Part shown: piece by piece, positions 1 to 64,000 of the stretch
Position numbering within the stretch: position 1 is the stretch's first letter
Layout of the letters: every line of letters starts with the position of its first letter
Assembly (NCBI GenBank): GCA_951406725.2
Contig: OX597827.1
Coordinates: 81,406,001-81,470,000, forward strand
Length of the DNA stretch: 64,000 nt
Origin: Octopus vulgaris
Lineage: Eukaryota
Reading direction: 5' to 3'
Position numbers and translations under genes: made by a program
The notes under the pieces: model-generated
Databases searched by the model: none
What the model was told of the DNA's origin: nothing
What the model saw: only the letters and a program-made list of their open reading frames with translations

Positions 1-655
1 AAAGAGTAAATTTATTCAATAAAATTGCCATTGGCTTTAACCATGGCCTCCAGATGACTTTGGAATCTCTTGCAACTCTTCAGGGCGGTCTCCTTGTTTA
101 AGTTGGTGAATGCTGCCATAATCCTTGCCTTCAGTTCTTCTTTGGTGTTACAAGGAGTTTACTTGGTCTCTCGCTCAACTGTGCCCCACACATAATTATC
201 AAGGGGGTTGCAGTGTGGGAAGTTAGGTGGCCAGATGTTAGGGGTGGTGTGGTTGCAGAAATTGTCTGACAGCCATGACTGGGTTCTTCTGCTTGTGTGG
301 TATGGTGCAACCATCCTCTTGACCCAGGGCAGCACTCCCTCCTCCAGGCACTTGATGTCGGCCTCTGTGTTGAGTCTGAAGGCATGTGGGAAGACGATTG
401 GAGGCATAACATCCCCATCACTAGTGATTACTCCAAACACCATGATGTTGGCTGGATTTTATCACTCTTGGTACATGTCCTCAGATTCACACCCAAACAC
501 TCTGAAATGTCCATACTGGAGTCTCTGGCATAACTGCTAAGCAGTAAAGCATGTCGTTTACAAATTTCTGGCAGAGTAACTTGTGTCATGGTGGTGTTTT
601 TCTCATGAGACGGTGCCCAACTGATCCTACTATACTGTGTAGTTGACAAATTCAA
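1..655 (-). mobile_element. Decayed Tc1/mariner-superfamily (DD37D/maT-like) transposase remnant
   Basis: Minus-strand ORF 159-443 reads MVFGVITSDG...APYHTSRRTQSWL...WPPNFPHCNPLDNYVWG, matching the WPPxSPDLNPxD-type catalytic segment of IS630-Tc1-mariner transposases. The reading frame is broken. Confidence 0.8.
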
Positions 656-744
656 AAACCATGTGCATGTGTGTAATTAAAAATATAATATAGCAACAAT
701 TTACCCATTCCAGCCTCTGTTTGACTCTGTGTGTGTGTGTATTA

Positions 745-968
745 CAAATGACACAAAGGGAAAATGGAATTCATGAGATTGCTTATTAATCATAATAAAT
801 ATTTCAACACATTTTGCATTTGTCCTTTGCTGGTGAGATTTGGAATGACTGGTTGGGGTACATCATTTGCTGCACCGCATGATTCAAAGAACCAGTGCAA
901 GATTGGTCGAAATCATTATTGTGATTAACAAAAATCTCATGAATTCTATTTTCCCCTTCCCTCATTTG
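745..968. mobile_element. MITE-like palindromic element
   Basis: caaatgacacaaagggaaaatggaattcatgagatt... (from 745) is an imperfect reverse complement of ...aatctcatgaattctattttccccttccctcatttg (to 968). The arms extend about 85 bp. No ORF. Confidence 0.6.
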
Positions 969-1101
969 TTATATACTGGATGGAGATAAAGGAATTCCTG
1001 AAGAAAATCCAGTGGCACTAATAACCAAACTGTTGCTGACATCAGATAGCCAAAGACAGTGAACATGCTTTAAATAGCATACTACAAGATGTACACACAA
1101 G

Positions 1102-1150
<49 letters not shown>

Positions 1151-1165
1151 TGTCATATAGTGTAC

Positions 1166-1198
<33 letters not shown>

Positions 1199-1494
1199 TT
1201 GATATTTATATGGAATTATATAGGTCATAATAGGTCAGGAGGTATGAGAGGTGAATATATTTATGTAACCACTTGATATCTTATGTCTGAGAGGAAATCT
1301 GAGCACTTTCATACACATCCACGCAAAGGAGTCTCTACCAGCCTACTTCACTCAAAAGGTTTCGGTCAGAATTTATGTTTATTTATGTATGTACATCCAT
1401 ATATACAAGTAGAAATATAGACATACATACAGAAATACACACAAATACATGTATATTGAAATTTATATTTAACTACCCTGTATTAACACATATA

Positions 1495-2715
1495 ATTATC
1501 CTATTTTGTATATCTATATACAACACACTCATTTCACAACACAACCGATTGTTACAACAACAATTACACAACACTCCATTGTTATACTATAAACCATAGA
1601 ACTACAAACTGTGTATATTTACACAGCACACAGTCTATACACAGCTCTTATGACACACACACATCACTGCAGTATGTGTGTAGAAGCATTGTGTGTGTGT
1701 GTGTGTGCAGCAGACTACAGCAGCAGAAACAACAGCAGCAGTAGTTACAGCCTGAGATCCACATCTCTACTACCACACACACACACACACAGAGTGACAC
1801 ACCACTAGACACTCCCTCACACACTGCCACACTGATTATGGATGAGACAATGGAGGTAAGTCTACATCTATCTTCTTTCATTTCCCATCTTTCCTCTTTA
1901 ATATCATGTGAAAATATATAAGAGACAAGAGAACACCAAAGGGACATTCAGAGAAACACCCTTATATCACTCACAAATATCAGCAAATGTTTTACTCACA
2001 ACATACAACTTCACTGGGCAAAATACTAACTATTATTATTATTATTATTATTATTATTACATTATTTAATAATCCAGTGTCATTTCACAAATATTCTGGT
2101 TCTATATTGATAGAGTTTATAATAATTGTTATTGTTTTAGTCTCCTATGTTGTGGGTTAGGTGAAATTAGATGCAAAGTTTGTCTCACTAAATCTTATTT
2201 CTCACAGGAAATCTCCATTTTGTCTTCACAACATTCCGTCTCTTCTCTTTAGCCAGATTATTTCATTTGTAGATTTCCTGCAGACACTCTAACAATATAT
2301 CATTATATTCCCAGAAATATTTCTTACTTAATATTTCTCTATTCATTTTATCATATCACAATGTATAAATGATGTTCTAAAAGCATTTATAGAAACGATT
2401 TAACGAAGGAGGTCTTCATAATGAATCTATAATCACAGAGTAGCAGATATCGTTCTGATGTCAGACATGGTTGTTTGAGGGATTGTGTGAGCAATTTGTT
2501 GTGGAAAATATATTTTAGTGTCAAAGTGAAAACAACAAGACATAGAGATACAAGTGGATCTTTTTTTTCTGTGGTGTGTGTGGATTAGTAATATTGAAAA
2601 TAATAATAATATTAATAATGATAGCCATTTGTTAGACACATTGTTGTATATTGTGAATAGCAGCAGACATTTTGCTGTTATACAGAGTCATTTGGTGATT
2701 AAATTTCTCACATAA
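1495..2715 (+). promoter_or_regulatory. Conserved promoter / exon 1 / proximal intron 1 block of protocadherin copy 1
   Basis: A near-identical ~1.2-kb block precedes each of the five protocadherin exons. It has TATAAA at 1588-1593 and a splice donor after ATGGATGAGACAATGGAG (exon end 1855, GTAAGT). Confidence 0.65.
1620..1855 (+). other. Putative 5' leader exon 1 of copy 1 (start approximate)
   Basis: Ends at GAG|GTAAGT, identical in all five copies. Contains an upstream ATG at 1838. The transcription start is inferred from the TATA position only. Confidence 0.6.
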
Positions 2716-3371
2716 ATATATATATATATATCTGTGTTTGGTTCTGTCAGTATTTATTGTTTAAGATATTGTTCAGTGTATATATTAACATTTCAGCATG
2801 ACCTATACGTTGTATATTGTTAACTTAGTGTATAATCACTGGTGTATACATTTTTAAACATGGCTATATAATGATGAGGAATCTTGTTAGTTGAAGCCTT
2901 TTTTTTTCCTGTTGTTTTTTGATGATCAAATTTCGTATATACCCTTTGTAATCTTGCAGAAAATATAGATTTTTTTGTGAATCCCAAAGTGTATATTTGG
3001 AGTTTATTGTGTATTGGAGTGTATAAATTCACAGAATAGCTTGCAGTATAGAAAGCATATTTTCTGTTTAATGCTTAATACAAAGTGTATATATTTTGTA
3101 CATGATTATGTCATAGAGATCCAAAACTACACATACATACATAGACATACATACATATGTATGTACGTATGTATGTATGTATGTATTTAAATATACAACT
3201 GTGTACATATCATTCACCATCCAACTCCTTCATCTCCCATCTACACATCATGGTCAAGGAATTGTTACAAATCAATTATTTAAAAAGCTAGTTCTCTCTT
3301 TCTTTCTCTCTTCCTCTCTTATTTCCATAACATGGAAGACAATATTGTTGTTATGTTTCAATATATTTTAG

Positions 3372-3541
3372 TGTCACTCCTACTGGAAGGGACCAACACA
3401 CTGAAGCCCAGCTATGTTGCTATTGGATACAGGGGACAACTGACAGATTCTTCTGTACTCATAAAAAATGGGATGACTTTAAGTTATTAACTTGAAGAAA
3501 TCCTGTCTTTTAATTTGGATGTTGAAGCATTCCTACTTTCG
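3372..3541 (+). other. Putative 5' leader exon 2 of copy 1
   Basis: ~170-nt island conserved in all five copies amid diverged intron, bounded by ttttAG and G|GTAAG. Confidence 0.7.
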
Positions 3542-4049
3542 GTAAGCTTTTTTTCATTTCTGGACAGAATTTTTACTGAGAAATTGTCGTGAAAATTTTT
3601 AATCAATTTTTGTCTTAATACAGATTTCAATGTATTTTTTTCTTGAAAGGAATTTAAAATTTTCCCTTGAACTCGAGAATAAATTATTTTAATGATACAT
3701 AATACATTATTCTCCATTTGATGTATCCTACTTATTATGCAATTCAGTATTCAAACACATATTACATAATATCGCACTAACCGACAGTAATCAATGTCTT
3801 AGGTAAAAAAATATAGCAACATTATTTATCTTTAAGACACTAAAAAGCATAAACTTATTATTATGTATGTATGTATATTTACAGAGAGAGAGGGGGAAGA
3901 AACGAGAGATAGAAGTAGTAACAGTAGTAGTAGAATCTGAGCAAAATCACTATCATGGCAGATACCAGTGTCACATGAATTGGCACCCATGCCAGTGGCA
4001 CGTTAACAAACCCCGTTGTAACAGAAATGGCATCCATGGCAGTGGCACA

Positions 4050-4240
4050 TAAAAGCATCCTTTAAAATCTCGGAGTGGTTGGCGTTAGGAAGAGCCTCAA
4101 GCCATAGAAAACCATGTTAAATCAGACTGGAGTCTGGTGCAGCCTTCCAGCTTCCCAGCCCAGATCAAACTGTACAACTCACATTATGATGGACAATGGA
4201 CATTAAATGAATAACAATAATGATGATGATGATGATGCTG
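4050..4240 (+). mobile_element. Dispersed repeat: 3' end of an RTE-LINE family or derived SINE with (GAT)n tail
   Basis: The motif gtggttggcgttaggaag..gcatccagc...ccaacccatgccagcatgg...(gat)n recurs at about 12700, 13970, 14800, 15230(-), 18170, 26065, 48225, 51260(-) and 56560(-). It follows RTE coding fragments at several of these sites. Confidence 0.65.
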
Positions 4241-4494
4241 ATAATAATAATAACAATGATAATGATAATAATAATAATGATGATGATGATAAGAAGAAGG
4301 AGGAGGAGGAGGAGAAGAAGAAGCTTCTTGTGATTAGTTTGTAATGAAGGTCCTTTTTTAAGTAAAATCTAATTGACAAATATTAAGAAAAAGATATCAC
4401 ATACCATGATAATTAAGATGCAGTAATTTTGATAACTTAAATTCCTAGATAACATTATTTGAAACTGGAGCGAGTAATTAAAGCTTTATATTCA

Positions 4495-4526
<32 letters not shown>

Positions 4527-4712
4527 CGCATCTGTGTCTGTATCTATTTCCTTATCTAACTTTTTATACATACACACATAGATAATTAAATAAATACAGT
4601 AAGAAAGAGAAATCGAATGATCGAAATGATGAAAGCAAGAGAGAGAGAGAGAGAGAGAGAGGGGGGTAGATAGAAAGAGAGATACATAAATAGATAGGTA
4701 GATAGATAGATA

Positions 4713-4920
4713 CATTTTTTCACGCTCAGAGTTGCTGAAGCATGGAACAAACTGCCTGCGTCAGTTGTTGACTGCCATGACACTGCATCCTTTAAGGCCC
4801 TCATGCTTTCCGAAATGCGCCGAAACTACAACTGATTATATATACACTTTAGATGTATTTAGGTGCATTGTAGTGCACCTGAGCACTGTACACAATGTTT
4901 ATTATTATTATTATTATTAT
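4713..4920 (+). mobile_element. 5'-truncated CR1/L2-like LINE 3' end with (ATT)n tail
   Basis: Encodes FFTLRVAEAWNKLPASVV, typical of the CR1-group ORF2 C-terminus. A related copy lies at 53330-53783. Confidence 0.65.
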
Positions 4921-5322
4921 AGATACATACATACACAGATAGCCTGATAGACAAATGTTGAAACGCAAAATAAAGAGAGAGGGACAAGCACAAGTGTCTT
5001 ATTAAAGACGACATAGATAAGTGAAGGAGATAAAAGGAAGTTAGAGCTGGTTTGCTTGAATAAATTCTCAAGGAATAAGAAGTTTAGCATAAGAGAAGGG
5101 ACAGACAGACAGACAGATAGATAGATATCAGCATTATCATCATAAAAGTTGGTGTTGAACTTAACAGTGAAGAGATAGTCATTAACTCATCCAGAGTAAC
5201 ATATCCACTTTTCTGTATTTTCATGGACAGGTTAGTTAATAGAGAGACATAAGGGATTTCTATATTTTCCAGACCATATTATTATATTGTAACACACCTC
5301 TCCAGGTTATGTCAAAAATAAT

Positions 5323-5372
5323 AAGGGAGACAATTATTCATTGTAAGTGCCATAAATACAGTTACCTCCCGT
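5323..5372. promoter_or_regulatory. Conserved intron-2 element aaGGGAGA(T/C)AA...GTTA(C/T)CTCCC
   Basis: Found once in intron 2 of every copy (5323, 17407, 29756, 42229, 52955) despite diverged surroundings. Its two ends form an imperfect inverted repeat. Confidence 0.5.
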
Positions 5373-5745
5373 TCCCATTTCGTGCAAAATTCTCATCACT
5401 CATCTTGTTTTCTTTACTTTTAAACAAATTAAATCATTGGTTTTATATTCATCTGTAAACGCATGTAGCATTTTATTTGTAATAAGTAAAATTGCTTTGA
5501 TTGTGATATCCAGAAATGGTTCTCTTGACAATATTTATTTAACAATGCTATGACATACACTAAGACATGTCATAAATGTTCACTCCTTTCTTTCGACTTT
5601 ACCATAATAGTTTTGAAATTTTAAACAATTTCAACAAAAGATTCTTTCTAAAACCTCAACATTTCAGTGAAATATTTCAATAAAAATATTCCATTTTCTT
5701 CTTTAATTTCAGATAAAACCACGAGATATGATTTAACATTCTGTG

Positions 5746-8169
5746 ATGGAAGTAGGCTGTGTGTGGAATACATACTTACTTGCAAATGTCCTCAATCTAT
5801 TACTACACAGTTGTGTCTGTGTAGATCTGAGCTATCATGTAGAAGAAGAAAGCAGTCCCTTTACTTTTGTTGGGGATATTGCTGCTGACACACAGATGGA
5901 AGAAACGGACTCTATTGTGGGAAATAACTTCATCACATACAACCAAATACAGAGACAAAGAACAGGAAATTCACATTTGTTTAACGTCACACAAGATGGT
6001 AAATTGTACACGGCTCAAACATTGGATGCAGAGAAACTGTGTACATACGAATCAGAGTGTGTTAGATTTATCAAAGTTGCTGTACGTAAAAGGAAGACAT
6101 TTTTGAAAATCATTAAAATTAAAGTAATTATAGAAGACATTAATGATCACAGCCCTGAGTTTCCTCAGAGTGAGATAAATCTGACATTTGGTGAGCGTGA
6201 TGGAGAAGGTGCTGAAGGATTAATTCCAGATGCCATTGACAAAGATATTGGAATGGAAAACTCTGAAATTACATATAAATTGAAGAAACAATTTAGTGAT
6301 CCATTTATATTGTCTGTGAGGAAAACTATCACTGGAGGGGCAAAGATAGGAATTATTCTTGGAGACAAACTAGACAGAGAAATACAAGATAGTTACAATC
6401 TAGAAGTGATAGCTAATGATGGAGGGCAACCTTCAAAAGAAGGAATTTTACAAGTTCATATAAAAATAATTGATGTGAATGATAACTCACCAGTTTTTTC
6501 AAAACATATTTACAATATTTCCATCAAAAATACACATCCTAACAACAACCCTATTTTGACATTGTCTGCAAAAGACCCAGATTCTGGCAATAATGGTAAA
6601 GTGTCTTATTTTATGAGTTCAAAAACACCAGAACGCACAAGACAGTATTTCAGACTGAACCAACAGACTGGGGAATTATTTGTAGAAAAACCATTAACAT
6701 CACAAACAAAGAATATTCTCAAGATGTATGTGGAGGCCAAAGATGGAGGGAATCCTTCTTTAAATTCTTTTGCCATTGTACGGGTGAATATTCTCAATGA
6801 AAAGAACCATCCTCCTGAAATTGATATAGATTTTGTGTCTGAATTGAAGAAGGGCACTGCAGCTATTTACGAAGGGACAAAAGTGGGCAGTTATCTAGCT
6901 TATGTGAATGTGGTGGACAATGATTTTGGAGCAAATGGAGAAGTGAGTTGTAAATTAGAACATGATAAAGTTGTCCTCTCACATTTAGGATCAAAGGAAT
7001 ACAAGATTACTCTGCAGAAATCCCTTGACAGAGAAACATTAGACCATTTTAACATGAGAATTGTGTGTGAAGACAATGGAAGCCCTGCTTTAAAGACGGA
7101 GAGAAAGATCTCAATCCAAGTAATGGATGTGAACGATGTGCAACCGCAATTTACCAAAGATACATTCCACTTCCTCACCTATGAGAATGGTAAAGCAAAC
7201 TTTCCTATAGGTTTTATCAATGCCACTGACCCAGACCTGGCAAGTGCTGGTCAACTGACGTTCTCACTGTTGAGTAAAGACAGAAATAACATACCGTTCC
7301 AGGTGAGTGATTATGGTTTTATTACCAGCAACATACCATTGGACAGAGAAGAAGAAGACATGTATAAGTTTGAGGTTTTTGTCAAAGACAATGGTAAACC
7401 GTCGTTGAATAACACAGCGAATGTTGTTGTTGAGGTTTTAGACAGAAACGACAATAATCCATATTTCATCTACCCTACAACTGACCCTTTCCATATCAAT
7501 GTCCACTACCGCCCGCAAAGTACCAATGCCATCACTGTGATTAGAGCGTCTGACAGAGACAGTCATTTAAATGCGTTCCTCAACTATGGAATACTTGACG
7601 GTAACAATAAACGCTTGTTTACACTCAACTCTTTAACTGGTCAAATGTCTTTCTCGCGTGCACCTCATCTCAACGATGCTGGCTCATACGAACTGGTGCT
7701 TGTGGTCAAGGATTCTGGAAGCCCAGTGTTGTCAGCCACAACTACTGTGTCTTTGTCATTAAGGGTCACTAACAAGACATCAGCACCGATGCCGACTGTC
7801 CACTTAGAGAAGAACAGAACACTGGACGTACCATTATTGATTATCCTTGTAGTAGCAGCTGTAATAGTAGCTGTGGTGATTGTAGTGTCGATCACACTGT
7901 GTATTGTGAAATGTAGCAGTGGTCAGTCTCGCTCTGCCAAGAGCACTAGGAAAGGTGTTAATAGGTCAGCTATATGTAACAGAATTGATCAACCTTTACC
8001 GTGTCAGAGCAGCAGTATTCCTGGTACCCCAGTGAGGTACTCTTCAGAGATGAATAATAGAAACATGCCATTTGTGGAATGTAAGGAAGATTTCTACCCG
8101 CAGTATGAGTCTCAGATTGATTGGTCAAACGTGGGTACCCTGGAGAAGAGTCCACCCAATACAATATTG
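5746..8169 (+). CDS. Protocadherin copy 1, main coding exon (signal peptide, EC1-EC6, TM, cytoplasmic region)
   Basis: 808 open codons from ATG 5746 (the ORF track starts at the preceding GTG). Cadherin motifs DINDHSPEF, LDRE, DVNDNSPVF, AxDxD and DRNDNNP; EC1 C-X5-C; hydrophobic TM VPLLIILVVAAVIVAVVIVVSITLCIV. Acceptor ttcAG at 5711-5712; phase-0 donor TTG|GTAAGT. Confidence 0.95.
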
Positions 8170-8829
8170 GTAAGTATGAGATTATGAAATTCTTCCTTAA
8201 TTCTCTAACAGACATATCACTCTTCAGATATCGTTTGTAATTAATGTATATCTTATATTATAATGAATGTATGTAATTAACATGTTTGGACCCCATTTGC
8301 TCTCCTATCATCTCTGTTCCATCAACTGCCATCGACATTTTCATAGCTGTGAATAAAGAATTAGGATATACAAGAGTGGGGGACATTCCAATATTTAGGG
8401 TTCCGGGCAACACCATTCCAGTTGGTGCCAGTTCAAGTAAATAGGGACTTGGTGTGTAGAGATTTCTTCTTTTGAGTTTGAGTCGTAAGAATCTTTGTAA
8501 TGTTGGTCTTTGACAGAAACACCCCCAATATACCCTGCAAAGTGGTTGCTGCTATAAAGAGTATCCAACCATACAAACTTTACAAGAACTGAGAATTCTC
8601 TGAGAGATATGGACTTTTGACCCGACTGACACTAGAGGAATCTCTTGAAAATAATTGCTTTGGTGTTTGTTGACCTGTTCAGCCCCATGACAAGATGGAA
8701 AGCAGTCATGTGAAGATGATGGTTATGATGATGATGATGGTGATGATGGCAGTGGAGGTGTTGTTAGTGGCTGTGGTAGAGCATCAATGAGATTGAGAAT
8801 GTACTCGTATTGGTCAAGAATATTGTCCA

Positions 8830-9115
8830 CCATACAACTGGTCAAGCATAATACCATTCGTATGCTGTTCAGGCTTAATTTCATGCACTGACCAGACTTA
8901 ATGGCTGTCATATTTGTCAGACGTAATGATGTCATACATTTGGTTAGACATAATATCTCCCATACATTTGGTCAGTTATAACTGGTCTGTCATACGTTAC
9001 TCAGTCACTATATCGGTCATACATTTGGTCAGAAACAATTTACGTTATACATTGACCTCACAAAATGTTTCATAAATTTTCTCAGACAATAGTGTCATAC
9101 ATTTGATCAAACATG
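8830..9115. repeat. Degenerate ~28-nt tandem repeat (gtcatacatttggtcagaca core) upstream of the terminal exon
   Basis: The core recurs several times here and at the equivalent position in copies 2-4. Confidence 0.55.
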
Positions 9116-9169
9116 TTTTTCTCAATGTTCTCTTGAATTGTTTCTGTTTTTTTTTCTTTTCCTTTCCAG

Positions 9170-9193
9170 TTACCAACAAGAATTAAAAAATAA
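9170..9193 (+). CDS. Protocadherin copy 1 terminal micro-exon, coding part (LPTRIKK*)
   Basis: Long polypyrimidine tract plus ccAG. Phase 0 matches the upstream donor. The same peptide occurs in all five copies. Confidence 0.85.
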   Translation, partial: LPTRIKK

Positions 9194-9774
9194 AAGCATG
9201 TCTCAGCCACAGAAATGTAATGTTACACAGACAAACCTTGGAAATTTTCTGACAGGATCTTACCATTCCGGAACATTTCATGGAGACAGAGAGACATACA
9301 TACACACACAAACACGCACACACTGTATACATGCAAGCATACATATACATACATTGACATACACTGTAGACAGAGTTACATACACATATACGCGCACACA
9401 TGCCCACACTCTCAAACACACACACACACACAAACAAACACAACCATATCTAGATATGTAAATATTGACCAATGTGAATGAGTGATCAACACTGCATTGC
9501 TAAACAAATAAAATACACACACACACATATATAAATAAGAATGTATGTATGTATACAAATAATGTTTGATTATTTGTTTACACTCCCTTTTAAGATGAGG
9601 CACAGATACATAAACTTGCGTACATACACGTGCATGTATACATTCACAGAGAGGAACCGAGAGAAATGAAGTGAGAGAGAAATGCTAAACCATTCCATAA
9701 TGATATTTCACCAATTCTATAAAGAATTACATTACTTTATATCAATATTGAAAGATTGTGGAGTGGGACCGTAC

Positions 9775-10038
9775 GTATGGTGTGTGTGCTTGCGTGTATG
9801 TGTGTATGTATGTATGTATGTGCGCATGTATGTATGTAGGTATGTGTGCATGTATGTATGTATGTATGTATGTGTGCATATATGTATGTATGTATGTATG
9901 TATGTGTGTATGTATGTATGTACGTATGTATGTATGCATGTATGTATGCATGTATCTATGCATGCATGTATGTATGTATGTATGTATGCATGTATGTGTG
10001 CATATATGTATGTATGTATGTATGTGTGCATGTATGTA
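9775..10038. repeat. (TATG)n compound microsatellite
   Basis: Seen directly. The equivalent tract is at about 23826-24066. Confidence 0.95.
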
Positions 10039-10379
10039 TAAAGCTAAAGTATCATCTATTTTAACTCGCAATGCCATATTCCTGACTCTTCAAACAATTA
10101 AAACAATTTAGAAACTTAGAGGTAACACTCATAAATTTACAAGTGTGACTAAAATAATTACACTCTACTTCATGTATTGAGTACATTTATGCTGCTTCGA
10201 TACACTTAAACATACACACTCTCTAATTGCCCTTGATTTCTCTCTCTCTCTCTCTCTCCTTCTCTCCCTTATATATATATATATATATATGCATGCGCAA
10301 ACACACATATACGGGTAGAAAAGTAGATAGATACAAACATAAATACGTATGTGTATGTATATTCAACTACACAACATAA

Positions 10380-10586
10380 ACGTATCCTCTATTGTATATC
10401 TATATACAACAACACACTAACTCGTTTCCCAACACAACCAATAGAGTTACTACACATCACACATCGTTGCAACACACCAGCATTACACAACACTCCATTG
10501 TTAAACTATAAACCATAGAACTACAAACTGTGTATATTTACACAGCACACAGTCTATACACAGCTCTTATGACACACACACATCAC

Positions 10587-10628
<42 letters not shown>

Positions 10629-11624
10629 CAGACTACAGCAGCAGAAACAACAGCAGCAGTAGTTACAGCCTGAGATCCACATCTCTACTACCACACACAC
10701 ACACACACACAGAGTGACACACCACTAGACACTCCCTCACACACTGCCACACTGATTATGGATGAGACAATGGAGGTAAGTCTACATCTATCTTCTTTCA
10801 TTTCCCATCTTTCCTCTTTAATATCAGGTGAAAATATATAAGAGACAAGAGAAAACCAAAGGGACATTCAGAGAAACACCCTTATATCACTCACAAATAT
10901 CAGCAAATGTTTTACTCACAACATACAACTTCACTGGGCAAAATACTAACTATTATTATTATTATTCTTATTAGATTATTTAATAATCCAGTGTCATCTC
11001 ACAAATATTCTGGTTCTATATTGATAGAGTTTATAATAATTGTTATTGTTTTAGTCTCCTATGTTGTTGGTTAGGTGAAATTAGAGGCAAAGTTTGTCTC
11101 ACTAAATCTCATTTCTCACAGGAAATCTCCATTTTGTCTTCACAACATTCCGTCTCTTCTCTTTAGCCAGATTATTTCATTTGTAGATTTCCTGCAGACA
11201 CTCTAACAATATATCATTATATTCCCAGAAATATTTCTAATTTAATATTTCTCTATTCATTTTATCATATCACAATGTATAAATGATGTTCTAAAAGCAT
11301 TTATAGAAACGATTTAACGAAGGAGGTCTTCATAATGAATCTATAATCACAGAGTAGCAGATATCGTTCTGATGTCAGACATGGTTGTCTGAGGGATTGT
11401 GTGAGCAATTTGTTGTGGAAAATATATTTTAGTGTCAAAGTGAAGACAACAAGACATAGAAATGCAAGTGGATCTTTTTTTTTCTGTGGTGTGTGTGGAT
11501 TAGTGATGCTAAAAATAATAATAATATTAATGATAGCCATTCGTTAGACACTTTGTTGTATATTGTGAATAGCAGCAGACATTTTGCTGTGATACAGAGA
11601 CATTTGGTGATTAAATTTATCACA

Positions 11625-11625
<1 letters not shown>
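10380..11625 (+). promoter_or_regulatory. Promoter / exon 1 block of copy 2 (exon 1 ends 10775)
   Basis: Near-identical to 1495-2715. TATAAA 10507, ATG 10758, donor GTAAGT 10776. Confidence 0.65.
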
Positions 11626-11671
<46 letters not shown>

Positions 11672-12385
11672 GTGCTTGGTTCTGTCAGTATTTATTGTTT
11701 AAGATATTGTACGGTGTATATATTAAAATTTCAGCATGAGCAATATGTTGTATATTGTTAATTTTGTGTATAATCACTGGTGTATATATATTTAAACATG
11801 GCTATATAATGATGAGAAATCTTGTCAGTTTATACATTGTCTTTCTGTTGTCTTTTGATGAACAAATTTCTTATATACACTCATCTTTATCTTTCAGTAA
11901 TTACATATTCTTTTGTGTATCACAGAGTGTACACTTAGAGCTTATTGTGCTTGAAACAGTGTAAAGTTGCAGAATATTCTGTAGAATGGAGAGAATATTT
12001 ACATTTTAACGTAGAATAAAAGTCTATATATTTTCTACATGTTTATATCAGTGAAGCTTCTATGTCTTTCCTGCTGTTCATATGGCATTATATATAAATC
12101 AGTGTATATTTGCAGCGAGGCCTCTAATTATCTCTCTCTCTCTCTGTATGTCTATGTGTATATATATATATATATCCTACTGTATCTATTGAACATTCTC
12201 CACGAATCTTATTCATCTCACATATAAAAATTGCAGTAGATGAGAATTGTTAGACATCTATGTCTGTTATAACTCGATCTCTCTTTCAATTCCTCTCTCC
12301 TGGATCCCTTTTTTGTTCCCCTTCTCACTCTCTTATTTTCATAACATTGAATACAGTATTGTTGCAATCTTTCAATATACTTTAG

Positions 12386-12554
12386 GGTCATTTCCAATGG
12401 AAGGGACCAATACACTGAAGCCCAGCTCTGTTGCTATTGGATACAGGGGACAACTGACAGATCCTTCTCTTCTCACCAAAATGGGATGACTTTAAGTTAT
12501 TAACTTGAAGAAATCCAATCTTTTAATTTGGATGTTGAAGAATTCCTACTTTTG
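12386..12554 (+). other. Putative 5' leader exon 2 of copy 2
   Basis: tttAG acceptor and G|GTAAGA donor. Homologous to 3372-3541. Confidence 0.7.
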
Positions 12555-13274
12555 GTAAGATTTTCTGATTTCTGGAGAGAATTTTATTGAGAATTAAATA
12601 TTAAATCAACTTTCCTAGTCATGGCGAGCGCCAGTGACACATAAAAGGCACTTGTGCTGGTGACACGTGAAAGGCACTTGTGCCAGTGACATGTAGAAGG
12701 CACTCACTTCACTCTTGGAGTGGTTGGCATGAGGAAGGGCATCCAACCATAGAAAAGATGCCAAATCAGACTGGAACTTGGTGCAGCTGTCCAGCCTAGC
12801 AGTTTCAGTCAAATCATCTAACCCATGCCAGCATAGAAAGCGGACAGTAAATAGTGAGAATGATGTTGAAAGTTATTTGGTTCCTCAAATGAAGTATTCT
12901 TTCATTTTAACTTTGTGTTGAAGATCAATTAATTTTAACTTAATTTCGTATCTCATCACACACTTGATACATTCCACTAGTTAATGATGCTATACTCAGA
13001 CATACAACACTTCCTATCACACAATAACACATTTAAAAACATTATGGAATGAAATACGTTTTGTTTTGTCGGAGTCATGAGACTACAGCCATGCTGGAGC
13101 ATCACTTGAGGATTTTAGTGAAATGAATCAAACCCCGATACATTTTTTTTCTTTAAAACCTGTTATCAGGCTTTAAGTAAAAGGTGTCTTTGCTGAACTG
13201 CTATGTTACAGGGACATAAACACACCAACACTGGTTGTCACCAATGATGGGGAACAGACACACATACATGCACA

Positions 13275-13790
13275 GATACTTGGGAAAATAGATTTTCTCA
13301 AATGTTCATTAGAGGTAGTGGATACTTTCTGCTACCTGGGGAACAAAATTAGTAGTGAGGAAGGGTGCACAGTGAGTGTAATAGAATGAGAATAGGATGG
13401 AGACAATTTAGAGAGCTTTTATCTCTGTTGGCAATGAAAGGAAGATTGTATGATGCATGTATACTAACAGCAATTCTACATGGTGCTGAGATATGGGCCC
13501 TGAATGCAGAGGACACGTGAAGACTAGAAAGGAATGGGGCCAGTATGCTCTGCTGGATGTGTAATGTATTTGTACATGTTCAACAGAGGGCTAGTGAGAA
13601 GACTTACTGTGCTGGTTTGGTTTTGTGATGTGGACGGATGCTGACAGCTCCATAAAGAAGTGCCAGTCTTTCAAAGTAGATGAAACACATGGAAAAGGAG
13701 ACCCAGGAAGGCACTGACCTCATGATGCTGAACCTTTCAGGAAAGCTGACAAAGAATTGGGATTCTTAACACCTTGCTGTATGTAAGAAG
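13275..13790 (+). mobile_element. Decayed RTE-clade LINE ORF fragment
   Basis: Translates to LEVVDTFCYLG...RIGWRQFREL...RLYDAC...LHGAEIW...RLERN...CWMCNV with stops and frameshifts. Confidence 0.75.
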
Positions 13791-14208
13791 GGTCTCCTCC
13801 ACAGAGGAAGTGTTAAGGCCACTTCCCCTGATGCAAGAGTCTTGTGCTGGTGCCATGCAAAAGGCATTTGTGCCAGTGCCACATAGGAGTGCTTGTGCCG
13901 GTGTCACATAAAATGTTATGGTGCAGCACCATGTGGAAGCATTCTTGCTGGTTCCTCATTAAAAGCACCCAGTACACCCTGTAAACTGGTTGGTGTTAGG
14001 AAGGGCATCCACCCATAGAAGCCATGCCAAAACAGACAGTGGAGCCTGGTCCAGCCCTCCAGCTCTGGTCAAGCTGATCAACCCATACTACTGTGGAAAA
14101 CAGAAGTTGAAGGATGATGATTGCACACACACACATATATATACACCCACACACATACATATATATATACACACACACACATATATATATGCACACACAC
14201 ACACACAC

Positions 14209-14968
14209 AGAGAAATGTTGGGCATAAGAATCATCGGATGTGGCATGCAAGAGAGACGTTTGCGCTGGTATGGTCATGTAATACGGTTGGATGAGGAGAG
14301 ATGTGTGAAGAAGTGCCACTGCCAAACAGTTGAAGGAATCCAGGGTAAGGGTAGACCCAGGAAGACATGGGATGAGGTGGTCAAGCATGACCTTCAAACG
14401 TTGGGCCTTACAGTGACAATGACGAAAGACTGAAACCTCTAGAGATATGCTGTGACTGTGAAGACCTGACGAATAAAGTGAGTTCATGGCTGTATCCTAC
14501 ACCAGCTTCACACAACCTAACCCCAGCCCATTCAAATTACCTTGGATCACAGGACGGCCTGCTGTGCTTATCTTGGATTGTAGGCCAACCTATTGAGTCA
14601 AGAACTTCAACATTAAAATAAATTTCAAATGGAAATTGTAGCTCTGATACACATGTCAGTGGCATGTAAAAAGCACCAAATGAATGTGGCTGATGCCAGT
14701 GCCGCCTTGACTGGCTTCTGTGCCAGTGGCACATAAAAAGTACCAACTGATCATAGCTGTTACCAGCCTCCTCTGGCCCCTGTGCTGGTGGCACATAAAA
14801 TGCACCTACTACACTCACAGAGTGTTTGGCATTATGAAAGGCATCCAGCTGTAGAAACACTGCTAGATCAGACTGGAGCCTGGTGCAGCCTTCTGACTTC
14901 CCATACCCCAGTCGAACTGTCCAACCCATGCCAGTATGAAAAACAGACGTTATCTATGATGATGATAA
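14209..14968 (+). mobile_element. RTE-clade LINE 3' fragment with 3' UTR
   Basis: RRLRWYGHVIR...GKGRPRKTWDEVVKHDL is the typical RTE ORF C-terminus. It is followed by a UTR ending in (gat)n. Confidence 0.8.
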
Positions 14969-15224
14969 CATAAGATCTGCAATTCTAATGGAGGGCTGAA
15001 AACACATTTTAAGGTGCACAAAGATGAGAGCTTAAATGCAGCTTTTGGTGGTACAAATCAGATATGCAATTTATGTGGGTGATTTTTCAATAGTGTCTGG
15101 TTTAAAAAGCCATATCAGATGTGATGATGACTCTAAGATGAAAGTACAAGAAGTGGTCGATTTGCATGAGGAGTACACAACCACCATACAGATATACACG
15201 TGTGTGCGTGTGTATATATAAAAT

Positions 15225-16715
15225 CATTATCATTATCGTTTAACGTCCGTTTTCCATGCTGGTATAAGTTGGATTGTTTGACTGGGGTCTGGCAAGCCAG
15301 GAGGTTGCACCAGGCTCCAGTCTGATCTGGCAATGTTTCTACACCTGGATGCCCTTCCTAATGCCAACAACTCTGAGAGTGCAGTGGGTGCTTTTTACAT
15401 GTCACCGGCACAGGAGCCAGACGGTGTGAGGGGGCTGGCATTGACCAGGTTCGAATGGTGCTCTTTACTTACTACTGGCACGGGAGCCAGTAAGGAGGCT
15501 CTGGCATGGGCCATGTTTGGATGGTGCTTTTTACATTCCACTGGCACAGGAGCCCAGTTGGGGTGAGGGGGCTGGCATCGACCACATTCAGATGGTGCTC
15601 TTTATGTGTCACTGGCATGGGGAGCCAATCAGGTGGCACTGGCAATGACCGACGCATGAATGTTGCTTATTGTGTGCCACCAGCATGGGAGCCAGTCAGG
15701 TGGCACAGGCATCAGTCACAACTACAATTTCCATTTGATTGTAGTTTGATTTGATTTTGATGTACTTGACTCAATAGGTCTCCTCATGTCGCTTGACGAT
15801 CCAAAGGTACTTTTGTTAAGTGGGCTAGTTATGTGACACTGGTGTAGGCTACAGCTGTGATCTCACTTTATTTGCTGGGTCTTCTCAGTCACAGCATATC
15901 TTCAACATTGCCAATGTTTGAAGGTCATGCTTCACCACCTCATACCATGTCTCCCTCTTCCCTGGATTCCTTGAACTGTTTGGGAGTGACACTTCTTCAC
16001 ATAGCTCTTCTCATCCATCCAGAGTACATGACCATACCAGTGCAGTCGTCTCTCTTGCACGCCACATCCGATGCTTCTTATGTCTAACATTTCTCTCAGG
16101 GCACTTACACTCTGTCATGGGTGCACACTGACATTACACATCCAGTGGATCATGCTAGCTTCATTTCTTTTGAGCCTACGAATGTCTTCAGCAGTCACAG
16201 CCCATGTTTCACTGCCATGAAGCACACAGGCATCATACAATCTACTTTTCACTCTGAGCAAGAGGCCTTTTGTCACCAGTAGATGTAGGAGCTTTCTGAA
16301 CTTTGCCCAGGCTATTCTTATTCTAGTGGTAACATTCTCTGAGCATCCACCACCACTACAGACTTGCTCACCTTGGTAACAGAAGCTATCAACTACTTCT
16401 AGTTTCTCTCCCTGGCATGTGATGGAATCTGTTTTCTGAGCATCTGTGGTGTTTATTGCCCCAGTGCATCTGCCACACACAAAAGCTATCTTCCTGGTTT
16501 AACCTTCCTTTGATGTTGCTACACCTCTTATGTGTCCATAGCTTAGACTGGGTACATCTTATGCAGTTTCTACCTACATATTTTCTATAGATCGAGCAGG
16601 GCCATTTACCTCAATGGGATTGTGGTGTGTTCGCTTTCCTACTTACTGGGTTTTGCGACATTGACTCTAAGGCCCTTCGATTCTAAACCTTTCTTTCTCA
16701 CCTGAAATGTTTTCT
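15225..16715 (-). mobile_element. RTE-clade LINE 3' fragment, minus strand
   Basis: ORF 16115-16480 reads LEVVDSFCY...RIRIAWAKFRKL...LHGSETW. Region 15900-16100 is the reverse complement of 14209-14430. Confidence 0.85.
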
Positions 16716-17699
16716 CTCTATATATACATATGTGTGTGTGTGTGTGTGTGTGCAAGGTAAGAAATTGTAATGATCTTTTGAACGTTGATTAAGGAGGAAT
16801 AAGCTACGAATCTTCTGTTAGTTGTGTTTTTGCTAAAACTTTTGAAATACACATACACACACACATTTATATATGACAAGCTTCTCCCAGTTTCTTTCTG
16901 CAAAATCCTTTCACAAGCTTTGCTCTATCCGAAACTATGGTGGAAAACACTCGCCTAAAGTGTCACATGGGGACTGCACTGGGAACCATGTGCTCAGGGA
17001 ATAAAATTTTTATGACACAGACGTATCAAATTTTAATCTGTGTCTTAGTTAAAAGAAACACTATTTATCTCACAGACAATAAAAATTCCACTTTGATTCT
17101 AACATATTTACAAAAGATGAGAGAAAGTGAGAAGGTATGGGATGGAGCAAAAGAGAAAGAGATTGAGAGAGGCAGACAGGGAAATCACCATCTTCACATG
17201 ACATACTGATATTGAATGAAAGAGAAAGGAGATAGTCATTACTGTATCTAGCATTAAATATCAAGAGTTCGGTCAATTCATGGAGAGTTTAATTGAAAGA
17301 AGAAGTAAAAGATATCCATATTTTTAAGAAAACATAATGGTGGTGATATGTGGTTGCACACCACGTCACCATATTTGAATAGGGTCTCTCCAGATCACGT
17401 TAAACTAAGGGAGATAATTAAAAATTGTACACGCCATAAATGCAGTTACCTCCCGTGTCCATTTCGTGTATCTTTCCTGTTTCTGATGATATTCAAAACT
17501 AATAAGAACTTGTCCAAAATCCTCAATGAAATACTAAGACCATCTTTCTGTTTTTAAGAAACTACATAGCTATATTGATAGACCAAAATGCATTTAGGCA
17601 ACCCGTTAATTTTTAATCCATTCTTTCACATTTCCGTTATTACAAGTCTGTTGAACAATTCTTATTCTGGCAAGAATTATACAACATATTAATAATAAA

Positions 17700-18335
17700 C
17701 AAAATACTAGAATAAGAATAGGCTGGACAAAGTTCAGGGAGCTACTAACTCTGTTAGTAACGAAGTGCTTCACCCCCAGCGTGAAAGGAAGATTATATGG
17801 TGCCTGTGTATGATATAATGTAGCTATGCTACATGTCAGTCAAAAATGAGAAGTAACTACTGAGTGTACACAAAGGCCTGAGGGAAACGCAGCCAGTAAG
17901 TATTGCTGGGTGGGTAATGTGTGCATATACGACAGAATGTAAGTGATTTGGGGGGGAAACTGTGAGTACGAGACATCAACTGTAGTGTGAGAGAAAGAAG
18001 GCTGTGCAGGTATGAACCTGTGATGCATATGGATGAGGACAGCTCCTGCGAGATGTGCTGATCTTTAACTGCAGAGGGAACATGTGGGACGAAGGGGTGA
18101 GAAAATATCCTCAGATTGTGGGACACTTAGAGGGGATGACAGGGGATGACAGCACCATTTTGGTGCTGCATAAAAGCACCCAGTGCACTCTATAAAATGG
18201 TTGGTGTTTGGAAAGGCATCCATCTGTAGAGACCATGCCAAAACAGGCATGCACCCTCAGTAGCTCTCCAACCAGCTCCTGTCAAATCGTCCAACCCATG
18301 CCAGCATGGAATACATACCTTAAATGGATGATGAT
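17700..18335 (+). mobile_element. Decayed RTE-clade LINE fragment with 3' tail
   Basis: RIRIGWTKFRELLTLLVTK at about 17709, followed by the family 3' end. Confidence 0.7.
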
Positions 18336-18549
18336 AGCATATCAAACATATACCTGAAATTTTCTTCTTGAGAGTTAGAAAGTCTCTCCATCTCTCTCTC
18401 TCTCTCTCTCACTTTTCATAAATATATATATATATATATATGCGTATATATGAATGGTTTTCTTTGAGTTTTATGTAAGTTCATCTGAAGAAAGATGAAG
18501 TTGGTTGCTGACAAAGTGACAAGACATTTTGACTTAAGAGAGTCCCTGA

Positions 18550-19210
18550 TGTTTGTATGTGCTTGATTTCATTGTTTAGTGGCTGAACTCCCGGTGTTCA
18601 ACCAATACACAATGTACTCACCCAAGTGTGTGCATCAATTTGTCTAAAGGATCTTAGATGGAGAATCTCTGGAGCATCTTACAAATCTTCACAGTGCCTC
18701 TACTATATTCAGTTTGGGGAATCTGTATCTGTTTCTTTGGCTCTTTCTTAAAAAACTAAGTATTTCTAGGTTTTTGTGAAATACGTTGCTTCATCATTCA
18801 ATGCTCCTATGATAATAGGTACAAATGAGAATTCATAGTTAAGGTACAAGAGCTGTAAGGTCCACATTAATTCACCATAAATGTTGCCTTTTTCCTGGAT
18901 GTATGATTGTACATTCACATCCCCTGGGAAGCTGACTTCTACAACCGTGTATGACTAATGTCCCTTCCCTCAGTGAACAATATGAGGTCTGTTATGTTTG
19001 GACTGAATTCCTGTTTTTTCCACTAGCATTACTGGCTCTTAAGGGTGTGAATACGTGTTGGTTCTGACATGCCCTTTATGAATACATCAGGGCAATCTTA
19101 ACTGCATAGCATTGTAAACAGTGTTTGCAACAATATCATTCCTCTGGGGCAGGTAGTATATCATAGACATTTAGGGAACCAGACAGTCATGAAGGAGACA
19201 TCTTCCACAC
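18550..19210 (-). mobile_element. Highly decayed REL-endonuclease non-LTR retrotransposon remnant (homolog at about 30400-31450)
   Basis: The paralogous segment 31235-31420 encodes KTAIQCKRNRPDIVLWDK, an RPD motif of restriction-like endonucleases. Confidence 0.5.
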
Positions 19211-19469
19211 TGGTATAGCAGAACAAACATCTTTATATGGATGTATGGATGGATGGATAATGCTCAAACATATTGCTTTAATATATATCTATATTTGACG
19301 TAAGAAAGTATTATATGTATTACTTCATATTTACCATACTTTAAAATCTTATTCACTTTCTGCAAAACTTCTCAAACGATCAGAGATTCAGTGAATTATT
19401 TCTATAAAAACATTCTATTTTCTTCTGTAATTTCAGATAAAACCACGAGATATGATTTAACATTCTGTG

Positions 19470-21893
19470 ATGGAAGTAGGCTGTGTGTGGAATACATACT
19501 TACTTGCAAATGTCCTCAATCTATTACTACACAGTTGTGTCTGTGTAGATCTGAGCTATCATGTAGAAGAAGAAAGCAGTCCCTTCACTTTCGTTGGGGA
19601 TATTGCTGCTGACACACAGATGGAAGAAACGGACTCTCTTGTGGGAAATAACTTCATCACATACAACCAAATACAGAGACAAAGAACAGGGAATTCACAT
19701 TTGTTTAATGTCACACAAGATGGTAAATTGTACACGGCTCAAACATTGGATGCAGAGAAACTGTGTACATACGAATCAGAGTGTGTTAGATACATCAAAG
19801 TTGCTGTACATAGAAGGAAGACATTTTTGAAAATTATTAAAATTAAAGTAATTATAGAAGATATTAATGATCACAGCCCTGAGTTTCCTCAGACACAACT
19901 GAATATTACATATGATGAAGATGATGGAGAAGGAGCCGAAAGATTAATTCCAGATGCCTTTGACAGAGATGTTGGAATGGAAAATTCAGAAGTTACATAT
20001 AAATTGAAGAAACAATTTAGTGATCCATTTATATTGTCTGTGAGAAAAACCATCACAGGAAGAGCAAAGATAGGAATTATTCTTGGAGACAAACTAGACA
20101 GAGAAATACAAGATAGTTACAATCTAGAAGTGATAGCCAATGATGGAGGGCAACCTTCAAAAGAAGGAATTTTACATGTTCATATAAAAATAATTGATGT
20201 GAATGATAACTCACCAGTTTTTTCACAACATATTTACAATATTTCCATCAAAAATACACATCCTAACAACAACCCCATTTTGACATTGTCTGCAAAAGAC
20301 CCAGATTCTGGCAATAATGGTAAAGTGTCTTATTTTTTTAGTCCCAAAACACCAGAACGTATAAGAAGACATTTCAGACTGAACCAACAAACTGGGGAAT
20401 TATTTGTAGAAAAACCATTAACATCACAAACAAAGAATATTCTCAAGATGTATGTGGAGGCGAAAAGATGGAGGGAATCCTTCTTTAAATTCCTTTGCCA
20501 TTGTACGGGTGAATATTCTCAATGAAAAGAACCATCCTCCTGAAATTGATATAAATTTTGTGTCTGAATTGAAGAAGGGCACTGCAGCTATTTACGAAGG
20601 GACAAAAGTGGGCAGTTTTCTAGCTTATGTGAATGTGGTGGACAACGATGTTGGAGCAAATGGAGAAGTGAGTTGTAAATTAGAACATGATAAAGTTGTC
20701 CTCTCACATTTAGGATCAAAGGAATACAAGATTACTCTGAAGAAACCACTTGACAGAGAAAATTAGACCATTTTAACATGAGAATTGTGTGTGAAGACAA
20801 TGGAAGCCCTGCTTTAAAGACGGAGAGAAAGATCTCAATCCAAGTAATGGATGTGAATGATGTGCAACCGCAATTTACCAAAGATACATTCCACTTCCTC
20901 ACCTATGAGAATGGTAAAGCAAACTTTCCTATAGGTTTTATCAATGCCACTGACCCAGACCTGGCAAGTGCTGGTCAACTGACGTTCTCACTGTTGAGTA
21001 AAGACAGAAATAACATACCGTTCCAGGTGAGTGATTATGGTTTTATTACCAGCAACATACCATTGGACAGAGAAGAAGAAGACATGTATAAGTTTGAGGT
21101 TTTTGTCAAAGACAATGGTAAACCGTCGTTGAATAACACAGCGAATGTTGTTGTTGAGGTTTTAGACAGAAACGACAATAATCCGTATTTCATCTACCCT
21201 ACAACTGACCCTTTCCATATCAATGTCCACTACCACCCGCAAAGTACCAATGCCATCACTGTGATTAGAGCGTCTGACAGAGACAGTCATTTAAATGCGT
21301 TCCTCAAATATGGAATACTTGACGGTAACAATAAACGCTTGTTTACACTCAACTCTTTAACTGGTCAAATGTCTTTCTCGCGTGCACCTCATCTCAACGA
21401 TGCTGGCTCATACGAACTGGTGCTTGTGGTCAAGGATTCTGGAAGCCCAGTGTTGTCAGCCACAACTACTGTGTCTTTGTCATTAAGGGTCACTAACAAG
21501 ACATCAGCACCGATGCCGGCTGTCCACTTAGAGAAGAACAGAACACTGGACGTACCATTATTGATTATCCTTGTAGTAGCAGCTGTAATAGTAGCTGTGG
21601 TGATTGTAGTGTCGATCACACTGTGTATTGTGAAATGTAGCAGTGGTCAGTCTCGCTCTGCCAAGAGCACTAGGAAAGGTGTTAATAGGTCAGCTATATG
21701 TAACCGAATTGATCAACCTTTACCGTGTCAGAGCAGCAGTATTCCTGGTACCCCAGTGAGGTACTCTTCTGAGATGAATAATAGAAACATGCCATTTGTG
21801 GAATGTAAGGAAGATTTCTACCCGCAGTATGAGTCTCAGATTGATTGGTCAAACGTGGGTACCCTGGAGAAGAGTCCACCCAATACAATATTG
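19470..21893 (+). CDS. Protocadherin copy 2 main coding exon, with two 1-nt indels (probable consensus error, otherwise pseudogene)
   Basis: Collinear with copy 1. One extra A at 20463-20466 and one base missing at 20759-20762 split it into ORFs 19467-20525, 20452-20766 and 20778-21911. Acceptor 19435-19436, donor 21894. Confidence 0.85.
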
Positions 21894-22893
21894 GTAAGTA
21901 TGAGATTATGAAATTCTTCCTTAATTCTCTAACAGACATATCACTCTTCAGATATCTTTTGTAATTAATGTATATCTTATATTATAATGAATGTATGTAA
22001 TTAACTTGTTTGGACCACGTTTGTTCTGCTAGCATCTCTGTTCCGTCTACTGCCATCGATATTTTCATAGCTATGAATAAACAATTATGATATACAAGAG
22101 TGGGGGACATTCCAATATTTAGGGCTTCTAGCAAAACCATTCCTGTTGGTGCTAGTTCAAGTAAATAGGGACTTGGTGTGTAGAGATTTCATCCTTTGAG
22201 TTAGATTCATAAGAATCTTTGTAATGTTGGTCTCTGATGGAAACACCCCCAATATACCCTGCGAAGCGGTTGCTGCTATAAAGTTATCCAAACATACAGA
22301 TTTTGCAAGAACTGAGAATTCTCTATGAGATATGGACTTTTGACCCGACTGACACTAGAGGAATCTCTTGAAAATAATTGCTTTGGTGTTTGTTGACCTG
22401 TTCAGCCCCATGACAAGATGGAAAGCAGTCATGTGAAGATGATGGTTATGATGATGATGATGGTGATGATGGCAGTGGAGGTGTTGTTAGTGGCTGTGGT
22501 AGAGCATCAATGAGATTGAGAATGTACTCGTATTGGTCAAGAATATTGTCCACCATACAACTGGTCAAGCATAATACCATTCGTATGCTGTTCAGGCTTA
22601 ATTTCATGCACTGACCAGACTTAATGGCTGTCATATTTGTCAGACGTAATGATGTCATACATTTGGTTAGACATAATATCTCCCATACATTTGGTCAGTT
22701 ATAACTGGTCTGTCATACGTTACTCAGTCACTATATCGGTCATACATTTGGTCAGAAACAATTTACGTTATACATTGACCTGACAAAATGTTTCATAAAT
22801 TTTCTCAGACAATAGTGTCATACATTTCATCAAACATGTTTTTCTCAATGTTCTCTTGAATTGTTTCTGTTTTTTTTTTCTTTTCCTTTCCAG

Positions 22894-22917
22894 TTACCAA
22901 CAAGAATTAAAAAATAA
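22894..22917 (+). CDS. Protocadherin copy 2 terminal micro-exon (LPTRIKK*)
   Basis: Polypyrimidine tract plus ccAG, then TTACCAACAAGAATTAAAAAATAA. Confidence 0.85.
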   Translation, partial: LPTRIKK

Positions 22918-23276
22918 AAGCATGTCTCAGCCACAGAAATGTAATGTTACACAGACAGACTTTGGAATATTCTGTCAGGATCTTACCATTCCGGAACATT
23001 TCGTGGAGACATACATACATACACAAACACACACACACTGTATACATGCAGGCATACATATTCATACATTGACATACACTGTAGACAGAGTTACATACAC
23101 ATATACGCACACACATGCCCACACTCTCAAACAAACACACACATACACAAACAAACACAACCATATCTAGATATGTAAATATTGACCAATGTGAATGAGT
23201 GACCAACACTGCATTGCTAAACAAATAAAATACACACACACACATATATATAAGAATGTATGTATGTATACAAAAA

Positions 23277-23372
23277 ATGTTTGATTATTTGTTTACACTC
23301 CCTTTTAAGATGAGGCACAGATACATGTTTGATTATTTGTTTACACTCCCTTTTAAGATGAGGCACAGATAC
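23277..23372. repeat. Local direct duplication of about 48 bp specific to copy 2
   Basis: atgtttgattatttgtttacactcccttttaagatgaggcacagatac occurs twice here but once at 9562-9609. Confidence 0.85.
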
Positions 23373-23849
23373 ATAAACTTGCGTACATACACGTGCATGT
23401 ATACATTCACAGAGAGGAACCGAGAGAGAAATGAAGTGAGAGAGAAATGCTAAACAATTCCATAATGATATTTCACCAATTCTATAAAGAATTACATTAC
23501 TTTATATCAATATTGAAAGATTGTGGAGTGGGACCGTACGTATGGTGTATCTATGTGTGTGTGTGTGTGTGTAGTTTCATATCTTTATGCATTGTAATAT
23601 ATACAAATATAATGTGCATTAAACAAGTCACTTCAATCCACCAGATGATATAGTAATTTCTAATAGTCGACTGATATTTACACATATCCCCAATGTAATT
23701 ACTGATCAATCTCCAGATTGATTACCTGTTAATGTGATGATAAACACACTGCATTTATATATACACAGACATATGCAGATCTCTCTATATATATATGTAT
23801 ATACATAAATACATGCATATACAGCTATGTATGTATGTATGAGTGTATG

Positions 23850-23883
<34 letters not shown>

Positions 23884-24404
23884 TGCATGTGTGCATGTAT
23901 GTATGTATGTATGTATGTATGTATGTATGTGTGCATGTATGTATGTATGTATGTATGTGTGTGTATGTATGTATGTATGTATGTGTGCATGTATGTATGT
24001 ATGTATGGATGGATGTGTGCATGTATGCATGTATCTATGTATGTATGTATGTGTGCATGTATGTATAAAGCTAAAGTATCATTTATTTTAACTCGCAATG
24101 CCATATTCCTGACTCTTCAAACAATTAAAACAGTTTAGAAACTTAGAGGTAACACTCATAAATTTGCAAGTGTGACTAAAATAATTACACTCTACTTCAT
24201 GTATTGAGTACATTTATGCAGCTTGGATACACATAAACATGCACCTTCACTAATTTCATGCAATTTCTCCCTCTCTTTCTTTCTCTTATATATTTATATA
24301 TGCATGTGCACACACACACACAAACATATACAGGGAAATAGCTAGCTAGCTAGACAGATACAAGCATATATACTTATGTGTATGTATATACAACTAGACA
24401 ACAT

Positions 24405-25656
24405 ATACGTATCCTCTATTCTATATCTATATACAACAACACACTAACTCGTTTCCCAACACAACCGATAGAGTTACTACACATCACACATCGTTGCAAC
24501 ACACCAGCATTACACAACACTCCATTGTTAGACTATAAACCATAGAACTACAAACTGTGTATATTTACACAGCACACAGTCTATACACAGCTCTTATGAC
24601 ACACACACATCACTGCAGTATGTGTGTAGAAGCAGTGTGTGTGTGTGTGTGTGTGCAGCAGACTACAGCAGCAGAAACAACAGCAGCAGTAGTTACAGCC
24701 TGAGATCCACATCTCTACTACCACACACACACACACACACACAGAGTGACACACCACTAGACACTCCCTCACACACTGCCACACTGATTATGGATGAGAC
24801 AATGGAGGTAAGTCTACATCTATCTTCTTTCATTTCCCATCTTTCCTCTTTAATATCATGTGAAAATATATAAGAGACAAGAGAACACCAAAGGGACATT
24901 CAGAGAAACACCCTTATATCACTCACAAATATCAGCAAATGTTTTACTCACAACACACAACTTCACTGGGCAAAATACTAACTATTATTATTATTATTAG
25001 ATTATTTAATAATCCAGTGTCATCTCACAAATATTCTGGTTCTATATTGATAGAGTTTATAATAATTGTTATTGTTTTAGTCTCCTATGTTGTTGGTTAG
25101 GTGAAATTAGAGGCAAAGTTTGTCTCACTAAATCTCATTTCTCACAGGAAATCTCCATTTTGTCTTCACAACATTCCGTCTCTTCTCTTTAGCCAGATTA
25201 TTTCATTTGTAGATTTCCTGCAGACACTCTAACAATATATCATTATATTCCCAGAAATATTTCTTACTTAATATTTCTCTATTCATTTTATCATATCACA
25301 ATGTATAAATGATGTTCCAAAAGCATTTATAGAAACGATTTAACGAAGGAGGTCTTCATAATGAATCTATAATCACAGAGTAGCAGATATCGTTCTGATG
25401 TCAGACATGGTTGTTTGAGGGATTGTGTGAGCAATTTGTTGTGGAAAATATATTTTAGTGTCAAAGTGAAGACAACAAGACATAGAAATACAAGTGGATC
25501 TTTTTTTTCTGTAGTGTGTGTGGATTAGTAATGTTGAAAATAATAATAATAATATTAATAATGATAGCCATTTCTTGGACACTTTGTTGTATATTGTGAA
25601 TAGCAGCAGACATGTTTGCTGTGATACAGAGTCATTTGGTGATTAATTTTATCACA

Positions 25657-25657
<1 letters not shown>
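24405..25657 (+). promoter_or_regulatory. Promoter / exon 1 block of copy 3 (exon 1 ends 24807)
   Basis: Near-identical block. TATAAA 24534, ATG 24790, donor 24808. Confidence 0.65.
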
Positions 25658-25702
<45 letters not shown>

Positions 25703-26006
25703 GTGCTTGGTTCTGTTGGTATTTATTGTTTAAGATATTGTTCAGTGTATATATTAACATTTTAGCATGAGCAATATGTTGTATATTGTTAATTTAGTTT
25801 ATAATCACTGGTGTATATATTTCTAATTATGGCTATATAATGATGAGAAATCTTGCTTGTTGATTCATTTCCATTCTCTTATCTTTTGATGATAAAATTT
25901 TTTATATACACTCATCTTTATCGTTCATTGATTATAGATTCTTTTGTGAATAACGAGGTATATATTTAGAGGTTATTGTTTATTTGAAGGTGTATATTTA
26001 CTAAAT

Positions 26007-26040
<34 letters not shown>

Positions 26041-26365
26041 GGCCAGTGTTGCTGACTCATAAAGTTGGCCTTAGGAAGGGCATCTAGCTATAGAAATGAG
26101 ACCAAACCAGACTGGAGCCCAGGACAGCTTTCTGGCTTACCACTTCCATTCAAATTGTGCAACCCATGCCAGCATGGCAAATGGATGCTAAATGATGATG
26201 ATGATGATGACGATACATGGTTTATATCTAATGTTATGTTAACAAATTTATGTAACATTAGATATAAACCAGTGTATATTTACTGTATTAAGTGTTTAGC
26301 ATTGAGTGTAAATGCTATTTTGCCCACAGCTACATCAATGAGATCTTTTACTGTGTATATATATA

Positions 26366-26422
<57 letters not shown>

Positions 26423-26613
26423 GTATGTATATATATACAACTGTATATATAATATTCATCATCCACTTTCTTCATCTTTCATCTAAGCATCAGGGTCAAT
26501 GAAAATTGTCACAGATCAATTACTGTCAAAACTCTCTCTTTCTCTCTGTGTGTATTTTTCTGATTTCTATAACATGGAATATAATATTGTTGTTATCTTT
26601 CAATATATTTTAG

Positions 26614-26782
26614 TGTCACTCCTATTGGAAGGGACTTACACACTGAAGCCCAGCTCTGTTGCTATTGGATACAGGGAACAACTGACAGATTTTTCTGTAC
26701 TCACCAAAATGGGATGACTTTAAGTTATTAACTTGAAGAAATCCAATCTTTTAATTTGGATGTTGAAGCATTCCTACTTTTG
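26614..26782 (+). other. Putative 5' leader exon 2 of copy 3
   Basis: ttttAG acceptor and G|GTAAGT donor. Homologous island. Confidence 0.7.
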
Positions 26783-27619
26783 GTAAGTTTTTCTGATTTC
26801 TGGAGAGAAATTTTACTGAGAATTAAGTATTAAATCAGTTTTCCTTCTTTTAAAAAATATTGCTTGAAATTGTTCAATTCTTGAAATGTAGAGGAAATTA
26901 TAGTTTTATTTTTACTTTCATGTTGATGATGGATATTTCATCTTATTAATGATGTGATATTCAGTCATATATCACACCATATCACACAATATCATGCTAA
27001 AAAAACATCATGGTATGTAATATCTTTTATCTTTTATTTGTTTCACTCATTAGATTACAGCCATATTAGGACACAGCACTGTCTTAAAGGATTTTAGTTG
27101 AACGAACTGACACCAGTGCAACTTTTCTTAAACCTGGTAGCAGGCCTTAAAGAAAAGTTCTGTTTTGTCAAGCTGCTAAAACATAGGGTCATAAAGACAC
27201 CAACATCGGTTGTCTAGAAGTAATGGATACACACACAGACACACACACACATATATATATAATGTATGTATATTATATACTTTTAGTATAGGATAAAATT
27301 TTTTTCCCCAAAAAATTTCATTAAAGTGGCCAACATATTCAAATACCTTTAAAGGTGAAAATTATAAACAATTATAAACAAGGGTAAAAGAAAAAAGATT
27401 TCTATTCCAATATGCGGAAAATAGACTTTAAATCGTCAATCACCACATACAATATACATCCACTATGATTTCAGCATGATGTGTATTCATAGTGATGTAT
27501 ATTGTATGTGGTGATGGACGATCTAAAGTCTATTCCCAGCATATTGACATAGAAATCTGTTTTTTGCCCTTATCTATTATTGTATATATATATATACATA
27601 TCTACACACACACACATAC

Positions 27620-28700
27620 ATACATGAGGATTGGTCGAAAGTTTCGGAGTTTGACGAGTATACTCTCATGGAATGTAACTAAATGAAGTTCATTCTTAAC
27701 AGACTCCCACTTGCATCCCACACACCTCTTCCATTGGTATTGCAGTACTTGGATCCTAATTGGGGAAAAAGCTTTGATCTTTTTGGTCAAATACTTCAGC
27801 AACAGTAGATATGAAGTCATCATGATGCTGAGACTGTTTCCCATCCAGGTATTTTTTCATATTGGTGAACAGATGTTAGTTGGATGGGGCCAAATCAAGA
27901 AAAGAGGGAGGGTGGTCAGCCAGTTCAAATCCACAGTTGTCCACTGCAGCTACTGGAAGCAAGGACTTGTGTGCTGGAACATTGACCTGATCAAAAAAAG
28001 ACACTTTTTATCTGTTTTCCTGGTCATTTGGTCTTGATAGCCTTTCGTAACTACCCCCAGCAATTTGGCATAGTTCACTCGATGGTGTGACCCTTTTGAA
28101 GACAGTCAATAAACAATGACTTTTGTAACCCAAAATATTGAAACCATTACCTTCTTTGCAGACGAAATAATCTTGGCTTTCTTTGGAGCAGGTGTGGAGG
28201 GTGTTTCCATTGCATGGATTGTCTCCGGCTCAAAGTGATGAAGCCAACACTCATCCTGAGTCAGGAAATGTTCAAGGAAACCAGCTGGAGCTGCCTTAAA
28301 CAATGCTTGATTTTTCCTTGATGTGAACAGCCTGGGGCACTTTTTTATCAGGTGTCAGAAGACATGGCAGCCACTGAGCAGAAACCTTTGTCATGCTGAA
28401 TTCATTGTGCAAAATATTCTTAACTTTCTCATAAGATGTTCCAATAACATTGGCTATTTGATTTATAGTCAATCACCTGTCATCTGTCATCATGTGGTGA
28501 ACATGATCAATGTTTTCCTTGGTGGTTGCAATTGCAGGACGTCCAGAACTTGGGGTTTCTTCAAGACACCTCCTTCCTCTCTGGAACTCAGGTGAGCACT
28601 GTCAATAAAGATGGTGTGTAGCAACCATGTCAGTATAAATGCCAAATTTTCTCAATTTAGTTGCATTTGAAGTCTTCTTTGAACAGTCAGATGTCAGTTT
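27620..28700 (-). mobile_element. Decayed mariner (DD34D-type) transposase
   Basis: FLTQDECWLHHFEPET...PAPKKAK...SAKKVMVSIFW, with a C-terminal GIQVLQYQWKRCV-like segment, across broken frames. Confidence 0.8.
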
Positions 28701-30516
28701 ATCTGAAAGGAATCAACGCAACCATTGATAAGAAAAACTAAAATCAATGTATGCAAAATTTCTCATATATAATATATATAATCATATGTTTGTTTAGAAA
28801 ACCATAAAAACAGAGAAGTACACTCTAAGAAGTAGAGCAATCTATATTTATTACTGGTGAAGACCTGTTTATAGGGTTACCCTTGGTTACTCAGCATAAA
28901 GAGTATCTTTATGGCATATTATCAGACCCTAGGACTTGTTGGCATATGACCCCTTTAAAGTATGGAGGGTGAAACGAACTGGACACAAACAATGAGAGTT
29001 AGCTCCCACTTCTGGTCATCAATGTATGCCAGAAGGTCTGAAAATCTAACGAAGGCCTCAAAAGACATTTGAAGATCCACAAAGATCAGAACTTCACTGC
29101 AGCTCTTGGTGGTCCATATGCAATCTATGTGGGTGTCTTTTCAGAACATTGTCTGGTTGAAAAGGCCACATTAGAGTGCCATGATGGTTCTAATGTGTAG
29201 GTACGGGAGATGGTCAAACTCTGCATGAGGAGTAGACAACCACCATATATATGAAGATATGACAGGTTTCTTTCAGTTTCTGTCTGCAAAATTCATTGGC
29301 AAGGCTTTGGTCAGCCTGAGGCTATGGAAGAAGACACTTACCCATGGTGCCATGCAGTGGGATTGAACCCAGAAGCAAACTTCTTATAAAGCCAAACTAA
29401 ATTTTAATTTGGATTTCAGTTAAAAAAACAAAGCAACATTATTTATCTCTAAGACAGAATAGATTCCACTTTGAAGTTTATACAGGTACAGGGAAAGAGA
29501 GAAAGAAAGATAGAGAGAGAGAGAGAAAGAGAGAGATTGCCATCCTCACATGACACTGATGTGGTATGAAATAGAATAAAGATAATCATTACTGTATCTA
29601 GCATTAAATATCAAGAGTTCTGTCAATTCATGGAGAGTTTAATAGAAGGAAGTGGTAAAAGATATCCATATTTTTCAGAAGTTATGCAATGGTGCCATCA
29701 GGTTACAAACCATATCATCATATTTGAATATGGCCTCTCCAAAGCATGTTAAAATAAGGGAGATAATTAAAAATTGTATACCCCATAAATGCAGTTACCT
29801 CCCGTGGCCATCTTGACATTTTTTTGAAGATATTAAAACTACTAAGAACATGTCCAAAATCCTCAATAAAGACCAATTTCCTTTTTTTTTTAAAGAAACC
29901 GCATGACTATATTAATATCTCTCTTTAAGCGTATGTATCAATTTTATTTTTAATAAATACAATCGTATCTTCTGTAATATCCACATGTGGTTCTCTTCAC
30001 TTGATACAACAGAATTTAGTGAACGTTGCCCCAGAATAAAGTACACTTAGATATACTTGTAGATGCATTTATACTAACCATAGATTCTTGATCCTTTCTG
30101 TCACATTATTTATATGCAGTTAAATGCTATTTTCTTTATTATTAGTCTGTTCAAGAATATATCAAGCCGGTTGCTGAATATTTTTATTTTAGAGAGTTAT
30201 GGAATCTTTCTCTCTCATGGTCTCTCTCTCTCTCTCTCTTTCACTTTCCATATATATATATATGTGTGTGTGTGTATGCATGTATGAATGTATTTCTTTG
30301 AGTTTTATCTAAGTTCTTCTAAAGGGAATTCAAACCAGCCCCTAACAAAGAGATCAGACTCGTTGACTCAGTAGAGTTACCTGTATATGTAAATATGCAG
30401 TTGAGTTCTGTGTTGGTTGACCTGTGGATGCACATAACCAAGTGTGTGCATCTATTCACCTAAAGAGTCTCAAATGGAGAATTTTTGGAGTGTCTTACAT
30501 ACTTTCATTGTAAGTA

Positions 30517-31065
30517 TGAGGGTGAGTCAAAAAGTAATGTCATATTGATTGGGATAGGTATACTTACTAACACAAGAACATGTATCATACATCAAAATGA
30601 AGCAGGTCCTCTGTGCATCACATCCCTACTTCTCAGCATAGTCACTGTTTCTCTCAATAGCAATGTTCCACCTTTGAATGAGAGCATGTATCCCTGTCCC
30701 GTAAAAGTCTGTTGACTGTACTTTGAGACACTTCTTCACTACAGTTTTCACTTCCTCATCACTGGGATAATGTTTGCCTCTCAAACCCTCTTTCATGGGA
30801 CTGAAGCGATGATAGTCCAGTGATGAGGAAGTGAAAGCTGTAGTGAAGAAGTGGCTCAAAGAACAGTCAACAGAATTTTATGGGACAGGGATACATGCTC
30901 TCATTCGAAGGTGGAACATTGCTATTGAGAGAAATGTTGATTATGTTGAGAAGTAGGGATGCGATCCACAGAGGACCAGCTTCATTTTGATGTATGATAC
31001 ATGTTCCTGTGTTGGTAATTATACCTGTCCTAAACAAAATGGCATTACTTTTTGACTTAACCTCG
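30517..31065. mobile_element. Foldback mariner derivative: two inverted 3' ends flanked by TA
   Basis: Arms 30517-30765 and 30817-31065 are imperfect reverse complements. They encode the mariner C-terminus SDEEVK.VVKKWLKEQ..FY..GIHALI.RW. TA at 30515-30516 and 31066-31067. Confidence 0.85.
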
Positions 31066-31781
31066 TAAATAGCATTATGCATCTATGAGGTTAAGTACGA
31101 AAGAGAATTTAAAGTCAGAATACAAGAGCTGTAAGTTCTGCATTAATTCATCATAACTTTTCTTTCTCCTGGACTTTGAGCAGTACATTCAGATCCACTG
31201 GACAGCTGACCTCCACAACAGTGCATGACATTTATCACTTGTCCCACAGAACGATATCAGGCCTGTTACGTTTGCACTGAATTGCTGTTTTTATTGCAGT
31301 GTTCTGCCAGTATTCCTTGTTTATGAAGGTGTGAAAGCCTGCTGGATTTGACATGCCCTTGATATATGCATTAAGACATTCATTCCTGCAGACTGCACTA
31401 TAAATAGTCTTTGCAACCATGCCTCATGGGTGGGCAGCATCTTGAAGACATTTAGGAGAAGCTGCTGTTGCTGATGTATGTATGTGTGTGTGTATGCATG
31501 TATGTACGTACGTGTGTGTGTGTATGTATGTGTATAAGTGTATGTTTGTTTGTGTATATGTGTGTGTAATGCTCACACATATTGTGCTAACAGATATATA
31601 TATTTGACATAAAAAATCATTATACGTATTACTTCATATTTACCATATCTTAAAATCTTAGTCGCATTCAACAAAAAATTCTTTCCAAAACCTTGAACTT
31701 TCAGTGAAATTTTTCAATAAAAATATTCCATTTTCTTCTGAATTTCAGATAAAACCACAAGATATGATTTAACATTCTGTG

Positions 31782-34205
31782 ATGGAAGTAGGCTGTGTGT
31801 GGAATACATACTTACTTGCAAATGTCCTCAATCTATTACTACACAGTTGTGTCTGTGTAGATCTGAGCTATCATGTAGAAGAAGAAAGCAGTCCCTTCAC
31901 TTTCGTTGGGGATATTGCTGCTGACACACAGATGGAAGAAACGGACTCTCTTGTGGGAAATAACTTCATCACATACAACCAAATACAGAGACAAAGAACA
32001 GGAAATTCACATTTGTTTAACGTCACACAAGATGGTAAATTGTACACGGCTCAAACATTGGATGCTGAGAAACTGTGTACATACGAATCAGAATGTGTTA
32101 GATTTATCAAAGTTGCTGTACATAGAAGGAAGACATTTTTGAAAGTTATTAAAATTAAAGTAATTATAGAAGACATTAATGATCACAGCCCTGAGTTTCC
32201 TCAAACAGACGTAGAAATTATATTTAATGAGGAAGATCGTGAAGGAGCCGAAAGATTAATTCCCGAGGCCTTTGACAAAGATATTGGAATGGAAAACTCT
32301 GAGATTACATATAAATTGAAGAAACAATTTAGTGATCCATTTATATTGTCTGTGAAGAAAACTATCACTGGAGGGGCAAAGATAGGAATTATTCTTGGAG
32401 ACAAACTAGACAGAGAAATACAAGATAGTTACAATCTAGAAGTGATAGCTAATGATGGAGGACAACCTTCAAAAGAAGGAATTTTACATGTTCTTATAAA
32501 AATAATTGATGTGAATGATAACTCACCAGTTTTTTCACAACATATTTACAATATTTCTATCAAAAATACACATCCTAACAACAACCCTATTTTGATATTG
32601 TCTGCAAAAGACCCAGATTCTGGCAATAATGGTAAAGTGTCTTATTTTTTTAGTCCCAAAACACCAGAACGTACAAGAAGACATTTCAGATTGAACCAAC
32701 AAACTGGGGAATTATTTGTAGAAAAACCATTAACATCACAAACAAAGAATATTCTCAAGATGTATGTGGAGGCGAAAGATGGAGGGAATCCTTCTTTAAA
32801 TTCCTTTGCCATTGTACGGGTGAATATTCTCAATGAAAAGAACCATGCTCCTGAAATTGATATAAATTTTGTGTCTGAATTGAAGAAGGGCACTGCAGCT
32901 ATTTACGAAGGGACAAAAGTGGGCAGTTATCTAGCTTATGTGAATGTGGTGGACAACGATTTTGGAGCGAATGGAGAAGTGAGTTGTAAATTAGAACATG
33001 ATAAAGTTGTCCTCTCACATTTAGGATCAAAGGAATACAAGATTACTCTGAAGAAACCACTTGACAGAGAAACATTAGACCATTTTAACATGAGAATTGT
33101 GTGTGAAGACAATGGAAGCCCTGCTTTAAAGACGGAGAGAAAGATCTCAATCCAAGTAATGGATGTGAATGATGTGCAACCGCAATTTACCAAAGATACA
33201 TTCCACTTCCTCACCTATGAGAATGGTAAAGCAAACTTTCCTATAGGTTTTATCAATGCCACTGACCCAGACCTGGAAAGTGCTGGTCAACTGACGTTCT
33301 CACTGTTGAGTAAAGACAGAAATAACATACCGTTCCAGGTGAGTGATTATGGTTTTATTACCAGCAACATACCATTGGACAGAGAAGAAGAAGACATGTA
33401 TAAGTTTGAGGTTTTTGTCAAAGACAATGGTAAACCGTCGTTGAATAACACAGCGAATGTTGTTGTTGAGGTTTTAGACAGAAACGACAATAATCCGTAT
33501 TTCATCTACCCTACAACTGACCCTTTCCATATCAATGTCCACTACCACCCGCAAAGTACCAATGCCATCACTGTGATTAGAGCGTCTGACAGAGACAGTC
33601 ATTTAAATGCGTTCCTCAAATATGGAATACTTGACGGTAACAATAAACGCTTGTTTACACTCAACTCTTTAACTGGTCAAATGTCTTTCTCGCGTGCACC
33701 TCATCTCAACGATGCTGGCTCATATGAACTGGTGCTTGTGGTCAAGGATTCTGGTAGCCCAGTGTTGTCAGCCACAACTACTGTGTCTTTGTCATTAAGG
33801 GTCACTAACAAGACATCAGCACCGATGCCGACTGTCCACTTAGAGAAGAACAGAACACTGGACGTACCGTTATTGATTATCCTTGTAGTAGCAGCTGTAA
33901 TAGTAGCTGTGGTGATTGTAGTGTCGATCACACTGTGTATTGTGAAATGTAGCAGTGGTCAGTCTCGCTCTGCCAAGAGCACTAGGAAAGGTGTTAATAG
34001 GTCAGCTATATGTAACAGAATTGATCAACCTTTACCGTGTCAGAGCAGCAGTATTCCTGGTACCCCAGTGAGGTACTCTTCAGAGATGAATAATAGAAAC
34101 ATGCCATTTGTGGAATGTAAGGAAGATTTCTACCCGCAGTATGAGTCTCAGATTGATTGGTCAAACGTGGGTACCCTGGAGAAGAGTCCACCCAATACTA
34201 TATTG
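31782..34205 (+). CDS. Protocadherin copy 3 main coding exon
   Basis: 808 open codons with six EC repeats and a TM helix. Acceptor 31747-31748, donor GTAAGT at 34206. Confidence 0.95.
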
Positions 34206-35709
34206 GTAAGTATGAGATTATGAAATTCCTCCTTAATTCTCTAACAGACATATCAGTCTCTAGATATCTTTTGTAATTAATGTATATCTTATATTTTAAT
34301 GAATGTATGTAATTAACATGTTTCGACCACGTTTGTTCTCCTATCATCTCTGTTCCATCAACTGCCATCGACATTTTCACAGCTGTGAATAAAGAATTAG
34401 GATATACAAGAGTGGGGGACATTCCAATATCTATTTAGAAAGGATGATTAAGTAGAGACCTGGTTTGGAGAGGATTCTTTGCTTTCCACAATGACTTAGC
34501 AACTCTTCTAATGGATGCTGTGAAGTGGTTCCTTAAGGAGAGTATCAAACCATGGAGACTGTTCTAAAAACTGAAAAGTGTCAGTGAGATGTGGTCTTCT
34601 GATCAGAACAAGAGAAGAATCACCAAATAGGAAGACTATGATGATGATGGTGATGGTGACAGTGACGTGTTTTGTATTATTTTGTGGATTCTTTTAGTCG
34701 AACGATTTGGGAGAAAATGGTAAAGAATGGTGCAATGAAGAAGGAATTGGAAGTGCATTGTGATTAGTGATGTGTAGCATCCTTTGATAATCTTATCAAT
34801 ACAGTGATCCAATGACCTGTATTTAGTTTTAAAACCCTAAACTTTGTTTTTGTGTCACTTTAGGTGGATTTCTAATTTTCTTGAGATATTTCAAGAAATA
34901 ATTATACTCACACACATATTCATATATATCTACGACCAGAATTTAACTTTTCATTTTAATACACACACACACTTATTCTATTGTATGCATGCATTTGTAT
35001 ACGTGTGTTGATGTATGTACTGAATTAAGAATATCACCATTATTATCCCATCCACCAACATCACATCCTCTACCCAACCACCATCATGGCCACTTTCATT
35101 TCCAGTAGTTGTCCATAGAAGAGAAATGGTAGAATCTGACCAGAGTGTAGACTTGAAATATCAAACTGGATCTTCAGGTGCCGTGAGGTCGGTTACCTTA
35201 AATTGTTGATGGTGAGAGATAGACCAATGGTTACATATTTATGCAGTGATGGCAGTGTTTGATGTTCGGAGGATCCAATATTTTGGTCATGGATGGATTA
35301 ATGTAGGGGATGTTATTAATTAGTGTTATTAATGAATGTAGATTGTTAGTATAATCAGTTTGATCTTTGTGACAATGGAAATGGTAAGGGATGTTGGGAA
35401 AGACACTTACAGAATAACATTTGCAACCTTGACTTATGATGTCCCCTAACAGAGCCCAGAAGATATAGTGACCCCTTATAATGACCACCATATACACTTC
35501 TCCATCCCCTCAACCCTCATCAATAAAATAACCACAGGTATGTCAAACACAGTTTGTACAGTTCATTGGAGATTAGACTCCATTGTCAAACACGATGTCT
35601 GTCATTCTTCTGGCCAGTCTGTCACACCTTCGGTCGGGCTTATTGTCTGTCATACAATTGGTCAAGTATAATATCATTTATACATCGTTCTGATAGAATG
35701 TTCATCAAG

Positions 35710-36110
35710 TAGGTGCAGCAGTGGCTGTGTGGTAAGCACCTTGCTTACCAACCCCATGGTTCTGGGTTCAGTCCCACTGTGTGGCACCTTCTACAATAGC
35801 CTCTGGCCGACCAGGAGCCTTGTGAGTGGATTTGGTAGACAGAAACTGAAAGAAGCCTGTCGTATATATGTGCATATATATATATATGTATGTGTGTATA
35901 TTTGTTATGTATCTGTGTTTGTCCCCCCAACATCGCTTAACAACTGATGCTGGTGTGTTTAGGTCCCCATAACTTAATGGTTTGGCAAAAAAAAACTGAT
36001 GGAATAAGTACTAGGCTTACAAAGAATAAGTCCTGGGATTGATTTGATTCGACTAAAGGCTGTGCTCCAGCATGGCCACAGTCAAATGACTGAAACAAGT
36101 AAAGAAAGAA
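35710..36110 (+). mobile_element. tRNA-derived SINE-like repeat
   Basis: A-box-like gtggctgtgtgg and B-box-like gggttcagtccc. Partial reverse-strand relatives at about 13070-13260, 16875-17000, 27040-27220 and 29260-29390. Confidence 0.6.
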
Positions 36111-36414
36111 AGGTATAATATATGTCCCCCATTGGTCCAACTTTGTTATACATTGATCAGACTTAATACTTATCATGTTTGTCAAACGTAACGATGTCAT
36201 ACATTTGGTTGAACAATATTCTTCCATTCATTTGCTCAATTATCATGTCTATCACATTGTTCAGTCAATACATCTGTCATACATTTTGTCAGACCTAATT
36301 TGTTATTCATTGGTCAGACACAATGAGTATCATACATTTTGTCAGACAACAATGTCATACATGTTTTATTCAATGCTCTGTTACATCATCTCTATCTTTC
36401 CTTCTCCATTCCAG

Positions 36415-36438
36415 TTACCAACAAGAATTAAGAAATAA
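36415..36438 (+). CDS. Protocadherin copy 3 terminal micro-exon (LPTRIKK*)
   Basis: ccattccAG then TTACCAACAAGAATTAAGAAATAA, with one synonymous change. Confidence 0.85.
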   Translation, partial: LPTRIKK

Positions 36439-37209
36439 AACCACATCTCTGCCAAGGAAACAAATATTGTTGCATTGACAGACTCTGCAATATTCAGTCA
36501 GGATCTAACCATTCTGGAACATTCTATGGAGGAACATACACAGACACGCGTGCAAACACACACACACACACAGTGGTTACATGCAGACTTATACATTTAT
36601 ACATTGGCGTGCACTGACAAATATATACACTAATATATACTGTAGATGCTCATACATGCATATATGTGTGTATATCTCTGTAAATTTATGCTCTATGTAA
36701 GGTTAATTCAATACACACACACATTTATACATATATATATATATATGTGTATGATGGCATACACACATATATATATACATACATACATACGTATGTATAT
36801 TTATATGTCTATACATATGTATGTGTATATAAAGCTAAATTTTCATTTATTCTAACTGAATAGTCCATGTTCCTGACTCTTCAAACAATTACAATAATTT
36901 GTTTGAGTCATTTAGGCACATAGAGTTAAGACTCATAAAGCTGCAAGTGTGAGTAAAATAATTACACTCTACTTTAAGTATTGAGTACATTTACTCTGCT
37001 TGGATACACATAAACATGCTCATTCACTAATTTCACACAATTTCTCCCTCTCTTTCTTTCTCTTATATATTTATATATGCATGTGCACACACACACACAC
37101 TCACATATACATGTACATGTAAATAGCTAGCTAGCTAGACAGATAGATAAATACAAGCATATATACTTATGTGTATATATATATATATATATACAACTAC
37201 ACATAATAA

Positions 37210-37427
37210 ACGTATCCTCTATTCTATATCTATATACAACACACTTGTTTCCCAACACAACCAATAGAGTTACTACACATCACACATCGTTACAACACAC
37301 CAGCATTACACAACACTCCATTGTTAAACTATAAACAATAGAACTACAAACTGTGTATATTTACACAGCACACAGTCTATACACAGCTCTTATGACACAC
37401 ACACATCACTGCAGTATGTGTGTAGAA

Positions 37428-37464
<37 letters not shown>

Positions 37465-38455
37465 CAGACTACAGCAGCAGAAACAACAGCAGCAGTAGTT
37501 ACAGCCTGAGATCCACATCTCTACTACCACACACACACACACACACACAGAGTGACACACCACTAGACACTCCCTCACACACTGCCACACTGATTATGGA
37601 TGAGACAATGGAGGTAAGTCTACATCTATCTTCTTTCATTTCCCATCTTTCCTCTTTAATATCAGGTGAAAATATATAAGAGACAAGAGAAAACCAAAGG
37701 GACATTCAGAGAAACACCCTTATATCACTCACAAATATCAGCAAATGTTTTACTCACAACATACAACTTCACTGGGCAAAATACTAACTATTATTATTAT
37801 TATTAGATTATTTAATAATCCAGTGTCATTTCACAAATATTCTGCTTCTATATTGATAGAGTTTATAATAATTGTTATTGTTTTAGTCTCCTATGTTGTT
37901 GGTTAGGTGAAATTAGATGCAAAGTTTGTCTCACTAAATCTCATTTCTCACAGGAAATCTCCATTTTGTCTTCACAACATTCCGTCTCTTCTCTTTAGCC
38001 AGATTATTTCATTTGTAGATTTCCTGCAGACACTCTAACAACATATCATTATATTCCCAGAAATATTTCTAATTTAATATTTCTCTATTCATTTTATCAT
38101 ATCACAATGTATAAATGATGTTCTAAAAGCATTTATAGAAACGATTTAACGAAGGAGGTCTTCATAATGAATCTATAATCACAGAGTAGCAGATATCGTT
38201 CTGATGTCAGACATGGTTGTTTGAGGGATTGTGTGAGCAATTTGTTGTGGAAAATATATTTTAGTGTCAAAGTGAAGACAGCAAGACATAGAAATACAAG
38301 TGGATCTTTATTTTCTGTGGTGTGTGTGGATTAGTAATGTTCAAAATAATAATAATATTAATAATGATAGCCATTCGTTAGACACATTGTTGTATATTGT
38401 GAATAGCAGCAGACATTTTGCTGTGATACAGTGTCATTTGGTGATTAATTTTCTT
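37210..38455 (+). promoter_or_regulatory. Promoter / exon 1 block of copy 4 (exon 1 ends 37613)
   Basis: Near-identical block. TATAAA 37330, ATG 37596, donor 37614. Confidence 0.65.
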
Positions 38456-39004
38456 GTGTAAATATATATATACATATATATATGCATATATCTGCATTTA
38501 GTTCTGTTGGTATTTATAGATTAAGATATTGTTCAATGTATATATTAACATTTCACCATGAACTATCCTTTGTATATTGTTAGTTTAGCATATGAGCACT
38601 CGTGTATATGTTTCTAAACATGGCTATAATTTGATTATTATATAATAAAATAGTTTGCATAGAACACTGTGTACTTAACAGTATATATTTACGAATATTG
38701 TATAACACTGACTGTGTATTTACTGTGTATATGCTGTGTACTGAGTGTATATACTATTTTCTCCATGGCTACATCAATGAAACCCATATATGAATATATA
38801 TATATATATCCAACAGTATATATAAGATTTAAAATCCACCTCATTCATCCCTCATCTAAATATTTTGGTAGATGAGAATTGTTATAAATCTTTTGCTGTT
38901 CACTCTCTTTCTGTCTGTCTGTCTGTCTCTTGTTCACTCTCTCTCTCTCTCTTACGTCTTCAGTATGGAATATAATATTGTTGTTATCTTTCAATATATT
39001 TTAG

Positions 39005-39173
39005 AGTCATCTCCAATTGGAAGGGACCAACACACTGAAGCCCAACTCTGTTGCTATTGGATACAGGGACAACTGACAGATTTTTCTGTACTCACCAAAA
39101 TGGGATGACTTTAAGTTATTAACTTGAAGAAATCCTGTCTTTAACTTTGGATGTTGAAGCATTCCTACTTTTG
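39005..39173 (+). other. Putative 5' leader exon 2 of copy 4
   Basis: ttttAG acceptor and G|GTAAGT donor. Homologous island. Confidence 0.7.
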
Positions 39174-40172
39174 GTAAGTTTTTGTCTTACTTCTGGAGAG
39201 AATTTTACTGAGAAATTGTATTGAATTTTTAATCATTGATTCTTAAATAGTTTTAAATGTGTTTATTTTCTGCAATGAAATCTTAATTTTCCTTTGATAG
39301 CTAGAATGATTAATTTTAGCTGTTCTTAGTACATTAACACATATTTCATACATTGCATTTATCTTTTAGTGTGATATTTAGACATATTTCACACCAAATC
39401 ATGAAATGATGCACAAACAGACATTATTTAATATTTGAGAAAATTTCTTTGAGATTTGGCAAAAATTTGCAAATGAACATGATCAATGTTTATTAGTACA
39501 ACAATGAGGTCCCCTTATAATTTTTAGCTCAATATGAAGAACTAAAATATTGGTAGAATGTAGAAGTGGCACTAAAGACACACAGAGTATGTCAGTCTAA
39601 ATATTGGTGAATTCATGTCTGGATGAATGTAATGAAAATGTTTACAAAAGAAAGACAAAACAAATTTCAGCTTGAAAAAAATTTTTTCAACAGTACATTA
39701 AAGATATCGTTAAGGAAACGTGTAAGTTTTATTGGCTAGGATTAAGATAATCCGAATATTAACACTTTCTGGTTCTTTAATCCAAGACATATGGTTTGTC
39801 TCTCACCTGACAGGGATATGGGTATCTTTCTCTAGAATCAAGCATCAGATTTAACTTCTTTCAAATGGAAGTGTATGAGATACATAGGGAGGTACACACC
39901 ACACACACACATACACACAACTATAAATGAATGTATGAATTATGAATGTAAGTATATGTTTATGTATATATTTATATGCATGTGAATGTATGTGTGTGTA
40001 TATATATATATATATATGTATGTATTAGCACATGTATGTATGTATGTATGCATATATGTCATTATTCAGTTTTATCTGATGATATCTTGCAAATAGAAAA
40101 AGAACTGGTTTCTAACCTAGATCCTCAGCTCCTTCATTGGAATTTCAAAATCAAGAACTGGGTATTTTTGTT

Positions 40173-40224
<52 letters not shown>

Positions 40225-40312
40225 TGTGTGTGTGTGTGTGTGTGCGTGTATGTTTTATGTATGTATGTATTCTCATGCATATAGTCACATATCTAGACAT
40301 GCTCATATATAT

Positions 40313-40525
40313 TTAAATGATAAATTTCTGGAAAGCTTTACAGATTTTTACGGTTCCAGTGATGGATTGGAGCTGTAGTTTTCGAATTAGCTCTCTCCTT
40401 TCTGGTTTTGAGAAGCCTAATTTCTCAAGATTGGTAAGGCAGTGTGTTACATATCCTAGGGCCCCAATAATTACAGGTATAAACTTGTAATCTGGATAGA
40501 GTAACTGCAGATTTCTCAATAGTTC
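40313..40525 (-). mobile_element. REL-endonuclease non-LTR retrotransposon C-terminal fragment
   Basis: YKFIPVIIGALG...LEKLG...LQLQSITGTVKI resembles the IPVIIGALG end of R4/Dong/NeSL-like ORFs. Confidence 0.65.
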
Positions 40526-40864
40526 AGTATGTATGTAAATATGTGTGTGTCTGTATGTTGTGTGTGTGAGTGAGAGAGAATGAGAGGGTGTGTGTGTGTG
40601 TGTGCATTCCTCTTCTATTTTTACCTATTTGAAGTCTGTTTCCTAACAGAAATACAAATTCATATCTTGGACTTGAGAAAAGTCTTGCATTGCTTTTACT
40701 ATTCCACTTACAGAGTGTATTTGTGATGTAGCTGTTGCCTGCTTCACTTCTTTTCCTCAGAACCTTAGCTTATCCAAATTTTCCCCCGTGGCAATTTACT
40801 CACAAAACCAGGGGAACCAGTTGTTATTGGTAGAAACATAGATTTATAATCTGGATATATAGTG

Positions 40865-41185
40865 TGAAGGCATGTGGCTTAGTGGCTTGGGTATTTGGTT
40901 CATGATTGAAAGGCTGTGAGTTCAATTCCTGGCAGAACCTAGTGTCCTTGAGCAAGATACTTTATTTCACTTTGCACCAGTTCACTCCACTGGCAAAAAT
41001 GAGTTGTGCCTACTCTTGAAAGGGCCACCCTTGTTACATTCTGTATCACACTGAATCTCCCTGAGAACTACGTTAAGAGTATGCATGTCTGTGGAACGCT
41101 CAGCCATTTGCACATTAACTTCCCGGACGGGCTGTTCTCTTGATTGGATCAGCTGGAACCCTTACTGTTGTACCCAATGGAGAGA
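40865..41185 (+). mobile_element. tRNA-derived SINE-like element
   Basis: A-box tggcttagtgg, B-box gagttcaattcc, then gtgtccttgagcaag core-like sequence. Confidence 0.55.
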
Positions 41186-41989
41186 CAGGTATCAGGGTTT
41201 ACAAGTCAGAGATTTCAAACCAGTTGTCCACAGTCATCCTGTTTTTCTTTGATTTCCAAAGAGATGTTCACATGTGGAGGGCAGTTGACTCCTTTGACAC
41301 TACATGCATTTCTGTCCTAAACAATTATATCCAGTTTGTTGTGCTTGAACTCGGTACCAGTTTCGATGGTAAAGTTCCACCAATATTCCTTCCAATGAGG
41401 TTTATGTATGAGTTCAATAACAGGTAAGATTCTCTATATCCACCTCAGAACTGTTTTCTTTTTGGATGCTGTCATATTGGGAGACAGGGATGATAATATT
41501 TAGGGGTAGCTGCTGATTGTGTGTGTCATGTTTCCAGTGAAAGTGTAACTCAAATGATATTCATCTCCTGTTGCATCTTGGGGCTGCAAGTGCTTCCCTG
41601 CCTCTTTTGTGTCTAAGATATTTTGTAGCAAACTTGGATTGTTAATGCAAAGCCTGTGATGTCTGATGTTTTGCAGTAGCCAAGAGTCAAAGAGTGTCTG
41701 CTTTACATGTTGATATTAGTATGACCTTCAAGTAGTCAGGAAACATATCATACATCGTCTGTTTCTGGTATACCGACCAATATAAGTATAATATATGTGC
41801 CTTTCATGAGTACTTTACAATAGAAAAATTTAGATACTTTTTTTAATAACATCATCTGGGAATGTGGTATGTTGCTTCCACTATACATACATATGTATAT
41901 ACATGCATACACACACACATATATATAAATACATACAGAAACAGTGCGGGAGACAAGGATGAAAGAAACCGAAGTGCATTAATATAAAT

Positions 41990-42051
<62 letters not shown>

Positions 42052-42701
42052 TTGCATATATGTATATACATTTGTATAACTATGGTCATAATGGTTGTAT
42101 CTTGAGTCAACTAAGTACAGTTATGTCAATTAATGGATTGTTTTGAGAGTATTTAGAGATAAAACAAATCTATATTTTGAAGATAATGTGAAATGCAGAC
42201 AAGAAATTAAAAGAATCCATGTTAAATTAAGGGAGATCATTATACAGTGTATAGGCAGTTATCTCCCGTTAATATCATCAAACAATTTTTGATATCTTAA
42301 AGATATTCCCAGAGAAATATCTATTCTTCTTATAAGTATTTCCTAATTCTTTCAGGACCCCAAAAGGTGGCGTACATCACTCTTCATATATATGGGTTCT
42401 AAATTTATGAGAAACCTAATTCTACCAAATGTTTTTCCAGAAATTTCACTTCCTTATTCCTTAATGCTATCTCCAAGTAGAAGAACCAAACACATCAAAA
42501 CATATTGTAAATTAGGAATAATTACTATCAGTTATTAAAAGCCGGCAGGCAGACAGATACCTAGATAGAGAGACTGACACAGAATTAGGCAGAGAAATAT
42601 ATAGAGACAGAGATAGACAAAACAAAATTTGTTTGCATATAATTGGATGATAGAGAGACTAATACATAGCTACAAAGATAGACGGATATATACATACATA
42701 A

Positions 42702-42744
<43 letters not shown>

Positions 42745-43556
42745 TACATATATAGATATATACATATGTACATAAATACATTCATATATAGATACATGCA
42801 ATTCCTAGGATGAAACTTTAAAATATTTAATGCATCGCTACATGTATTTCCATGAATCGCATGACTTTTAAGATCACGGTCCGTATTCCAGGGATGATTT
42901 CAGTGTAGTCCATAGTGTCCTTGGCTATGTGGTTGATCATCTTCATGGATTCATGTCTTCAGGCAATTCCACATTAGTGGATGAACCACCAAGGGATGTT
43001 TTTCTCTTTTAACCATTCTGAAGCTCCAAACGAGTTATTAATCATAATATTCATTCTACACTACATTGGTACAACTTCATGAATTCCTGAAGGAACCTAA
43101 AAGCCATGTGACATGTCAATTGTATTCCCAAGTATCACCGCATGTTTCCATCGTCAACAATGTCGAGTGAGCAAAAATTCAGCAAATCATGATACGAAAG
43201 ATAATCTGAAAGCCGTAAAATTTCAAAGAGATTGTTATTATATATCTGAGTGGTACAATCAACATTCCAGTGGTCCAACGGTTGCCAGACTTGAAAGAGA
43301 AGATGTTTGTTTTTATATACACAATTAGAATATTTCACCCATAGTATCTATATACCTTTCTTTTGATTTCAGAAGAAATTTTTAACAACATTGTATGTGT
43401 AGTTACATTTTCAAAGAAGTAATTTAAAACTTTAATGAACTTCAACAAAAGATTCTTTCCAAAACCTCAAACTTTCAGTGAAATTTTTCAATAAAAACAT
43501 TCTATTTTCTTCTTTAATTTCAGATAAACTCACAAGATATGATTTAACATTCTGTG

Positions 43557-45982
43557 ATGGAAGTAGGCTGTGTGTGGAATACATACTTACTTGCAAATGT
43601 CCTCAATCTATTACTACACAGTTGTGTCTGTGTAGATCTGAGCTATCATGTAGAAGAAGAAAGCAGTCCCTTTACTTTTGTTGGGGATATTGCTGCTGAC
43701 ACACAGATGGAAGAAACGGACTCTCTTGTGGGAAATAACTTCATCACATACAACCAAATGCAACAGCAATGGACGGAGAATTCACATTTATTCAATGTCA
43801 CACAAGATGGTAAATTGTACACGGCTCAAACATTGGATGCTGAGAAACTGTGTACATATGAATCAGAGTGTGTTAGATACATCAAAGTTGCTGTACATAG
43901 AAGGAAGACATTTTTTGAAAGTTATTAAAATTAAAGTAATTATAGAAGACATTAACGATCACAGCCCTGAGTTTCCTCAGACACAACTGAACATTACATA
44001 TGATGAAGATGATGGAGAAGGAGGAGAAAAATTAATTCCAGATGCCATTGATAAAGATGTTGGAATGGAAAATTCAGAAATTACATACAAATTGAAGAAA
44101 CAATTTAGCGATCCATTTATATTGTCTGTGAGGAAAACTATCACAGGAAGAGCAAAGATAGGAATTATTCTTGGAGACAAACTAGACAGAGAAATACAAG
44201 ATAGTTACAATCTAGAAGTGATAGCTAATGATGGAGGACAACCTTCAAAACAAGGAATTTTACAATGTTCATATAAAAATAAATGATGTGAATGATAACT
44301 CACCAGTTTTTTCAAAACATATTTACAATATTTCCATCAAAAATACACATCCTAACAACAACCCTATTTTGACATTGTCTGCAAAAGACCCAGATTCTGG
44401 CAATAATGGTAAAGTGTCTTATTATTTCAGTTCAGAAACACCAGAACGTACAAGAAGCCATTTCAGACTGAACCAACAAACTGGGGAATTGTTTGTAGAA
44501 AAACCATTAACATCACAAACAAAGAATATTCTCAAGATGTATGTGGAGGCAAAAGATGGAGGGAATCCTTCTTTAAATTCCTTTGCCATTGTACGGGTGA
44601 ATATTCTCAATGAAAAGAACCATCCTCCCAAAATAGGGATCAATTTTGTGTCTGAATTAAAGAAGGGCACTGCAGCTATTTACGAAGGGACAAAAGTGGG
44701 CAGTTATCTAGCTTATGTGAATGTGGTGGACAACGATGTTGGAGCAAATGGAGAAGTGAGTTGTAAATTAGAACATGATAAAGTTGTCCTCTCACATTTA
44801 GGATCAAAGGAATACAAGATTACTCTGCAGAAACCACTTGACAGAGAAAAATTAGACCATTTTAACATGAGAATTGTGTGTGAAGACAATGGAAGCCCTG
44901 CTTTAAAGACGGAGAGAAAGATCTCAATCCAAGTAATGGATGTGAATGATGTGCAACCGCAATTTACCAAAGATACATTCCACTTCCTCACCTATGAGAA
45001 TGGTAAAGCAAACTTTCCTATAGGTTTTATCAATGCCACTGACCCAGACCTGGCAAGTGCTGGTCAACTGACGTTCTCACTGTTGAGTAAAGACAGAAAT
45101 AACATACCGTTCCAGGTGAGTGATTATGGTTTTATTACCAGCAACATACCATTGGACAGAGAAGAAGAAGACATGTATAAGTTTGAGGTTTTTGTCAAAG
45201 ACAATGGTAAACCGTCGTTGAATAACACAGCGAATGTTGTTGTTGAGGTTTTAGACAGAAACGACAATAATCCGTATTTCATCTACCCTACAACTGACCC
45301 TTTCCATATCAATGTCCACTACCATCCGCAAAGTACCAATGCCATCACTGTGATTAGAGCGTCTGACAGAGACAGTCATTTAAATGCGTTCCTCAAATAT
45401 GGAATACTTGACGGTAACAATAAACGCTTGTTTACACTCAACTCTTTAACTGGTCAAATGTCTTTCTCGCGTGCACCTCATCTCAACGATGCTGGCTCAT
45501 ACGAACTGGTGCTTGTGGTCAAGGATTCTGGAAGCCCAGTGTTGTCAGCCACAACTACTGTGTCTTTGTCATTAAGGGTCACTAACAAGACATCAGCACC
45601 GATGCCGACTGTCCACTTAGAGAAGAACAGAACACTGGACGTACCATTATTGATTATCCTTGTAGTAGCAGCTGTAATAGTAGCTGTGGTGATTGTAGTG
45701 TCGATCACACTGTGTATTGTGAAATGTAGCAGTGGTCAGTCTCGCTCTGCCAAGAGCACTAGGAAAGGTGTTAATAGGTCAGCTATATGTAACAGAATTG
45801 ATCAACCTTTACCGTGTCAGAGCAGCAGTATTCCTGGTACCCCAGTGAGGTACTCTTCAGAGATGAATAATAGAAACATGCCATTTGTGGAATGTAAGGA
45901 AGATTTCTACCCGCAGTATGAATCTCAGATTGATTGGTCAAACGTGGGTACCCTGGAGAAGAGTCCACCCAATACAATATTG
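43557..45982 (+). CDS. Protocadherin copy 4 main coding exon, with two +1 insertions (probable consensus error, otherwise pseudogene)
   Basis: Collinear with the other copies. Extra T at 43911-43916 and an extra base at 44263-44266; no substitution-derived stops. Acceptor 43522-43523, donor 45983. Confidence 0.85.
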
Positions 45983-46166
45983 GTAAGTATGAGATTATGA
46001 AATTCTTCCTTAATTCTCTAACAGACATATCAGTCTCTAGATATCTTTTCTAATTAATGTATATCTTATATTTTAATGAATGTATGCAATTAACTTGTTT
46101 GGACCCCATTTGTTCTCCTATAATCTCTGTTCCGTCTACTGCCATCGGCAATTAGGATATGCAATT

Positions 46167-46373
46167 CAATAAAGACGGCGAGCTGGCACAAATGCTAGCA
46201 CACAGGGCAAAATGCTGAGTGGTATTTCGTCTGTCACTATGTTTGGAGGTCGACATTGCCTTACATCCTTTAAGGGTTGATAAATTAAATACCAGTTGCA
46301 TATTTGGGTCGATCTCATCGATTGCCCTCAACCTCCCCCAAAATTTCAGGCCTTGTATCTAGAGCAGAAAAGT
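46167..46373 (+). mobile_element. SINE insertion with target-site duplication
   Basis: ggcgagctggca...gaggtcgacattgccttacatcct...gataaattaaataccag is flanked by attaggatat..aatt on both sides. The empty site is visible at about 8360 and 34395. Confidence 0.7.
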
Positions 46374-47439
46374 ATTAGGATATATAATTTTGGGGACATT
46401 CCAATGTTTAGGGCACCAGGCAACACCATTCCTGTTGATGGCATTACAAGTCTATTTTGACAGAATGATTAAGTAGAGATTTGATTTGGAGAGGATTTTG
46501 GACTGCTGCATAGACATAATTACTCTTCTAACAGACTCCGTAAAGTGATTCCTTAAGGAGGGCATCAAACCATGGAGACCATTCTAAAAACTGAGAAGTC
46601 TCAGAGACATGTGGTTTTCTGATCTGAATAACAGAGGAAGAATCATGAAATAGGAAGTGCATTGGTGAGTTCCCATGTTGTCATGTCCTAAACGTGTCAA
46701 CATGGAAAGCAGACAAGTGATGATGATGATGTTGGAGGTGGGGATGGCAGTGGCATCAGTGTTGATGGTGACGTGTTTTGTATTATTTTGTGGATTCGTT
46801 TAGTCAAGCAATTTACGAGGAAACAGTAAAGAATGGTGCAATGAAGAAGGAATTGGAAGTGCATTGTGATTAGTGATGTGTAGCAACCTTTCATAATCTT
46901 ATCGATACAGTGATCCAATGACCTGTATTTAGTTTTAAAACCCTAAACTTTGTTTTTGTGTCACTTTAGGTGGATTTCTAATTTTCTTGAGATATTTCAA
47001 GAAATAATTATACTCACACACATATTCATATATATCTACGACCAGAATTTAACTTTTCATTTTAATACACACACACACTTATTCTATTGTATGCATGCAT
47101 TTGTATACGTGTGTTGATGTATGTATTGAATTAGGAATATCACCATTATTATCCCATCCACCAACATCACATCCTCTACCCAACCACCATCATGGCCACT
47201 TTCATTTCCAGTAGTTGTCCATAGAAGAGAAATGGTAGAATCTGACCAGAGTGTAGACTTTAGGTATCAAACTGGATCTTCAGGTGCCGTGAGGTCGGTT
47301 ACCTTAAATTGCTGATGGTGAGAGATAGACCAATGGATACATATTTATGCAGTGATGGCAGTGTTTGATATTCGGAGGATCCAATATGTTGGTCATGGAT
47401 GGATTAATGTAGGGGATGTTATTAATTAGTATTATTAAT

Positions 47440-47654
47440 TAAAATAAGAAGGTGAGCCAGCAGAATCACTTGCATGCCTGGCGTGATGCTTAGCGGTATG
47501 TTGTCTTTCTTACAGTCTGTGTTCAATTTCCACTGAGGTCACCTTTACTTTACATTCTTTCAGCTTCGATAAAACAAATATCAGTTGAGCAGATCGATAT
47601 AATTGACTGAGCTCTTCCTATAAAATTGCTGGCCATGTGCAAAAATCTGAATCC
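47440..47654 (+). mobile_element. SINE insertion with 12-bp target-site duplication (agtattattaat)
   Basis: TSD at 47428-47439 and 47655-47666. Same family as 46167. Empty site at about 35322 in copy 3. Confidence 0.75.
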
Positions 47655-48385
47655 AGTATTATTAATGAATGTAGTTTGTTAGTATAATTAGTTTGATCTT
47701 TGTAACTATGGAAACGGTAAGGATGACTGGCAAAATCTCTTACAGAATAACATTTACAGCCTTGACTTACGATGTCCCCTAACACAGCCCAGAAGATTTT
47801 AGTGACTCCTAATAATGACCACCATATACACTTCTCCATCCCCACAAACCACATCAATACAATATCCACAGTTGTGTCAAACACAATTTGTACGGTCAGG
47901 TAGATTGGATATCATACAATCGGTCAAGCATATAATACCATTCATACATTGTTTAGACATAAATGTTAGTCAACCATTTATCAGGCATGATTTGTCATAC
48001 ATTGTTCAGATAATTGCTGTCATATTTGTCAGACTTAATGATTCCATACATTTGGTCATACATAATATCCCTCATACATTTAGACAGTTATAATGTCTTT
48101 CCTACATTGTTCAGTCATTCTAGATGACATACACTTGGACTGACATAATGCCTGTCATACATATAGTCAGACATAATTTGTGTTATACAAATTCCAAACT
48201 GAAGATTAGTCTGAAGATTTGGTTGACTGGAGTCTGGTGCAGCCTTCCAGCTAACCAGCACTGGTCAAACCACCCAACTCATGCCAGCATGGACAATGGA
48301 CATAACATGATGATGATGATTTGGTCAAACATATTTCATTCAGTATTTCTGTTAAACACTTTCTGTCTTTCTTTCTCCATTCCAG

Positions 48386-48409
48386 TTACCAACAAGAATT
48401 AAAAAATAA
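48386..48409 (+). CDS. Protocadherin copy 4 terminal micro-exon (LPTRIKK*)
   Basis: ccattccAG then TTACCAACAAGAATTAAAAAATAA. Confidence 0.85.
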   Translation, partial: LPTRIKK

Positions 48410-48813
48410 AACCACATCTCTGCAAGAAAAGCAAATATTGTTGCTTGACAAACTCTGGAATATTCAGTCAACAAGATCTTATCATTCTGGAACATTTCAT
48501 GGAATCATACACACACACACACACACACACACACCTTTATCACTACAAATATCTTAATATAAACACAAATATTGCATGTTAAACAAGACATTTTAATCTA
48601 CCAGATCATTCATTAGTTTCTGATAATCAAACAGGATTTAATTATATCCCCAACATAATTACTGGTTAATCTTGACATTAATGAGCTGTTAATTAACTGT
48701 TCAAAATAAAAATAAACCGCATTTATACATACATACGTACATATATGCACATTAGTATATATATGTAAGTGCATGTGTATATATGTATGTATGTATAAAT
48801 GCATGTATGTGTG

Positions 48814-48898
<85 letters not shown>

Positions 48899-49269
48899 TA
48901 TATACACAGCTAAAGTTGCATTTATTTGAACTCACAATTCCATGTTCCAGATTTTCAAACAATTAAAATAATTCATTAGAATAATTTAAGTTAAGACTCA
49001 TAAAGCTGCAGGTGTGACTAAAATAATTACACTCTACTTTATGTATTGAGTACATTTATGCAGCTTGGATACACATAAACATGCTCATTCACTAATTTCA
49101 CACAATTTCTCCCTCTCTTTCTTTCTCTTATATATTTATATATGCATGTGCACACACACACACACTCACATATACATGTACATGTAAATAGCTAGCTAGC
49201 TAGACAGATAGATAAATACAAGCATATATACTTATGTGTATATATATATATATACAACTACACATAATA

Positions 49270-50510
49270 AACGTATCCTCTATTCTATATCTATATACAA
49301 CACACTTGTTTCCCAACACAACCAATAGAGTTACTACACATCACACATCGTTACAACACACCAGCATTACACAACACTCCATTGTTAAACTATAAACAAT
49401 AGAACTACAAACTGTGTATATTTACACAGCACACAGTCTATACACAGCTCTTATGACACACACACATCACTGCAGTATGTGTGTAGAAGCATTGTGTGTG
49501 TGTGTGAGTGTGCAGCAGACTACAGCAGCAGAAACAACAGCAGCAGTAGTTACAGCCTGAGATCCACATCTCTACTACCACACACACACACACACACAGA
49601 GTGACACACCACTAGACACTCCCTCACACACTGCCACACTGATTATGGATGAGACAATGGAGGTAAGTCTACATCTATCTTCTTTCATTTCCCATCTTTC
49701 CTCTTTAATATCATGTGAAAATATATAAGAGACAAGAGAACACCAAAGGGACATTCAGAGAAACACCCTTATATCACTCACAAATATCAGCAAATGTTTT
49801 ACTCACAACATACAACTTCACTGGGCAAAATACTAACTATTATTATTATTATTAGATTATTTAATAATCCAGTGTCATTTCACAAATATTCTGGTTCTAT
49901 ATTGATAGAGTTTATAATAATTGTTATTGTTTTAGTCTCCTATGTTGTTGTTTCGGTGAAATTAGATGCAAAGTTTGTCTCACTAAATCTCATCTCTCAC
50001 AGGAAATCTCCATTTTGTCTTCACAACATTCCGTCTCTTCTCTTTAGCCAGATTATTTCATTTGTAGATTTCCTGCAGACACTCTAACAATATATCATTA
50101 TATTCCCAGAAATATTTCTTACTTAATATTTCTCTATTCATTTTATCATATCACAATGTATAAATGATGTTCTAAAAGCATTTATAGAAATGATTTAACG
50201 AAGGAGGTCTTCATAATGAATCTATAATCACAGAGTAGCAGATATCGTTCTGATGTCAGACATGGTTGTTTGAGGGATTGTGTGAGCAATTTGTTGTGGA
50301 AAATATATTTTAGTGTCAAAGTGAAGACAACAAGACATAGAAATACAAGTGGATCTTTTTCTTCTGTGGTGTCTGTGGATTAGTAATGTTCAAAATAATA
50401 ATAATATTAATAATGATAGCCATTTGTTGGACACATTGTTGTATATTGTGAATAGCAGCAGACATTTTGCTGTGATACAGAGTCATTTGGTGATTAAATT
50501 TCTCACATAA
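49270..50510 (+). promoter_or_regulatory. Promoter / exon 1 block of copy 5 (exon 1 ends 49662)
   Basis: Near-identical block. TATAAA 49391, ATG 49645, donor 49663. Confidence 0.65.
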
Positions 50511-51007
50511 ATATATATATATATATATATATATCTGTGATTAGTTCTGTCTGCATTTATTCTTTAGAATGTTGTACAATGTACATATTAACATTTCAGT
50601 TGGTGATATATATTTTATGTTGTTTATTTAGTGTACAATCATTGGTGTATATATTTTTAAAAATGGCTATATAATGATGAGAAATTTATTATGAAATAAG
50701 ATAGTTTATGCAGAATAGAGTGCATATTCACATTTTACTGTGTACTGAACAGTATATATTGATGGAATGTTGTATAATACAGACTGTGCATATGTTTTGT
50801 GAGTGTGTATGCTTAATTCCCCATCGGTTGCATCAGTGAGACTTCTGACTACTGTATATATAACATTCACCATCAACCTCATTCATCTCTCATCTAGACA
50901 TCATGGTAGTTGAGAACTGTGGCTTTTCAATCTCTCTCTTTCTCTCTCTCTCTCTCATTTATTTAACATGCAATACAATGTTGTTCTCATATTTCAATAT
51001 GTTTTAG

Positions 51008-51178
51008 TGTCACTTTTAATGGAAGGGACCAACACACTCAAGTCCAGCTCTTTGTTGCTATTGGATACAGGGGACAACTGACAGATCCTTCTGTACTCAC
51101 CAAAATGGGATGACTTTAAGTTACTAACTTGAAGAAATCCTTTCTTTGACTTTGGATGTTGAAGCATTCCTACTTTTG
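51008..51178 (+). other. Putative 5' leader exon 2 of copy 5
   Basis: ttttAG acceptor and G|GTAAGT donor. Homologous island. Confidence 0.7.
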
Positions 51179-51257
51179 GTAAGTTTTTCTCCTTTCTGCA
51201 GGGAATGTTACTGTGAAAAATATCCTGAATTTTGCAGCATCTCTAATAATATAGTTC

Positions 51258-51800
51258 ATCATCATCTTCATCATCATCGTTTAACACCCGCTTTCCATGC
51301 TGGAATGGGTTGGGCAATTTGACTAAGGACTGGTAAGCTAATAGGCTGCACCAGGCTCCAGTCTGATCTGGTAAGGTTTCTACAGCTCAATGCCCTTCCT
51401 ATTGCCAACCACTTTGAGCGTGTAGTGGGTGCTTTTTATGTGTCACTGGCACAGGAGCCAGTCAGGTGGCACTGGCATCGACTACATTCGGATGGTGCTT
51501 TTAACATGCCACAGGCACAGGAGCTAGTCAGGCAGTACTAGCATCGACCTGCGCTTGAATGCTACTTATGTGCCACCAGCATGAGAGCCAGCCAGGTGGC
51601 ACTGGCCACACCTATGATTTCGATTTCACTTGACTCAAAAGGTCTTCTCATGCACATCATATCAGCTGACGAATCAAGGGTACTTTTAAATGAGCCGGTC
51701 ATGCAACACTGGAATCGGCAATGGCTGTGATCTCACTTTACTTGCAGGGTCTTCTGAATCACAGCATATCTCCAAAGGTCTCAGTCGCTTGTCATTGCTT
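51258..51800 (-). mobile_element. RTE-family LINE 3' UTR fragment
   Basis: Homologous to 15225-15900, with an (atc)n tail on the left. Confidence 0.7.
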
Positions 51801-51829
51801 CTGTAATCTCAGGTATTCACAATCTTTCA

Positions 51830-52325
51830 ATGCTCTTTTAATTGCTTAAGACCCCACCACTGATAATAGTTCCCATCCCTAAGAAGTAAAACTTTCTGTA
51901 GGAGATCTACCAGGAATTCTATTCCAATCTCCTTTGACCATTTGTCTATATCTTCACTTACAGTTCCCAACGCACCAATTATTGTAGGCACAGCGTTTAC
52001 AATTTCCTTATTTCAAATTCTTGCAATTTTAAAGGATTGTAATTTTTTGCTTTTTGTCTTCTTTCTTTATAATCTTGGAATCAAATGGACATGATGGGTC
52101 AATCAATAAGCAACTTTGCTTTTCCTTGTCTGTTATTGTTATTCCTGGTCTACTATTTTCTAGCTTCTTGTCCGTTTGAATAGTAAAGTCCCACAGAGTC
52201 TTACACTTCTCTGACACCAACACTCTTTTGACCTGGTTTTCATATCATGTGTCCTCAGCTTCAAATTCCCATTTTTGATAAAGCTTCCAGTGTGAAACTT
52301 TTACAAATTAGTCATGCCTCCATTT
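51830..52325 (-). mobile_element. REL-endonuclease (R4/Dong-like) non-LTR retrotransposon remnant
   Basis: KTLWDFTIQTDKKLENSRPGI...CLLIDPSCPFD matches the LWDF.IQTD...RPDI...IDxxCP endonuclease region. Confidence 0.75.
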
Positions 52326-53329
52326 CTTAGATTCTTCCAGAAAGAGCATCCAATCTTAAAAATCCTGCCTCAGAATCAATTCCAATCCAATCCATTCTTG
52401 TATCAGGAAATGGATTTGAGAGGAATGATTGATACTGAACAATAAAATTGTGTTTCAACCCCCAAAAATATTCTCTCTACAAAAACACAGAATCTATTGA
52501 AATTACAAGGAATACTAAAGGAGTCGTTTCTGTTTTTAATTCCTTATTTGGGTATTATCATTCTATAGTCCAGGTTAGCCTTGATTGAAGAGATTTATGA
52601 CTAAAGACCTTCCAACTATGGCTACATCACATTCTTTTTACGAATCCTTTTCTACATTAACCAATATATTCATTTTAAAATGTTGAAAGTGTGATTTGAG
52701 GGAAATTTGGTTGCTATTTCTAAGTGAACAGACCCTCTTAGAGAGCCATTTCTTGATTTGGTATTCAAAGATTATTTCATCTGGTAAAGTCTTTGAGCTG
52801 AACGACCTCTAATATCTTTATATTTCTGCAAATCTAATTTCTGAAATATGGCCAGTATCCTGGTCAGCTTTATTCGCCATCAAGATATATATTTCGATGC
52901 AATCTTTTCTCACAAATCACAGAAATATTGTAATGAAAAATGTCATTAATATTCAAGGGAGATAATTGTCTCTTTTGTCATATCTTAGATCCGGTTATCT
53001 TCCATGAATATCCCTTGGCTCTGATGTTCCAGAAAAGTCCAATTGATATTTTTGGTTCTCAATTATAAATGATCAGAACTTTAAAGTGTAACATATTTTC
53101 TGCAGACGAAAGTATATAAACTATTTGCTGGTACAGGTATTCCATTCCATTTAAAATGCTGAAGGCATTGTAAAGACAAAACATTTGCAAAACCTTAGAC
53201 TTTAAAACTAAATGGTGGTGACAATAATAAAGCACACCAGAGGACTGGATTTCAGATGAGGTATGGATAATATAAGCATCTAAATCTAGAAACAGATGTG
53301 ATATACTCAAAGAATTTCCTAACATTTAG

Positions 53330-53783
53330 AAGTCTGTTTTCAACTAATTGAAACTCCAATGTCTGGCAGCTGACTTGGCAGACACCCATAAAATTATTAA
53401 CCATCTTACAAACAATAACTCTGAGCACATTTTCAAACTCCACCTGTCTAACACCCATGGACATGTTTAAAAAATCAGAAAACAGCACGGCTCCCATGAC
53501 TTTCGGAAACCTTTTTTTCACGCTAAGAGTTGCTGAAGCATGGAACAAATTGCCGGCATCAGTTGTTAGTTGTCGGAGCACTGCATCCTTCAAAACCTCC
53601 ATGCTTCTTGAGATTTGCCAACACTACACCTGATCTTCTCCCCTCCATACACACACAAGCATGTATCTGACTCATACACAGTTCACTTTCCAGACATTTG
53701 TACATTACTGCATATGCTTTATACGCACTTTTGACAAGTTGTGGTGCACCTGAGCACTGTATACAATAATTTCATTATTATTA
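53330..53783 (+). mobile_element. CR1/L2-like LINE 3' fragment
   Basis: FFTLRVAEAWNKLPASVV...SFKT followed by a 3' UTR ending gtgcacctgagcactgtatacaataatttcattattatt, shared with 4713-4920. Confidence 0.7.
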
Positions 53784-53988
53784 AAGTCAATGTCAGAAGA
53801 ATGTACAAAATGCCAATTCAAATCAGTGACCATTCTTTGTATAAAATCATTCTCACCACAGACAATCTTTCCCCCAATTTGGATTCAATTTGTTTTAAAA
53901 TAAACAAAGAAACATAACATCAATAAAAATATTCTATTTTCTTCTTTAATTTCAGATAAACTCACGAGATATGATTTAACATTCTGTG

Positions 53989-56412
53989 ATGGAAGTAGGC
54001 TGTGTGTGGAATACATACTTACTTGCAAATGTCCTCAATCTATTACTACACAGTTGTGTCTGTGTAGATCTGAGCTATCATGTAGAAGAAGAAAGCAGTC
54101 CCTTTACTTTTGTTGGGGATATTGCTGCTGACACACAGATGGAAGAAACGGACTCTCTTGTGGGAAATAACTTCATCACATACAACCAAATGCAACAGCA
54201 ATGGACAGAGAATTCACATTTATTCAACGTCACACAAGATGGTAAATTGTACACGGCTCAAACATTGGATGCTGAGAAACTGTGTACATATGAATCAGAT
54301 TGTGTTAGATTTATCAAAGTTGCTGTACGTAGAAGGAAGACATTTTTGAAAGTTATTAAAATTAAAGTAATTATAGAAGACATTAACGATCACAGCCCTG
54401 AGTTTCCTCAGACACAACTGAATATTACATATGATGAAGATGATGGAGAAGGAGCCGAAAGATTAATTCCAGATGCCATTGACAAAGATGTTGGAATGGA
54501 AAATTCAGAAGTTACATACAAATTGAAGAAACAATTTAGTGATCCATTTATATTGTCTGTGAGGAAAACTATCACTGGAGGGGCAAAGATAGGAATTGTT
54601 CTTGGAGACAAACTAGACAGAGAAATACAAGATAGTTACAATCTAGAAGTGATAGCTAATGATGGAGGGCAACCTTCAAAGGAAGGAATTCTACATGTTC
54701 ATATAAAAATAATTGATGTTAATGATAACTCACCAGTTTTTTCAAAACATATTTACAATATTTCCATCAAAAATACACATCCTAACAACAACCCCATTTT
54801 GACATTGTCTGCAAAAGACCCAGATTCAGGCAATAATGGTAAAGTGTCTTATTTTATGAGTTCAAAAACACCAGAACGCACAAGACAGTATTTCAGACTG
54901 AACCAACAAACTGGGGAATTATTTGTAGAAAAACCATTAACATCACAAACAAAGAATATTCTCAAGATGTATGTGGAGGCCAAAGATGGAGGGAATCCTT
55001 CTTTAAATTCCTTTGCCATTGTACGGGTGAATATTCTCAATGAAAAGAACCATCCTCCCAAAATTGGGATAGATTTTGCATCTGAAATGAAGAAGGGCAC
55101 TGCAGCTATTTACGAAGGGACAAAAGTGGGCAGTTATCTAGCTTATGTGAATGTGGTGGACAACGATGTTGGAGCGAATGGAGAAGTGAGTTGTAAATTA
55201 GAACATGATAAAGTTGTCCTCTCACATTTAGGATCAAAGGAATACAAGATTACTCTGAAGAAACCACTTGACAGAGAAAAATTAGACCATTTTAACATGA
55301 GAATTGTGTGTGAAGACAATGGAAGCCCTGCTTTAAAGACGGAGAGAAAGATCTCAATCCAAGTAATGGATGTGAACGATGTGCAACCGCAATTTACCAA
55401 AGATACATTCCACTTCCTCACCTATGAGAATGGTAAAGCAAACTTTCCTATAGGTTTTATCAATGCCACTGACCCAGACCTGGCAAGTGCTGGTCAACTG
55501 ACGTTCTCACTGTTGAGTAAAGACAGAAATAACATACCGTTCCAGGTGAGTGATTATGGTTTTATTACCAGCAACATACCATTGGACAGAGAAGAAGAAG
55601 ACATGTATAAGTTTGAGGTTTTTGTCAAAGACAATGGTAAACCGTCGTTGAATAACACAGCGAATGTTGTTGTTGAGGTTTTAGACAGAAACGACAATAA
55701 TCCGTATTTCATCTACCCTACAACTGACCCTTTCCATATCAATGTCCACTACCACCCGCAAAGTACCAATGCCATCACTGTGATTAGAGCGTCTGACAGA
55801 GACAGTCATTTAAATGCGTTCCTCAAATATGGAATACTTGACGGTAACAATAAACGCTTGTTTACACTCAACTCTTTAACTGGTCAAATGTCTTTCTCGC
55901 GTGCACCTCATCTCAACGATGCTGGCTCATACGAACTGGTGCTTGTGGTCAAGGATTCTGGTAGCCCAGTGTTGTCAGCCACAACTACTGTGTCTTTGTC
56001 ATTAAGGGTCACTAACAAGACATCAGCACCGATGCCGACTGTCCACTTAGAGAAGAACAGAACACTGGACGTACCATTATTGATTATCCTTGTAGTAGCA
56101 GCTGTAATAGTAGCTGTGGTGATTGTAGTGTCGATCACACTGTGTATTGTGAAATGTAGCAGTGGTCAGTCTCGCTCTGCCAAGAGCACTAGGAAAGGTG
56201 TTAATAGGTCAGCTATATGTAACAGAATTGATCAACCTTTACCGTGTCAGAGCAGCAGTATTCCTGGTACCCCAGTGAGGTACTCTTCTGAGATGAATAA
56301 TAGAAACATGCCATTTGTGGAATGTAAGGAAGATTTCTACCCGCAGTATGAGTCTCAGATTGATTGGTCAAACGTGGGTACCCTGGAGAAGAGTCCACCC
56401 AATACAATATTG
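53989..56412 (+). CDS. Protocadherin copy 5 main coding exon
   Basis: 808 open codons. Acceptor 53954-53955, donor GTAAGT at 56413. The ORF extension to 56529 is intronic simple repeat. Confidence 0.95.
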
Positions 56413-57015
56413 GTAAGTTACACTATATATAGTCTATCTATCTACCTATCTCTGTCTATATATCTATCTTTCTGTCTGTTTGTGTTTCTATATATATATA
56501 TTTGTATGTGTATGTGTTTGCTCAGGTGATTGTATGAACATCATCTTCAATATCATCGTCATCGTTTAACGTCTGCCTTCTTTTCTGGCACGGTTGCAAC
56601 AATTTGAAGGAGCTGGCCAAGCAGAACCCTGCACCAGACTTCTGTAACTGTTTTGGCCTGACTTTTACAGCTGGATACCCTTTCTAACAGCAACAACTCA
56701 GCAGAATGGACTTAATTATTTTTACATGGCTCAAGAGCATTTGAGGCCAGTTTTGGCAAGGTTTTTACAGTTGGATGTCCTTCTGAACACCAACTACTTT
56801 ACAATGTGGACTGCGAGCTTTTAAGGGGCACCTGCACTGACAGGGTCACCAAGTACTTGCAAGACAAAAAAATTCTTTGAGAAGAGAGGTGATCTTACAT
56901 TGGAGGAGGTGATCTTACATCAGATGATAAAAGATTATAGTGAGGTAGACACAGAAACAGGTGTCTTACTGTAGAGGGAGTACAAGGTTATCCAGCCAGA
57001 GAGAGGGAAAGTGAA

Positions 57016-57092
<77 letters not shown>

Positions 57093-57439
57093 TATCAGGA
57101 ATGAAGACAGAAACAGGTGCACTACCGCAAAGGAAATACATGGTTATCCAGCCTGAGGGAAGTGTAGGAGGAGGAGAATGAGAGAGTGGGAGACAGCAGA
57201 ATAGAGATAGATGGTGGAAAAATGCTGGGCACACTCACAAAGGAAAGGGATCAGAATATAAATGGAATGGTTGAGTGAAGGAAGAGAGAGATATAGATGG
57301 TGGCAAGTGTCAGGGCATACTCTTGAGGTTTGAATGTCATAATATAAGTGGCAGGATATTGCGAAAGAAGCATGATTGGAGAGTGCAGAGGAGGGAGAAG
57401 TGGGTGGTGAGAACCTGAGTATATATAGAGTGGTGGGGT

Positions 57440-58070
57440 GGGGTGGGCTACCAGATAGCAATAATACAGAAAAACATGGCCATGAGGACAGGATTGGGGA
57501 GTGAGAGGCAGGCACAGTGTATGAAGGAGGAAATGTGAGGAAGAGAAGAGATGTAGATTGATTTGTTGGGATAGGCTGTGTGAAAAGTTTTCTTGTTACG
57601 TGTGGGTTGAACACAGGTCAGGGGCTCGTGGAGATACAGTGAGGCATGGTGTGTGGGTGGAACACACAAATCAGGGGCTAGCAGAGAGCAATGATACAAT
57701 GGCACAGGGTCAAGAGGACAGGATTGAGGAGTGAGAGGTAAGCATAGAGCATGAAGTGGAAATGTAAGGGAGAAGAGAGATGTAGTTTGGTTTGTTGTGG
57801 TAGGGTGTGTGAGAAGTTTTCTAGTTAGGTGTGGGTTGAGCACAGGTCAGGGGCTAGTGGAGAGCAATAATACAGTGAGATTGAGCATGTGGAACACACA
57901 AATTGGAGGCAAGCGTAGAGGAATGATATAGTGGAACAAGGCCAAGAGGACATGATTAGGGAGTGGGAGGTAAGCATAGAGCATGAAATGGAAATGTGGG
58001 GAAGCGTAGAGATGTAGTTTGGTTTCTTGTGGTAAGGTGTGTGAGAAGTTTTTTTGTGAAGTGTGGGACA
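57440..58070. repeat. About 2.7 degenerate tandem copies of a ~230-bp unit
   Basis: agagatgtag(a/t)ttg recurs at about 57547, 57776 and 58008. gggttga.cacaggtcagggg recurs at 57604 and 57833. Confidence 0.7.
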
Positions 58071-58582
58071 AACAGCACTTCTAGAACTCAGTTTCGCTGA
58101 CATGGGCGAGTCTTCTCTAGAACTTCATATTGCCAGACATCTCAGTCCTCTGTGAGTCCCAACTTTTCACTCAATACATTTGCACTTTGTCAGACATGTG
58201 CACATACACAGAGCATACTACCTTCATTTCTCTCCAGTCTACGATTGTCTTCTGCATGCAGAGCTCATGTCTCACTACCATGGAGTATAGCCGTTCACAC
58301 ACAAGCATCATATAGTCTACCTATACGCATGCGCACACATACACACACACACACACATATATATATCTATATAGTTATATATGGTGGTTGTCTACTCCTT
58401 ATGCAGAGTTTGACCACCTCTTGTACCTGCACCTTAGATCCGTCATGGCGTCTGATGTGGATTTTTTAAACCAGTCAATGCATTGAAATTGCTAGCCTTG
58501 GGCTAAATATTTGAAATCAATAATCAATATTATTCCTAAAATATCAATCAATGACTGATCAGTTTCTTTACTTCTTTTTCAG

Positions 58583-58606
58583 TTACCAACTCGAATTAAA
58601 AAGTAG
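58583..58606 (+). CDS. Protocadherin copy 5 terminal micro-exon (LPTRIKK*)
   Basis: tttttcAG then TTACCAACTCGAATTAAAAAGTAG. All four differences from copy 1 are synonymous, including the stop. Confidence 0.85.
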   Translation, partial: LPTRIKK

Positions 58607-59121
58607 ATGTCACTCTACATGGGATACAGTCACAACAACAGCCATTTAACCCCTGGATACAATTGCAACAACATCATTTCGCTACTGGATATAGTCACAA
58701 CAACAACAACAACATATCTCAAATAGTCACACTCTTTACAGCTACTCAACACTTCACCCAACAACCATTATAACAACGTTAACAACTGCAACATCTCTCC
58801 ACCACCACCACCACCACCACCACAACTACTACTACAGATACACGGGTTTACAGAACAAATCTCCCTCAAATTATACCCTAGCATTTCAAACAAGGAAGGT
58901 CACATTTGAAAATGTAATCCTAGATACCCATAGAATGATGGTATGGTCATCGGTGGAATATCTTAGAGCATAGGTCTCCTCAGTCAGGTTTAACCTAGGG
59001 CTAAACAACAGCAATCTCCAGCAGTTACTCTCAGTCCTTCAACAAGACACACCACTCTTCTTCCCTAAGTCTTCATGTAGTATCACAACACTCAGTGGAC
59101 TTCTAAACACCTACCACTTCA

Positions 59122-59220
59122 TCACTCCATGGTGTCATCTCCCTATGGTGTCGTCACTCCATAGTGTCATCACTCCATGGTGTTGTCACTCCATGGTGGC
59201 ATCACTCCATGGTATCACTC
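59122..59220. repeat. 16-bp minisatellite (tcactccatggtgtca), about 6 copies
   Basis: Seen directly. Confidence 0.85.
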
Positions 59221-60240
59221 AACATATTTGTTTGAAAATATCAGTTTAAGTGTTATGCTAAGTTAGGTTTATTGTTTAATGATGTTTATAACTCCACATG
59301 GTCGTTTGCTACATGCAGTAAAACTTCTTCAACATACATTCACCACATGGGAAAGATCTTTCTACTGTACATTTCCAACATGTGGTAGATCTCCAGAATA
59401 GGTCTCTATCATTTGCTGAGGTCTGTATGCAATAGTTCCACATGGTGTGGAAGAGTCTCCAACATATAGTGAATGTGGGAACACCATAAATCCATATCAT
59501 GTAGGGAGATATCTTTGATATGCATGTGAAGTTGCGGTGTTCTACCACATGATGTACACCCATAGAGACATAGAAACAGTTAGGGTCCCAGGTTCAAATA
59601 ACAAGATTTCTTTTTTTTTTACTTAAGCCCTAAATGCTACTAGCAATGTATGAAAGCCACTACTTCCCAGACAACTTCACATAACTTTGTAAGATATTAT
59701 TGATATAAGTTAAAAACTTAGAGACTCTAAAAAAAATGATTTAAGGAATTACATTTCACCAATCTTTGAAATATTCCTGGCACATTTTACTGCAAGACCC
59801 ATACTTTGATATTGATATAGACACTTTACACACACACATACTTGTATCTGCACATTCTACACTCACATTTAAATACACACACACACACATATATATATAG
59901 ATACACAAATCCCAACACATTGGAAATACACATTTCACACACCACACACACATACACATTGCAATATATGCATTTTACACAAAGACAGAATATATATAAA
60001 CATTTTACTTGCATACTTTAATGTATATATAATCTACACACACACACACCATTTACTCAAATACTAGAACAAATTTATACACACACAAACAATATCACAT
60101 ATGTGTATAAATAATATACATCATATGTTTATATATTCTACACACACAATACAAATAATTAAACTATGCTGAAATTTGAGCAAGTTTGGTTCCTGTATGT
60201 AGTAAGAACATAATGACTGTAGTCCCACCCATAATGATCT

Positions 60241-60398
60241 GGGTGTGTGTGACTGCAGCAGACTGCAACAGCAGCAGCAGCCACGACCACACGCATTATC
60301 AACAACTGCAACACACTTTTTTTACAACTTGCCACACATTTCCCCAGACTGTCACACTCAGCTGCCAACAGCTCCAGATTATGGATCAGGCAATAAAA
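60241..60398 (+). other. Diverged exon-1 homolog of a probable sixth protocadherin gene
   Basis: Has gcagcagact.ca.cagcagcagc, gattATGGATCAGGCAATAAAA|GTAAGTCTACA and downstream acccttacatcactgacaaa, each matching the exon-1 block. Confidence 0.6.
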
Positions 60399-60907
60399 GT
60401 AAGTCTACACCCATCTTGGATTATTCACATTTTCGTTTCCTAGAAACACATTATTGTCCGACAAATATATAAATATACAGGAAGATAGGCAGTTGCACAT
60501 ATTTCATGAAATGTTGTGATGGGAGAAAATGCTAAGATACCGTTATAAAGGACCCTTACATCACTGACAAACACCTACCTCAACTATTGTTTCATTTCTA
60601 ATAATGCAAATTAATATCAAATATCTGTAATTATTGTAATATTTAATCACGGAGGAATATTTCTGCTTGGTTCAGTGAGATATTTCAGTGATTATCATTA
60701 TTATTATTGTTGTTATTCTTATTAATGATAACATCTCTCAATGTGCAGATGAAGTGTTGTAATTGTATTGAAATCAATGTTAAAAACATAGATGAAGACT
60801 ACGGTGAAATATATACACAGAGCAGCCATAGTTGTGGTGGCTCTTTGATGGTGATGGCTCTTTGATAAGAATTGGCTCATATATATTTTATATATGTTTC
60901 ATGTATG

Positions 60908-60981
<74 letters not shown>

Positions 60982-61277
60982 CACACACATATATATATAT
61001 GTATGTACGTATTCCCTTCATAGAAATAGGTATGTTTAACACTTTTATTTCTGACAAAAATGAAAAAAAATGTAGACATACTCACTTACATACATATGTA
61101 TATGTACATATAGACATAAAAACACACACATATATATGAATATATAGATATACATTATTATAATCATTTATTTAACATATAGTTTTCCTATGTTACCCAT
61201 ACAAGCATGGAAAAATAGGTCTTAAAATGATGATGATGATGATGATGGTAATAATAATAATAATAATGATAATACTG

Positions 61278-61308
<31 letters not shown>

Positions 61309-61312
61309 GTAT

Positions 61313-61352
<40 letters not shown>

Positions 61353-61754
61353 GTCTATGGATATGTATGCACATATATATATGTTTGTGTGTGTGTGTGT
61401 ATCATTTTACTCTAGTTATTTTGTAAACGTAGTGACAGAAACACTAAACTTTCCCTTGTGGTTATTAATCTCTGCTGTCACCAACAAAAATGAAGGCAGC
61501 CATGTTAGAAATAGTAAAACTCATTCTCTCTCGTTCTGCATTTTCCACCATATTTTATAACAACAAAAACTCAGAAAGATGTATTTAAGGTTCTGTATTT
61601 CTTCTAAACTTCATAATTTCATCTGATTAAAGTGAATCTTTGATGGCCCAATGATAATAACTTGGTTGCATCTTCCTCATCATAAAACGATTTGGTCTTG
61701 TGTCTTTAAGATGGATGAATATATTCATAGATATATTTATGGATGAATGTGCAT

Positions 61755-61804
<50 letters not shown>

Positions 61805-62889
61805 CGAATTTATTCCTATGTTACTGTTTATCAGGTGGTGCTATTAAGTTAGACATGGCCTGGACCAATCTTTGGTCGAAACATATCTAAGTTTTATCTT
61901 AGTTTATCTGTTTCTGTCATCTTTGACCAACTGCCCATCTCTCCAGAAGACAATTGCTTCAGTAAGCTGTGAATCAAACACTGCTTCAGGGACCATTCTC
62001 CAAGAAACCTTGCAGCCATATAAGGAAGTATTTTCTAATGTGTGTAGCACTGTAGTCTCCTGTCAGCCCCTCACCCTGGTCCCTTGTCATTATGCTGTCT
62101 TCTGTTTGCCGACAATGTGACAACATTCTAGGGTAGAGGTGACTCTTTAGGTTTCCTGGGAACAAACAACCCCTCTGTTGCTGGGGCCACAGTAAAATAC
62201 TCTCAGTATACTCTGTAACAGGGCTGGCAAGTGACAGGAGTTGACATAGGGTTGAGGGATTTCTTTAGTCTTGTCATGGATGTGGTAACATGACAAGCGC
62301 TGATACCATGATAAAAGTCATCCAATACACTCCATAGGGCAACAAGATGTAAAAAAAACCCAAAAAACATGCAAACAGGGGACCTAACAGCAAGTCATGC
62401 TCCACAAAGCCATCTAGGAGGGTTGGAACTCTTCATATGAACTTCTTTGGTCAATGATGGCCCATCCAACCCGCAGACATATAGTTCATAGTGGTGGGTG
62501 TGGTAGGGGTATTGTCGTTGTTGTTAGTTTGTGGCAGTTGTGATGATGGTGATGATCAACAAAAACAGTCATAATGAGGACAAGCTAAAGTGGGAAACCT
62601 CTAACTGGTTGGTCAGCTGGCAAGAAATAGTGACTAAGTCCCCCTAACATACACTCTACTTTCTTAAATAGGAAGGTCACATTGGATAAAGTAGTCCTAT
62701 ATATACAGTGTCAGAAAACAATACAAAACTGTAGTCATGTGTTTCAGGCTTCATTTGTGTATATATGTGTGTTTGTCTGTCCATCTTACCTATATACCTA
62801 TCTACTTATCTATCTGTTTATTTGCAAATCCATTTACCTTCTTAGCCTACTAATAACTCAACTTGTGTATATATAAATTGTGGGTATTG

Positions 62890-63821
62890 AGGATGTTTCA
62901 TTTATGAGGACGTACCCTGTATTTGTCCAGGTGTTGGCTCCTTTGCGTTTTTGGATAAAGTACAGATGTGGAGTCGACTCAGTGTGCCTCCATGATGGTC
63001 TTTGGCATGTTGGTAGCGTATGGAGGACTGTTTTTTGTCATCATATTGTCTCAAATGTTCATTTAGTCCCTCTGCAATGCTTCTAGATGTCTCACCAATG
63101 TATATCATGTTCCTGTCTTTACAAGCACCCTCTATGCACCTTAAGCTGTAGACTAAATTTCTAGTTCTGCAGTTAATGCCAGGGTTAGTCTTACATACCA
63201 TGCAGTTATCATGTGGCATTCTGGAAAGGGTACATCCTACATAGTTGTGATCTGATGGAGCTTCCTGGTTCATCAATGATCTTAATGTTGAGTTTGGTTT
63301 CCTTCAGAGCTTTCCTAAATCTTTGGGCTAGTTCTCCATGGGCTGTGGCCTCTATGAACATTGCTCCTTGATATTTGTCAGTCTTGTACCACATGTTCAC
63401 CCTGTTTGCTTTGTCACAAACTTTTTGTATTTTATTCCCGTTTTTACTTCTATATCTAGGGTAGGTACCACTGGTTTATTACATATAATGCTATCTAACT
63501 TCTTTCTAGCTCCCCTGTATACCCGAATCCTATCGTTCTGGTCATATCCAGAGAATTGCATGCAGTGCATGAAGTTCTGTGCATGTTTCTCTGTTTCATA
63601 GGGTTTGCATAGTGGGGACACATGGTTCATTATCTTAACTAAGTCTACTATCAGCATTTTGATTTTCATGCTGTGTGACAAAGCTGAGTTCCAGTGGACA
63701 ACATATTTAGAAGCTATGGATTTCATGTAATGGGAGTGGAAGAGCTGCACTCTGTTGTACACAGTTCAGTATCAAGGACAGGGAATCTATTGTTAGGGTG
63801 CCTACTAGGGTAATCTATGGT

Positions 63822-63825
<4 letters not shown>
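62890..63825 (-). mobile_element. Penelope-like retroelement remnant (RT thumb and GIY-YIG endonuclease)
   Basis: NCRTRNLVYSLRC...C...IYIGETSRS...LNEH is a GIY-YIG signature. Upstream FPVLD...YMK...SALSHSMK resembles the Penelope RT C-terminus. Frameshifted. Confidence 0.8.
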
Positions 63826-63859
<34 letters not shown>

Positions 63860-64000
63860 CAACAAAACTTTTATATCTTGGACACACACACATTATATAT
63901 ATAGAGATATGTATATATAAGTGTATATATATATGTGTGTGTGTGTGTGTGTATAAATATGTATGTATATATATATGTATACACACACACATGCATATAC

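What the first reader, a model, noticed from the sequence alone, without database searches (positions are those of the whole stretch)
5746..56412. Combinatorial patchwork in EC1-EC4: each protocadherin copy carries a unique mix of shared variant cassettes
Seen: differences cluster in short multi-residue patches whose sharing patterns conflict. EC1: IQRQRTG (copies 1,2,3) vs MQQQWTE (4,5). EC2 first strand: SEINLTFGERDG (1), TQLNITYDEDDG (2,4,5), TDVEIIFNEEDR (3). EC3: FMSSKTPERTRQY (1,5), FFSPKTPER(I/T)RRH (2,3), YFSSETPERTRSH (4). EC4 start: PEIDI (1,2,3) vs PKIGI (4,5). Single sites also conflict: GG/GR (1,3,5 vs 2,4), SK/SQ (1,4,5 vs 2,3), DF/DV (1,3 vs 2,4,5). No single tree fits, and all five combinations are different. 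Established: vertebrate clustered Pcdhs bind homophilically through EC1-EC4, and cephalopods expanded Pcdhs independently. Inference: short-tract gene conversion shuffles specificity modules on a constant scaffold to generate a neuronal recognition code. This is the best candidate in this window for an undescribed system.
Basis: partly seen in the sequence, partly recalled or inferred. Interest (0 to 1): 0.85.

Follow-up and report, generated by a model that had tools for sequence, protein, structure and literature searches.

The report
Paired, shuffled cassettes in octopus protocadherins
Ten near-identical octopus protocadherin genes are patchworks of short shared sequence patches, and patches in domains that pair up in vertebrate protocadherin dimers stay matched in two octopod genera, so gene conversion plus selection likely maintains a mix-and-match cell-recognition code whose binding is still untested.

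Summary
The five genes are half of a ten-copy tandem array of octopus protocadherins with two divergent neighbours; copies 2 and 4 are frameshifted in this assembly, probably by error. EC5 to tail is homogenised, EC1-4 is a short-tract mosaic. The same patches occur in O. sinensis, Argonauta hians and public runs, so they are not an assembly artefact. Amino-acid variants fall on the side used by vertebrate trans-dimers (44/180 vs 7/146), silent ones do not, and 11 sites keep the same two states in Octopus and Argonauta. New here: cassettes are not free. EC1 R72/W72 goes with EC4 D360/G360 in 16 of 16 copies, EC2 R198/G198 with EC3 E293/K293 in 15 of 16: charge-complementary, and the antiparallel EC1:EC4 and EC2:EC3 pairings. 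Two other arrays repeat this. Best reading: conversion reshuffles paired lock-and-key cassettes that selection keeps matched. Binding, specificity and neuronal use are untested; uniqueness of copies is no more than shuffling gives. Conversion in protocadherin clusters is known; the paired, trans-generic cassettes were not found in my searches. New variant of a known kind; interest 0.75.

The parts
5746..8169 (+). Copy 1, large coding exon: signal peptide, EC1-EC6, transmembrane helix, cytoplasmic tail (808 codons, intact), followed by GTAAGT
19470..21893 (+). Copy 2, large coding exon; one extra A near 20463 and one missing A near 20761, both in A runs; the only copy with R198 plus K293
31782..34205 (+). 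Copy 3, large coding exon, intact; carries a private EC2 strand-A cassette (TDVEIIFNEEDR)
43557..45982 (+). Copy 4, large coding exon; extra T near 43911 (T run) and extra A near 44264
53989..56412 (+). Copy 5, large coding exon, intact; 7 differences in 467 residues from an O. sinensis copy
5947..5967 (+). EC1 C-D loop cassette, residues 68-74 (IQRQRTG or MQQQWTE); also 19671-19691, 31983-32003, 43758-43778, 54190-54210. Locked to the EC4 strand-A cassette
6055..6111 (+). EC1 F strand to G strand variable sites, residues 104-122; I/V122 aligns with Pcdh10 L88, named as the centre of the EC1:EC4 core
6166..6249 (+). EC2 strand A, A-B loop and strand B cassettes, residues 141-168, the most variable stretch
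6319..6339 (+). EC2 D-E loop, residues 192-198, with G/R198; coupled to EC3 K/E293
6610..6648 (+). EC3 C strand and C-D loop cassette, residues 289-301 (aligns with the vertebrate Phe-X10-Phe loop)
6811..6855 (+). EC4 strand-A cassette, residues 356-370 (EID or KIG at 358-360); also 20536-20580, 32847-32891, 44624-44668, 55054-55098
7147..8169 (+). Homogenised part (EC5, EC6, stalk, TM, tail): pS 0-0.037 among ten copies, GC3 0.42-0.47 against 0.21 in EC2
9170..9193 (+). Last coding exon of copy 1 (LPTRIKK, stop); each gene has its own: 22894-22917, 36415-36438, 48386-48409, 58583-58606
   Evidence: spliced junction in one contig of run X3
1488..3113 (+). Non-coding block found once upstream of each of the ten copies (also about 10370-12050, 23826-25979, 36723-38628, 48758-50685), with a GT donor after 1855, 10775, 24807, 37613, 49662; likely own promoter and leader exon (inferred)

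Best explanation
This is a tandem array of ten near-identical octopus protocadherin genes whose first four cadherin domains are mosaics of short shared patches, likely reshuffled by gene conversion while selection likely keeps partner patches matched because they are predicted to face each other in an antiparallel homophilic dimer. Shown: the mosaic, the homogenised 3' half, the interface-side bias, the states shared with Argonauta, the EC1-EC4 and EC2-EC3 associations. Inferred: conversion tracts of tens to a few hundred bases move patches among the ten copies and neighbours f and g; a copy with a basic EC1 loop (RQR) keeps an acidic EC4 strand (EID), one with QQW-E keeps KIG; R198 keeps E293 and G198 keeps K293. 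Because the pairing is nested (EC1:EC4 outside, EC2:EC3 inside), one tract over the EC2-EC3 middle could swap the inner pair whole and leave the outer pair intact, which would explain why all four pair combinations occur in both genera. The products would be isoforms with one shared cis and signalling part and distinct trans-binding faces, most likely for neuronal self/non-self recognition (untested).
For: Mosaic: PHI-type p=0.001, also for the eight intact copies, and p=0.002 (k=2) for silent codons only; tracts identical to f or g, e.g. copy 3 and g nt 1046-1179; exon similarity ends at the donor site for most pairs; GC3 raised in the homogenised part as reported for converted fugu Pcdh regions (PMC1852091). 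Side bias: 44 of 180 interface-side vs 7 of 146 opposite-side residues vary (p=4e-7), silent codons 28/180 vs 21/146 (p=0.45), Argonauta 39/180 vs 7/146; the wider family is not more variable there (entropy 1.39 vs 1.48). Retention: variable:fixed against Argonauta 44:10 on the interface side, 7:23 opposite, 8:42 in EC5-tail; all 11 two-state sites shared by the genera are interface-side; Q70/R70 differ at all three codon positions in the octopus copies. Coupling: of 36 pairs among nine shared sites the best long-range ones are 72-360 (10/10 and 6/6, p=0.0005) and 198-293 (9/10 and 6/6, p=0.002); all EC1:EC2, EC1:EC3, EC2:EC4 and EC3:EC4 pairs have p>=0.59. Out of sample: over three arrays 29 of 2026 EC1:EC4 or EC2:EC3 site pairs reach r2>=0.7 against 0 of 1297 others; in array C the EC1 F-G region (112-125) goes with EC4 369/372, a contact named in PMC5001838. 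Domain faces and contacts: PMC7082078, PMC5115871. 92% identity and five interface residues suffice for strict homophily in mouse beta6/beta8 (PMC8901172); these copies are 92.1-96.4% identical in EC1-4 with at least 8 interface-side differences.
Against: No binding or expression-pattern data exist here. Interface side is assigned by strand and loop from a monomer model (pLDDT 74.8; residues 71-75 under 50) and vertebrate structures about 30% identical, and I drew the element borders after seeing the variants. Named Pcdh10 contact positions are only modestly enriched (7 of 23, p=0.045, hand-mapped). 198-293 does not survive Bonferroni over 36 pairs (about 0.07). The 29 pairs collapse to a handful of cassette pairs, and in array B 1400 of 1703 pairs are EC2:EC3 anyway. 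With a looser filter this array also shows perfect associations outside the partner classes (143/144-431, 192-356). Side bias is weak in array B (all variable sites p=0.24, informative p=0.025). pN/pS is 0.17-0.72 in the patches. Copies are no more distinct than shuffling gives. Neighbour g carries one of the two states at most shared sites. The neutral simulation is not decisive when few sites are mutable.
Confidence: 0.72

Rival explanations
1. Concerted evolution without selection for diversity in the array: two old paralog types (array type and g type) leak short tracts into each other, purifying selection alone keeps g distinct, and the couplings are leftovers of two ancestral haplotypes.
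For: g has one of the two states at most shared sites and 68 of 192 variable columns have their minor base in f or g; pN/pS below 1 throughout; no excess distinctness; a simulation with 35% mutable sites and three states gives 6-13 shared sites by recurrence, though it never matched the observed fixed differences.
Against: Linkage falls to background within 30-60 nt, yet sites 860 nt apart stay matched while the sites between them are shuffled in both genera; silent variation has no side bias; opposite-side and 3' sites have turned over with none shared; 0 of 44 and 0 of 33 matched neutral replicates reach 11 shared sites; array C repeats the EC1:EC4 coupling at other positions.
Confidence: 0.13
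2. The cassettes are under selection and paired, but they do not make a strict homophilic neuronal code: copies cross-bind in a few classes, tune affinity, bind heterophilically, or work outside neurons.
For: Only two clearly coupled two-state modules (four classes) are resolved in this array; several copies share both (a, b, c, 5); PMC6339937 states that nothing is known of octopus Pcdh adhesion specificity; copies could not be told apart in the laid runs.
Against: Coupling within one gene is what self-binding predicts, not binding between different genes (inference); copies in the same class still differ at 8 or more interface-side residues; cephalopod Pcdhs are reported as enriched in nervous tissue.
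Confidence: 0.11
3. The mosaics are assembly or polishing chimeras made from cross-mapped reads of fewer real paralogs.
For: Four one-base run-length indels in copies 2 and 4 show uncorrected error is likely; the 30-60 nt scale of linkage decay resembles k-mer polishing; no raw long reads were available.
Against: O. sinensis proteins match copy b (1 difference in 347), copy 2 (5 in 467) and copy 5 (7 in 467) while other copies differ by 15-36; Argonauta has its own mosaic array (PHI-type p=0.0005); both EC1 alleles and several EC3 alleles appear in contigs of public runs; chimeras would not give side bias or domain-specific coupling. Single sites, such as K293 in copy 2, may still be errors.
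Confidence: 0.04

Closest known systems
Vertebrate clustered protocadherins (Pcdh alpha/beta/gamma; zebrafish and fugu sub-clusters)
   Same: Tandem paralogs, six EC repeats in one large exon, 3' ectodomain homogenised by conversion with raised GC3, diversity in the N-terminal repeats (PMC1852091, PMC4978886, PMC3966226); interface covariation between EC1:EC4 and EC2:EC3 (10.1101/493106).
   Different: Here each gene is complete with its own last exon, no shared constant exons; those papers treat EC1-3 or EC2-3 as largely free of conversion, whereas here EC1-4 is itself a fine mosaic; homophilic binding is proven there and untested here.
Coleoid protocadherin arrays (PMC9068888, PMC6339937, PMC9795677)
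   Same: This is one such head-to-tail sub-array from full gene duplication; conversion was already suggested from species-specific clades and very similar sequences.
   Different: In the passages read there is no domain-level mosaic analysis, interface mapping, paired cassettes or trans-generic states; dating expansions from paralog distance (8-14 Ma, PMC9795677) would understate the age of an array shared with Argonauta.
Non-clustered delta-2 protocadherins (Pcdh8.1, Pcdh10, Pcdh19)
   Same: Best sequence and fold matches (6vg1, 6vg4); same C-F-G/A-B-E-D antiparallel geometry is the template; Pcdh10 V39, L88, F124, S342, S344, V359 align with variable sites 68, 122, 158, 360, 362, 383.
   Different: Single-copy genes with no array, about 30% identity, unrelated cytoplasmic tail.
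MHC patchwork alleles and trans-species polymorphism
   Same: Short-segment conversion recombines old motifs at a recognition surface (PMC3966226); old variants outlast species splits.
   Different: There alleles of one locus and a foreign ligand; here paralogs and a predicted self-complementary surface, which forces cassettes into matched pairs.

Membership tests
Protocadherin (cadherin superfamily) | Signal peptide, 6-7 cadherin repeats with calcium-linker motifs, one TM helix, no classical prodomain | tested here: met
   Pfam Cadherin and Cadherin_2, six seven-strand domains and TM helix in the model, best solved matches are protocadherins; the EC3-4 linker reads EKNH instead of DxNDN
Coleoid clustered Pcdh arrays | Head-to-tail full-gene duplicates on one chromosome, each with own terminal exon | tested here: met
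   12 related genes in 135 kb, all + strand, last exon found for 11 of 12 (none found for f); 41 related matches, all on contig C14
Vertebrate clustered Pcdh locus | Variable exons spliced to shared constant exons (alpha, gamma) | tested here: not met
   Each of the ten copies has its own LPTRIKK exon; agrees with PMC9068888. So not a member, though it may work alike
Vertebrate clustered Pcdh locus | CTCF-bound conserved promoter element and stochastic promoter choice | tested here: inconclusive
   A conserved block precedes each gene, no match to a recalled CTCF consensus at <=2 mismatches; expression choice not testable
Vertebrate clustered and delta Pcdh recognition mode | Antiparallel EC1-4 trans-dimer with EC1:EC4 and EC2:EC3 contacts | tested here: inconclusive
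   Indirect support from side bias and domain-specific coupling; no structure or binding data
Vertebrate clustered and delta Pcdh recognition mode | Strict homophilic specificity between isoforms | not testable with these tools
   Needs SPR, AUC or cell aggregation
Concerted evolution by ectopic gene conversion | Lineage-specific homogenisation bounded by coding sequence, site incompatibility rising with distance, raised GC3 | tested here: met
   conversion and double crossover cannot be told apart from one haplotype
MHC-like balanced patchwork | Same alternative states kept across species at the recognition surface | tested here: met
   11 two-state sites shared with Argonauta, all interface-side; protein level only, no Argonauta DNA
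MHC-like balanced patchwork | dN/dS above 1 at recognition sites | tested here: not met
   pN/pS 0.17-0.72 in eight patches by pairwise counting; no site-model test was run

The most novel reading that the evidence does not exclude
Octopods run a germline combinatorial recognition code: protocadherin arrays hold a pool of ancient lock-and-key cassette pairs (outer EC1:EC4, inner EC2:EC3) older than the Octopus-Argonauta split, and because the antiparallel dimer is nested, single conversion tracts create new self-compatible, mutually exclusive isoforms, a third route to neuronal barcodes beside Dscam splicing and vertebrate promoter choice.
Probability: 0.4. Interest if true: 0.9.

Novelty: new variant of a known kind. 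Interest (0 to 1): 0.75.

Why it matters
Whether the independently expanded cephalopod protocadherins bind like vertebrate ones is open: PMC6339937 says nothing is known of their adhesion specificity, and a search for cephalopod + protocadherin + cell aggregation returned two reviews only. The couplings are sequence evidence for the antiparallel EC1-4 dimer in a mollusc and name exact swap experiments (68-74 with 358-360; 198 with 293). They also show how a strictly self-binding receptor could diversify without losing self-binding, and warn that octopus Pcdh expansions dated from paralog distances may be far older than they look.

Tried and rejected
Dimer prediction of copy 1 EC1-4: no verdict, no contacts given, not used. 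Selection for uniqueness: rejected, minimum distance 16 equals block-shuffled nulls. Positive selection by pN/pS: not seen. First neutral simulation was mis-scaled; the second excludes neutrality for two settings and has no matched replicate for the third. Public runs: no holder on record as RNA; all four laid runs are short contigs, so they show alleles but not long-range phase; all four show versions without copy 4's two extra bases, but other copies lack them too, so this does not prove error. No O. bimaculoides protein of the array type was found in two searches with length limits; only a g-type fragment, P0140. O. vulgaris proteins of cluster 1 were not counted as independent, as they may stem from the same sequence. 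Rfam: 0 matches. CTCF-like motif: none. Earlier scan notes: none. Noonan 2004 (PMC353213) not held; known only through PMC4978886, PMC1852091 and PMC3966226. Rows left out: array B used 13 of the 16 loci fetched (L058 partial, L059-L060 87% identical dropped); array C used the 16 fetched of 22 matches at >=94%; P0134's partial copy (881-1395) was left out of counts; Argonauta P0003 was treated as the g-type neighbour, not as an array copy.
Full report
What is there. The window holds five protocadherin genes on the + strand; the large exons start at 5746, 19470, 31782, 43557 and 53989 and encode signal peptide, six cadherin repeats, a TM helix and tail. The nearest named proteins are from Octopus vulgaris, O. 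sinensis and Argonauta hians. In genome G000 five more close copies (a-e) lie upstream and two divergent ones (f, g) downstream. Each of the ten has its own last exon (LPTRIKK), and one contig of run X3 joins the large exon to it, so at least one member is spliced. A conserved non-coding block with a splice donor precedes each of the ten, likely promoter and leader exon (inferred). Eight of ten frames are intact; copies 2 and 4 have two one-base run-length indels each. The O. sinensis counterpart of copy 2 is annotated through both places, so error is likely but not proven.

The observation. All quoted patches and sites are present as described. Among ten copies 164 of 192 variable columns fall in EC1-4 and cluster. 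Silent diversity is 0.09-0.19 in EC1-4, 0 in EC5, 0.03-0.04 beyond. Incompatibility between sites rises from 0.11 within 10 nt to 0.69 at 31-60 nt and stays there; the permutation test gives p=0.001 for ten copies and for the eight intact ones, and for silent codons alone p=0.002, 0.025 and 0.41 at k=2, 5, 10. Sequence similarity stops at the exon's donor site for most pairs. This is concerted evolution with short tracts. That all copies differ is no more than shuffling gives.

Is it real? O. sinensis carries the same cassettes; three combinations are nearly unchanged (copy b 1 difference in 347 residues, copy 2 five and copy 5 seven in 467), while the copy lying where copy 4 lies has a different mix, 22 of its 23 differences being states found in other copies. 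Argonauta has its own six-copy array plus a g-like neighbour, homogenised in EC5-tail and mosaic in EC1-4 (p=0.0005). Contigs of public runs show both EC1 alleles. Chimerism cannot be the main cause; single sites may be wrong.

Where the variants lie. Vertebrate dimers use the C-F-G face of EC1 and EC3 against the A-B-E-D face of EC4 and EC2 (PMC7082078). On strand assignments from a monomer model, 44 of 180 interface-side and 7 of 146 opposite-side residues vary; silent codons show no bias (28/180, 21/146); Argonauta repeats it (39/180, 7/146). The borders were drawn after I had seen the data, and side is not contact; 7 of 23 hand-mapped Pcdh10 contact positions vary (p=0.045). The wider family is not more variable on that side. 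26 of Argonauta's 50 variable positions also vary here (7.5 expected; 10.3 after matching for domain and family entropy, p=5e-5). Eleven sites keep the same two residues in both genera, all interface-side, while the opposite side and 3' part hold 23 and 42 fixed differences and no shared site. pN/pS stays below 1: old variants retained, not a new burst. The split is bracketed only indirectly, between about 46 Ma (Argonauta-Tremoctopus) and 101 Ma (cirrate-incirrate) in PMC7104719 (inference). Neutral simulations matched to the data gave at most 4 and 8 shared sites (44 and 33 replicates); a setting with few mutable sites gave 6-13 but never matched.

The new point: cassettes are paired. The EC1 C-D cassette and the EC4 strand-A cassette, 860 nt apart, are matched in 10 of 10 copies here, 6 of 6 in Argonauta and 3 of 3 in O. 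sinensis: RQR goes with EID, QQW-E with KIG. EC2 R198 goes with EC3 E293 and G198 with K293 in 9 of 10, 6 of 6 and 4 of 4; the exception is frameshifted copy 2, whose O. sinensis counterpart is matched. Of 36 pairs tested these are the two best long-range ones (p=0.0005, 0.002; about 0.02 and 0.07 after Bonferroni); pairs of non-partner domains have p>=0.59. Both pairs are charge-complementary, and all four combinations of the two pairs occur in both genera. In two further arrays of G000 (13 and 16 copies) the same mosaic and 3' homogenisation appear; side bias is strong in C and weak in B. Over the three arrays 29 of 2026 partner-domain site pairs reach r2>=0.7 against 0 of 1297 others; these reduce to a few cassette pairs, B is dominated by EC2:EC3 pairs anyway, and a looser filter shows two unexplained perfect associations in this array (143/144-431, 192-356). 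In C the EC1 F-G region goes with the EC4 loop after strand A, a contact named in PMC5001838.

Mechanism (0.72). Conversion moves tracts among copies; the 3' half drifts to uniformity; interface-side variants are kept, and a copy stays self-compatible only if partner cassettes match. The nested order would let one tract replace the inner EC2-EC3 pair and leave the outer pair whole. Function as a neuronal recognition code rests on analogy: mouse beta6/beta8 discriminate with five interface differences at 92% identity (PMC8901172), and these copies are 92.1-96.4% identical in EC1-4. Rivals: leak from neighbour g without selection for diversity (0.13), paired but non-strict or non-neuronal adhesion (0.11), chimeras (0.04).

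Against what is known. Regional conversion in vertebrate Pcdh clusters is established, with EC2-3 described as largely spared (PMC4978886, PMC1852091, PMC3966226); conversion in coleoid arrays was suggested (PMC9068888, PMC6339937); interface covariation is known in vertebrates (10.1101/493106). The locus is a coleoid array, not a vertebrate-type cluster (no constant exons). Nine searches listed no paper whose title or abstract describes domain-level mosaics, paired cassettes or binding in cephalopod Pcdhs; the library lacks most subscription papers (Noonan 2004 not held; Albertin 2015 and Wang and Ragsdale 2017 not read) and no supplements were opened, where such an analysis could sit. What I saw: passages of PMC9068888, PMC4978886, PMC5115871, PMC1852091, PMC9795677, PMC3966226, PMC7104719 and 10.1101/2025.05.16.652989; passages plus one section of PMC7082078 and PMC5106212; abstract and first third of Results of PMC8901172; parts 1-2 of 5 of PMC6339937 and PMC5001838; part 1 of 4 of 10.1101/493106. 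The CTCF consensus and the Dscam comparison beyond PMC6339937 are recalled.

Verdict. New variant of a known kind; interest 0.75, because it makes the binding mode and code of cephalopod protocadherins testable with named swaps.

Noticed in passing
window 1488-3113, about 10370-12050, 23826-25979, 36723-38628, 48758-50685 (and five upstream copies in G000:C14): A 1.4-2 kb non-coding block, 87-98% alike, once upstream of each of the ten genes while most introns do not align; holds a GT donor, and splicing to the acceptor 31 nt before the ATG would give a short upstream ORF. Likely homogenised promoter and leader exon.
   Followed up: partly
window 20463, 20761, 43911, 44264: Four one-base run-length indels break copies 2 and 4; likely sequencing errors, not proven. 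Similar indels occur in f and in several copies of arrays B and C.
   Followed up: partly
L045-L057 (G000:C14 80.10-80.21 Mb) and L061-L076 (80.41-80.66 Mb): Two more Pcdh sub-arrays with the same 3' homogenisation; B varies almost only in EC2-3 (EC5 invariant in 13 copies), C has its own EC1:EC4 and EC2:EC3 couplings.
   Followed up: partly
L012 and L011 (genes f and g, window-relative about 64.4 kb and 92 kb): Divergent in signal peptide, EC1 and residues 301-327 but nearly identical to the array elsewhere; f carries W72/K358 and g R72/E358/D360, so even these follow the pairing. A g-type gene is present in O. sinensis, O. bimaculoides and Argonauta.
   Followed up: partly
window 6799-6810 (residues 352-355 of copy 1, all copies): The EC3-EC4 linker reads LNEKNH instead of the canonical DxNDN calcium motif, which may loosen that joint.
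   Followed up: no
window 32202-32240: Copy 3's EC2 cassette TDVEIIFNEEDR is found in none of the other eleven related genes (17 private bases in this copy); its donor is unknown.
   Followed up: no
window 57452-58067: A 232-bp unit repeated 2.7 times, strongly purine-skewed, in the intron before copy 5's last exon.
   Followed up: no
window 12600-18700, 26000-30500, 51200-51800: Short dispersed repeats in both orientations between genes, probably mobile-element remnants, with a 66-bp tandem at 15387-15617.
   Followed up: no
P0134 (O. sinensis, 4660 aa) and P0121: Public gene models that fuse several array copies into one giant protein; probably annotation errors.
   Followed up: no
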